Source: Auanema rhodensis
Lineage: Eukaryota > Animalia > Nematoda
DNA: 64,000 nucleotides
Direction of reading: 5' to 3'
Assembly: GCA_964057225.1 (NCBI GenBank)
Contig: OZ059898.1
Location: 14,756,001 to 14,820,000 of the forward strand
Part shown: one piece after another, positions 1 through 64,000 of the stretch
Numbering within the stretch: the first letter of the stretch is position 1
Layout of the letters: each line of letters starts with the position of its first letter
The notes under the pieces: model-generated
Databases searched by the model: none
What the model was told of the DNA's origin: nothing
The model's input: the letters and a program-made list of their open reading frames with translations, nothing else
Position numbers and translations under genes: made by a program

Positions 1-186
1 TTTGGCATCTTCTCTTCTGAATTTCCACATTTTGAAATCAGCTCTCTTCTAAATCTCTTTTCTGCTTTTAATCGTTTTGTTAGAAGTTAATACGGGGCCG
101 ATTCGTTGTTGTTACTTTCCTTGTTCCTTATTCACTTCCTCGAGGTAAATGATAGAAGAAGTAGTATCATAAGAACAGTTAACGTG

Positions 187-258
187 TCCCATGTGGTCTA
201 GTGGTTAGGATTCGTGGTTTTCACCCACGCGGCCCGGGTTCGATTCCCGGCATGGGAA
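187..258 (+). tRNA. tRNA-Glu (anticodon TTC), representative unit
   Basis: TCCCATG/CATGGGA acceptor stem, D arm TGGTCTAGTGG (A box), anticodon arm CGTGG-TT TTC AC-CCACG, T arm GGTTCGATTCC (B box), 72 nt, no encoded CCA. Confidence 0.98.
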
Positions 259-264
259 GCCATC

Positions 265-268
265 TTTT
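265..268 (+). terminator. Pol III terminator (T4) just 3' of the tRNA, repeated in each unit
   Basis: TTTT 7 nt after the discriminator base; further T4 runs downstream. Confidence 0.7.
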
Positions 269-3200
269 GGCATCTTCTCTTCTGAATTTCCACATTTTGA
301 AATCAGCTCTCTTCTAAATCTCTTTTCTGCTTTTAATCTTATTCTTAGAAGTTAATACGGGACCAATTCATCATTGTTACTTCCCTTGTTCCTTACTCAC
401 TTCCTCGAGGTAAATGATAGAAGAAGTAGTATCATAAGAACAGTTAACGTGTCCCATGTGGTCTAGTGGTTAGGATTCGTGGTTTTCACCCACGCGGCCC
501 GGGTTCGATTCCCGGCATGGGAAGCCATCTTTTGGCATCTTCTCTTCTGAATTTCCATATTTTGAAATCAGCTCTCTTCTAAATCTCTTTTCTGCTTTTA
601 ATCTTATTCTTAGAAGTTAATACGGGACCAATTCATCATTGTTACTTCCCTTGTTCCTTACTCACTTCCTCGAGGTAAATGATAGGAGAAGTAGTATCAT
701 AAGAACAGTTAACGTGTCCCATGTGGTCTAGTGGTTAGGATTCGTGGTTTTCACCCACGCGGCCCGGGTTCGATTCCCGGCATGGGAAGCCATCTTTTGG
801 CATCTTCTCTTCTGAATTTCCATATTTTGAAATCAGCTCTCTTCTAAATCTCTTTTCTGCTTTTAATCTTATTCTTAGAAGTTAATACGGGACCAATTCA
901 TCATTGTTACTTCCCTTGTTCCTTACTCACTTCCTCGAGGTAAATTATAGAAGAAGTAGTATCATAAGAACAGTTAACGTGTCCCATGTGGTCTAGTGGT
1001 TAGGAATCGTGGTTTTCACCCACGCGGCCCGGGTTCGATTCCCGGCATGGGAAGCCATCTTTTGGCATCTTCTCTTCTGAATTTCCATATTTTGAAATTA
1101 GCTCTCTTCTAAATCTCTTTTCTGCTTTTAATCTTATTCTTAGAAGTTAATACGAGACCAATTCATCATTGTTACTTCCCTTGTTTCTTACTCACTTCCT
1201 CGAGGTAAATGATAGAAGAAGTAGTATCATAAGAACAGTTAACGTGTCCCATGTGGTCTAGTGGTTAGGATTCGTGGTTTTCACCCACGCGGCCCGGGTT
1301 CGATTCCCGGCATGGGAAGCCATCTTTTGGCATCTTCTCTTCTGAATTTCCATATTTTGAAATCAGCTCTCTTCTAAATCTCTTTTCTGCTTTTAATCTT
1401 ATTCTTAGAAGTTAATACGGGACCAATTCATCATTGTTACTTCCCTTGTTTCTTACTCACTTCCTCGAGGTAAATGATAGAAGAAGTAGTATCATAAGAA
1501 CAGTTAACGTGTCCCATGTGGTCTAGTGGTTAGGATTCGTGGTTTTCACCCACGCGGCCCGGGTTCGATTCCCGGCATGGGAAGCCATCTTTTGGCATCT
1601 TCTCTTCTGAATTTCCATATTTTGAAATCAGCTCTCTTCTAAATCTCTTTTCTGCTTTTAATCTTATTCTTAGAAGTTAATACGGGACCAATTCATCATT
1701 GTTACTTCCCTTGTTCCTTACGCACTTCCTCGAGGTAAATGATAGGAGAAGTAGTATCATAAGAACAGTTAACGTGTCCCATGTGGTCTAGTGGTTAGGA
1801 TTCGTGGTTTTCACCCACGCGGCCCGGGTTCGATTCCCGGCATGGGAAGCCATCTTTTGGCATCTTCTCTTCTGAATTTCCACATTTTGAAATCAGCTCT
1901 CTTCTAAATCTCTTTTCTGCTTTTAATCGTTTTGTTAAAAGTTAATACGGGGCCGATTCATCGTTGTTACTTCCCTTGTTGCTTATTCACTTCCTCGAGG
2001 TAAATGATAGAAGAAGTAGTATCATAAGAACAGTTAACGTGTCCCATGTGGTCTAGTGGTTAGGATTCGTGGTTTTCACCCACGCGGCCCGGGTTCGATT
2101 CCCGGCATGGGAAGCCATCTTTTGGCATCTTCTCTTCTGAATTTCCACATTTTGAAATCAGCTCTCTTCTAAATCTCTTTTCTGCTTTTAATCGTTTTGT
2201 TAAAAGTTAATACGGGGCCGATTCATCGTTGTTACTTCCCTTGTTGCTTATTCACTTCCTCGAGGTAAATGATAGAAGAAGTAGTATCATAAGAACAGTT
2301 AACGTGTCCCATGTGGTCTAGTGGTTAGGATTCGTGGTTTTCACCCACGCGGCCCGGGTTCGATTCCCGGCATGGGAAGCCATCTTTTGGCATCTTCTCT
2401 TCTGAATTTCCACATTTTGAAATCAGCTCTTTTCTAAATCTCTTTTCTGCTTTTAATCTTATTCTTAGAAGTTAATACGGGGCCGATTCGTCGTTGTTAC
2501 TTCCCTTGTTGCTTACTCACTTCCTCGAGGTAAATGATAGAAGAAGTAGTATCATAAGAACAGTTAACGTGTCCCATGTGGTCTAGTGGTTAGGATTCGT
2601 GGTTTTCACCCACGCGGCCCGGGTTCGATTCCCGGCATGGGAAGCCATCTTTTGGCATCTTCTCTTCTGAATTTCCACATTTTGAAATCAGCTCTCTTCT
2701 AAATCTCTTTTCTGCTTTTAATCTTATTCTTAGAAGTTAATACGGGACCAATTCATCATTGTTACTTCCCTTGTTCCTTACTCACTTCCTCGAGGTAAAT
2801 GATAGAAGAAGTAGTATCATAAGAACAGTTAACGTGTCCCATGTGGTCTAGTGGTTAGGATTCGTGGTTTTCACCCACGCGGCCCGGGTTCGATTCCCGG
2901 CATGGGAAGCCATCTTTTGGCATCTTCTCTTCTGAATTTCCATATTTTGAAATTAGCTCTCTTCTAAATCTCTTTTCTGCTTTTAATCTTATTCTTAGAA
3001 GTTAATACGGGACCAATTCATCATTGTTACTTCCCTTGTTCCTTACTCACTTCCTCGAGGTAAATGATAGAAGAAGTAGTATCATAAGAACAGTTAACGT
3101 GTCCCATGTGGTCTAGTGGTTAGGATTCGTGGTTTTCACCCACGCGGCCCGGGTTCGATTCCCGGCATGGGAAGCCATCTTTTGGCATCTTCTCTTCTGA

Positions 3201-6200
3201 ATTTCCATATTTTGAAATCAGCTCTCTTCTAAATCTCTTTTCTGCTTTTAATCTTATTCTTAGAAGTTAATACGGGACCAATTCATCATTGTTACTTCCC
3301 TTGTTCCTTACTCACTTCCTGGAGGTAAATGATAGGAGAAGTAGTATCATAAGAACAGTTAACGTGTCCCATGTGGTCTAGTGGTTAGGATTCGTGGTTT
3401 TCACCCACGCGGCCCGGGTTCGATTCCCGGCATGGGAAGCCATCTTTTGGCATCTTCTCTTCTGAATTTCCATATTTTGAAATTAGCTCTCTTCTAAATC
3501 TCTTTTCTGCTTTTAATCTTATTCTTAGAAGTTAATACGAGACCAATTCATCATTGTTACTTCCCTTGTTCCTTACTCACTTCCTCGAGGTAAATTATAG
3601 AAGAAGTAGTATCATAAGAACAGTTAACGTGTCCCATGTGGTCTAGTGGTTAGGAATCGTGGTTTTCACCCACGCGGCCCGGGTTCGATTCCCGGCATGG
3701 GAAGCCATCTTTTGGCATCTTCTCTTCTGAATTTCCATATTTTGAAATTAGCTCTCTTCTAAATCTCTTTTCTGCTTTTAATCTTATTCTTAGAAGTTAA
3801 TACGAGACCAATTCATCATTGTTACTTCCCTTGTTTCTTACTCACTTCCTCGAGGTAAATGATAGAAGAAGTAGTATCATAAGAACAGTTAACGTGTCCC
3901 ATGTGGTCTAGTGGTTAGGATTCGTGGTTTTCACCCACGCGGCCCGGGTTCGATTCCCGGCATGGGAAGCCATCTTTTGGCATCTTCTCTTCTGAATTTC
4001 CATATTTTGAAATCAGCTCTCTTCTAAATCTCTTTTCTGCTTTTAATCTTATTCTTAGAAGTTAATACGGGACCAATTCATCATTGTTACTTCCCTTGTT
4101 CCTTACGCACTTCCTCGAGGTAAATGATAGGAGAAGTAGTATCATAAGAACAGTTAACGTGTCCCATGTGGTCTAGTGGTTAGGATTCGTGGTTTTCACC
4201 CACGCGGCCCGGGTTCGATTCCCGGCATGGGAAGCCATCTTTTGGCATCTTCTCTTCTGAATTTCCACATTTTGAAATCAGCTCTCTTCTAAATCTCTTT
4301 TCTGCTTTTAATCGTTTTGTTAAAAGTTAATACGGGGCCGATTCATCGTTGTTACTTCCCTTGTTGCTTATTCACTTCCTCGAGGTAAATGATAGAAGAA
4401 GTAGTATCATAAGAACAGTTAACGTGTCCCATGTGGTCTAGTGGTTAGGATTCGTGGTTTTCACCCACGCGGCCCGGGTTCGATTCCCGGCATGGGAAGC
4501 CATCTTTTGGCATCTTCTCTTCTGAATTTCCACATTTTGAAATCAGCTCTCTTCTAAATCTCTTTTCTGCTTTTAATCGTTTTGTTAGAAGTTAATACGG
4601 GGCCGATTCATCGTTGTTACTTCCCTTGTTCCTTACTCACTTCCTCGAGGTAAATGATAGAAGAAGTAGTATCATAAGAACAGTTAACGTGTCCCATGTG
4701 GTCTAGTGGTTAGGATTCGTGGTTTTCACCCACGCGGCCCGGGTTCGATTCCCGGCATGGGAAGCCATCTTTTGGCATCTTCTCTTCTGAATTTCCATAT
4801 TTTGAAATCAGCTCTCTTCTAAATCTCTTTTCTGCTTTTAATCTTATTCTTAGAAGTTAATACGAGACCAATTCATCATTGTTACTTCCCTTGTTTCTTA
4901 CTCACTTCCTCGAGGTAAATGATAGAAGAAGTAGTATCATAAGAACAGTTAACGTGTCCCATGTGGTCTAGTGGTTAGGATTCGTGGTTTTCACCCACGC
5001 GGCCCGGGTTCGATTCCCGGCATGGGAAGCCATCTTTTGGCATCTTCTCTTCTGAATTTCCACATTTTGAAATCAGCTCTTTTCTAAATCTCTTTTCTGC
5101 TTTTAATCTTATTCTTAGAAGTTAATACGGGACCAATTCATCATTGTTACTTCCCTTGTTCCTTACTCACTTCCTCGAGGTAAATGATAGGAGAAGTAGT
5201 ATCATAAGAACAGTTGACGTGTCCCATGTGGTCTAGTGGTTAGGATTCGTGGTTTTCACCCACGCGGCCCGGGTTCGATTCCCGGCATGGGAAGCCATCT
5301 TTTGGCATCTTCTCTTCTGAATTTCCACATTTTGAAATCAGCTCTCTTCTAAATCTCTTTTCTGCTTTTAATCTTATTCTTAGAAGTTAATACGGGGCCG
5401 ATTCGTCGTTGTTACTTCCCTTGTTGCTTACTCACTTCCTCGAGGTAAATGATAGAAGAAGTAGTATCATAAGAACAGTTAACGTGTCCCATGTGGTCTA
5501 GTGGTTAGGATTCGTGGTTTTCACCCACGCGGCCCGGGTTCGATTCCCGGCATGGGAAGCCATCTTTTGGCATCTTCTCTTCTGAATTTCCATATTTTGA
5601 AATCAGCTCTCTTCTAAATCTCTTTTCTGCTTTTAATCTTATTCTTAGAAGTTAATACGAGACCAATTCATCATTGTTACTTCCCTTGTTTCTTACTCAC
5701 TTCCTCGAGGTAAATGATAGAAGAAGTAGTATCATAAGAACAGTTAACGTGTCCCATGTGGTCTAGTGGTTAGGATTCGTGGTTTTCACCCACGCGGCCC
5801 GGGTTCGATTCCCGGCATGGGAAGCCATCTTTTGGCATCTTCTCTTCTGAATTTCCACATTTTGAAATCAGCTCTTTTCTAAATCTCTTTTCTGCTTTTA
5901 ATCTTATTCTTAGAAGTTAATACGGGACCAATTCATCATTGTTACTTCCCTTGTTCCTTACTCACTTCCTCGAGGTAAATGATAGGAGAAGTAGTATCAT
6001 AAGAACAGTTAACGTGTCCCATGTGGTCTAGTGGTTAGGATTCGTGGTTTTCACCCACGCGGCCCGGGTTCGATTCCCGGCATGGGAAGCCATCTTTTGG
6101 CATCTTCTCTTCTGAATTTCCACATTTTGAAATCAGCTCTCTTCTAAATCTCTTTTCTGCTTTTAATCTTATTTTTAGAAGTTAATACGGGACCAATTCA

Positions 6201-8401
6201 TCATTGTTACTTCCCTTGTTCCTTACTCACTTCCTCGAGGTAAATGATAGAAGAAGTAGTATCATAAGAACAGTTAACGTGTCCCATGTGGTCTAGTGGT
6301 TAGGATTCGTGGTTTTCACCCACGCGGCCCGGGTTCGATTCCCGGCATGGGAAGCCATCTTTTGGCATCTTCTCTTCTGAATTTCCATATTTTGAAATTA
6401 GCTCTCTTCTAAATCTCTTTTCTGCTTTTAATCTTATTCTTAGAAGTTAATACGAGACCAATTCATCATTGTTACTTCCCTTGTTTCTTACTCACTTCCT
6501 CGAGGTAAATGATAGAAGAAGTAGTATCATAAGAACAGTTAACGTGTCCCATGTGGTCTAGTGGTTAGGATTCGTGGTTTTCACCAACGCGGCCCGGGTT
6601 CGATTCCCGGCATGGGAAGCCATCTTTTGGCATCTTCTCTTCTGAATTTCCATATTTTGAAATCAGCTCTCTTCTAAATCTCTTTTCTGCTTTTAATCTT
6701 ATTCTTAGAAGTTAATACGGGACCAATTCATCATTGTTACTTTCCTTGTTCCTTACGCACTTCCTCGAGGTAAATGATAGGAGAAGTAGTATCATAAGAA
6801 CAGTTAACGTGTCCCATGTGGTCTAGTGGTTAGGATTCGTGGTTTTCACCCACGCGGCCCGGGTTCGATTCCCGGCATGGGAAGCCATCTTTTGGCATCT
6901 TCTCTTCTGAATTTCCACATTTTGAAATCAGCTCTCTTCTAAATCTCTTTTCTGCTTTTAATCGTTTTGTTAAAAGTTAATACGGGGCCGATTCATCGTT
7001 GTTACTTCCCTTGTTGCTTATTCACTTCCTCGAGGTAAATGATAGAAGAAGTAGTATCATAAGAACAGTTAACGTGTCCCATGTGGTCTAGTGGTTAGGA
7101 TTCGTGGTTTTCACCCACGCGGCCCGGGTTCGATTCCCGGCATGGGAAGCCATCTTTTGGCATCTTCTCTTCTGAATTTCCACATTTTGAAATCAGCTCT
7201 CTTCTAAATCTCTTTTCTGCTTTTAATCGTTTTGTTAGAAGTTAATACGGGGCCGATTCATCGTTGTTACTTCCCTTGTTCCTTACTCACTTCCTCGAGG
7301 TAAATGATAGAAGAAGTATTATCATAAGAACAGTTAACGTGTCCCATGTGGTCTAGTGGTTAGGATTCGTGGTTTTCACCCACGCGGCCCGGGTTCGATT
7401 CCCGGCATGGGAAGCCATCTTTTGGCATCTTCTCTTCTGAATTTCCACATTTTGAAATCAGCTCTCTTCTAAATCTCTTTTCTCCTTTTAATCTTATTCT
7501 TAGATGGAAATACGGGACCAATTCATCATTGTTACTTCCCTTGTTGCTTACTCACTTCCTCGAGGTAAATGATAGAAGAAGTAGTATCATAAGAACAGTT
7601 AACGTGTCCCATGTGATCTAGTGGTTAGGATTCGTGGTTTTCACCCACGCGGCCCGGGTTCGATTCCCGGCATGGGAAGCCATCTTTTGGCATCTTCTCT
7701 TCTGAATTTCCATATTTTGAAATCAGCTCTCTTCTAAATCTCTTTTCTGCTTTTAATCTTATTCTTAGATGGAAATACGGGACCAATTCATCATTGTTAC
7801 TTCCCTTGTTGCTTACTCACTTCCTCGAGGTAAATGATAGAAGAAGTAGTATCATAAGAACAGTTAACGTGTCCCATGTGGTCTAGTGGTTAGGATTCGT
7901 GGTTTTCACCCACGCGGCCCGGGTTCGATTCCCGGCATGGGAACCCATCTTTTGGCATCTTCTCTTCTGAATTTCCACATTTTGAAATCAGCTCTCTTCT
8001 AAATCTCTTTTCTGCTTTTAATCTTTTTGTTAGAAGTTAATACGGGGCCGATTCATTGTTGTTACTTCCCTTGTTGCTTATTCACTTCCTCGAGGTAAAT
8101 GATAGAAGAAGTAGTATCATAAGAACAGTTAACGTGTCCCATGTGGTCTAGTGGTTAGGATTCGTGGTTTTCACCCACGCGGCGCGGGTTCGATTCCCGG
8201 CATGGGAAGCCATCTTTTGGCATCTTCTCTTCTGAATTTCCACATTTTGAAATCAGCTCTCTTCTAAATCTCTTTTCTGCTTTTAATCGTTTTGTTAGAA
8301 GTTAATACGGGGCCGATTCATCGTTGTTACTTTCCTTGTTTCTTACTCACTTCCTCCATGTAAATGATGGAAGAAGTAGTATCATAAGGACAGATAACGT
8401 G

Positions 8402-8473
8402 TCCCATGTGGTCTAGTGGTTAGAATTCGTGGTTTTCACCCACGCGGCCCGGGTTTGATTCCCGGCATGGGAA
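8402..8473 (+). pseudogene. Degenerate tRNA-Glu copy near the array edge
   Basis: T-loop/B box GGTTTGA instead of GGTTCGA, plus a D-arm change (TAGAATT). Confidence 0.65.
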
Positions 8474-9087
8474 GCCATCTTTTGGCATCTTCTCTTCTGA
8501 ATTTCCACATTTTGAAATCAGCTCTCTTCTAAATCTCTTTTCTGCTTTTAATCGTTTTGTTAGAAGTTAATACGGGGCCGATTCATCGTTGTTACTTCCC
8601 TTGTTCCTTACTCACTTCCTCGAGGTAAATGATAGAAGAAGTAGTATCATAAGAACAGTTAACGTGTCCCATGTGGTCTAGTGGTTAGGATTCGTGGTTT
8701 TCACCCACGCGGCCCGGGTTCGATTCCCGGCATGGGAAGCCATCTTTTGGCATCTTCTCCTCTGAATTTCCATATTTTGAAATCAACTCTCTTCTAAATC
8801 TCTTTTCTGCATTTAATCGTTTTGTTAGAAGTTAATACGGGGCCGATTCATCGTTGTTACTTCCCTTGTTGCTTACTCACTTCCTCGAGGTAAATGATAG
8901 AAGCAGTAGTATCATAAGAACAGTTAACGTGTCCCATGTGGTCTAGTGGTTAGGATTCGTGGTTTTCACCCACGCGGCCCGGGTTCGATTCCCGGCATGT
9001 GAAGCCATCTTTTGGCATCTTCTCCTCTGAATTTCCATATTTTGAAATCAACTCTCTTCTAAATCTCTTTTCTGCTTTTAATCGTTT

Positions 9088-9168
9088 GAAGGCGGTGCCA
9101 TTCCTCATTCCTCTAGTCGGTCTGGCTCTAACCCTGCAGTTACATATATAGAGTCTCCGAATGGAACG
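9088..9168 (-). repeat. Truncated 3' LTR of element 1 (first 81 nt of U3 only)
   Basis: Identical to 20787-20867; joins directly to + strand tRNA spacer with no TSD. Confidence 0.95.
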
Positions 9169-9866
9169 TGCCCTTTTTCAAAGATTGTCGCGACCTCGCG
9201 ATATTTTAAACAAAAATTTGGGCTTATATGTAACTGAGTTTTAGAGTTCAATTGTTTTAGTTTCACAATAACTATAGTATGATAGAGTTTTAATTAGTAT
9301 AAAAACAAAATTACAATAATTTATAAGAAGGGTTCGATATAATATAAAGTAACGATGAATTAGAATATTATTAATTTCATAAATTAATTCTCTTAATATT
9401 GAAGCATTTCCTAATAGAGATTGTAGAATAAGGGTCTAGTAATGAATGGGAATATGTTATTATTTTGACTAATGGTCTCAAGAAGTACTCATTTCTAAAT
9501 TGAACCGAGATTATGATTTAATAATGTGTCTCCATATGTCTCCCAGAGTGAATCCTTGATCACTAATGGAGACTACCACTTAAGATGAAATTGTGGTTTA
9601 TACGCCTACCAGTGTTTATCTAATCTTATTTGAGGAGGCACATGCAGCTCTGATGGTTGTCAAAATGTCCTCTAGTCCGCATAGGATTACGGTAACTTGG
9701 AACCATTAGTCATAACATCTCCTCGTTTAGAATTTGCCTTATTTTTCCTTTTTCAATCTCTATTAAAAGCTATTTTTATTTTGAATGTTATTTAGCATTA
9801 ATTTTTTTTTTCTAATTCATCGTTATTTTGTTACAATAATTAGAATAATGTAGCATTATCTTGTTG

Positions 9867-10488
9867 TTATTCTTCTTCATTCCTCGGAAGCCATATTTCG
9901 TCTTCATTTTCATCTTCTGGCTCTGTATCTATGCTATCCTTGTTGTTCCTGTTGATCACTTTTATTATTTCGATGTCGCTATCTTCTTCTGCTTGACTTT
10001 CTCGAAGTCTTGCGCGAGTGTTGTAAGAGATGTTTTGTGAAGCAGGAGAGAAGATTTTCAAGTTATCTTTGTGGATATCTTGTAGTTTTCCTGATGAATT
10101 TCTGATTTGAACTTTTGATCCTTCTACGTTGATGACTTCGTATGGTCCATCATAGCTTTTCCGAAGCTTTTGGCCGATTTGGTGTGATTTTATGGTCGTC
10201 ATCACCATGTCGCCCGGTTGAATGTCTCTATGGTGTGCTCTTTGCGTTCTATCCTTCTTCTTTTTTGCATTTTCTTGATTTTTAGCTATGCGGTTCTTTA
10301 TTATTTCGTCTCTCTTGTCCATATCTGGTCTTCTTTGGAGTAATTCTTCAGAAATTTCTTGAATTTTGGTGATCGTTTCTGGTAATTCAGCGTCCATTGA
10401 CATTCTGCATTCTTTACCAAATAATGCAATGTATGGCGCAATCCCTGTAGTCGCGTGCTGAATATTGTTTATAGCAAAAGTGATTTTT
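9867..10488 (-). pseudogene. Frameshifted C-terminal part of element 1 integrase (end of core plus GPY/F module and acidic tail)
   Basis: Alternate frame reads ITFAINNIQHATTGIAPYIALFG then ...LRKSYDGPYEVI; adding one A to the A5 run (plus-strand T5 at 10484-10488) restores one continuous ORF. Confidence 0.9.
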
Positions 10489-13400
10489 GTAATACAGTAT
10501 CCCAGTCACTAAGGTCCTCTTTTAAGTAGTGGGTTAATCCTTCTTCGAGGGTTCTGTGAAGTCTTTCCACTTGTCCATTTGAGTTCTTTTGGTGTGGTAG
10601 TGTTGGTTCATGTTTGATTCCAAGTTTAGTACACATTTCTTCGAACTTTTTGGATACAAAGTTCGAACCTCTATCGGTGATCAAGCGATGGGGTGGTCCA
10701 AAAATGTAAACGAAATGTCGTAGAAATCGGTCAATTGTGATTTCCGTTGTTATTTGTGGTACAGCAATTGTTGTTGACCATTTTGTAAATGCGTCTTGCA
10801 TGGTAATGACGTAGGTACAGTTTCTTTTTGAAGGGGGAAATGGTCCCATTACGTCCATGTGGACTCGTTCAAATGGCTTGCTTGGTATCTCAAAATGACC
10901 TATTGGTTGTACCGTCATGGAATGTGGATCTTTTTTTCTTTGAGCACATTTAATGCAGTTCTTGATGAATATAGTAATGTCGTTCTGCATATTTGTCCAA
11001 TAGAATCTTCTTAGAATAGCTTCTTTTGTTTTAATAATTCCTTGATGTGCTGCAATTGTAGGATCCTCATGAAAAACTTTGATTATTTCCTCAATTATGG
11101 GGTGTTCTTGTGGTATTACGATAGCGGGTTGTGGCTTTTTGTCTGTTGGTTTTGTATATAGCAAGTCGTTTATGACACAATATCTGTCATTAGCTGTCAT
11201 GTTCTTTTGTGCTCTATATTCAATCTCCGCTATCGTCCGTTTAATCCAAGGGGTGTTTAGTTGAATTTCCTTTATTGTTGGTGTATTTATGGCGTTAATG
11301 TGAATTTCTTCCATTTTCTTCTTCTTTGTTTCCGGCTTAGCATCGTTAGCTTCTTCACCTATATATCGAGATAGAGCATCGCATACTTTATTTAATTGGC
11401 CTGCGCGATATTTTATTTCAATATCATATTCTTGGATGACCAGCTGGAACTTCGCAAGACGACCAAATAAGTCTCTGCGTGTCATTAAGCTGGTAAGGGG
11501 TCGATGGTCCGTAATACATATAGTATGAGTTCCAAGAATGTATGTACGGAATTGATTTAATGCATATACAAGGCCTAATGCTTCTATCTCGATTGGTGCG
11601 TAGTTACGTTCGGCTTTAACTAGTTTTCTGCTTGCAAATGCGATAGGGTGTAGATTTTTCAGAGGTTGTTTTGGATCTTCCGGTTGTAATAATACAGCAC
11701 CTATGGCGATGTTACTACCGTCGCTTTCAACTATAAACAAACGGTCCGATTTAGGTGGGCTTAAAACGGGTGCCTGTATTAAACTTCTTTTAAGGAGGTC
11801 TAAAGCTTCTTGATGTTTGTTTTCCCATTTGAATTCAGTATCTGCCTTTGTCAGATCGTATAAAGGGCTTGCGATACGTGCAAAATCTTTCATGAATTTG
11901 CGAAAGAATCCAACCATTCCCAAGAATGCTCGTACACCTGTTGCATTCTTTGGTGCCGGATAATCTTGTATGGCGGCGACTTTTTGAGGGTCAGGTTTTA
12001 TACCTTGACGTCCTACAATAAGTCCTAGAAATTTCACTTCTGGTTGAGCAAAAGCGCATTTCTTAAGCTTTATCTTCATTCCCAATTCTTCTACTGCTTG
12101 CAGTAAATCATCGATATCTTTGAGATGTTGTTCTCTTGTATCAGATATAACTAATAGATCGTCCAAGTAAACAAATAGTTTACAAGAACATTTACTTTGC
12201 AAATACCTTACTGCTGTTTGAAAGGTATGAGGGGCTCCACAAAGGCCCATCGGCATCCGTTTGTACTGGTATGTGCCGGATGTGGTCGTAAATGCTGTTA
12301 GTGGTCGATCTGATTTTCTCAAGGATATTTGAAAAAATCCTGACACTAAATCGAAGTTTGAGAAAAATTGGGCGCCTGCTGCCAAATCAACTATGTCAGA
12401 AATGCTTGGAATGACATAAGTTTGCTTGCGTGTGACATTATTTAAAGCTCGAAAATCTGTCACAAACCTATACGTGTCATCTTTCTTCTTAACTAGTACT
12501 ACAGGGCTATTAAATAGAGATGTAGAAGGCTCTATTATGCCTTGCTCAAGCATTTCTTTGACTTGCTTTTCAATTTCTTCCTGTTTTCCTAAGGGAATAC
12601 GTGTTATTCTCGGCTTTGGCATATCCATATCTGTTCTCAATGGTATGGTATGCTCTATAGGACCTTTAAATAATCCTATTTTCCTGTCCTCGTTAAGAAA
12701 TGCCTCACGATGGCTTTCAATTATTTTTGTAAGCTCATGTTTTTCTTCTTTCGTGAGATCAGCATTCTCTAGATCAAGATCTTTTATGAAGTGTCTTGGA
12801 AAATATGGTAGTTTACTCTCCCAATCGGCTTCTGGCGGAACATATGGTAGAATTGGCTTATGCTTAAAGGGTTCACAAGCCGGAATTTCTCCAATTATTG
12901 CCTGCCCGATGACTGAATTAGCTTCCATAGCTATTGTTTCATCGGTATCGTTACGGAACATAACATATACTCCACTGGTATCACGAAACGCAGTTGGATA
13001 TAATGATTTTAATGCGCTTCCACTATCCCCTAAGACAACCACTTCGTTAGATTCTAGTGGTTTATCTGTCTTTATTGGGATAGGTGCCTCTTCATCAGGC
13101 TTTAATGTTTTTGTTCTTAAATTAATGATATTCACAGTTATCTCCGTATGCTTAATAGATTCGTTTCCTATTAATGGGATGGCATTGTTTCCAATCTCCA
13201 ACCTCTTCTTGGATGGTTTAAGGCTGACGTCGATGTTTTCGCTGTCAAGCGCTTTCATGAAATCTAGTCCAATTAAAGCGGGAGCAGGACAGTCATGATC
13301 GTTTGAGACCAAAAAGGTGTGTTCGATCTCGTAACCGGCAATTTCAATTACAAGATTTATCTTTCCATAAAATGTGAAAGTGGACTTGTTGGCTGCCATC

Positions 13401-16400
13401 GCTACTAAATGTCTCTTCTTGACATTTTCGGCCATGTTCAGATATTTGAGGGTGGAGAGCCTAACATATGACACTGATGAGCCTGAATCCCATAAAGCTA
13501 AAATCAGTTTATCTTCAACTGATATATATATTAATGGTAACTTTGTTTCCGCTGATACAATAGAAGCAACAAATGGTATTGCGATTGGAATAAATGTTAC
13601 TAAAGCAGGATAGTATTGCTTCATGATGTTATCTGGCATCTGTTGGTCTGGGCGGCTTACAAGTTCCAATGTTTCTTCATAGCTTGGGGGCTCATTATCT
13701 ATTTCGTGGACATGCATTACGGTTAGTGGAGTGGCTCTGAAGAACCAAAATTTAGCAACAACGAAAAGAATTATTAATACTGCGGCAATCGTAACCATTG
13801 ATCCTATGAAGATGAGTGTTCTCTCAATTGATCCTATTAGAAATTGCTTTACGCTAGTCCAGGCGGAAGTTGTGAACTCAGCTGCTTTAGAGATATAGTC
13901 ACTGCCCTTTTTCAAAAGATTAAAGGCGGACGTAATTTTTGGATCGTTGTGAATAGTATGTAAAACATGGTTCTGTCGTATGGATGCTAAACTTGCTCCA
14001 TATGCAATAGCTGTTGACATTGAGTAAACTCTCAATGATAAATTGGTGTATAAGTTAGCGCCTGTGAACTTTAAAGGTGTTAATTGGTGGTATTGCGCTT
14101 TATCAAAGAGTGATATTGGTTTTACTTCAACCGATCCATTTATATTTATCCATTCTCCATTTTGATAGTATACATCTGTGGGTACATGTTCGCAATCTAT
14201 CTCTTTTCCATGTGTTAATAAGTCTCTTGATCCTGGAGCAGCAAAATATAATCTCTCATCTTCTGTTATTACTGGTGTTTCCAAATAGCATGTATCATTG
14301 ATCTTATGATTATGATAAACAGCTTTAGGTTGAAGAGGTAAGCATATATGAACATGAACTATATCGCTGCCTACGAAACGGGCTGCAATATCCTCTCTTC
14401 CTAAAATAGTCCTCATTGCTATTGTGGGTTCTATGTGTAAAATAGAACGCCATAGCTCGAGGTATCTATTTTGAATCTCACATATGGATTCATAAGATTC
14501 CATAAAACGTTTCTGTAGCTCTTCTTGTATGAGTGTTGTTGTATATTGTAGATGATCTTGAGCTATTCTGCGAGATACGTTGAGGTTGAATTGTATTTCG
14601 TTGTTCACTTTTGACGCTGTATACGTTGCCTGAGCCTGAATTTCTCTGGTTTCTACGGGTGGAGATGATGTTCTTTGTTTCCTTAAGGTTCGTGACGCCG
14701 TGTCAGTGACTGTTGCTAATGTTGTTGGCGAGAGAGTCGTAGTTATCACGGCTGTTGTCGTGTCAACTATGGTTGTCGTCGGAATCCGAGTCGTATAGCT
14801 TATAGTTGTCTCCTGAACTAGTGAAGCGGGTTTGTCCGTTGTTGTCGTTAATGACAGTCTTCTAGTCAGATAAGGCGGTGTTTCAATATCCTCTAACAGT
14901 GGCAAAAATGTTTTTATAAGTAGCTGGCGTGTATCCGCGCTTGGGGTTTGAATGCGAGGGTGGGGGCCCATCGATATACCGTAGTTAGAATCTTTATCTC
15001 GATATAGTTTGTTGGTATCTGGCACATTGATTGTTAATTGTCGGAACTTTTCATCATCTACGGCTGCTGCTGTTTTATTTGGCCTTATTACTCGCAATGT
15101 CATCAAGTTATGGTATAAGTAAAGTGTATTTCTAAGTACTATACGCTCATCAGCATTGTCAGTTGTTAAAGTTGGTCGGATAGGCGGCATGTTCACAAAG
15201 GATTTTAAAACCTCTTGCCTTGATGGTACCGACAGATTGTTTTCAAATATTACCGGTGTATAAGCTAGCTCCATCGCTATGCTTTCGGCTCTTTCGCGGT
15301 AGGATCCGTCCTTTTCTAGTAGTTTTTCGTCAAATTCGTGTGCTGTTAATCTGTCACCTATCTGTTCTAATAATTGTTTTGAGGTTAAATACCGTATAGC
15401 GCCGCGAGTGGTTGCTGCCAGTTCCTTTTGCGCAAGAAAATAAAGTATTGCTTCCTCAGGGTCGTGTATTTCGTATGTTTGAAGGAAACGTTGTATGGAT
15501 TTATCAGATACGGGACTTCTTAAGAAGAAATAAAACTTCTCGGGATGTGCTGAAACCCAATCAATAATTGAATATGAAGGGTTGACAGCTCGTCTGGCCT
15601 TTATAAGCGGTATTATCTGATAAATACCAGGATTACTCATCACCGGTCGTAAGAAAGGATAAGGACAAATATTTAATATTAAAGTTTCAAAATCTTCCTG
15701 TTTTTGTATCCACTCCTTGTTTAATTCAACCGTGCATTCCGCAATTGCTCTTTTATCTCTTTTCGCCGGAAGTTTCTTATATTCTCTCTCTATTAAAACA
15801 TGGATATTGGTGTCATTTGGGTACTGTGGTAAGAGAATGTAATTGCCAGTTGTGGTGTGGAAGATTGGCTGTTTAAAACAAGAAGATATTTGCTTCGGTA
15901 TCTCTTTTTGATCGATTACAAGGGCTGATTGAGTGGTTGGTAACAGAATAATGCCGTCTCCAATTATCGCATCATATTCACTCATGTCGATATAGTTGCA
16001 TCGATATTCATAAGGCTGTTTCTCCCATATGATGATTGAGGTATCTGATGCACATTCTCCATGATGCGCTAAGCATCCTTCAGTATTTAGTATTAAATTG
16101 GAGATTATAGTTTCATCTGGCATCCGTGTCATAACCCCTCTTTCGATAACCAATCTGGCTTTCTCTTCACATAGTTCATTATTAAAAGATCGGCCTGGCG
16201 AGAAGGAAGGCTCGTCAGTTGCATATGTTATGCTGTCGATCTTCTTTAATTCACTCCAATTCCATCTTCTATCTCTCACTGCCAGTCTGCATTCTGCAGC
16301 TGGTATCTTTTCAATTCTCGCTATCGTTGTATTGGTATCTCTAAGGAACAAAAGGTCTCTGATACACATTTTATGAATTTCTTTGGAGCATCTCCATGCA

Positions 16401-18571
16401 TCCCATTCATGTGCCGTTTGATTCCTTGTATAAAGATGAACTTTTGTTCGTAAGATATGCTTTATTGGTGGTAATAAGCATTTTCGGAGAGATGGGGGAC
16501 GGAGAAGGGCTCCTCCAGTAGCTTTAGTACATAGCTGGTATGCTTCAGCTGTTGTAACCAGTGATAAGATTACTGATAAAGCTACGGCTAAAGTCAAAGG
16601 AGATATCAGAGTCAAATTATTGACTCTTGAGCCTCTACCTCTGCCTCTATTGTTGTTATTTCCCCTAAAGGTACTGTTATTTCTCTGTCTATTATTGCTC
16701 ATTTCTTGATTTTGTGATGCATTATGGCTTCTTTGATACCCATTTTGATTTTGATTCTGATAATTTTGACCGCGGTCACCAAAATTGCGGTTCCTAGCAA
16801 ATGGGTTTTGGAAATTCCAGCCTTTTTGATTTTTTGAAAATTTATGATAATTTTGATTGTTTTGAAAGTTTGGATGATAATTGTTATAATTATTATAATT
16901 TTGATAATTTTTATTATTAAAAGATTGATAACCTCTTGCCATACCTCTCCCACCATTGTTTCTGCGCGGGGGGAAAGTTCTTTCAATTGCGTTAACCAAT
17001 AGCGCCTGAGGGTCTGCTACTTGGTTTGCAATTGATTCCTCCCAGCGAGCACTATCAACAGCCTCAGCAAAAGTTTTGGGTTTTGCTCGAATTACCCCTG
17101 GGCGTATCGTATTTTTCAAGCCTCTCAAAAATGTGGACCTCAGAATGTGATCTTTATGAGTATCACTATTAGAGAAAGCATTTAAGCTGAGGTTTCTTAA
17201 CGTTTGTGCAAAACCATCAATTGATAAATCGCCTTGAGTGCTGTTTTGAAGTGTGATAAGGGCAGGGTCTTGATTGTATTCGGGACACAGCTTGGATGTT
17301 AACTCTTCTATTAGGGTAACCCAAGGTCCAGCTGTTCTGACCTTGTCAGGTAGCTCTAAATAAGCTTCCTCTGCTCTATCATTTTTCAATAGTAATGGTA
17401 AAATAGTTAGTCTTTCGGGCATCACTAAGCCTAAGGCGTTAGAAAAGGTATTAAACTTTGCCACGAAATCTCTAAAGTTACGACTTCCGTCGTATATGGG
17501 GCAATAAGGTGAGCTTAATGCGTGCGCAATGGTAGATTTACCAGCTCCCGGAAGACGTGGTGTCTCCGTCATGGTTGGTATATCCTCAGGGTATGTGCGA
17601 GATGACGTAATCCCTTTACTGCCTGAGCTTCTCGCCGTTAAGTTCTTACCTCCCTTTTTCGAGTTACCAGATGTTGGATAACTAATGGTAGGGGCGGCTG
17701 AGGAGAACCGCTTCCCTGGGAGTTTGATAACTCGACTCGTTGCCTGAGGCGTCGAATGTATTGAAACGCTTGAGCTGGGTATAGCGCTATCTGACTTATT
17801 AAGGGTTGGGTTGGAGGATACGTGAAGAGAGTTATCAACTTGTTCTGTTGTTACCTCCCCTGGAGACAAATTCAAAACTTTTATTAAGCGAGCTGTTAAA
17901 GATTTCTTACTTTTGAACTTATCAGTAGTTAGTGATAAGGGCAAAACTTCGGTAATTTCCTGATTTGGTTCTATGGGATTATTAGAGGTTGAGCGCCTAC
18001 GCGGTGTATTAGTTTTTCTTTTATTAATCTTTTTAGAATCAAGCTTTTTCGAATCAAGCTTATCAGTGATAACTGATAAGGGTGATTTGCGAATAGTGAG
18101 AGATGAGGTTTTATTAAGTTGTGAGTTTTCTATCGGAGTGGAAAATGCCTGCGGTGTTAGAGTTAGTTCAAAAGAAGATGCAAGATCGTTATCAGTATTA
18201 ACTGATAAAGTTGATAAGTTTAGGTGGGGGGTGGCTGGTGAAGTATTAGAGGTTATTTGTTTTGGTTTTTGAATTTTTTTAATCTTTTTATTACTTTTAA
18301 AAGAGTGTACCTTTGGAGTTGAAGCTGAAGTTTGAATATTGTAGTCCTGAATATAGAAATCAGGGTCCTCCTCGGTGTTGTCCGGAGGTGAATACGTGCC
18401 TTCTCGAGGAATGAAGGTTTTCTCGACTTTGGGTTTTACCTCTTGTTCAGGCTCTTCAATCTGAACACTGAGGAGTCGAGTGCGGCTTCTGGTTCGACTG
18501 GCGACTGCGATGTCGTCACTGGACTCAGAAGGGTATAGAGCAGGGACGGCCGAAGAGTATCTTCGTGCCAC
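10469..18571 (-). CDS. Gag-Env-Pro-RT-RNaseH-IN polyprotein (2700 aa to the frameshift; about 2900 aa if repaired)
   Basis: Capsid-like YDGSRNFRDFVAKF...STFLRGL; internal signal peptide and TM; protease LWDSGS (about 13485); RT YLDD (about 12160); RNase H SDGSNIAIGAVL...DALSR; integrase H-H-C-C, HMDVMGP, TDRGSNF, SNGQVER. Annotated start is GTG; first ATG is at 17572. Confidence 0.95.
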   Translation of the reverse strand: MARRYSSAVPALYPSESSDDIAVASRTRSRTRLLSVQIEEPEQEVKPKVEKTFIPREGTYSPPDNTEEDPDFYIQDYNIQTSASTPKVHSFKSNKKIKKIQKPKQITSNTSPATPHLNLSTLSVNTDNDLASSFELTLTPQAFSTPIENSQLNKTSSLTIRKSPLSVITDKLDSKKLDSKKINKRKTNTPRRRSTSNNPIEPNQEITEVLPLSLTTDKFKSKKSLTARLIKVLNLSPGEVTTEQVDNSLHVSSNPTLNKSDSAIPSSSVSIHSTPQATSRVIKLPGKRFSSAAPTISYPTSGNSKKGGKNLTARSSGSKGITSSRTYPEDIPTMTETPRLPGAGKSTIAHALSSPYCPIYDGSRNFRDFVAKFNTFSNALGLVMPERLTILPLLLKNDRAEEAYLELPDKVRTAGPWVTLIEELTSKLCPEYNQDPALITLQNSTQGDLSIDGFAQTLRNLSLNAFSNSDTHKDHILRSTFLRGLKNTIRPGVIRAKPKTFAEAVDSARWEESIANQVADPQALLVNAIERTFPPRRNNGGRGMARGYQSFNNKNYQNYNNYNNYHPNFQNNQNYHKFSKNQKGWNFQNPFARNRNFGDRGQNYQNQNQNGYQRSHNASQNQEMSNNRQRNNSTFRGNNNNRGRGRGSRVNNLTLISPLTLAVALSVILSLVTTAEAYQLCTKATGGALLRPPSLRKCLLPPIKHILRTKVHLYTRNQTAHEWDAWRCSKEIHKMCIRDLLFLRDTNTTIARIEKIPAAECRLAVRDRRWNWSELKKIDSITYATDEPSFSPGRSFNNELCEEKARLVIERGVMTRMPDETIISNLILNTEGCLAHHGECASDTSIIIWEKQPYEYRCNYIDMSEYDAIIGDGIILLPTTQSALVIDQKEIPKQISSCFKQPIFHTTTGNYILLPQYPNDTNIHVLIEREYKKLPAKRDKRAIAECTVELNKEWIQKQEDFETLILNICPYPFLRPVMSNPGIYQIIPLIKARRAVNPSYSIIDWVSAHPEKFYFFLRSPVSDKSIQRFLQTYEIHDPEEAILYFLAQKELAATTRGAIRYLTSKQLLEQIGDRLTAHEFDEKLLEKDGSYRERAESIAMELAYTPVIFENNLSVPSRQEVLKSFVNMPPIRPTLTTDNADERIVLRNTLYLYHNLMTLRVIRPNKTAAAVDDEKFRQLTINVPDTNKLYRDKDSNYGISMGPHPRIQTPSADTRQLLIKTFLPLLEDIETPPYLTRRLSLTTTTDKPASLVQETTISYTTRIPTTTIVDTTTAVITTTLSPTTLATVTDTASRTLRKQRTSSPPVETREIQAQATYTASKVNNEIQFNLNVSRRIAQDHLQYTTTLIQEELQKRFMESYESICEIQNRYLELWRSILHIEPTIAMRTILGREDIAARFVGSDIVHVHICLPLQPKAVYHNHKINDTCYLETPVITEDERLYFAAPGSRDLLTHGKEIDCEHVPTDVYYQNGEWININGSVEVKPISLFDKAQYHQLTPLKFTGANLYTNLSLRVYSMSTAIAYGASLASIRQNHVLHTIHNDPKITSAFNLLKKGSDYISKAAEFTTSAWTSVKQFLIGSIERTLIFIGSMVTIAAVLIILFVVAKFWFFRATPLTVMHVHEIDNEPPSYEETLELVSRPDQQMPDNIMKQYYPALVTFIPIAIPFVASIVSAETKLPLIYISVEDKLILALWDSGSSVSYVRLSTLKYLNMAENVKKRHLVAMAANKSTFTFYGKINLVIEIAGYEIEHTFLVSNDHDCPAPALIGLDFMKALDSENIDVSLKPSKKRLEIGNNAIPLIGNESIKHTEITVNIINLRTKTLKPDEEAPIPIKTDKPLESNEVVVLGDSGSALKSLYPTAFRDTSGVYVMFRNDTDETIAMEANSVIGQAIIGEIPACEPFKHKPILPYVPPEADWESKLPYFPRHFIKDLDLENADLTKEEKHELTKIIESHREAFLNEDRKIGLFKGPIEHTIPLRTDMDMPKPRITRIPLGKQEEIEKQVKEMLEQGIIEPSTSLFNSPVVLVKKKDDTYRFVTDFRALNNVTRKQTYVIPSISDIVDLAAGAQFFSNFDLVSGFFQISLRKSDRPLTAFTTTSGTYQYKRMPMGLCGAPHTFQTAVRYLQSKCSCKLFVYLDDLLVISDTREQHLKDIDDLLQAVEELGMKIKLKKCAFAQPEVKFLGLIVGRQGIKPDPQKVAAIQDYPAPKNATGVRAFLGMVGFFRKFMKDFARIASPLYDLTKADTEFKWENKHQEALDLLKRSLIQAPVLSPPKSDRLFIVESDGSNIAIGAVLLQPEDPKQPLKNLHPIAFASRKLVKAERNYAPIEIEALGLVYALNQFRTYILGTHTICITDHRPLTSLMTRRDLFGRLAKFQLVIQEYDIEIKYRAGQLNKVCDALSRYIGEEANDAKPETKKKKMEEIHINAINTPTIKEIQLNTPWIKRTIAEIEYRAQKNMTANDRYCVINDLLYTKPTDKKPQPAIVIPQEHPIIEEIIKVFHEDPTIAAHQGIIKTKEAILRRFYWTNMQNDITIFIKNCIKCAQRKKDPHSMTVQPIGHFEIPSKPFERVHMDVMGPFPPSKRNCTYVITMQDAFTKWSTTIAVPQITTEITIDRFLRHFVYIFGPPHRLITDRGSNFVSKKFEEMCTKLGIKHEPTLPHQKNSNGQVERLHRTLEEGLTHYLKEDLSDWDTVLQKSLLL
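13700..16620 (-). other. Envelope glycoprotein domain embedded between Gag and protease
   Basis: Signal-like LISPLTLAVALSVILSLVTTAEA|YQLC (mature start 16540); Cys-rich ectodomain with N-x-S/T sequons; dibasic sites RDKR and RKQR; Thr-rich mucin-like stretch; TM LIFIGSMVTIAAVLIILFVVAKFWFF (about 13740-13820). Confidence 0.85.
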
Positions 18572-18984
18572 TTTGGAATCACTCTTGGTTTGGAAAAACC
18601 GCGAGTGTTTCGTTATATGGGGGATGTTGACGTTGAATGAGTGACAAGAAATTCAGGTCGGTTATAGGGAAAAGTAAGAAAAGTTTGAAGATTGAGACGT
18701 GGCGTCTTTCGCCGAGAATCGTTATTAGATGAGAAAGAGTTTTAAAATCTTGGCCTGAGATCTGGCTCCGCCTATCTACCGTATTCTCTTTTCTTTATTC
18801 TTTTTCACAGATGTTCATCAATTATAAATTTTGTTGGTCTTCGCTCTTTCCAGCCTCGATCTTAATACTTTACTCTAATTGAATTCTTGAAAGTATGAGA
18901 GAGATTTTCAGTCGTTTTATGTCCCCTTTTTATGCATAAGAATCTTTATATTTGTAGAGCTGAAAAAAAAAAATAAATCAAAGA

Positions 18985-19518
18985 ATGGCTTATGAAGGTC
19001 TATCGGGAATGACTTTTGTCTTGAGGAAGCTGTACGCTGACCTCGTCTTGTATGATCAAGACGAAGTGTTAGCTTATAGGCCGCACCCAGACATAATTAA
19101 GATGGTTGGTTAAAACAAAGAAACATGTTATGTTAATAAGAATTTTTAGTTTATTGAGGATTTAAAGATGCATTATCTGGGAAGGGGATTAGTAAACTTC
19201 TCCCTAATGCAGGAAATAGCGGATGAGGTTGCAGCTATTGGGCGATGGTGCCTCACCGATTTGTGTGCGCATTGGTATGAAAACCCCAATTTAATCGCAT
19301 CCCCTTGGAAATGGTATGAGCATAAGCCTCATGATTTTTATGATTATATGTCTAAAATTTTGTTTAAAATTTATTTGTTTTATGAACAGTCTCCTATGGG
19401 CTTATTGCTAAGGACCTCTGCGGATTCAGTGTATTCGCAGTATTTAGAGCCTAGCAATGAGCCCATCTCACAGCCTATAGAATTTGTGAGACAGTTGCAT
19501 TTTAAATGGGGCTTTTAA
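18985..19518 (+). CDS. Antisense two-exon accessory gene in the leader of element 1 (exons 18985-19104 and 19150-19518; about 162 aa, unknown function)
   Basis: ATG 18985 opens 40 codons; 45-nt intron GTTGGT...TTTTTAG in phase 0 joins in frame to the 116-aa ORF; AATAAA about 17 nt after the stop. Confidence 0.7.
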
Positions 19519-20488
19519 CAATTGTTTCATATATAATAAATACTTAATTTCACTCATTTGTTCTCTCTCTCTTTTTTTTTTTTTCATAACACAAACTTTG
19601 GTCGAGCTTATTAATAAAGAAGGAGTGCGTGCGCCTTGGGAAAATGGCTCATGTGCACGTTGATTATTAAAAGCCGTGGGCGATTCTTTTTCGGAATGAT
19701 TTTGGCATGCTAATGAGATTCCGAGAATATTTAAAAAGATTGCTCATTTTACTAATGGACTGAGACCAAAGCTCGTTTATAAAACGCAATTTTTTTCGTC
19801 AAACCATTCTACTAATTTATAGAATATTACAATATGAATACTACGGTAGGTGTGTGGAAATATCTTATGATGTTAGCAACAAAAATGAGCTGAGGAAGGT
19901 GACACATTCTACGGAGAAGAAAACATCCGTAGCCCATGTGCTTTCGCCAAAATGACCTGACAGGCAATAAAATTTGTGCCAGGATTTTTCGGACTAGTGT
20001 GGTCTATTCTCACAATCAAAAAAAAAAAATAAAAACCGAATAACGGCTCCCGCAAAAATATTTAGTTAGCATGCTCTTTTACGCCTGAATTTAACTTTCA
20101 AATCTCTAGTCCTGACCACAATAAAATATTAAACTTTGTGCGCTTTCAAAATTTCATTCTAACTCCTCGTTGCCAAATAATAATGTAATCAAAATTTCGT
20201 TTGGTGAAATTGTCCCCTATTTCGATCCAAACGTCCTCAAAAAAAATGCAAGAGAAGCGGTGCAGGATACGGTATTATAAGGGTGGACACTCAGACGGTT
20301 TTATGAGTGGGGACAGCGGGTGAAATTTCAAAATTATATAGTCCTAGCTCTCTAAAAGAGAGATCCCTTGTACCTGCACCTTATACAAGTTGGCGCCCTC
20401 ATTATGTTGCTAACCGTGGAGGAAGTTTTAATTTAGATATCAAAATATGGACTTTTTATGCGAGTTTTTGCGACACAAATGAGTTCGA

Positions 20489-20501
20489 GGTGGAACCTCC
20501 A
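20489..20501 (-). promoter_or_regulatory. Primer-binding site of element 1, complementary to the tRNA-Gln 3' end
   Basis: Minus strand TGGAGGTTCCACC immediately after the LTR; metazoan tRNA-Gln ends ...GGTGGAACCT-CCA. Confidence 0.85.
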
Positions 20502-20867
20502 CGTTCCATTATGCTCCTACGTATATTGAACAGACCATTGTAGTCTGCTCAACTACGCGTATAGTATTCCATAAGTGTAGCGGTATGGAAACAGAGCATA
20601 AGGATTACATAAGATAAGGAAATATATAGGTTTATTATACACAATACAATATCATTACAATACAATAACACAAGGATAAAGTAAACTACATTTACAAGAC
20701 AAAGACTAATATATAAGATTAACTAAGTTAGATGCAAACCGTCCATGGGCTTGCAAAGGGGCGAACTCCCGAATAGGGGCATGAGGGAAGGCGGTGCCAT
20801 TCCTCATTCCTCTAGTCGGTCTGGCTCTAACCCTGCAGTTACATATATAGAGTCTCCGAATGGAACG
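20502..20867 (-). repeat. 5' LTR of element 1 (366 bp, termini CGTTCCATT...AATGGAACG)
   Basis: Bounded by the PBS and by array sequence; 9-bp terminal inverted repeat; AATAAA on the minus strand near 20631. Confidence 0.9.
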
Positions 20868-23800
20868 GTATTAACTTCTAACAAAAAGATTAAACGCAGA
20901 AAAGAGATTTAGAAGAGAGCTGAATTCAAAATATGAAAATTCAAAAGAGAAGATGCCAAAAGATGGCTTCCCATGCCGGGAATCGAACCCGGGCCGCGTG
21001 GGTGAAAACCACGAATCCTAACCACTAGACCACATGGGACACGTTAACTGTTCTTATGATACTACTTCTTCTATCATTTACCTCGAGGAAGTGAGTAAGC
21101 AACAAGGGAAGTAACAATGATGAATTGGTCCCGTATTAACTTCTAACAAAACGATTAAATGCAGAAAAGAGATTTAGAAGAGAGCTGAATTCAAAATATG
21201 GAAATTCAGAAGAGAAGATGCCAAAAGATGGCTTCCCATGCAGGGAATCGAACCCGGGCCGCGTGGGTGAAAACCACGAATCCTAACCACTAGACCACAT
21301 GGGACACGTTAACTGTTCTTATGATACTACTTCTTCTATCATTTACCTCGAGGAAGTGAGTAAGCAACAAGGGAAGTAACAACGATGAATCGGCCCCGTA
21401 TTAACTTCTAACAAAAAGATTAAACGCAGAAAAGAGATTTAGAAGAGAGCTGAATTCAAAATATGAAAATTCAAAAGAGAAGATGCCAAAAGATGGCTTC
21501 CCATGCCGGGAATCGAACCCGGGCCGCGTGGGTGAAAACCACGAATCCTAACCACTAGACCACATGGGACACGTTAACTGTTCTTATGATACTACTTCTT
21601 CTATCATTTACCTCGAGGAAGTGAGTAAGCAACAAGGGAAGTAACAATGATGAATTGGTCCCGTATTAACTTCTAACAAAACGATTAAATGCAGAAAAGA
21701 GATTTAGAAGAGAGCTGAATTCAAAATATGGAAATTCAGAAGAGAAGATGCCAAAAGATGGCTTCCCATGCCGGGAATCGAACCCGGGCCGCGTGGGTGA
21801 AAACCACGAATCCTAACCACTAGACCACATGGGACACGTTAACTGTTCTTATGATACTACTTCTTCTATCATTTACCTCGAGGAAGTGAGTAAGCAACAA
21901 GGGAAGTAACAACGGTGAATCGGCCCCGTATTAACTTCTAACAAAACGGTTAAAAACAGAAAAGAGATTTAGAAGAGAGCTGAATTCAAAATATGAAAAT
22001 TCAAAAGAGAAGATGCCAAAAGATGGCTTCCCATGCCGGGAATCGAACCCGGGCCGCGTGGGTGAAAACCACGAATCCTAACCACTAGACCACATGGGAC
22101 ACGTTAACTGCTCTTATGATACTACTTCTTCTATCATTTACCTCGAGGAAGTGAGTAAGCAACAAGGGAAGTAACAACGATGAATCGGCCCCGTATTAAC
22201 TTCTAACAAAACGGTTAAAAGCAGAAAAGAGATTTAGAAGAGAGCTGAATTCAAAATATGAAAATTCAAAAGAGAAGATGCCAAAAGATGGCTTCCCATG
22301 CCGGGAATCGAACCCGGGCCGCGTGGGTGAAAACCACGAATCCTAACCACTAGACCACATGGGACACGTTAACTGTTCTTATGATACTACTTCTTCTATC
22401 ATTTACCTCGAGGAAGTGAGTAAGCAACAAGGGAAGTAACAACGATGAATCGGCCCCGTATTAACTTCTAACAAAAAGATTAAATGCAGAAAAGAGATTT
22501 AGAAGAGAGCTGAATTCAAAATATGGAAATTCAGAAGAGAAGATGCCAAAAGATGGCTTCCCATGCCGGGAATCGAACCCGGGCCGCGTGGGTGAAAACC
22601 ACGAATCCTAACCACTAGACCACATGGGACACGTTAACTGCTCTTATGATACTACTTCTTCTATCATTTACCTCGAGGAAGTGAGTAAGCAACAAGGGAA
22701 GTAACAACGATGAATCGGCCCCGTATTAACTTCTAACAAAAAGATTAAATGCAGAAAAGAGATTTAGAAGAGAGCTGAATTCAAAATATGGAAATTCAGA
22801 AGAGAAGATGCCAAAAGATGGCTTCCCATGCCGGGAATCGAACCCGGGCCGCGTGGGTGAAAACCACGAATCCTAACCACTAGACCACATGGGACACGTT
22901 AACTGTTCTTATGATACTACTTCTTCTATCATTTACCTCGAGGAAGTGAGTAAGCAACAAGTAACAACGATGAATCGGCCCCGTATTAACTTCTAACAAA
23001 AAGATTAAATGCAGAAAAGAGATTTAGAAGAGAGCTGAATTCAAATAATGAAAATTCAAAAGAGAAGATGCCAAAAGATGGCTTCCCATGCCGGGAATCG
23101 AACCCGGGCCGCGTGGGTGAAAACCACGAATCCTAACCACTAGACCACATGGGACACGTTAACTGCTCTTATGATACTACTTCTTCTATCATTTACCTCG
23201 AGGAAGTGAGTAAGCAACAAGGGAAGTAACAACGATGAATCGGCCCCGTATTAACTTCTAACAAAAAGATTAAATGCAGAAAAGAGATTTAGAAGAGAGC
23301 TGAATTCAAATAATGAAAATTCAAAAGAGAAGATGCCAAAAGATGGCTTCCCATGCCGGGAATCGAACCCGGGCCGCGTGGGTGAAAACCACGAATCCTA
23401 ACCACTAGACCACATGGGACACGTTAACTGTTCTTATGATACTACTTCTTCTATCATTTACCTCGAGGAAGTGAGTAAGCAACAAGGGAAGTAACAACGA
23501 TGAATCGGCCCCGTATTAACTTCTAACAAAAAGATTAAATGCAGAAAAGAGATTTAGAAGAGAGCTGAATTCAAATAATGAAAATTCAAAAGAGAAGATG
23601 CCAAAAGATGGCTTCCCATGCCGGGAATCGAACCCGGGCCGCGTGGGTGAAAACCACGAATCCTAACCACTAGACCACATGGGACACGTTAACTGTTCTT
23701 ATGATACTACTTCTTCTATAATTTACCTCGAGGAAGTGAGTAAGCAACAAGGGAAGTAACAACGATGAATCGGCCCCGTATTAACTTCTAACAAAAAGAT

Positions 23801-26800
23801 TAAATGCAGAAAAGAGATTTAGAAGAGAGCTGAATTCAAATAATGAAAATTCAAAAGAGAAGATGCCAAAAGATGGCTTCCCATGCCGGGAATCGAACCC
23901 GGGCCGCGTGGGTGAAAACCACGAATCCTAACCACTAGACCACATGGGACACGTTAACTGCTCTTATGATACTACTTCTTCTATCATTTACCTCGAGGAA
24001 GTGAGTAAGCAACAAGGGAAGTAACAACGATGAATCGGCCCCGTATTAACTTCTAACAAAAAGATTAAATGCAGAAAAGAGATTTAGAAGAGAGCTGAAT
24101 TCAAATAATGAAAATTCAAAAGAGAAGATGCCAAAAGATGGCTTCCCATGCCGGGAATCGAACCCGGGCCGCGTGGGTGAAAACCACGAATCCTAACCAC
24201 TAGACCACATGGGACACGTTAACTGTTCTTATGATACTACTTCTTCTATCATTTACCTCGAGGAAGTGAGTAAGCAACAAGGGAAGTAACAACGATGAAT
24301 CGGCCCCGTATTAACTTCTAACAAAAAGATTAAATGCAGAAAAGAGATTTAGAAGAGAGCTGAATTCAAATAATGAAAATTCAAAAGAGAAGATGCCAAA
24401 AGATGGCTTCCCATGCCGGGAATCGAACCCGGGCCGCGTGGGTGAAAACCACGAATCCTAACCACTAGACCACATGGGACACGTTAACTGCTCTTATGAT
24501 ACTACTTCTTCTATCATTTACCTCGAGGAAGTGAGTAAGCAACAAGGGAAGTAACAATGATGAATTGGTCCCGTATTAACTTCTGACAAAAAGATTAAAT
24601 GCAGAAAAGAGATTTAGAAGAGAGCTGAATTCAAAATATGGAAATTCAGAAGAGAAGATGCCAAAAGATGGCTTCCCATGCCGGGAATCGAACACGGGCC
24701 GCGTGGGTGAAAACCACGAATCCTAACCACTAGACCACATGGGACACGTTAACTGCTCTTATGATACTACTTCTTCTATCATTTACCTCGAGGAAGTGAG
24801 TAAGCAACAAGGGAAGTAACAACGATGAATCGGCCCCGTATTAACTTCTAACAAAAAGATTAAACGCAGAAAAGAGATTTAGAAGAGAGCTGAATTCAAA
24901 ATATGGAAATTCAGAAGAGAAGATGCCAAAAGATGGCTTCCCATGCCGGGAATCGAACCCGGGCCGCGTGGGTGAAAACCACGAATCCTAACCACTAGAC
25001 CACATGGGACACGTTAACTGCTCTTATGATACTACTTCTTCTATCATTTACCTCGAGGAAGTGAGTAAGCAACAAGGGAAGTAACAACGATGAATCGGCC
25101 CCGTATTAACTTCTAACAAAACGGTTAAAAGCAGAAAAGAGATTTAGAAGAGAGCTGAATTCAAAATATGAAAATTCAAAAGAGAAGATGCCAAAAGATG
25201 GCTTCCCATGCCGGGAATCGAACCCGGGCCGCGTGGGTGAAAACCACGAATCCTAACCACTAGACCACATGGGACACGTTAACTGCTCTTATGATACTAC
25301 TTCTTCTATCATTTACCTCGAGGAAGTGAGTAAGCAACAAGGGAAGTAACAACGATGAATCGGCCCCGTATTAACTTCTAACAAAAAGATTAAATGCAGA
25401 AAAGAGATTTAGAAGAGAGCTGAATTCATAATATGGAAATTCAGAAGAGAAGATGCCAAAAGATGGCTTCCCATGCCGGGAATCGAACCCGGGCCGCGTG
25501 GGTGAAAACCACGAATCCTAACCACTAGACCACATGGGACACGTTAACTGTTCTTATGATACTACTTCTTCTATCATTTACCTCGAGGAAGTGAGTAAGC
25601 AACAAGGGAAGTAACAACGATGAATCGGCCCCGTATTAACTTCTAACAAAACGGTTAAAAGCAGAAAAGAGATTTAGAAGAGAGCTGAATTCAAAATATG
25701 AAAATTCAAAAGAGAAGATGCCAAAAGATGGCTTCCCATGCCGGGAATCGAACCCGGGCCGCGTGGGTGAAAACCACGAATCCTAACCACTAGACCACAT
25801 GGGACACGTTAACTGTTCTTATGATACTACTTCTTCTATAATTTACCTCGAGGAAGTGAGTAAGCAACAAGGGAAGTAACAACGATGAATCGGCCCCGTA
25901 TTAACTTCTAACAAAACGGTTAAAAGCAGAAAAGAGATTTAGAAGAGAGCTGAATTCAAATAATGAAAATTCAAAAGAGAAGATGCCAAAAGATGGCTTC
26001 CCATGCCGGGAATCGAACCCGGGCCGCGTGGGTGAAAACCACGAATCCTAACCACTAGACCACATGGGACACGTTAACTGTTCTTATGATACTACTTCTT
26101 CTATAATTTACCTCGAGGAAGTGAGTAAGCAACAAGGGAAGTAACAACGATGAATCGGCCCCGTATTAACTTCTAACAAAACGGTTAAAAGCAGAAAAGA
26201 GATTTAGAAGAGAGCTGAATTCAAAATATGAAAATTCAAAAGAGAAGATGCCAAAAGATGGCTTCCCATGCCGGGAATCGAACCCGGGCCGCGTGGGTGA
26301 AAACCACGAATCCTAACCACTAGACCACATGGGACACGTTAACTGTTCTTATGATACTACTTCTTCTATAATTTACCTCGAGGAAGTGAGTAAGCAACAA
26401 GGGAAGTAACAACGATGAATCGGCCCCGTATTAACTTCTAACAAAACGGTTAAAAGCAGAAAAGAGATTTAGAAGAGAGCTGAATTCAAAATATGAAAAT
26501 TCAAAAGAGAAGATGCCAAAAGATGGCTTCCCATGCCGGGAATCGAACCCGGGCCGCGTGGGTGAAAACCACGAATCCTAACCACTAGACCACATGGGAC
26601 ACGTTAACTGTTCTTATGATACTACTTCTTCTATCATTTACCTCGAGGAATTGAGTAAGCAACAAGGGAAGTAACAACGATGAATCGGCCCCGTATTAAC
26701 TTCTAACAAAAAGATTAAATGCAGAAAAGAGATTTAGAAGAGAGCTGAATTCAAAATATGGAAATTCAGAAGAGAAGATGCCAAAAGATGGCTTCCCATG

Positions 26801-29059
26801 CCTGGAATCGAACCCGGGCCGCGTGGGTGAAAACCACGAATCCTAACCACTAGACCACATGGGACACGTTAACTGTTCTTATGATACTACTTCTTCTATC
26901 ATTTACCTCAAGGAAGTGAGTAAGCAACAAGGGAAGTAACAACGATGAATCGGCCCCGTATTAACTTCTAACAAAAAGATTAAATGCAGAAAAGAGATTT
27001 AGAAGAGAGCTGAATTCAAAATATGGAAATTCAGAAGAGAAGATGCCAAAAGATGGCTTCCCATGCCGGGAATCGAACCCGGGCCGCGTGGGTGAAAACC
27101 ACGAATCCTAACCACTAGACCACATGGGACACGTTAACTGCTCTTATGATACTACTTCTTCTATCATTTACCTCGAGGAAGTGAGTAAGCAACAAGGGAA
27201 GTAACAACGATGAATCGGCCCCGTATTAACTTCTAACAAAAAGATTAAACGCAGAAAAGAGATTTAGAAGAGAGCTGAATTCAAAATATGAAATTCAGAA
27301 GAGAAGATGCCAAAAGATGGCTTCCCATGCCGGGAATCGAACCCGGGCCGCGTGGGTGAAAACCACGAATCCTAACCACTAGACCACATGGGACACGTTA
27401 ACTGTTCTTATGATACTACTTCTTCTATCATTTACCTCGAGGAAGTGAGTAAGCAACAAGGGAAGTAACAACGATGAATCGGCCCCGTATTAACTTCTAA
27501 CAAAAAGATTAAATGCAGAAAAGAGATTTAGAAGAGAGCTGAATTCAAAATATGAAAATTCAAAAGAGAAGATGCCAAAAGATGGCTTCCCATGCCGGGA
27601 ATCGAACCCGGGCCGCGTGGGTGAAAACCACGAATCCTAACCACTAGACCACATGGGACACGTTAACTGTTCTTAGGATACTACTTCTTCTATCATTTAC
27701 CTCGAGGAAGTGAGTAAGCAACAAGGGAAGTAACAACGATGAATCGGCCCCGTATTAACTTCTAACAAAACGGTTAAAAGCAGAAAAGAGATTTAGAAGA
27801 GAGCTGAATTCAAAATATGAAAATTCAAAAGAGAAGATGCCAAAAGATGGCTTCCCATGCCGGGAATCGAACCCGGGCCGCGTGGGTGAAAACCACGAAT
27901 CCTAACCACTAGACCACATGGGACACTTTAACTGTTCTTATGATACTACTTCTTCTATCATTTACCTCAAGGAAGTGAGTAAGCAACAAGGGAAGTAACA
28001 ACGATGAATCGGCCCCGTATTAACTTCTAACAAAAAGATTTAATGCAGAAAAGAGATTTAGAAGAGAGCTGAATTCATAATATGGAAATTCAGAAGAGAA
28101 GATGCCAAAAGATGGCTTCCCATGCCGGGAATCGAACCCGGGCCGCGTGGGTGAAAACCACGAATCCTAACCACTAGACCACATGGGACACGTTAACTGT
28201 TCTTATGATACTACTTCTTCTATCATTTACCTCGAGGAAGTGAGTAAGCAACAAGGGAAGTAACAACGATGAATCGGCCCCGTATTAACTTCTAACAAAA
28301 AGATTAAATGCAGAAAAGAGATTTAGAAGAGAGCTGAATTCAAATAATGAAAATTCAAAAGAGAAGATGCCAAAAGATGGCTTCCCATGCCGGGAATCGA
28401 ACCCGGGCCGCGTGGGTGAAAACCACGAATCCTAACCACTAGACCACATGGGACACGTTAACTGTTCTTATGATACTACTTCTTCTATAATTTACCTCGA
28501 GGAAGTGAGTAAGCAACAAGGGAAGTAACAACGATGAATCGGCCCCGTATTAATTTCTAACAAAAAGATTAAATGCAGAAAAGAGATTTAGAAGAGAGCT
28601 GAATTCAAAATATGGAAATTCAGAAGAGAAGATGCCAAAAGATGGCTTCCCATGCCGGGAATCGAACCCGGGCCGCGTGGGTGAAAACCACGAATCCTAA
28701 CCACTAGACCACATGGGACACGTTAACTGTTCTTATGATACTACTTCTTCTATCATTTACCTCGAGGAAGTGAGTAAGCAACAAGGGAAGTAACAACGAT
28801 GAATCGGCCCCGTATTAACTTCTAACAAAAAGATTAAATGCAGAAAAGAGATTTAGAAGAGAGCTGAATTCAAAATATGGAAATTCAGAAGAGAAGATGC
28901 CAAAAGATGGCTTCCCATGCCTGGAATCGAACCCGGGCCGCGTGGGTGAAAACCACGAATCCTAACCACTAGACCACATGGGACACGTTAACTGTTCCTA
29001 TGATACTACTTCTTCTATCATTTACCTCAAGGAAGTGAGTAAGCAACAAGGGAAGTAAC
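20868..29059 (-). repeat. tRNA-Glu(TTC) array segment A2, 31 genes (first 20968-21039, last 28912-28983)
   Basis: Reverse complement of the 265-bp unit; one 5-bp and one 1-bp spacer deletion. Confidence 0.97.
20968..21039 (-). tRNA. tRNA-Glu(TTC), first minus-strand copy
   Basis: Exact reverse complement of 187-258. Confidence 0.97.
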
Positions 29060-29364
29060 TGTTTCGTATATAGATACGAAAGATAAGTAAATAGTCATTA
29101 AATTAGAAAGAAATTAAGAAAATAGATTTCAAATATAAAATGAGTAAGTTTATTTTTAATATCATTTCTGTAGTGAACGGTCGTACACGGTTCCGTCAAA
29201 TTTACGTGGAATTGACGTACGCCGATTGTTTTACTTTCAATTCAGTTAATATAATTGACCTACAGCGCGTAGACGCATATAAAGACTTCTTAATATTAAT
29301 TGAATATTATTTAATATACATTCCAAATAAATCATTTTGTAATAAATTGTTTATATTCAATACA
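29060..29364 (+). repeat. 5' LTR of BEL element (305 bp)
   Basis: TGTTTC...ATACA; no mismatch seen against 36140-36444. Confidence 0.97.
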
Positions 29365-29367
29365 AAG

Positions 29368-29379
29368 TGGTGCATCGGC
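29368..29379 (+). promoter_or_regulatory. PBS of BEL element, tRNA-Gly type
   Basis: TGGTGCATCGGC 3 nt after the LTR, complementary to ...GCCGATGCA-CCA of tRNA-Gly(GCC). Confidence 0.85.
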
Positions 29380-29421
29380 GAATTAAAAAAAAAAAAAAAA
29401 AACAAAAAATTAAAAGCAAAG

Positions 29422-31272
29422 ATGAACTCGTCCTCAATAAAATTCAGTAAACAAGGTTATCACGCCAGAATAACGTGTAATAGTTATAAACGAGAAGAAA
29501 TTTTAAAAATCTTGAAAAAATATGAAATGAATACAGACCTGAGTTCATATGATATAGATGCAATTCTAGTATATGTGGAAAATCTCAGAAATTTATGTGA
29601 ATATATAAAAATTATGAGAGCAGATGATGAAGAAAACATTATAGAGGAGTTAGTGGAAAAAACACATTTATATATAGAATGTGAACAGATTAAAGAAGAG
29701 CTTGAAAAATTGAATTCTATTATACATAACCAAAATGACAAAAAGGCAAAAACGAAATTCGAAATGAACCATAAACAAATATTATATACTTTACCTGTAG
29801 GTAACAATTCTATGAGCTCACAACATTCGAAAATCGAGAAAGATACACAAATTGAAACGTCTTGTTGGGATTCTTCAGGTTCTGAAACGGATAATAGGTT
29901 TAGGAACAGAACGAAACTTTTAAAAAAGAAAAATCCAGAAGTAGACAAAACAATATCATTCTTTAATGATAAAATGAAAAAGATGATAAAGCGTCTAAGT
30001 CATATAGAGAAGAAAATGTATAATACAGATGAAAACTCTGAAACAGAAGAGAGAGGAAACGGCATGTTTTCAAAACCTGAAAAGCAAATAACAAATTTCA
30101 ATGGCGAAACTAGAAAACAAAAGTATAAAACCAACAGTATATCAGAAAATAAAAATGATTTGAAAGAATATAACATGTTTTCACGCCCAAAAATCAACTT
30201 ACATATCTTTGATGGAGATATAACAGAATTTTCTGAATTCTTAGGTGTTTTCGAAATGTTAATCCATGAAAATAAATCCATGACCAACAGAGAAAAATTA
30301 TTTCACTTAAAATCATGTATGAAGGGTAAAGCTGAGAATTTACTCAAACCCATAACATTAAACTCGGAAAATTACGAGAAAGCGTTGGATCTATTAAAGA
30401 AAACATACGATAAACCTGTTCAAAGAAAAAGATTATTGAAACAGAAGCTGAGAAATTTACCAAAAACAAATGAAAATGTTGAAAAAATGAAAGAAGTTTT
30501 CAATGAGATCAGATCAATATTGACCGGACTCAATGAACATACTGACATAGATAATGAAGAAATTATTGATATAATACTTGAAAAATTCCCAGAAAATATC
30601 AAAAGAGAAATATTCAGAATAGAAAATAATATCAATAGTGAACTTAATTTGGATCAAATATTAAATGTAATAGAAACTGCGCTGAAAACGGAAGAAATGG
30701 TTTATTCAAAACATAGTTATCAATATGATACATACAAGAGAGAAAACTATATATCAACAATGAATTTTATAACAAAATCAAATGATAATCATGAAAAAAA
30801 TTACTCAAACAAAAGTTACAATCACAATATGTATGAAAATAAACATAGAAATCAAATGCATAAAGTGAACCAACACATACAAAGAAATAATAATGAATAT
30901 TTAGCAAAATACAAAGAATTTGGATGTATTTACTGTGAAATGCAGAATCATGAAACTAAATATTGTAAAAAGATGAGAACCATCAAAGAAAAAAGAAACA
31001 TTATTGTGCAGAAAAAAGTGTGTTGGATTTGCTTCTCTAAAAATCATACGTCATTTGATTGCATAGGTAAATCATGCAAAAACTGTAACGGTCGGCATCA
31101 TGAAAGTATTTGCATGAAAAACGAGTATGCTGTTGAGCGGACAGAAACAAATAGGAATAACAGAGCATATGCTAATGAAGACACAAACCATAAACCCCAT
31201 TTAAGTGGTGGAAATCAAGAACCTTTAGGTCAAAATTTTCAATTGAGAGAAAATGTGATGAAGAAGAAATAA
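29422..31272 (+). CDS. gag: BEL Gag (capsid DUF1759-like region plus three Cys/His knuckles)
   Basis: First ATG after the PBS; FDGDITEFSEF...EKLFHLKSCMKGKA; CIYC..H..C, CWIC..H..C, CKNC..HH..C. Confidence 0.9.
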   Translation: MNSSSIKFSKQGYHARITCNSYKREEILKILKKYEMNTDLSSYDIDAILVYVENLRNLCEYIKIMRADDEENIIEELVEKTHLYIECEQIKEELEKLNSIIHNQNDKKAKTKFEMNHKQILYTLPVGNNSMSSQHSKIEKDTQIETSCWDSSGSETDNRFRNRTKLLKKKNPEVDKTISFFNDKMKKMIKRLSHIEKKMYNTDENSETEERGNGMFSKPEKQITNFNGETRKQKYKTNSISENKNDLKEYNMFSRPKINLHIFDGDITEFSEFLGVFEMLIHENKSMTNREKLFHLKSCMKGKAENLLKPITLNSENYEKALDLLKKTYDKPVQRKRLLKQKLRNLPKTNENVEKMKEVFNEIRSILTGLNEHTDIDNEEIIDIILEKFPENIKREIFRIENNINSELNLDQILNVIETALKTEEMVYSKHSYQYDTYKRENYISTMNFITKSNDNHEKNYSNKSYNHNMYENKHRNQMHKVNQHIQRNNNEYLAKYKEFGCIYCEMQNHETKYCKKMRTIKEKRNIIVQKKVCWICFSKNHTSFDCIGKSCKNCNGRHHESICMKNEYAVERTETNRNNRAYANEDTNHKPHLSGGNQEPLGQNFQLRENVMKKK

Positions 31273-34200
31273 CACATATCAATCTACTCTCAGATGGAGT
31301 AGAAAATAGAAAAGATAAAAATAATAAATTTAACACATTTTTTATATCATTTTTTAAAACAAATTATAAAAACCTCATATTACTATTTGACACCTGTTCA
31401 CATCAATCCTTCATCAAAGAAAAAACAGCAGAAAAATTAAAATTGAAGATTTTAAAAGAGAAAAATCTTTCAATAACCAGTATTACTAATAATTTAAAAA
31501 TTATGAAATCTAAAGAAGTATTATGGGAGATACCTGAAGTTTTAAAAGAAATCAAATTGCTTTGCATTGATCAGATAACAAATAATATAAACATGCCAGA
31601 ATTGAGAGAAGATGATATTGAAAAAATAGAAAAATATAGTTTGCAAAATCATGAATTAATAGCAGAAGAAGGATACGTAGAACCCGACATTTTAATTGGG
31701 ATGGATAATTTCTGGGATTTCGTATCAAAAACATTCAAATCCATAAAAATACGTGAAGATTTAATAATTATACCCACAATCCTACATCCTATAATTGCTC
31801 AACAACAATTTTTAATGGAAAGCCATCAAGAAATTGTCGAAAATCCTGAACTACAATGCTTTTTAACGGGAACAACCCTGAAAGAGGAAAATAAGAAAAG
31901 TTCAAAAGAGGAAATAAGAAGTTTTGAAGATAAAATGGCATGGAAACATTTCTATGATAATGTTCAAAATCAAAATGGTAGGATTAAAGTAAAATTCCCA
32001 ATCAGACCTAATATACAATCAATTGATGATAATTATGGAAAAAGTATTGGATGTTTGAACGGTATTCTTAAATCAATGAGTCACAAAAAAGAAATATTGA
32101 AAAAATATGATGATACTATAAAGGAGCAATTAAGAACAGGCATTCTAGAAATATCGCCAGAACAAAATCATCCTTTTTTTACATATTACATACCCCATCA
32201 TTATGTCTTAAAATTAACTAGTTCCACTACAAAATTAAGGATTGTTCTTAATGCATCTAGCAAGATGAAAAATGAGAAATCACTTAACGATATACTTTAT
32301 CAAGGTGAGGGTATCATACCCAATTTAGCAGGAATGCTAATACGACTTCGATTGTGCAAAAATTTTATAATAGGGGATATAGAGAAAGCTTTTCATCAAG
32401 TCGAATTGGATGAAAGCCATAGAGACCTTACTCGAATTTTATGGGTAAAGGATATCAGTAAAGGAACACAAAGAAGTAATATTTCAAATTTACGCTTCAC
32501 CAGAATACCATTTGGTGTAAACAGTTCACCTTTTCTTCTAGCAGCTAGTATAATTTATTTTCTGCAACAAGAAAAAAGCAGTCTGTGCGAAAATATTTTA
32601 AGCAATATATATGTAGATAATATTATGGTTAAGGTTGAAAATGAGAATCAAGTATTTGAATTTTATAAAGAAATAAAAAATTTATTCTCGAAAATTGGAA
32701 TGAATGTTAGAGAATTTTACACGAATGTAGAAAACCAGAGAGAAAAATTTCCTGAAAAAGACAGCATCAAAGAAACAAAATTTAAAATTTTAGGAATGCA
32801 TTATGATGGTGAAGAAGATTTATTAGAAGTTAAAATACCTAAATGGGAAGAGAGCAAAATCACAAAAAGAGGAATTTTGAGCTTCATAAACTCAATATTC
32901 GACCCTCTTGGCATAACCCAGCCTTTGATACTAAAAGCAAAATTATTTTTAAAGGAAATATGGGAAACCAAAATAGATTGGGACGTAGAAATCCCAGATG
33001 ATCAGAAAATAATATGGAAAAATCTGTATAAAAAGTTAGAAAACACAAAAGTTTCAATAAAACGTTCGATAGTTGAAATAAATACCAATGAAACGGAAAA
33101 TTTTGAATATTTGCTGTTCACTGATGCGTCGAAAGACGTAATAGCATGTGTAGCATACATTGCAAAAATAAATGACAATAAAATTGAAAAAATTGATTTT
33201 CTATGTTCAAAATCATCAACTATGGTAGAAGGTACCATACCAATGAAGGAATTATCGGCCGTACTATTTGGAATGAAGATGCTTCAAGACAATTTAAGAG
33301 AAATTGATGAAAAAATAAAAAAGATTAGAATCTTTACAGATTCACAAGTAGTATTATGTTGGCTACACAAAAATCCAATAAAAAGGACATATATTCGTAA
33401 CCGTATCAATAAAATAAATGAAATAGTGGAGAAAGTAGAGAAAGAAAACGAAAAAATTGAGTTCTATTATATAAATACAAAATTTAACCCTGCAGACTTA
33501 CCTACAAGAGGTACAGAAATTCAGGATGAATCTTATCAAAATTGGATAAAAGGTCCGCAATGGTATATGAAAGAAAAAGAAAGAAATAAAAAGGTTAAAA
33601 GCTTGAAGGAAATAATAGATAAGTATTGTGATGAACCAGAACAAAAAATAGTCAATCTATTAACCAAATCTGATATTAGACAAGCAGAAATAGAAGACTT
33701 AGACTATTTTGCGAGTAAATTTTCATCTTATCCGAAATTTACAAACATTATTCGGCAAGTAATAACTTTCATAACTAGAATCAGAAAGAAACCTAAAGTT
33801 ATTGAAGAAACTATGTTTGAAAACTTTGAAAACAAAGACAGGATGACCAAAAATAAAATTATTCAACAGTTTTTGATAAAATGTCATCAAAATCAAAATA
33901 TTGATCAGCTTAAAAAAGAAAAATACAATCAATTAGACATAATTGAAGATGAAACAGGAATATTAAGAGTACGAGGTCGCATGGGCAATTCAGAACAAGT
34001 TAATAAACAATATCCAATTTTGCTTTTTGGAAAGAAAATATTCACGAACCTCATTTTGAACTATATTCATGAAATATCGCTTCATACGCCACGTGAAACA
34101 ATGATGGCCATAGTACGAAAAGAATTTTTTATCATAAAATTGAAAACATGCATAAACACAGTAATCTCGAAATGCGTGAAATGTAAAAAACTAAATAACA

Positions 34201-35312
34201 GGCCATATAAATACCCTAATTTCCCACAATATCCAAAAGAAAGAGTTCTCAAATATAAACCATTTGAAAACATTGGAATCGATTATGCCGGTCCATTATT
34301 AGTAAAAACAGGCCATAATTCTGATAAAAAGGTATGGATTATGTTAATTACTTGCCTTTGTACACGAGCAGTATACTTGGATTTAGCCAATGATAGCTCC
34401 AGCAAAGAATTAACACTAAATTTACGAAAATTTTTCGCTCGAAAAAGAGTACCTTTGAAAATCATATCAGATAATGGTAGTCAGTTCATAAAAACTGATA
34501 AAATTTTGGAGAGCTTTCTCAAAAATAAACACATAAATTGGGAAAAAATAACTCCTTATTCACCGTGGAAAGGAGGATTCTATGAAAGAATGATAGGCGT
34601 AATAAAGAAGTATCTAATAAAATGTCTAGGGACAAAACAGATCGAGTTTAATGAATTGAGCACAATTCTAACCGAGATTGAAAATATAGTTAATTTGAGA
34701 CCTATTTCATACATAAATGATGATTTTGACAAAATAGTAACACCTAAAAGTCTTGAATACTATCATCCAGAGAACGTCATATGCGAATTCTCAAACATAT
34801 CTAATAAAACTAATTTGTCAAAGATTAATGAGATCAAAGATTATATGAAAAACTGTAATAATAGCATTACCGAATTTTGGATAAATTGGTCAAATACATA
34901 TCTGGAGGAACTGAGAGTTCTGTCAAATCAAAAAACAATCAGCAGAAATTTTAATAAATTAAAACCTAAACTTGGCGAAATTGTCCTATGCAAAGAAAAT
35001 AATGTGAAGAGACACAAATGGCCTCTTGCAATCATCGAAGAAATCATTTATTCAAAAGACGGAGAAATAAGAACCGTAAAAATAAGAAATTCAGAAGGAA
35101 ATCATTTTCTGAGATCGATAAATCAGTTAATTCCTCTAGAAATATCAGAGTGTGATGCTGATTTAGATGAAATCAAGAAAAATAAGAAAACAACTAGTTT
35201 CGAAAACTATAACAGCATCAATAACAATGATCATTATAAAAATGAAAAAACTAATATATGGGACAATCGACTCAGGAACAATGAGAAGATAGACTATAGA
35301 AAATTTTTCTAA
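31194..35312 (+). CDS. pol: BEL Pol (PR-RT-RH-IN) in the -1 frame, overlapping the end of gag
   Basis: Frame open from 31194; protease-like LLFDTCSHQSFI at about 31380-31415, upstream of the tracked ORF start; slippery heptamer A AAT TTT at 31233-31239. Confidence 0.9.
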   Translation, partial: TPFKWWKSRTFRSKFSIERKCDEEEITHINLLSDGVENRKDKNNKFNTFFISFFKTNYKNLILLFDTCSHQSFIKEKTAEKLKLKILKEKNLSITSITNNLKIMKSKEVLWEIPEVLKEIKLLCIDQITNNINMPELREDDIEKIEKYSLQNHELIAEEGYVEPDILIGMDNFWDFVSKTFKSIKIREDLIIIPTILHPIIAQQQFLMESHQEIVENPELQCFLTGTTLKEENKKSSKEEIRSFEDKMAWKHFYDNVQNQNGRIKVKFPIRPNIQSIDDNYGKSIGCLNGILKSMSHKKEILKKYDDTIKEQLRTGILEISPEQNHPFFTYYIPHHYVLKLTSSTTKLRIVLNASSKMKNEKSLNDILYQGEGIIPNLAGMLIRLRLCKNFIIGDIEKAFHQVELDESHRDLTRILWVKDISKGTQRSNISNLRFTRIPFGVNSSPFLLAASIIYFLQQEKSSLCENILSNIYVDNIMVKVENENQVFEFYKEIKNLFSKIGMNVREFYTNVENQREKFPEKDSIKETKFKILGMHYDGEEDLLEVKIPKWEESKITKRGILSFINSIFDPLGITQPLILKAKLFLKEIWETKIDWDVEIPDDQKIIWKNLYKKLENTKVSIKRSIVEINTNETENFEYLLFTDASKDVIACVAYIAKINDNKIEKIDFLCSKSSTMVEGTIPMKELSAVLFGMKMLQDNLREIDEKIKKIRIFTDSQVVLCWLHKNPIKRTYIRNRINKINEIVEKVEKENEKIEFYYINTKFNPADLPTRGTEIQDESYQNWIKGPQWYMKEKERNKKVKSLKEIIDKYCDEPEQKIVNLLTKSDIRQAEIEDLDYFASKFSSYPKFTNIIRQVITFITRIRKKPKVIEETMFENFENKDRMTKNKIIQQFLIKCHQNQNIDQLKKEKYNQLDIIEDETGILRVRGRMGNSEQVNKQYPILLFGKKIFTNLILNYIHEISLHTPRETMMAIVRKEFFIIKLKTCINTVISKCVKCKKLNNRPYKYPNFPQYPKERVLKYKPFENIGIDYAGPLLVKTGHNSDKKVWIMLITCLCTRAVYLDLANDSSSKELTLNLRKFFARKRVPLKIISDNGSQFIKTDKILESFLKNKHINWEKITPYSPWKGGFYERMIGVIKKYLIKCLGTKQIEFNELSTILTEIENIVNLRPISYINDDFDKIVTPKSLEYYHPENVICEFSNISNKTNLSKINEIKDYMKNCNNSITEFWINWSNTYLEELRVLSNQKTISRNFNKLKPKLGEIVLCKENNVKRHKWPLAIIEEIIYSKDGEIRTVKIRNSEGNHFLRSINQLIPLEISECDADLDEIKKNKKTTSFENYNSINNNDHYKNEKTNIWDNRLRNNEKIDYRKFF

Positions 35313-35574
35313 TATTCTAGTAATTTTTTATGTAGCTTTAGTTATGAATAGTAGCAGTAATAGTAATATATATTATGTTAAAATAATAAAAGAAAAACAA
35401 TTATTAACTTATTCGTATGAAAATAGAAAAGAAAATAAATAAAAATAAAACATTTTTTTCCGATATTTTGGTTGCGGTGGAATATTCACGGTACGTCATC
35501 ACGTCACGTGAAACTCACGTAACAGAAAAGGTATATAAGCAGAAAAAATGACCCTCAAGATCATTCATACCAAA

Positions 35575-36077
35575 ATGAGTCAAGAAGAAGTCGTCAACAA
35601 ATACGAAAAAATCCTGTTAGAAGAAAATATGGAAGTCGTTACCGAACCTGAAAAGGCAACTGAGAAGAAAGAAGAGACTTATGCTGCTATAACTGAAAGG
35701 CTTGCCTTTCTGGAAAAACACGTAATACATATGTGTAAACTCATCACGAAAATGACTGAGGAAGAAAAAAAATCGGATAAAAAAGTAAATTTTTTAATAT
35801 AAAACTTAATATCTGGATGATAATTAAGACCCAATCTAGAGAAGAGCCAGTACAAGAAATCAAGATGAGATGCAAGTTCTGTTATGGCTCCCACAATTCC
35901 GAAAAATGTGGAAACTTCTCCACAAAACTTTCTAAACTGACCAAAGCTGTCTCCTTAAAGTTATGCCTTTTATGTTTAAACAAACATAAAGGAAAATGCA
36001 CTAAATCAAAGATTTGTAAATTTTGCGATATTCAAAGATATAATTTTATAATATGTCCATGCATTAAACAAAAATAA
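35575..36077 (+). CDS. BEL 3' accessory gene: coiled-coil part plus triple zinc-knuckle part, joined by a 44-nt intron (35785-35828) or a -1 frameshift
   Basis: TATATAA 35532, Inr-like TCATT 35561, caaaATG 35575; CKFC..H..C, CLLC..H..C, CKFC...C; AATAAA at the stop. Confidence 0.6.
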
Positions 36078-36130
36078 ATAATTTAATGTATCACGAATTG
36101 TTTACAAATCTACAGCTAGAAACAATATTC

Positions 36131-36139
36131 GGGGCGGAA
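36131..36139 (+). promoter_or_regulatory. Polypurine tract of BEL element
   Basis: GGGGCGGAA directly before the 3' LTR. Confidence 0.85.
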
Positions 36140-36444
36140 TGTTTCGTATATAGATACGAAAGATAAGTAAATAGTCATTAAATTAGAAAGAAATTAAGAA
36201 AATAGATTTCAAATATAAAATGAGTAAGTTTATTTTTAATATCATTTCTGTAGTGAACGGTCGTACACGGTTCCGTCAAATTTACGTGGAATTGACGTAC
36301 GCCGATTGTTTTACTTTCAATTCAGTTAATATAATTGACCTACAGCGCGTAGACGCATATAAAGACTTCTTAATATTAATTGAATATTATTTAATATACA
36401 TTCCAAATAAATCATTTTGTAATAAATTGTTTATATTCAATACA
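36140..36444 (+). repeat. 3' LTR of BEL element (305 bp)
   Basis: Direct repeat of 29060-29364. Confidence 0.97.
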
Positions 36445-37926
36445 GTAACAACGATGAATCGGCCCCGTATTAACTTCTAACAAAAAGATTAAATGCAGAA
36501 AAGAGATTTAGAAGAGAGCTGAATTCAAAATATGGAAATTCAGAAGAGAAGATGCCAAAAGATGGCTTCCCATGCCGGGAATCGAACCCGGGCCGCGTGG
36601 GTGAAAACCACGAATCCTAACCACTAGACCACATGGGACACGTTAACTGTTCTTATGATACTACTTCTTCTATCATTTATCTCGAGGAAGTGAGTAAGCA
36701 ACAAGGGAAGTAACAACGATGAATTGGTCCCGTATTAACTTCTGACAAAAAGATTAAATGCAGAAAAGAGATTTAGAAGAGAGCTGAATTCAAAATATGG
36801 AAATTCAGAAGAGAAGATGCCAAAAGACGGCTTCCCATGCCGGGAATCGAACCCGGGCCGCGTGGGTGAAAACCACGAATCCTAACCACTAGACCACATG
36901 GGACACGTTAACTGCTCTTATTATACTACTTCTTCTATCATTTACCTCGAGGAAGTGAGTAAGCAACAAGGGAAGTAACAACGATGAATCGGCCCCGTAT
37001 TAACTTCTAACAAAAAGATTAAACGCAGAAAAGAGATTTAGAAGAGAGCTGAATTCAAAATATGGAAATTCAGAAGAGAAGATGCCAAAAGATGGCTTCC
37101 CATGCCGGGAATCGAACCCGGGCCGCGTGGGTGAAAACCACGAATCCTAACCACTAGACCACATGGGACACGTTAACTGTTCTTATGATACTACTTCTTC
37201 TATCATTTACCTCGAGGAAGTGAGTAAGCAACAAGGGAAGTAACAACGATGAATCGGCCCTGTATTAACTTCTAACAAAAAGATTAAATGCAGAAAAGAG
37301 ATTTAGAAGAGAGCTGAATTCAAAATATGAAAATTCAAAAGAGAAGATGCCAAAAGATGGCTTCCCATGCCGGGAATCGAACCCGGGCCGCGTGGGTGAA
37401 AACCACGAATCCTAACCACTAGACCACATGGGACACGTTAACTGTTCTTATGATACTACTTCTTCTATCATTTACCTCGAGGAAGTGAGTAAGCAACAAG
37501 GGAAGTAACAACGATGAATCGGCCCCGTATTAACTTCTAACAAAACGGTTAAAAGCAGAAAAGAGATTTAGAAGAGAGCTGAATTCAAAATATGAAAATT
37601 CAAAAGAGAAGATGCCAAAAGATGGCTTCCCATGCCGGGAATCGAACCCGGGCCGCGTGGGTGAAAACCACGAATCCTAACCACTAGACCACATGGGACA
37701 CGTTAACTGTTCTTATGATACTACTTCTTCTATCATTTATCTCGAGGAAGTGAGTAAGCAACAAGGGAAGTAACAACGATGAATCGGCCCCGTATTATCT
37801 TCTAACAAAACGATTAAATGCAGAAAAGAGATTTAGAAGAGAGCTGAATTCAAAATATGGAAATTCAGAAGAGAAGATGCCAAAAGATGGCTTCCCATGC
37901 CGGGAATCGAACCCGGGCCGCGTGGG
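36445..37926 (-). repeat. tRNA-Glu array segment A3: 5 intact genes (starting 36567) plus the 3' half of a split gene
   Basis: 265-bp periodicity. Confidence 0.96.
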
Positions 37927-38263
37927 CGTTCCGTTATGCTCTCACATCGATCCTATAGACCAATAAAGCCTACAAGATGAGTGTGATAGTATTCCAGATG
38001 TAGCGGTAGATAAAGAGCATAATGGATAAACATAAGACTCGAGAAAGAAAGGTTTATTATGTCTACATGATTACAATAAGTTATATAAGTCTACATAAAG
38101 ATATAAAGTGAAAGAGAGCTAAGAAAGGAAGACCAACCATCCATAGTCATTCCATAAGGCAAAGCTGAAGTCTGTGTTCCATATGAAGGGCGTGTCGTCC
38201 TCTCTCAGCCTCATGTCGTCTGATTCTAATCCGCCTGCTACGTATTGATTTCCGAATGGAACG
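37927..38263 (-). repeat. 3' LTR of element 3
   Basis: CGTTCC...GGAACG, direct repeat of 40836-41172. Confidence 0.95.
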
Positions 38264-38959
38264 TGCCATTTTTTTCGAGTCTATGTCGCGTCCTCGCGAA
38301 TAGCAAAATATGTGGCTTGTTTCAATCGTAGCAGAAGGTTTAGTTTTAAAAAATAAAAATTATAATGTTAACATAAAAATAGTAAAGATAAATTACAATA
38401 TAGTGTTAAACAATATTATCTGAAAATAATTTAATAAAAATTATTTGAAAATACATGAATATTAAGGAATAAAACAATCTTTTAGAATACCAGGGCTATA
38501 TTTTGTCAGCGAGAGTGCGCAAAATAGCTTTTTAGGCACGACGCTGCATGTCTAACTTGTTTGAGTATAGAGAAACAAGAGTCATGCTATATTATCGATG
38601 GAGCTAGCATGTTTCTTCAGCGTATTCAAAGCGAATTGTAATAATAAAAAAAATTGAATTAAATCCCATATAATTTCCGGAATTGAATCATTAACTACTT
38701 GATAAGGACTGTTGCTCAGATGAATATGCAATATAATGTCTCTTATCTTTCATTTCTTCTTTATTTACGGGAAATTATTTGAAATTGATGAAGTTTTATA
38801 ATCATATATGCTTTGAAACTGAAATGCTTTTTGATTATTAGCTTACATCTCGTCTTACTCAAGTTTTTCAATGATATAATAATATTAATAGCTCTGGTTT
38901 TTTAAAGAGAGTTGATACAAAATTTTACAATAATTCTATCAATCTCGAAATTATTTCTT

Positions 38960-39424
38960 TCATCGTCTTCTTCTTGGTGGTAGCCAATTTTGGTCCGATG
39001 GGTCTTCTGGTTCTGTTTCTTCAGTAGAGTCATAGTTATCGTTACTATTTATGACTTTTATGATCTCAATATCGCTGTCGTCGTCCGTGTCATAAGTCGT
39101 TGTATTTGATCGCGTGTTTTGAGCGATTGTATGGTCCATTTTGCGTTTTTTTTTAGCAGTAACTGGTGTTTGTTCTTCCACTATGATGGATGTTTCTTCT
39201 CCTCCTGGTGGTACGTAATCCTCGTCGCTTAATCGTTCAGTAGGTGAATAAGTGCCTGCACGAGGAGTAAAGAATTTGTCGGTTTTGTGCTCGGCTTTCT
39301 GTTCGTCTTCGATTATAGCGATGCTCTGCGCGCGAGCTCGGCTTCTGGTGAGTGGAGCTGAGTCTCGCAGATCAAAATCAGTTCGTGTACTGAGAGGTAC
39401 AGCTGATCGGAATCGCTTATCCAC
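38960..39424 (-). CDS. Mini-polyprotein: in-frame fusion of polyprotein N-terminus and integrase C-terminal tail (154 aa from GTG; frame conserved up to about 39478)
   Basis: RFRSAVP..TRSR..FTPRAGTYSP matches RYSSAVP..TRSR..FIPREGTYSP; DSDIEIIKVIN..TEPED..WLP matches the 9867-10403 tail. Confidence 0.8.
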   Translation of the reverse strand: MDKRFRSAVPLSTRTDFDLRDSAPLTRSRARAQSIAIIEDEQKAEHKTDKFFTPRAGTYSPTERLSDEDYVPPGGEETSIIVEEQTPVTAKKKRKMDHTIAQNTRSNTTTYDTDDDSDIEIIKVINSNDNYDSTEETEPEDPSDQNWLPPRRRR

Positions 39425-40822
39425 TTTGGTAGCGCTCTTGGTTTGGAAAAACCTTGAGTGTTTAGTAACGTGGGGGATTTTGAGACGTTAATGAGTGTTA
39501 TGGATAAGGAGTTTTGGAAAAGGGGTGAGAAAGCTGTGAGTAACTGGTTTGTATAGTCGGCGTTAAGGAATGAATCTAAGTTGTGGCCATCAACAGAGAT
39601 CCGCCTACTACCGTATGAAAATTTGGACTTTGTTCGCTTTCCAATTTAATATTCTTAAATGTATATAATTCAACCAGTTTGTATATGTTCAAAAATGTTC
39701 AGTGCTCACTTGATTGATGCCTGAGCAATCTCATTAGTCCTTATTCCCACTTTTTTTTCTTTTTTTCTGACGATTCTGATCTTCTTGGACTCACGAGTGA
39801 TCGAAAATGCCACGAAAATGGACTTTGGTAAATGTTCAAAGGATTTTAGCGGTTTTCATAATGTACATTCGTAATAGCATTACTCTTTAAGGAAGCAATT
39901 TGGAAAACGAATGAGTACCGTAGTCCCATCATGATCAGAAATCTAGTTTTAAAATTATGGCTAGGAATAGATGACTAAAGATTACAATAACTATATTTAA
40001 AGAATTATGGTGTTTAGGAATGAGTCTTATGCTTCAAAACAACAATAACGGTATGAGGAAGGTGACATATAGTAAGGGGAGAAAATCCAAACTGATATGC
40101 TTAAGCCAACACGACCTGATAGACAATCACTAATAATAATTCAGTTCGTAAAATTGTACAGGATTTTTCGGACTATAGCGATCTTAAAATTCACTTTTCA
40201 TAATATTCCTCCCATTTAGGTGAGGTTTCCCGTGTAAATTCAATGCGTTATCAAAATATTTTTAGATGTTAATGGCAAAAAGTTGTCTGAACAGAAATGT
40301 AACGCAAAATAAAATAGTCCTGATCGCAAAATATGAAATAATCTCAATTTGGTGCGCAAAATTGTTTCATCCACAAAAATAAAGAAATAACCGTGGCTAT
40401 TCTTTCCTCGAAGCCAAAATCAATCCTTAAAAGGAGAAAGTGTAGGCATAAATCTCAAAAAAAAATTATCCTTGGGTGAATTTGTTCACTAATTCATCCT
40501 AGGGTCCTCAAAAATGCTTCGAGTTCGGGTAACAGAGTATTCGATGTTAACAGCAAGGGTATAAAAATTGTTGGGTTCAGACAGACAGAAAATTGTGAAC
40601 AAACGGGAAAATATAACTTCAGTTTCAAAAAATATAAAATATCCATCTCCAAAAGGAGTGGTCCTTGCATCTGTTCCCTTTTAAACGTTGTTGGCCCCAC
40701 CGTATTGTGTTAAGACATGGAGTAGATGGTTTAGAGATATAAGAGAATTCAGATTCAATGAATTGTATTAAAAATAACGAAATATAAGAGAAAATAGTCA
40801 AGAATCAAGATAAAATGTTCGA

Positions 40823-40835
40823 GGTGGAACCTCCA
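40823..40835 (-). promoter_or_regulatory. tRNA-Gln PBS of element 3
   Basis: TGGAGGTTCCACC flush with the LTR. Confidence 0.85.
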
Positions 40836-41172
40836 CGTTCCGTTATGCTCTCACGTCGATCCTATAGACCAATAAAGCCTACAAGATGAGTGTGATAGTA
40901 TTCCAGATGTAGCGGTAGATAAAGAGCATAATGGATAAACATAAGACTCGAGAAAGAAAGGTTTCTTATGTCTACATGATTACAATAAGTTATATAAGTC
41001 TACATAAAGATATAAAGTGAAAGAGAGCTAAGAAAGGAAGACCAACCATCCATAGTCATTCCATAAGGCAAAGCTGAAGTCTGTGTTCCATATGAAGGGC
41101 GTGTCGTCCTCTCTCAGCCTCATGTCGTCTGATTCTAATCCGCCTGCTACGTATTGATTTCCGAATGGAACG
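40836..41172 (-). repeat. 5' LTR of element 3
   Basis: 337 bp, adjacent to the PBS. Confidence 0.95.
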
Positions 41173-44100
41173 TGGGTGAAAACCACGAATCCTAACCACT
41201 AGACCACATGGGACACGTTAACTGTTCTTATGATACTACTTCTTCTATCATTTACCTCGAGGAAGTGAGTAAGCAACAAGGGAAGTAACAACGATGAATC
41301 GGCCCCGTATTAACTTCTAACAAAACGATTAAATGCAGAAAAGAAATTTAGAAGAGAGCTGAATTCAAAATATGGAAATTCAGAAGAGAAGATGCCAAAA
41401 GATGGCTTCCCATGCCGGGAATCGAACCCGGGCCGCGTGGGTGAAAACCACGAATCCTAACCACTAGACCACATGGGACACGTTAACTGTTCTTATGATA
41501 CTACTTCTTCTATCATTTACCTCGAGGAAGTGAGTAAGCAACAAGGGAAGTAACAATGATGAATTGGTCCCGTATTAACTTCTAACAAAAAGATTAAATG
41601 CAGAAAAGAGATTTAGAAGAGAGCTGAATTCAAAATATGGAAATTCAGAAGAGAAGATGCCAAAAGATGGCTTCCCATGCCGGGAATCGAACCCGGGCCG
41701 CGTGGGTGAAAACCACGAATCCTAACCACTAGACCACATGGGACACGTTAACTGTTCTTATGATACTACTTCTTCTATCATTTACCTCGAGGAAGTGAGT
41801 AAGCAACAAGTGAAGTAACAACGATGAATCGGCCCCGTATTAACTTCTAACAAAAAGATTAAATGCAGAAAAGAGATTTAGAAGAGAGCTGAATTCAAAA
41901 TATGAAAATTCAAAAGAGAAGATGCCAAAAGATGGCTTCCCATGCCGGGAATCGAACCCGGGCCGCGTGGGTGAAAACCACGAATCCTAACCACTAGACC
42001 ACATGGGACACGTTAACTGTTCTTATGATACTACTTCTTCTATCATTTACCTCGAGGAAGTGAGTAAGCAACAAGGGAAGTAACAACGATGAATCGGCCC
42101 CGTATTAACTTCTAACAAAACGATTAAATGCAGAAAAGAGATTTAGAAGAGAGCTGAATTCAAAATATGGAAATTCGGAAGAGAAGATGCCAAAAGATGG
42201 CTTCCCATGCCGGGAATCGAACCCGGGCCGCGTGGGTGAAAACCACGAATCCTAACCACTAGACCACATGGGACACGTTAACTGTTCTTATGATACTACT
42301 TCTTCTATCATTTACCTCGAGGAAGTGAGTAAGCAACAAGGGAAGTAACAACGATGAATCGGCCCCGTATTAACTTCTAACAAAACGATTAAATGCAGAA
42401 AAGAGATTTAGAAGAGAGCTGAATTCAAAATATGGAAATTCAGAAGAGAAGATGCCAAAAGATGGCTTCCCATGCCGGGAATCGAACCCGGGCCGCGTGG
42501 GTGAAAACCACGAATCCTAACCACTAGACCACATGGGACACGTTAACTGTTCTTATGATACTACTTCTTCTATCATTTACCTCGAGGAAGTGAGTAAGCA
42601 ACAAGGGAAGTAACAACGATGAATCGGCCCCGTATTAACTTCTAACAAAACGATTAAAAGCAGAAAAGAGATTTAGAAGAGAGCTGATTTCAAAATATGG
42701 AAATTCAGAAGAGAAGATGCCAAAAGATGGCTTCCCATGCCGGGAATCGAACCCGGGCCGCGTGGGTGAAAACCACGAATCCTAACCACTAGACCACATG
42801 GGACACGTTAACTGTTCTTATGATACTACTTCTTCTATCATTTACCTCGAGGAAGTGAGTAAGCAACAAGGGAAGTAACAACGATGAATCGGCCCCGTAT
42901 TAACTTCTAACAAAACGATTAAATGCAGAAAAGAGATTTAGAAGAGAGCTGAATTCAAAATATGGAAATTCAGAAGAGAAGATGCCAAAAGATGGCTTCC
43001 CATGCCGGGAATCGAACCCGGGCCGCGTGGGTGAAAACCACGAATCCTAACCACTAGACCACATGGGACACGTTAACTGTTCTTATGATACTACTTCTTC
43101 TATCATTTACCTCGAGGAAGTGAGTAAGCAACAAGGGAAGTAACAACGATGAATCGGCCCCGTATTAACTTCTAACAAAACGATTAAATGCAGAAAAGAG
43201 ATTTAGAAGAGAGCTGAATTCAAAATATGGAAATTCAGAAGAGAAGATGCCAAAAGATGGCTTCCCATGCCGGGAATCGAACCCGGGCCGCGTGGGTGAA
43301 AACCACGAATCCTAACCACTAGACCACATGGGACACGTTAACTGTTCTTATGATACTACTTCTTCTATCATTTACCTCGAGGAAGTGAGTAAGCAACAAG
43401 GGAAGTAACAATGATGAATTGGTCCCGTATTAACTTCTAACAAAAAGATTAAATGCAGAAAAGAGATTTAGAAGAGAGCTGAATTCAAAATATGGAAATT
43501 CAGAAGAGAAGATGCCAAAAGATGGCTTCCCATGCCGGGAATCGAACCCAGGCCGCGTGGGTGAAAACCACGAATCCTAACCACTAGACCACATGGGACA
43601 CGTTAACTGTTCTTATGATACTACTTCTTCTATCATTTACCTCGAGGAAGTGAGTAAGCAACAAGGGAAGTAACAACGATGAATCGGCCCCGTATTAACT
43701 TCTAACAAAACGATTAAAAGCAGAAAAGAGATTTAGAAGAGAGCTGATTTCAAAATATGGAAATTCAGAAGAGAAGATGCCAAAAGATGGCTTCCCATGC
43801 CGGGAATCGAACCCGGGCCGCGTGGGTGAAAACCACGAATCCTAACCACTAGACCACATGGGACACGTTAACTGTTCTTATGATACTACTTCTTCTATCA
43901 TTTACCTCGAGGAAGTGAGTAAGCAACAAGGGAAGTAACAACGATGAATCGGCCCCGTATTAACTTCTAACAAAACGATTAAATGCAGAAAAGAGATTTA
44001 GAAGAGAGCTGAATTCAAAATATGGAAATTCAGAAGAGAAGATGCCAAAAGATGGCTTCCCATGCCGGGAATCGAACCCGGGCCGCGTGGGTGAAAACCA

Positions 44101-44837
44101 CGAATCCTAACCACTAGACCACATGGGACACGTTAACTGTTCTTATGATACTACTTCTTCTATCATTTACCTCGAGGAAGTGAGTAAGCAACAAGGGAAG
44201 TAACAACGATGAATCGGCCCCGTATTAACTTCTAACAAAACGATTAAAAGCAGAAAAGAGATTTAGAAGAGAGCTGAATTCAAAATATGAAAATTCAGAA
44301 GAGAAGATGCCAAAAGATGGCTTCCCATGCCGGGAATCGAACCCGGGCCGCGTGGGTGAAAACCACGAATCCTAACCACTAGACCACATGGGACACGTTA
44401 ACTGTTCTTATGATACTACTTCTTCTATCATTTACCTCGAGGAAGTGAGTAAGCAACAAGGGAAGTAACAACGATGAATCGGCCCCGTATTAACTTCTAA
44501 CAAAACGATTAAAAGCAGAAAACAGATTTAGAAGAGAGTTGATTTCAAAATATGGAAATTCAGAAGAGAAGATGCCAAAAGATGGCTTCCCATGCCGGGA
44601 ATCGAACCCGGGCCGCGTGGGTGAAAACCACGAATCCTAACCACTAGACCACATGGGACACGTTAACTGTTCTTATGATACTACTTCTTCTATCATTTAC
44701 CTCGAGGAAGTGAGTAAGCAACAAGGGAAGTAACAACGATGAATCGGCCCCGTATTAACTTCTAACAAAACGATTAAATGCAGAAAAGAGATTTAGAAGA
44801 GAGCTGAATTCAAAATATGGAAATTGAGAAGAGAAGA
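41173..44837 (-). repeat. tRNA-Glu array segment A4, 13 intact genes (left coordinates 41407 to 44587)
   Basis: 265-bp periodicity. Confidence 0.96.
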
Positions 44838-45250
44838 CGTTCCATGTTGGTTCCCCAGGGTTCCGGCTGGGTAACCACATGGAATTACTTTCTTTTCTTC
44901 CAAATATAAATGATAAAGAGCATAGAGAGAAAGGTTTATTTATGATAAAGTATACAAATTACAATAATAAAAGTTACATAATGATTCCTAGTCGCAGCCC
45001 AAAGGACTCGTAAGGAAACCTTATATAGTATTCCTTACGAGCATAAAAAGTGGTTATATCAGGTCCGCGGAACTTGGTTCCGCTTGAATTGGGCTTTCTT
45101 TAATTAAACTTAATATGAAAAAATGTTCGTTCATTGTTGCATTGAATTCCTGTTTCTCAAATGTAGCGTCAGCTATTTGTTTTTATAATGTTCCGTTTTA
45201 TAAGCGATTGACGTTGTCAATCGCTCTACTTATAGGACACGTATGGAACA
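44838..45250 (-). repeat. 3' LTR of element 4
   Basis: Direct repeat of 48610-49022. Confidence 0.95.
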
Positions 45251-45452
45251 TGCCTAATATCGAAAAAGTAGCTGACCTCAGCTACATCGAGAAAGTGAAA
45301 TTCCATGCAAATGTGAAAGTTGTATGAAATGTTTCAAAAAATAAAAGAATACTTATAATACAGAACAATTTTATGAGAAAAAATAAAGGAAAACAATGTA
45401 ATTACAAAATAATATATCATATATCATACTGGGAATCTTTCAAAAGTTCTTT

Positions 45453-46055
45453 TTAGTCTTCTTCATAATACTGGTGTATCTCTGGTAATGGTGATGATCC
45501 TAGGTCGTGGAGAAGATCCATAGTCTTGTTGCATAAATCCGTTTTTCTTTCCATTTCTTCCTTGGTGGTTGCTGGTGATGCCAGAAATATTTGTAGAGCA
45601 TTTATAATGCTTTTTCTTGCCTCTGTGGATGGCAGTTCGCTGCAATGTTGCAGGCTCCATTCTTGATAGGCCGAATGGGTCTCGGCAATAATCCAGTTTG
45701 GTGTCTGCTGTTCTGGTGAATCGCAACTAGGTGAATAACCTAGTTGGTCCCTTAGTTCAGCAATGGCATCTCGGATGACACCTGCTGTGTTGGTCCATGG
45801 TCCTATGCAGTGGTCAACCTCCGACAGTCGATCCTTGTCGTATTGGTAACATAGGATTTTGAGCGTTTCAGTACTGGTGTTCGCTCTTGTTAGTCCTTGA
45901 ACTAACTCTTTCAGGATCTTCTCTTTCCTGGGGCGGTTGGCGATGGTATTGGCGCCTAGCTGCTTCAATTCTCTTAGTAATAGTTGAATTGAAAGCCATC
46001 TCTTTTTGGCCATCATGAGGGGAATTTCGACGGCTTCAGGAAGTTGGGTGGACAT
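45453..46055 (-). CDS. Hypothetical 200-aa helical protein (cargo of element 4)
   Basis: ATG in acaATG context; GC-richer island flanked by AT-rich non-coding DNA; amphipathic-helix patterning. Confidence 0.7.
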   Translation of the reverse strand: MSTQLPEAVEIPLMMAKKRWLSIQLLLRELKQLGANTIANRPRKEKILKELVQGLTRANTSTETLKILCYQYDKDRLSEVDHCIGPWTNTAGVIRDAIAELRDQLGYSPSCDSPEQQTPNWIIAETHSAYQEWSLQHCSELPSTEARKSIINALQIFLASPATTKEEMERKTDLCNKTMDLLHDLGSSPLPEIHQYYEED

Positions 46056-46424
46056 TGTTATCTTTGTTACTGTTTTCTGTCCTTTTATCCTTTTAAAACT
46101 AGGTCGGTCTGTTCCTTCCTTTTTGTCGCCTCCTTTTTGATCAGTTAGGTGAAAAAGTGATGAAGATTGGTAATTAAAACTTTGCAGTGATTTTTGAAAG
46201 ATTCCAAGTATGATGTATAATTTTATTTTGAAATTTTGGTTATTAATACAATATTTTCATGAGAGTGAAAAATACAAATGTACAATAATTTGTGTAGAAT
46301 TTTATGTCTTACTTAAATGAGAAAAAAAAAATATATATAGGTTCAAGTTTAGATGGAAATTATGAAAATTATGAAAATGGTATTATACTTTTTGTGATTT
46401 TTATATAGAAATTATGGATTTTTA

Positions 46425-46703
46425 CTATTGTTCTAGCTTCTTACTTGTAGTCCCAATAACTGTTGACGGTCTTTTCTTATGGATGACTGGTACTGTTGGT
46501 GCCACGAAGTTTGGGTCCGGGATCTGACTCTTCGAAACTCTCTTCTTCGGCTCTGTTACTGGTATGGTGCTGTGATACCTTATCGGCACATGATAAGGCT
46601 TTGCTGGCGTTGTAGGAGAATTATCTTCTAATCCCAATGCCAATTTAAGTGCTGAACTCCATTTCTTAATTGTGGGTGGCTCCTTCTTCCGTTCCTCATA
46701 CAA
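46425..46703 (-). CDS. Basic Pro/Lys-rich ORF, probably the continuation of 46724-47161
   Basis: No ATG (TTG start); frame overlaps the end of the upstream ORF; similar composition. Confidence 0.4.
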   Translation of the reverse strand: MYEERKKEPPTIKKWSSALKLALGLEDNSPTTPAKPYHVPIRYHSTIPVTEPKKRVSKSQIPDPNFVAPTVPVIHKKRPSTVIGTTSKKLEQ

Positions 46704-46723
46704 TTCTTTTCTTGCGTTTTCTT

Positions 46724-47161
46724 CTATTTTCTCTGATAGTTTGGTGAATTTCGAGGAAGAGGAGAAGAAAGAATAGCAGTATTTGGGTATGAAAATGATA
46801 TTTGAGAATAATCTTTACAAGGGGAAGTATTTGTGCTAACATAGCTAGAGCTTTTGATAACGTTAGAATTGCGTTTAGGAGTTTGTTTGTTAATAGACGT
46901 TTTAATTTTACTAAGAGTAATAGCGTGGCGAGAAGTTTTGATAGCTGTTGTGCCTATTTTTTTCGCGGGGGTACCCGGTATAGCGGGTGGTTTCTTTGCA
47001 GCAGTAGGTCGGCGCTTCGTGTCCGGCTCATAAACATTTGGAGGTCCTCTCTTTCTTTGATTCTGCTCGAGTACTGGCTCGACGTGCGTATCATTACGGG
47101 GGGCTGCGCTCTGTGGATTTGTTTTATCCTGCGGAGGATTTTTACTCTTCGAGTCCGTCAT
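46724..47161 (-). CDS. Basic, disordered 145-aa hypothetical protein
   Basis: ATG 13 nt after a TTTCCAG acceptor-like site; K/P/T/S-rich with NLS-like RKR and KRR. Confidence 0.5.
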   Translation of the reverse strand: MTDSKSKNPPQDKTNPQSAAPRNDTHVEPVLEQNQRKRGPPNVYEPDTKRRPTAAKKPPAIPGTPAKKIGTTAIKTSRHAITLSKIKTSINKQTPKRNSNVIKSSSYVSTNTSPCKDYSQISFSYPNTAILSSPLPRNSPNYQRK

Positions 47162-47937
47162 CTTGTTGGTTTTCCTGGAAAGGAAATTATTATACCAACG
47201 ATGCGAATCTTATAAAAATATATATACAACGTGAGAGGCAATATGGGGTTGTATGCGTGACGCTTGCTAGGGGGCCAGCCTGCAGCGAATCTTCTAACGG
47301 AGAATTGCTCAATCGGGTACATACACGGGCCTGTGACCGGTGCGCCCTTTCTAGGATCAAGTTCCCATCTCTCGAATAGGCGTGAAATATACGACGGTGA
47401 TCTAAGCAGTATTCCCTTTCAGTCTTTCGACAAGATTAGGTGCTCAGGCCTCGTACATTCACTTTCCCAGACTTCTCTTGCCTATGAAAAATCACAGAAA
47501 TCGCTCCCTTAACGAAATTCTGCTCCCCTGATTTTTCATGGTGAGACCACTCTAACACTTTCATTCTCGACTAATTCTGTCGTAATTTTCAAATTTGCAA
47601 AAATAGGACCAAAAAGGGATCTTCAAAATCAGGAATGCGTACGTCTTATATCAAAAATAGTGGTTGCCTCCGCTCAGTTCTCGAGACAGTCTGGTATTGC
47701 TTCTCACGGGCTACTTTTAGGATCAAAATGCAAAATTGTAAATCTTAGGTTCGGGATTCAGATAAAAAATTTCAAAATTATTTGGCTGTTTTCTGGGTTA
47801 TATTAGGAAGAAGAGAAAAAATAATAGTAATAAGAGAGGGAAAAAGATAAAATTTAAAAGAAGATAAAAGAAAAATAAAATAGGAATATAGTAGGAATAT
47901 AGTAGGAATATAGGACTAGTATAGAATAGTTTTGTAC

Positions 47938-47941
<4 letters not shown>

Positions 47942-47992
<51 letters not shown>
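47942..47992. repeat. (TA)n microsatellite, about 25 units, in the element 4 leader
   Basis: Direct reading. Confidence 0.95.
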
Positions 47993-47995
<3 letters not shown>

Positions 47996-48588
47996 GAGTA
48001 ATACATTTTAAAGGATAGAATAGAAATTAATGAATTTTAATATATATAAAACAATGAATTTTGTGATGATTCATAAAAGAAATTAATTCATTTTTGATTC
48101 AAAAATTGTTTGAAACTTTATAACAAAAATTTATAAGAGATAGAATAGATTTTGATTAAAAAAACAGAAAAAGAAAAGATTGACAGAAAAAAAAATATCG
48201 AAATACCTTTCTTTAAATGAATAAATATAAAAGAATTTCAAATTAATTTATGATAGTTATAAACAAAGTTTTTCCTCAAAAATGAATGAAAGATCTTAGA
48301 ATATGGATAAAAATCGAAATGTTTCTTTTAAATGAATGAATATAAAATTTCAAAATTAAGTTGTTTCAAAATATATTATTTTAAATAAATGTATATAAGA
48401 TTTCAGTATTAATTTATGAATCAAAATCAAAATAAAGTTCTTTGAATGAATGAAATAAAGAAGAGAAAGATTTCAAATTAAATTCATATAGCATAATCGA
48501 AATACAATTCTTTAATTAGATGTATGAAAGACAACAAAATTAAATTTATGTAGCGAAATATGGTTCTTAGAGATTCGTCGGTTATAGA

Positions 48589-48609
48589 CGAATCTCGGTG
48601 GAACCTCCA
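48589..48609 (-). promoter_or_regulatory. Long tRNA-Gln PBS of element 4
   Basis: Plus strand CGAATCTCGGTGGAACCTCCA corresponds to the tRNA-Gln 3' end including CCA. Confidence 0.9.
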
Positions 48610-49022
48610 CGTTCCATGGTGGTTCCCCAAGGTTCCGGCTGGGTAACCACATGGAATTACTTTCTTTTCTTCCAAATATAAATGATAAAGAGCATAGAGA
48701 GAAAGGTTTATTTATGATAAAGTATACAAATTACAATAATAAAAGTTACATAATGATTCCTAGTCGCAGCCCAAAGGACTCGTAAGGAAACCTTATATAG
48801 TATTCCTTACGAGCATAAAAAGTGGTTATATCAGGTCCGCGGAACTTGGTTCCGCTTGAATTGGGCTTTCTTTAATTAAACTTAATATGAAAAAATGTTC
48901 GTTCATTGTTGCATTGAATTCCTGTTTCTCAAATGTAGCGTCAGCTATTTGTTTTTATAATGTTCCGTTTTATAAGCGATTGACGTTGTCAATCGCTCTA
49001 CTTATAGGACACGTATGGAACA
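48610..49022 (-). repeat. 5' LTR of element 4
   Basis: 413 bp, adjacent to the PBS. Confidence 0.95.
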
Positions 49023-52000
49023 AAGATGCCAACAAAATATGGAAATTGAGAAGAGAAGATGCCAAAAGATGGCTTCCCATGCCGGGAATCGAACCCGGGC
49101 CGCGTGGGTGAAAACCACGAATCCTAACCACTAGACCACATGGGACACGTTAACTGTTCTTATGATACTACTTCTTCTATCATTTACCTCGAGGAAGTGA
49201 GTAAGCAACAAGGGAAGTAACAATGATGAATTGGTCCCGTATTAACTTCTGACAAAGAGATTAAAAGCAGAAAACAGATTTAGAAGAGAGTTGATTTCAA
49301 AATATGGAAATTCAGAAGAGAAGATGCCAAAAGATGGCTTCCCATGCCGGGAATCGAACCCGGGCCGCGTGGGTGAAAACCACGAATCCTAACCACTAGA
49401 CCACATGGGACACGTTAACTGTTCTTATGATACTACTTCTTCTATCATTTACCTCGAGGAAGTGAGTAAGCAACAAGGGAAGTAACAACGATGAATCGGC
49501 CCCGTATTAACTTCTAACAAAACGATTAAATGCAGAAAAGAGATTTAGAAGAGAGCTGAATTCAAAATATGGAAATTGAGAAGAGAAGATGCCAACAAAA
49601 TATGGAAATTGAGAAGAGAAGATGCCAAAAGATGGCTTCCCATGCCGGGAATCGAACCCGGGCCGCGTGGGTGAAAACCACGAATCCTAACCACTAGACC
49701 ACATGGGACACGTTAACTGTTCTTATGATACTACTTCTTCTATCATTTACCTCGAGGAAGTGAGTAAGCAAGAAGGGAAGTAACAATGATGAATTGGTCC
49801 CGTATTAACTTCTAACAAAACGATTAAATGCAGAAAAGAGATTTAGAAGAGACCTGAATTCAAAATATGGAAATTCAGAAGAGAAGATGCCAAAAGATGG
49901 CTTCCCATGCCGGGAATCGAACCCGGGCCGCGTGGGTGAAAACCACGAATCCTAACCACTAGACCACATGGGACACGTTAACTGTTCTTATGATACTACT
50001 TCTTCTATCATTTACCTCGAGGAAGTGAGTAAGCAACAAGGGAAGTAACAATGATGAATTGGTCCCGTATTAACTTCTGACAAAGAGATTAAATGCAGAA
50101 AAGAGATTTAGAAGAGAGCTGAATTCAAAATATGGAAATTCAGAAGAGAAGATGCCAAAAGATGGCTTCCCATGCCGGGAATCGAACCCGGGCCGCGTGG
50201 GTGAAAACCACGAATCCTAACCACTAGACCACATGGGACACGTTAACTGTTCTTATGATACTACTTCTTCTATCATTTACCTCGAGGAAGTGAGTAAGCA
50301 AGAAGGGAAGTAACAATGATGAATTGGTCCCGTATTAACTTCTAACAAAAAGATTAAATGCAGAAAAGAGATTTAGAAGAGAGCTGAATTCAAAATATGG
50401 AAATTCAGAAGAGAAGATGCCAAAAGATGGCTTCCCATGCCGGGAATCGAACCCGGGCCGCGTGGGTGAAAACCACGAATCCTAACCACTAGACCACATG
50501 GGACACGTTAACTGTTCTTATGATACTACTTCTTCTATCATTTACCTCGAGGAAGTGAGTAAGCAACAAGTGAAGTAACAACGATGAATCGGCCCCGTAT
50601 TAACTTCTAACAAAAAGATTAAATGCAGAAAAGAGATTTAGAAGAGAGCTGAATTCAAAATATGAAAATTCAAAAGAGAAGATGCCAAAAGATGGCTTCC
50701 CATGCCGGGAATCGAACCCGGGCCGCGTGGGTGAAAACCACGAATCCTAACCACTAGACCACATGGGACACGTTAACTGTTCTTATGATACTACTTCTTC
50801 TATCATTTACCTCGAGGAAGTGAGTAAGCAACAAGGGAAGTAACAACGATGAATCGGCCCCGTATTAACTTCTAACAAAACGATTAAATGCAGAAAAGAG
50901 ATTTAGAAGAGAGCTGAATTCAAAATATGGAAATTCAGAAGAGAAGATGCCAAAAGATGGCTTCCCATGCCGGGAATCGAACCCGGGCCGCGTGGGTGAA
51001 AACCACGAATCCTAACCACTAGACCACATGGGACACGTTAACTGTTCTTATGATACTACTTCTTCTATCATTTACCTCGAGGAAGTGAGTAAGCAACAAG
51101 GGAAGTAACAACGATGAATCGGCCCCGTATTAACTTCTAACAAAACGATTAAATGCAGAAAAGAGATTTAGAAGAGAGCTGAATTCAAAATATGGAAATT
51201 CAGAAGAGAAGATGCCAAAAGATGGCTTCCCATGCCGGGAATCGAACCCGGGCCGCGTGGGTGAAAACCACGAATCCTAACCACTAGACCACATGGGACA
51301 CGTTAACTGTTCTTATGATACTACTTCTTCTATCATTTACCTCGAGGAAGTGAGTAAGCAACAAGGGAAGTAACAACGATGAATCGGCCCCGTATTAACT
51401 TCTAACAAAACGATTAAAAGCAGAAAAGAGATTTAGAAGAGAGCTGATTTCAAAATATGGAAATTCAGAAGAGAAGATGCCAAAAGATGGCTTCCCATGC
51501 CGGGAATCGAACCCGGGCCGCGTGGGTGAAAACCACGAATCCTAACCACTAGACCACATGGGACACGTTAACTGTTCTTATGATACTACTTCTTCTATCA
51601 TTTACCTCGAGGAAGTGAGTAAGCAACAAGGGAAGTAACAACGATGAATCGGCCCCGTATTAACTTCTAACAAAACGATTAAATGCAGAAAAGAGATTTA
51701 GAAGAGAGCTGAATTCAAAATATGGAAATTCAGAAGAGAAGATGCCAAAAGATGGCTTCCCATGCCGGGAATCGAACCCGGGCCGCGTGGGTGAAAACCA
51801 CGAATCCTAACCACTAGACCACATGGGACACGTTAACTGTTCTTATGATACTACTTCTTCTATCATTTACCTCGAGGAAGTGAGTAAGCAACAAGGGAAG
51901 TAACAATGATGAATTGGTCCCGTATTAACTTCTAACAAAAAGATTAAATGCAGAAAAGAGATTTAGAAGAGAGCTGAATTCAAAATATGGAAATTCAGAA

Positions 52001-55000
52001 GAGAAGATGCCAAAAGATGGCTTCCCATGCCGGGAATCGAACCCGGGCCGCGTGGGTGAAAACCACGAATCCTAACCACTAGACCACATGGGACACGTTA
52101 ACTGTTCTTATGATACTACTTCTTCTATCATTTACCTCGAGGAAGTGAGTAAGCAACAAGGGAAGTAACAACGATGAATCGGCCCCGTATTAACTTCTAA
52201 CAAAACGATTAAATGCAGAAAAGAGATTTAGAAGAGAGCTGAATTCAAAATATGGAAATTCAGAAGAGAAGATGCCAAAAGATGGCTTCCCATGCCGGGA
52301 ATCGAACCCGGGCCGCGTGGGTGAAAACCACGAATCCTAACCACTAGACCACATGGGACACGTTAACTGTTCTTATGATACTACTTCTTCTATCATTTAC
52401 CTCGAGGAAGTGAGTAAGCAACAAGTGAAGTAACAACGATGAATCGGCCCCGTATTAACTTCTAACAAAAAGATTAAATGCAGAAAAGAGATTTAGAAGA
52501 GAGCTGAATTCAAAATATGAAAATTCAAAAGAGAAGATGCCAAAAGATGGCTTCCCATGCCGGGAATCGAACCCGGGCCGCGTGGGTGAAAACCACGAAT
52601 CCTAACCACTAGACCACATGGGACACGTTAACTGTTCTTATGATACTACTTCTTCTATCATTTACCTCGAGGAAGTGAGTAAGCAACAAGGGAAGTAACA
52701 ACGATGAATCGGCCCCGTATTAACTTCTAACAAAACGATTAAATGCAGAAAAGAGATTTAGAAGAGAGCTGAATTCAAAATATGGAAATTCAGAAGAGAA
52801 GATGCCAAAAGATGGCTTCCCATGCCGGGAATCGAACCCGGGCCGCGTGGGTGAAAACCACGAATCCTAACCACTAGACCACATGGGACACGTTAACTGT
52901 TCTTATGATACTACTTCTTCTATCATTTACCTCGAGGAAGTGAGTAAGCAACAAGGGAAGTAACAACGATGAATCGGCCCCGTATTAACTTCTAACAAAA
53001 CGATTAAATGCAGAAAAGAGATTTAGAAGAGAGCTGAATTCAAAATATGGAAATTCAGAAGAGAAGATGCCAAAAGATGGCTTCCCATGCCGGGAATCGA
53101 ACCCGGGCCGCGTGGGTGAAAACCACGAATCCTAACCACTAGACCACATGGGACACGTTAACTGTTCTTATGATACTACTTCTTCTATCATTTACCTCGA
53201 GGAAGTGAGTAAGCAAGAAGGGAAGTAACAATGATGAATTGGTCCCGTATTAACTTCTAACAAAAAGATTAAATGCAGAAAAGAGATTTAGAAGAGAGCT
53301 GATTTCAAAATATGGAAATTCAGAAGAGAAGATGCCAAAAGATGGCTTCCCATGCCGGGAATCGAACCCGGGCCGCGTGGGTGAAAACCACGAATCCTAA
53401 CCACTAGACCACATGGGACACGTTAACTGTTCTTATGATACTACTTCTTCTATCATTTACCTCGAGGAAGTGAGTAAGCAACAAGGGAAGTAACAACGAT
53501 GAATCGGCCCCGTATTAACTTCTAACAAAACGATTAAATGCAGAAAAGAGATTTAGAAGAGAGCTGAATTCAAAATATGGAAATTCAGAAGAGAAGATGC
53601 CAAAAGATGGCTTCCCATGCCGGGAATCGAACCCGGGCCGCGTGGGTGAAAACCACGAATCCTAACCACTAGACCACATGGGACACGTTAACTGTTCTTA
53701 TGATACTACTTCTTCTATCATTTACCTCGAGGAAGTGAGTAAGCAACAAGGGAAGTAACAACGATGAATCGGCCCCGTATTAACTTCTAACAAAACGATT
53801 AAAAGCAGAAAAGAGATTTAGAAGAGAGCTGAATTCAAAATATGAAAATTCAGAAGAGAAGATGCCAAAAGATGGCTTCCCATGCCGGGAATCGAACCCG
53901 GGCCGCGTGGGTGAAAACCACGAATCCTAACCACTAGACCACATGGGACACGTTAACTGTTCTTATGATACTACTTCTTCTATCATTTACCTCGAGGAAG
54001 TGAGTAAGCAACAAGGGAAGTAACAACGATGAATCGGCCCCGTATTAACTTCTAACAAAACGATTAAAAGCAGAAAACAGATTTAGAAGAGAGTTGATTT
54101 CAAAATATGGAAATTCAGAAGAGAAGATGCCAAAAGATGGCTTCCCATGCCGGGAATCGAACCCGGGCCGCGTGGGTGAAAACCACGAATCCTAACCACT
54201 AGACCACATGGGACACGTTAACTGTTCTTATGATACTACTTCTTCTATCATTTACCTCGAGGAAGTGAGTAAGCAACAAGGGAAGTAACAACGATGAATC
54301 GGCCCCGTATTAACTTCTAACAAAACGATTAAATGCAGAAAAGAGATTTAGAAGAGAGCTGAATTCAAAATATGGAAATTGAGAAGAGAAGATGCCAACA
54401 AAATATGGAAATTGAGAAGAGAAGATGCCAAAAGATGGCTTCCCATGCCGGGAATCGAACCCGGGCCGCGTGGGTGAAAACCACGAATCCTAACCACTAG
54501 ACCACATGGGACACGTTAACTGTTCTTATGATACTACTTCTTCTATCATTTACCTCGAGGAAGTGAGTAAGCAAGAAGGGAAGTAACAATGATGAATTGG
54601 TCCCGTATTAACTTCTAACAAAACGATTAAATGCAGAAAAGAGATTTAGAAGAGACCTGAATTCAAAATATGGAAATTCAGAAGAGAAGATGCCAAAAGA
54701 TGGCTTCCCATGCCGGGAATCGAACCCGGGCCGCGTGGGTGAAAACCACGAATCCTAACCACTAGACCACATGGGACACGTTAACTGTTCTTATGATACT
54801 ACTTCTTCTATCATTTACCTCGAGGAAGTGAGTAAGCAACAAGGGAAGTAACAATGATGAATTGGTCCCGTATTAACTTCTGACAAAGAGATTAAATGCA
54901 GAAAAGAGATTTAGAAGAGAGCTGAATTCAAAATATGGAAATTCAGAAGAGAAGATGCCAAAAGATGGCTTCCCATGCCGGGAATCGAACCCGGGCCGCG

Positions 55001-58000
55001 TGGGTGAAAACCACGAATCCTAACCACTAGACCACATGGGACACGTTAACTGTTCTTATGATACTACTTCTTCTATCATTTACCTCGAGGAAGTGAGTAA
55101 GCAAGAAGGGAAGTAACAATGATGAATTGGTCCCGTATTAACTTCTAACAAAAAGATTAAATGCAGAAAAGAGATTTAGAAGAGAGCTGAATTCAAAATA
55201 TGGAAATTCAGAAGAGAAGATGCCAAAAGATGGCTTCCCATGCCGGGAATCGAACCCGGGCCGCGTGGGTGAAAACCACGAATCCTAACCACTAGACCAC
55301 ATGGGACACGTTAACTGTTCTTATGATACTACTTCTTCTATCATTTACCTCGAGGAAGTGAGTAAGCAACAAGGGAAGTAACAACGATGAATCGGCCCCG
55401 TATTAACTTCTAACAAAACGGTTAAAAGCAGAAAAGAGATTTAGAAGAGAGCTGATTTCAAAATATGAAAATTCAAAAGAGAAGATGCCAAAAGATGGCT
55501 TCCCATGCCGGGAATCGAACCCGGGCCGCGTGGGTGAAAACCACGAATCCTAACCACTAGACCACATGGGACACGTTAACTGTTCTTATGATACTACTTC
55601 TTCTATCATTTACCTCGAGGAAGTGAGTAAGCAACAAGGGAAGTAACAACGATGAATCGGCCCCGTATTAACTTCTAACAAAAAGATTAAATGCAGAAAA
55701 GAGATTTAGAAGAGAGCTGAATTCAAAATATGGAAATTCAGAAGAGAAGATGCCAAAAGATGGCTTCCCATGCCGGGAATCGAACCCGGGCCGCGTGGGT
55801 GAAAACCACGAATCCTAACCACTAGACCACATGGGACACGTTAACTGTTCTTATGATACTACTTCTTCTATCATTTACCTCGAGGAAGTGAGTAAGCAAC
55901 AAGGGAAGTAACAACGATGAATCGGCCCCGTATTAACTTCTAACAAAAAGATTAAATGCAGAAAAGAGATTTAGAAGAGAGCTGAATTCAAAATATGGAA
56001 ATTCAGAAGAGAAGATGCCAAAAGATGGCTTCCCATGCCTGGAATCGAACCCGGGCCGCGTGGGTGAAAACCACGAATCCTAACCACTAGACCACATGGG
56101 ACACGTTTACTGTTCTTATGATACTACTTCTTCTATCATTTATCTCGAGGAAGTGAGTAAGCAACAAGGGAAGTAACAACGATGAATCGGCCCCGTATTA
56201 TCTTCTAACAAAACGATTAAATGCAGAAAAGAGATTTAGAAGAGAGCTGAATTCAAAATATGGAAATTCAGAAGAGAAGATGCCAAAAGATGGCTTCCCA
56301 TGCCGGGAATCGAACCCGGGCCGCGTGGGTGAAAACCACGAATCCTAACCACTAGACCACATGGGACACGTTTACTGTTCTTATGATACTACTTCTTCTA
56401 TCATTTATCTCGAGGAAGTGAGTAAGCAACAAGGGAAGTAACAACGATGAATCGGCCCCGTATTATCTTCTAATAAAACGATTAAATGCAGAAAAGAGAT
56501 TTAGAAGAGAGCTGAATTCAAAATATGGAAATTCAGAAGAGAAGATGCCAAAAGATGGCTTCCCATGCCGGGAATCGAACCCGGGCCGCGTGGGTGAAAA
56601 CCACGAATCCTAACCACTAGACCACATGGGACACGTTAACTGTTCTTATGATACTACTTCTTCTATCATTTACCTCGAGGAAGTGAGTAAGCAAGAAGGG
56701 AAGTAACAACGATGAATCGGCCCCGTATTAACTTCTAACAAAACGATTAAATGCAGAAAAGAGATTTAGAAGAGAGCTGAATTCAAAATATGGAAATTGA
56801 GAAGAGAAGATGCCAACAAAATATGGAAATTGAGAAGAGAAGATGCCAAAAGATGGCTTCCCATGCCGGGAATCGAACCCGGGCCGCGTGGGTGAAAACC
56901 ACGAATCCTAACCACTAGACCACATGGGACACGTTAACTGTTCTTATGATACTACTTCTTCTATCATTTACCTCGAGGAAGTGAGTAAGCAAGAAGGGAA
57001 GTAACAATGATGAATTGGTCCCGTATTAACTTCTAACAAAACGATTAAATGCAGAAAAGAGATTTAGAAGAGAGCTGAATTCAAAATATGGAAATTCAGA
57101 AGAGAAGATGCCAAAAGATGGCTTCCCATGCCGGGAATCGAACCCGGGCCGCGTGGGTGAAAACCGCGAATCCTAACCACTAGACCACATGGGACACGTT
57201 AACTGTTCTTATGATACTACTTCTTCTATCATTTACCTCGAGGAAGTGAGTAAGCAAGAAGGGAAGTAACAATGATGAATTGGTCCCGTATTAACTTCTA
57301 ACAAAAAGATTAAATGCAGAAAAGAGATTTAGAAGAGAGCTGAATTCAAAATATGGAAATTCAGAAGAGAAGATGCCAAAAGATGGCTTCCCATGCCGGG
57401 AATCGAACCCGGGCCGCGTGGGTGAAAACCACGAATCCTAACCACTAGACCACATGGGACACGTTAACTGTTCTTATGATACTACTTCTTCTATCATTTA
57501 CCTCGAGGAAGTGAGTAAGCAACAAGGGAAGTAACAACGATGAATCGGCCCCGTATTAACTTCTAACAAAACGGTTAAAAGCAGAAAAGAGATTTAGAAG
57601 AGAGCTGAATTCAAAATATGAAAATTCAAAAGAGAAGATGCCAAAAGATGGCTTCCCATGCCGGGAATCGAACCCGGGCCGCGTGGGTGAAAACCACGAA
57701 TCCTAACCACTAGACCACATGGGACACGTTAACTGTTCTTATGATACTACTTCTTCTATCATTTACCTCGAGGAAGTGAGTAAGCAACAAGGGAAGTAAC
57801 AACGATGAATCGGCCCCGTATTAACTTCTAACAAAAAGATTAAATGCAGAAAAGAGATTTAGAAGAGAGCTGAATTCAAAATATGGAAATTCAGAAGAGA
57901 AGATGCCAAAAGATGGCTTCCCATGCCGGGAATCGAACCCGGGCCGCGTGGGTGAAAACCACGAATCCTAACCACTAGACCACATGGGACACGTTAACTG

Positions 58001-61000
58001 TTCTTATGATACTACTTCTTCTATCATTTACCTCGAGGAAGTGAGTAAGCAACAAGGGAAGTAACAACGATGAATCGGCCCCGTATTAACTTCTAACAAA
58101 AAGATTAAATGCAGAAAAGAGATTTAGAAGAGAGCTGAATTCAAAATATGGAAATTCAGAAGAGAAGATGCCAAAAGATGGCTTCCCATGCCTGGAATCG
58201 AACCCGGGCCGCGTGGGTGAAAACCACGAATCCTAACCACTAGACCACATGGGACACGTTTACTGTTCTTATGATACTACTTCTTCTATCATTTATCTCG
58301 AGGAAGTGAGTAAGCAACAAGGGAAGTAACAACGATGAATCGGCCCCGTATTATCTTCTAACAAAACGATTAAATGCAGAAAAGAGATTTAGAAGAGAGC
58401 TGAATTCAAAATATGGAAATTCAGAAGAGAAGATGCCAAAAGATGGCTTCCCATGCCGGGAATCGAACCCGGGCCGCGTGGGTGAAAACCACGAATCCTA
58501 ACCACTAGACCACATGGGACACGTTTACTGTTCTTATGATACTACTTCTTCTATCATTTATCTCGAGGAAGTGAGTAAGCAACAAGGGAAGTAACAACGA
58601 TGAATCGGCCCCGTATTATCTTCTAACAAAACGATTAAATGCAGAAAAGAGATTTAGAAGAGAGCTGAATTCAAAATATGGAAATTCAGAAGAGAAGATG
58701 CCAAAAGATGGCTTCCCATGCCGGGAATCGAACCCGGGCCGCGTGGGTGAAAACCACGAATCCTAACCACTAGACCACATGGGACACGTTAACTGTTCTT
58801 ATGATACTACTTCTTCTATCATTTACCTCGAGGAAGTGAGTAAGCAAGAAGGGAAGTAACAATGATGAATTGGTCCCGTATTAACTTCTAACAAAACGAT
58901 TAAATGCAGAAAAGAGATTTAGAAGAGAGCTGAATTCAAAATATGGAAATTCAGAAGAGAAGATGCCAAAAGATGGCTTCCCATGCCGGGAATCGAACCC
59001 GGGCCGCGTGGGTGAAAACCACGAATCCTAACCACTAGACCACATGGGACACGTTAACTGTTCTTATGATACTACTTCTTCTATCATTTACCTCGAGGAA
59101 GTGAGTAAGCAAGAAGGGAAGTAACAATGATGAATTGGTCCCGTATTAACTTCTAACAAAAAGATAAAATGCAGAAAAGAGATTTAGAAGAGAGCTGAAT
59201 TCAAAATATGGAAATTCAGAAGAGAAGATGCCAAAAGATGGCTTCCCATGCCGGGAATCGAACCCGGGCCGCGTGGGTGAAAACCACGAATCCTAACCAC
59301 TAGACCACATGGGACACGTTAACTGTTCTTATGATACTACTTCTTCTATCATTTACCTCGAGGAAGTGAGTAAGCAACAAGGGAAGTAACAACGATGAAT
59401 CGGCCCCGTATTAACTTCTAACAAAAAGATTAAATGCAGAAAAGAGATTTAGAAGAGAGCTGAATTCAAAATATGGAAATTCAGAAGAGAAGATGCCAAA
59501 AGATGGCTTCCCATGCCGGGAATCGAACCCGGGCCGCGTGGGTGAAAACCACGAATCCTAACCACTAGACCACATGGGACACGTTAACTGTTCTTATGAT
59601 ACTACTTCTTCTATCATTTACCTCGAGGAAGTGAGTAAGCAACAAGGGAAGTAACAACGATGAATCGGCCCCGTATTAACTTCTAACAAAAAGATTAAAT
59701 GCAGAAAAGAGATTTAGAAGAGAGCTGAATTCAAAACATGGAAATTCAGAAGAGAAGATGCCAAAAGATGGCTTCCCATGCCGGGAATCGAACCCGGGCC
59801 GCGTGGGTGAAAACCACGAATCCTAACCACTAGACCACATGGGACACGTTTACTGTTCTTATGATACTACTTCTTCTATCATTTATCTCGAGGAAGTGAG
59901 TAAGCAACAAGGGAAGTAACAACGATGAATCGGCCCCGTATTATCTTCTAACAAAACGATTAAATGCAGAAAAGAGATTTAGAAGAGAGCTGAATTCAAA
60001 ATATGGAAATTCAGAAGAGAAGATGCCAAAAGATGGCTTCCCATGCCGGGAATCGAACCCGGGCCGCGTGGGTGAAAACCACGAATCCTAACCACTAGAC
60101 CACATGGGACACGTTAACTGTTCTTATGATACTACTTCTTCTATCATTTACCTCGAGGAAGTGAGTAAGCAAGAAGGGAAGTAACAATGATGAATTGGTC
60201 CCGTATTAACTTCTAACAAAACGATTAAATGCAGAAAAGAGATTTAGAAGAGAGCTGAATTCAAAATATGGAAATTCAGAAGAGAAGATGCCAAAAGATG
60301 GCTTCCCATGCCGGGAATCGAACCCGGGCCGCGTGGGTGAAAACCACGAATCCTAACCACTAGACCACATGGGACACGTTAACTGTTCTTATGATACTAC
60401 TTCTTCTATCATTTACCTCGAGGAAGTGAGTAAGCAAGAAGGGAAGTAACAATGATGAATTGGTCCCGTATTAACTTCTAACAAAACGATTAAATGCAGA
60501 AAAGAGATTTAGAAGAGAGCTGAATTCAAAATATGGAAATTCAGAAGAGAAGATGCCAAAAGATGGCTTCCCATGCCGGGAATCGAACCCGGGCCGCGTG
60601 GGTGAAAACCACGAATCCTAACCACTAGACCACATGGGACACGTTAACTGTTCTTATGATACTACTTCTTCTATCATTTACCTCGAGGAAGTGAGTAAGC
60701 AACAAGGGAAGTAACAATGATGAATTGGTCCCGTATTAACTTCTGACAAAAAGATTAAATGCAGAAAAGAGATTTAGAAGAGAGCTGAATTCAAAATATG
60801 GAAATTCAGAAGAGAAGATGCCAAAAGATGGCTTCCCATGCCGGGAATCGAACCCGGGCCGCGTGGGTGAAAACCACGAATCCTAACCACTAGACCACAT
60901 GGGACACGTTAACTGTTCTTATGATACTACTTCTTCTATCATTTACCTCGAGGAAGTGAGTAAGCAACAAGGGAAGTAACAATGATGAATTGGTCCCGTA

Positions 61001-64000
61001 TTAACTTCTAACAAAACGATTAAATGCAGAGAAGAGATTTAGAAGAGAGCTGAATTCAAAATATGGAAATTCAGAAGAGAAGATGCCAAAAGATGGCTTC
61101 CCATGCCGGGAATCGAACCCGGGCCGCGTGGGTGAAAACCACGAATCCTAACCACTAGACCACATGGGACACGTTAACTGTTCTTATGATACTACTTCTT
61201 CTATCATTTACCTCGAGGAAGTGAGTAAGCAAGAAGGGAAGTAACAATGATGAATTGGTCCCGTATTAACTTCTAACAAAACGATTAAATGCAGAAAAGA
61301 GATTTAGAAGAGAGCTGAATTCAAAATATGGAAATTCAGAAGAGAAGATGCCAAAAGATGGCTTCCCATGCCGGGAATCGAACCCGGGCCGCGTGGGTGA
61401 AAACCACGAATCCTAACCACTAGACCACATGGGACACGTTAACTGTTCTTATGATACTACTTCTTCTATCATTTACCTCGAGGAAGTGAGTAAGCAACAA
61501 GGGAAGTAACAATGATGAATTGGTCCCGTATTAACTTCTGACAAAAAGATTAAATGCAGAAAAGAGATTTAGAAGAGAGCTGAATTCAAAATATGGAAAT
61601 TCAGAAGAGAAGATGCCAAAAGATGGCTTCCCATGCCGGGAATCGAACCCGGGCCGCGTGGGTGAAAACCACGAATCCTAACCACTAGACCACATGGGAC
61701 ACGTTAACTGCTCTTATGATACTACTTCTTCTATCATTTACCTCGAGGAAGTGAGTAAGCAACAAGGGAAGTAACAATGATGAATTGGTCCCGTATTAAC
61801 TTCTGACAAAAAGATTAAATGCAGAAAAGAGATTTAGAAGAGAGCTGAATTCAAAATATGGAAATTCAGAAGAGAAGATGCCAAAAGATGGCTTCCCATG
61901 CCGGGAATCGAACCCGGGCCGCGTGGGTGAAAACCACGAATCCTAACCACTAGACCACATGGGACACGTTAACTGCTCTTATGATACTACTTCTTCTATC
62001 ATTTACCTCGAGGAAGTGAGTAAGCAACAAGGGAAGTAACAACGATGAATCGGCCCCGTATTAACTTCTAACAAAAAGATTAAACGCAGAAAAGAGATTT
62101 AGAAGAGAGCTGAATTCAAAATATGGAAATTCAGAAGAGAAGATGCCAAAAGATGGCTTCCCATGCCGGGAATCGAACCCGGGCCGCGTGGGTGAAAACC
62201 ACGAATCCTAACCACTAGACCACATGGGACACGTTAACTGTTCTTATGATACTACTTCTTCTATCATTTACCTCGAGGAAGTGAGTAAGCAACAAGGGAA
62301 GTAACAACGATGAATCGGCCCCGTATTAACTTCTAACAAAAAGATTAAATGCAGAAAAGAGATTTAGAAGAGAGCTGAATTCAAAATATGAAAATTCAAA
62401 AGAGAAGATGCCAAAAGATGGCTTCCCATGCCGGGAATCGAACCCGGGCTGCGTGGGTGAAAACCACGAATCCTAACCACTAGACCACATGGGACACGTT
62501 AACTGTTCTTAGGATACTACTTCTTCTATCATTTACCTCGAGGAAGTGAGTAAGCAACAAGGGAAGTAACAACGATGAATCGGCCCCGTATTAACTTCTA
62601 ACAAAACGGTTAAAAGCAGAAAAGAGATTTAGAAGAGAGCTGAATTCAAAATATGGAAATTCAGAAGAGAAGATGCCAAAAGATGGCTTCCCATGCCGGG
62701 AATCGAACCCGGGCCGCGTGGGTGAAAACCACGAATCCTAACCACTAGACCACATGGGACACGTTAACTGCTCTTATGATACTACTTCTTCTATCATTTA
62801 CCTCGAGGAAGTGAGTAAGCAACAAGGGAAGTAACAACGATGAATCGGCCCCGTATTAACTTCTAACAAAAAGATTAAACGCAGAAAAGAGATTTAGAAG
62901 AGAGCTGAATTCAAAATATGGAAATTCAGAAGAGAAGATGCCAAAAGATGGCTTCCCATGCCGGGAATCGAACCCGGGCCGCGTGGGTGAAAACCACGAA
63001 TCCTAACCACTAGACCACATGGGACACGTTAACTGTTCTTAGGATACTACTTCTTCTATCATTTACCTCGAGGAAGTGAGTAAGCAACAAGGGAAGTAAC
63101 AACGATGAATCGGCCCCGTATTAACTTCTAACAAAAAGATTAAACGCAGAAAAGAGATTTAGAAGAGAGCTGAATTCAAAATATGGAAATTCAGAAGAGA
63201 AGATGCCAAAAGATGGCTTCCCATGCCGGGAATCGAACCCGGGCCGCGTGGGTGAAAACCACGAATCCTAACCACTAGACCACATGGGACACGTTAACTG
63301 TTCTTATGATACTACTTCTTCTATCATTTACCTCGAGGAAGTGAGTAAGCAACAAGGGAAGTAACAACGATGAATCGGCCCCGTATTAACTTCTAACAAA
63401 AAGATTAAATGCAGAAAAGAGATTTAGAAGAGAGCTGAATTCAAAATATGAAAATTCAAAAGAGAAGATGCCAAAAGATGGCTTCCCATGCCGGGAATCG
63501 AACCCGGGCCGCGTGGGTGAAAACCACGAATCCTAACCACTAGACCACATGGGACACGTTAACTGTTCTTAGGATACTACTTCTTCTATCATTTACCTCG
63601 AGGAAGTGAGTAAGCAACAAGGGAAGTAACAACGATGAATCGGCCCCGTATTAACTTCTAACAAAACAGTTAAAAGCAGAAAAGAGATTTAGAAGAGAGC
63701 TGAATTCAAAATATGAAAATTCAAAAGAGAAGATGCCAAAAGATGGCTTCCCATGCCGGGAATCGAACCCGGGCCGCGTGGGTGAAAACCACGAATCCTA
63801 ACCACTAGACCACATGGGACACGTTAACTGCTCTTATGATACTACTTCTTCTATCATTTACCTCGAGGAAGTGAGTAAGCAACAAGGGAAGTAACAACGA
63901 TGAATCGGCCCCGTATTAACTTCTAACAAAAAGATTAAATGCAGAAAAGAGATTTAGAAGAGAGCTGAATTCATAATATGGAAATTCAGAAGAGAAGATG
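49023..64000 (-). repeat. tRNA-Glu array segment A5, 56 genes (first 49074-49145, last 63748-63819); continues right of the window
   Basis: 265-bp periodicity; some units carry a 33-bp spacer duplication. Confidence 0.97.

Follow-up and report, generated by a model that had tools for sequence, protein, structure and literature searches.

Pol-less LTR elements sharing cis signals with an env-bearing Ty3/gypsy-type element in a nematode tRNA-Glu array

A 64,000-nucleotide stretch of the genome of the nematode Auanema rhodensis, referred to here as the window, contains a tandem array of tRNA-Glu(TTC) genes broken up by four LTR elements, E1 to E4. We consider it probable (at roughly 0.6) that three of these, E1, E3 and E4, are members of one tRNA-Gln-primed clade of Ty3/gypsy-type elements that have inserted into the array, and that the enzymes for E3 and E4 were supplied in trans. 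E3 and E4 are precise and fairly recent integrase-type insertions that lack enzymes of their own. Most likely they depended on the enzymes of the tRNA-Gln clade, since they share with E1 the primer-binding site, the LTR ends, a GGCA motif and a 3' stem-loop, whereas the remaining element, E2, has none of these. In the window the array comprises 139 tRNA genes (more than 139 in all) with a period of 265 bp, and its units are strongly homogenised, being 97-99% alike. The left block (positions 1..9087, plus strand; 34 genes with the 265-bp period) is opposite in orientation to the rest of the array, and the block to the right of E1 (20868..29059) is on the minus strand. E1, E3 and E4 lie in the orientation of the minus-strand tRNAs, and the parts of these three elements located below are all on the minus strand.

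E1 (9088..20867) is a gag-env-pro-pol retrovirus-like element of Ty3/gypsy type with a truncated 3' end. Its 366-bp 5' LTR (20502..20867) has the ends CGTTCC...GGAACG and is followed, flush, by 13 nt complementary to the 3' end of tRNA-Gln (20489..20501). The leader of about 1.9 kb (18572..20488) is without a long ORF and contains blocks conserved with the leader of E3, the conservation being highest directly upstream of the frame start. The gag-env-pro-pol gene, in one part (9870..18571), runs for over 2,600 codons without an internal stop, and its first 333 codons contain no ATG. A gB-type class III fusion protein is encoded between gag and pro-pol, in an Env region (13622..16624) whose gB-like class III fusion ectodomain is accompanied by a membrane anchor and by a hydrophobic internal segment resembling a signal peptide. 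This region matches Pfam PF24664 at 54.5 bits (cut-off 27) and PF00606 below the cut-off; all 50 PDB matches listed by Foldseek for a model of the protein, whose mean pLDDT is only 56, are herpesvirus gB, the best with an E of 1e-11. The aspartic protease domain (13253..13522; weak Pfam matches, under the curated cut-off), the reverse transcriptase and RNase H (11426..12493; RVT_1 and RT_RNaseH) and the integrase zinc-binding domain and catalytic core (10592..11098; Integrase_H2C2 and rve) follow in the order typical of Ty3/gypsy-type elements, and the best PDB match of E1 Pol is Ty3 Gag-Pol (7q5b, E 3.5e-102). The closest proteins to E1 all come from rhabditid and tylenchid nematodes (Auanema, Caenorhabditis, Diploscapter and Meloidogyne), and the nearest of them carry the same set of Pfam domains.

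The 3' end of E1 consists of a stem-loop (9188..9201; 5-bp stem, loop AGGU) and, preceded by GGGCA, an LTR remnant (9088..9168) that comprises the first 81 bp only, shows no difference from the 5' LTR and directly adjoins the inverted block of the array. E1 is thus without a full LTR pair, its 5' LTR and primer site being complete. Additionally, pol contains a single frameshift in its integrase-coding part, or an assembly indel; either the cut LTR or the frameshift could be an assembly error. We regard E1 as a copy of the autonomous gag-env-pro-pol type that is damaged at this locus. Nematode GAG-ENV-POL Ty3/gypsy elements with a gB-type Env have been described (Sacco et al. 2022, J Gen Virol, as cited in PMC13524379), and errantivirus-like elements, including nematode gag-env-pol elements, are treated in PMC13524379 itself. 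E1 resembles such elements in its gag-like region, gB-like class III fusion protein, protease-reverse transcriptase-RNase H-integrase order, LTR and tRNA primer site, and differs from them in the cut 3' LTR, the one pol frameshift and an N-terminal extension of 333 codons without ATG.

A reading of this DNA made from the sequence alone had held that only E1 encodes Gag, Env, protease, reverse transcriptase and integrase. This stands insofar as E3 and E4 are pol-less, and needs amending insofar as the pol of E1 is frameshifted and E2, within the same range, has its own gag and pol. E2 (29060..36444, plus strand) is a Bel-Pao LTR retrotransposon with identical 305-bp LTRs, TG...CA ends, a 5-bp target duplication (GTAAC) and a primer site unlike that of the other three elements. 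It served as a negative control, in which the ends, primer site, GGCA and 3' stem-loop of the clade were all absent.

E3 (37927..41172) is a 3.2-kb pol-less element located inside a tRNA-Glu gene, at tRNA positions 38-41. It is bounded by a 337-bp 5' LTR (40836..41172) with the ends CGTTCC...GGAACG and by a 3' LTR (37927..38263) that differs from it at two positions; a tRNA-Gln primer-binding site (40823..40835) lies flush with the 5' LTR, and a stem-loop (38286..38299; 5-bp stem, loop AGGA) precedes the 3' LTR. Its one remnant ORF (38963..39424; 154 codons) fuses, in frame, both extremities of the gag-env-pro-pol frame, and the two ends match E1 at 47% and 53% amino-acid identity. At the nucleotide level E3 is homologous to E1 along its entire length, that is in LTR, leader, frame start, frame end and 3' region, with 63-68% identity. 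One large in-frame internal deletion has removed about 96% of the coding frame and has left in place the LTRs with the primer site, GGCA and stem-loop, as well as the long leader and the 3' untranslated region. Judged by this homology, E3 is an internal-deletion derivative of a sister E1-like family with about 65% nucleotide identity to E1. The earlier description of two different pol-less elements, with LTR sequences distinct from that of E1, is accordingly to be corrected for E3, which is not an element unrelated to E1.

E4 (44838..49022) shares only short signals with E1; their LTRs are unrelated, as is the 3.4-kb interior of E4. It is a 4.2-kb LTR element with no recognisable gene, having a 413-bp 5' LTR (48610..49022) with the ends TGTTCC...GGAACG, a 3' LTR (44838..45250) with two mismatches to the 5' LTR, a primer-binding site (48591..48609) of which 19 nt are identical to published tRNA-Gln antisense oligonucleotides, and a stem-loop (45268..45285) whose 7-bp stem differs in sequence from those of E1 and E3 and whose loop is AGGU. 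It interrupts a 298-bp variant unit of the array, 15 bp downstream of a tRNA-Glu gene.

The signals that E1, E3 and E4 have in common are few and short. The LTRs do have the different lengths first ascribed to them, 366, 337 and 413 bp, but those of E1 and E3, described then as different sequences, are diverged homologues at 63-65% identity. The proposed common ends, CGTTCC...GGAAC(G/A), are found in E1 and E3; E4 begins with T, and all three end in GGAACG (consensus YGTTCC...GGAACG). As had been noted, the primer-binding site begins at the base after the LTR in each element. Its first 13 nt are identical in all three, the agreement between E1 and E3 extends to 19 nt, and antisense tRNA-Gln oligonucleotides given in PMC11421004 and PMC7744096 match these 13 nt, or 19 nt in the case of E4. 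GGCA was likewise found directly before every 3' LTR, although the purine tract of E4 is weak, GGCA alone being retained. The common 3' hairpin, 17-22 nt before the 3' LTR and with a loop of AGGU or AGGA, also withstood closer inspection: all five shared pairs form in each element, and four of the five have both of their bases changed when E1/E3 are compared with E4, in a comparison of three sequences of which two are related; chance alone would give about 0.5 hairpins of this kind. These compensatory changes point to selection on the hairpin. Short 3' stem-loops are known from LINE/SINE pairs, where a common one is recognised by the reverse transcriptase. The hairpin described here is similarly short and 3', is conserved among sequences that are otherwise unrelated and makes a candidate for recognition by an enzyme, although LINEs and SINEs are reverse-transcribed by a mechanism different from that of LTR elements and the function of the hairpin in E1, E3 and E4 is a conjecture. 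Long words common to all three elements are confined to the LTR end and the primer site, and sequence comparison of the elements revealed no packaging signal that E4 shares with E1/E3.

Both pol-less insertions are exact. E3 is flanked by the 4-bp target duplication CCCA (41173-41176 and 37923-37926), checked against 101 exact uninterrupted paralogous sites of the array, and E4 by TCTT (49023-49026 and 44834-44837), checked against three. No homology to reverse transcriptase, integrase, Gag or Env was detected in E3 or E4 with Pfam or in tblastn and phmmer searches with E1 and 120 relatives. The claims of 4-bp duplications and of recent insertion without enzymes of their own are borne out by these results together with the two mismatches per LTR pair. 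It is highly improbable that the shared features are instead inherited traits of old, dead elements whose LTR pairs were kept nearly identical by gene conversion in the array region. Conversion is active nearby, the array units being 97-99% alike; however, the LTRs are not array sequence and their pairs are spaced at about 2.9 kb (E3) and 3.8 kb (E4), measured between starts, the exact duplications together with the exactly matching empty-site paralogues point to clean and fairly young insertions, and the compensatory changes in the stem point to selection.

We regard as rather unlikely, though deserving of more weight, the explanation that E3 and E4 are wrecks of a single locus, which entered full-length and autonomous, each as a member of its own family, lost their genes on site and are not satellites. 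One copy of E3 and one of E4 are present in the window, which showed no further insertion bearing another duplication, and protein database searches with E3 and E4, among them an exhaustive one, yielded neither a match nor a further copy. Deletion in place would spare the LTRs and the target duplication, and an array of repeats rearranges easily, of which the truncated 3' LTR of E1 and the change of strand are examples. This explanation applies above all to E3, which is simply an E1-like element with a deletion, but the E3 deletion, despite its extent, stays in frame and leaves intact all the non-coding parts on which a dependent element relies. The interior of E4, for its part, is without a trace of gag, env or pol, and its LTRs differ at only 2 of 413 bases, so that one simple deletion is a poor explanation for a gene-free interior.

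Under the preferred reading, that of enzymes supplied in trans, reverse transcription of the E3 and E4 RNAs would start from a tRNA-Gln primer, and both the reverse transcriptase and the integrase would come from an autonomous element of the clade, in each case most likely one more closely related to the pol-less element than E1 is. Integrase would recognise the conserved LTR ends, and the covarying stem-loop beside the GGCA tract would be recognised in plus-strand priming or in the selection of RNA. The window contains no autonomous element whose LTRs are of the E3 or E4 type. The sequence-only reading had named an E1-like element as helper, and we consider it improbable that the E1 family itself fills this role and packages E3 and E4 RNAs in its enveloped particles. 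In favour of this role, the elements agree completely or almost completely in their ends, primer tRNA, GGCA and stem-loop, the gB-type Env of E1, with its signal-like segment and membrane anchor, looks complete, and the three elements lie within 40 kb. Known pairs such as ETn and MusD, however, have LTR and leader sequence in common, whereas the LTR and leader of E1 are only 63-68% identical to those of E3 and, beyond the short signals, unrelated to those of E4. As a helper, moreover, this copy of E1 is incomplete, lacking most of its 3' LTR and carrying the pol frameshift. A further possibility, equally doubtful, is that E4 is a family-independent parasite, sharing ancestry with no single autonomous family and able to use any member of the env-bearing clade, so that enveloped particles could carry it from cell to cell or from animal to animal; the integrase ends, tRNA-Gln primer site, GGCA and covarying 3' stem-loop would then constitute the minimal set of signals.

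The LARD and TRIM classes of plants are non-autonomous LTR elements: they combine LTRs and a target duplication with a primer site and a polypurine end, are devoid of pol and need an autonomous partner. Pairs of this type include Dasheng/RIRE2 and BARE2/BARE1, and the families are defined by many copies. Both classes appear in annotations of Meloidogyne genomes as well. With its length of 4.2 kb and non-coding interior E4 fits the description of a LARD, differing from LARD families in that it is a single copy and in an animal, and we classify it as a LARD-like element. In mouse, ETn elements have no coding capacity, bear traces of homology to the coding-competent MusD and are moved by MusD proteins; the two have closely shared LTR and flanking sequence, and their pairing is backed by experiment and by hundreds of copies (PMC6466679). 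E3 resembles ETn in being a non-coding derivative of a coding-competent relative, and differs in that the sole coding relative in view, E1, is about 65% identical to the one E3 copy in the window. E3 and E4 thus have the features of non-autonomous LTR elements of the LARD, TRIM or ETn kind, namely an LTR pair with duplication, a primer site, a polypurine-type end (weak in E4) and no reverse transcriptase or integrase.

The novelty first attributed to these satellites is accordingly reduced, both dependent LTR elements (ETn/MusD, LARD/TRIM) and nematode gag-env-pol elements (PMC13524379) having been described before; E3 and E4 are a further example of well-known dependent LTR elements, in the striking setting of a tRNA array. 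We found no published description of dependent LTR elements linked to env-carrying Ty3/gypsy elements of nematodes, and the term 'non-autonomous' is absent from the main text of PMC13524379. If it holds genome-wide, the preferred reading would establish such a link and would give the clade a small, defined repertoire of cis signals, among them a 3' stem-loop that compensatory changes have preserved. This repertoire would be a handle with which to find more such elements and to ask which RNAs the enzymes of the clade accept.

Ty3 and certain other elements target tRNA genes. E1 to E4 are similarly LTR elements beside tRNA genes but, unlike Ty3-type insertions, keep no fixed distance to the tRNA: E3 is inside a tRNA gene, and E4, E1 and E2 are 15 bp, about 100 bp and about 120 bp downstream of one, respectively. 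Accumulation in a redundant array accounts for the positions of the elements as well as targeting does. The end of the 3' LTR of E1 coincides with the strand flip of the array at position 9088.

Four LTR elements fill four gaps in the tRNA-Glu array, as revealed by self-comparison of the gaps, and no other LTR copies or solo LTRs were found in the window. Two of these elements, E3 and E4, lack pol and are precise insertions without enzymes of their own. E3 (37927-41172, minus strand) possesses 337-bp LTRs with the ends CGTTCC...GGAACG and lies within a tRNA-Glu gene, which it disrupts, with the target duplication CCCA at gene positions 38-41. The 413-bp LTRs of E4 (44838-49022, minus strand) have the ends TGTTCC...GGAACG; this element, flanked by the duplication TCTT, occupies a variant array unit of 298 bp, 15 bp downstream of its tRNA gene. 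When the empty sites were rebuilt from 20-nt host flanks, that of E3 had 101 exact, uninterrupted occurrences in the array, and that of E4 was found exactly in three other 298-bp units. Both the 4-bp duplications and the near identity of the LTR pairs, as claimed in the sequence-only reading, are borne out, each pair containing 2 mismatches (0.6% for E3 and 0.5% for E4). Nematode mutation rates are a few 1e-9 per site per generation, at which this divergence would represent on the order of a million generations.

E1, the env-bearing Ty3/gypsy-type element of the array (9088-20867, minus strand), has a 366-bp 5' LTR (20867 down to 20502, minus strand) with the ends CGTTCC...GGAACG, and its primer-binding site begins at the base directly after this LTR. 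A leader of approximately 1.9 kb without long ORFs precedes a single very long open frame, in which Pfam identifies, in order, a gB-type fusion glycoprotein, aspartic protease, reverse transcriptase, RNase H, and the zinc and core domains of integrase. The fusion glycoprotein is of the Monjiviricetes/gB type (54.5 bits, cut-off 27), and the Pfam matches to the protease are weak. Among solved structures, the closest to E1 is the Ty3 Gag-Pol polyprotein (E 3.5e-102), and a gB chain gives a weak match. A region of approximately 1,000 residues is flanked by a signal-like hydrophobic segment and a membrane anchor; its model has a mean pLDDT of 56 with confident β-rich and helical parts, and all 50 matches listed by Foldseek against the PDB are herpesvirus gB ectodomains (best E 1e-11). 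The nearest proteins in a large database are those of Auanema (49% identity), Caenorhabditis auriculariae (41%), C. remanei (42%), Diploscapter (39%), and Meloidogyne (32%), and their domain content (gag, fusion, PR, RT, RNase H, and IN) is the same. This common domain set indicates that E1 is a member of the gag-env-pol Ty3/gypsy elements of nematodes, a group that has been described already (PMC13524379, which cites Sacco et al. 2022).

The E1 copy is damaged at two places. A short ORF located 3' of the long frame was rejected as a separate gene, since it encodes the continuation of the C-terminal integrase region, shifted to another frame. As this region is uninterrupted in the relatives of E1, the gag-env-pro-pol gene, which has no internal stops, appears to be broken by a single frameshift within the integrase-coding part; an indel introduced in assembly would give an identical picture. 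The LTR lengths originally given (366, 337, and 413 bp) hold for the E1 5' LTR and for the E3 and E4 pairs; the 3' LTR of E1 consists of its first 81 bp only (9168 down to 9088), which are identical to the 5' LTR and directly preceded by GGGCA. Past this remnant, the sequence passes immediately into array units of opposite orientation, and because the remnant abuts the flipped array, the target duplication of E1 cannot be checked. At its other extremity, the E1 frame contains no ATG in its first 333 codons, and the probability that an ATG-less stretch of this length stays open by chance is approximately 1e-10, a rough estimate from base composition. GTG opens the frames of both E1 and E3, at an equal aligned position.

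Short cis signals are common to E1, E3, and E4. Of the first 11 nt of the LTRs, 9-11 agree, as do 7-8 of the last 8; the LTR ends had been reported as the same CGTTCC...GGAAC(G/A) in all three, and the GGAACG end is indeed common, the start being CGTTCC in E1 and E3 and TGTTCC in E4. The proposed tRNA-Gln primer-binding site directly adjoins the LTR, and 13 nt of it are identical in the three elements. Antisense oligonucleotides to the 3' end of tRNA-Gln, one of them a mouse-liver pulldown probe, have been printed (PMC11421004, PMC7744096), and the primer site of E1 and E3 is identical to their first 13 nt, that of E4 to their first 19 nt. Because of this identity, the assignment of tRNA-Gln as the probable primer holds. 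Each of the three also carries an LTR motif, ATAA(T/G/A)AAACCT, located 103-135 nt ahead of the end of the LTR. Low-complexity words and one 10-nt LTR word aside, the sequence common to all three amounts to only 19 nt, comprising the LTR end and the primer site.

Two further signals noticed at the outset, GGCA directly 5' of the 3' LTR and a 3' stem-loop, are likewise common to E1, E3, and E4. The stem-loop ends 17-22 nt before the 3' LTR and has a 5-bp stem with the loop AGGU in E1 (9188-9201), a 5-bp stem with the loop AGGA in E3 (38286-38299), and a 7-bp stem with the loop AGGU in E4 (45268-45285). Standard pairs occupy all 15 cells of the stem alignment, and in 4 of the 5 pairs both bases differ between E1/E3 and E4, in a comparison of three sequences only, two of which (E1 and E3) are related. 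Slid controls for the stem pairing gave none, and approximately 0.5 such hairpins are expected by chance in shuffled joined DNA of the four elements. An Rfam scan of E1, E3, and E4 gave no match at E values up to 0.1. The closing G and loop, GAGGU in E1 and E4 and GAGGA in E3, correspond in the GAGGU form to positions 3-7 of the primer site; the idea that the stem-loop makes a second contact with the primer tRNA is speculation.

E3 and E4 had been presented as two different pol-less elements; the interior of E4 is unrelated to E1, and E3 aligns with E1 and is a diverged relative of it. The LTR, parts of the leader, frame start, frame end, and 3' region of E3 have 63-68% nucleotide identity to E1, and its 154-codon ORF, for which a protein database search gave no match, fuses, in frame, the first part of the giant frame (47% identical to E1 in amino acids) with the extreme end of pol (53%). 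This homology and the fused extremities of the frame indicate that E3 derives by internal deletion from a family that is sister to E1: one deletion removed approximately 96% of the coding span, and all non-coding parts were kept. Conservation between E1 and E3 is highest in the approximately 60 nt directly 5' of the frame start (18572-18650 and 39425-39500), and other conserved blocks lie within the leader. These stretches are candidate cis-acting RNA signals.

The 3.4-kb interior of E4 has no detectable protein-level relation to E1, E3, or 120 relatives. Candidate gag, env, or pol remnants were limited to scattered matches from the 120 queries, with E values of 0.003 or weaker, and were treated as chance. 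Neither its 200-codon nor its 145-codon ORF has a Pfam match, and the former was without a match both in a word-index search and among 1.84 billion representatives; its single-sequence model is helical and of low confidence (pLDDT 59). This orphan ORF lies between inverted arms of 30-46 nt (45400-45445 and 46192-46235). A nested TIR element is not supported, since the arms match best at their inner rather than their outer edges. Within the E4 leader (47881-47992) lie an (AT)27 microsatellite and an 11-bp repeat that is present three times.

Since the cis signals of E3 and E4 are those of the E1 clade, enzymes of this clade would have made and integrated them, and in the standard reading both would be dependent, trans-mobilised elements. 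The fourth element, E2, serves as a control. This Bel-Pao retrotransposon (29060-36444, plus strand), oriented opposite to the tRNAs, has 305-bp LTRs that are 100% identical, the 5-bp duplication GTAAC, and gag-like and pol frames of 710 and 1289 codons at 28-30% GC, and it looks very young. It was rejected as an enzyme source because its TG...CA ends, primer site, and 5-bp duplication all differ from those of E3 and E4; the 3' hairpin is also absent from E2. Alternatively, since the sequence holds a single copy of each in the window, E3 and E4, chiefly E3, may have lost their genes by deletion in place; however, no non-coding part was lost in the E3 deletion, and E4 is without any gene trace despite its young LTRs. 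Mobilisation in trans would resemble that of ETn/MusD (PMC6466679) or of LARD/TRIM elements. Known dependent pairs, however, share LTR and leader sequence, whereas E1 and E3 are only approximately 65% identical there and E4 shares short signals only. The proposal that an E1-like helper mobilises E3 and E4 is therefore partly supported, as clade enzymes acting in trans; this support does not extend to E1's own family as the donor or to packaging into enveloped particles. The underlying observations were largely right, with corrections to the E1 3' LTR, the pol frameshift, and the kinship of E3. A system of this kind is already known, and E3 and E4 are a new example within a described nematode element group; of most interest here are the covariation in the 3' stem-loop and the location of the elements within a tRNA-Glu array of very large size.

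This array contains 139 tRNA-Glu(TTC) genes in the window (ARAGORN) with a 265-bp period and units that are 97-99% alike, and it extends past both window ends (1-64000). A literature search did not find a comparable nematode array described. The tRNA genes of the left block (187 to 9003) are on the plus strand and those of the right block (20968 to 63819) on the minus strand, so that the blocks converge on E1, with the strand switch exactly at its junctions (9087/9088 and 20867/20868). Units differ at a median of approximately 12 positions between blocks, versus 8 and 6 within them, and the blocks show no unit-by-unit mirror, with no offset bringing a match back. A fold-back assembly artefact at E1 was rejected on these grounds, and the flip is best read as a real rearrangement or a misjoin rather than a fold-back duplicate. 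The four insertions occur at four different unit phases, which does not support Ty3-like targeting of tRNA genes. Three units of 298 bp, each with a 33-bp insert, are found at 49339-49708, 54142-54511, and 56560-56929, and a fourth such unit hosts E4. Additionally, the unit between the tRNA genes starting at 22823 and 23083 is 260 bp long, and that between those starting at 27058 and 27322 is 264 bp long.
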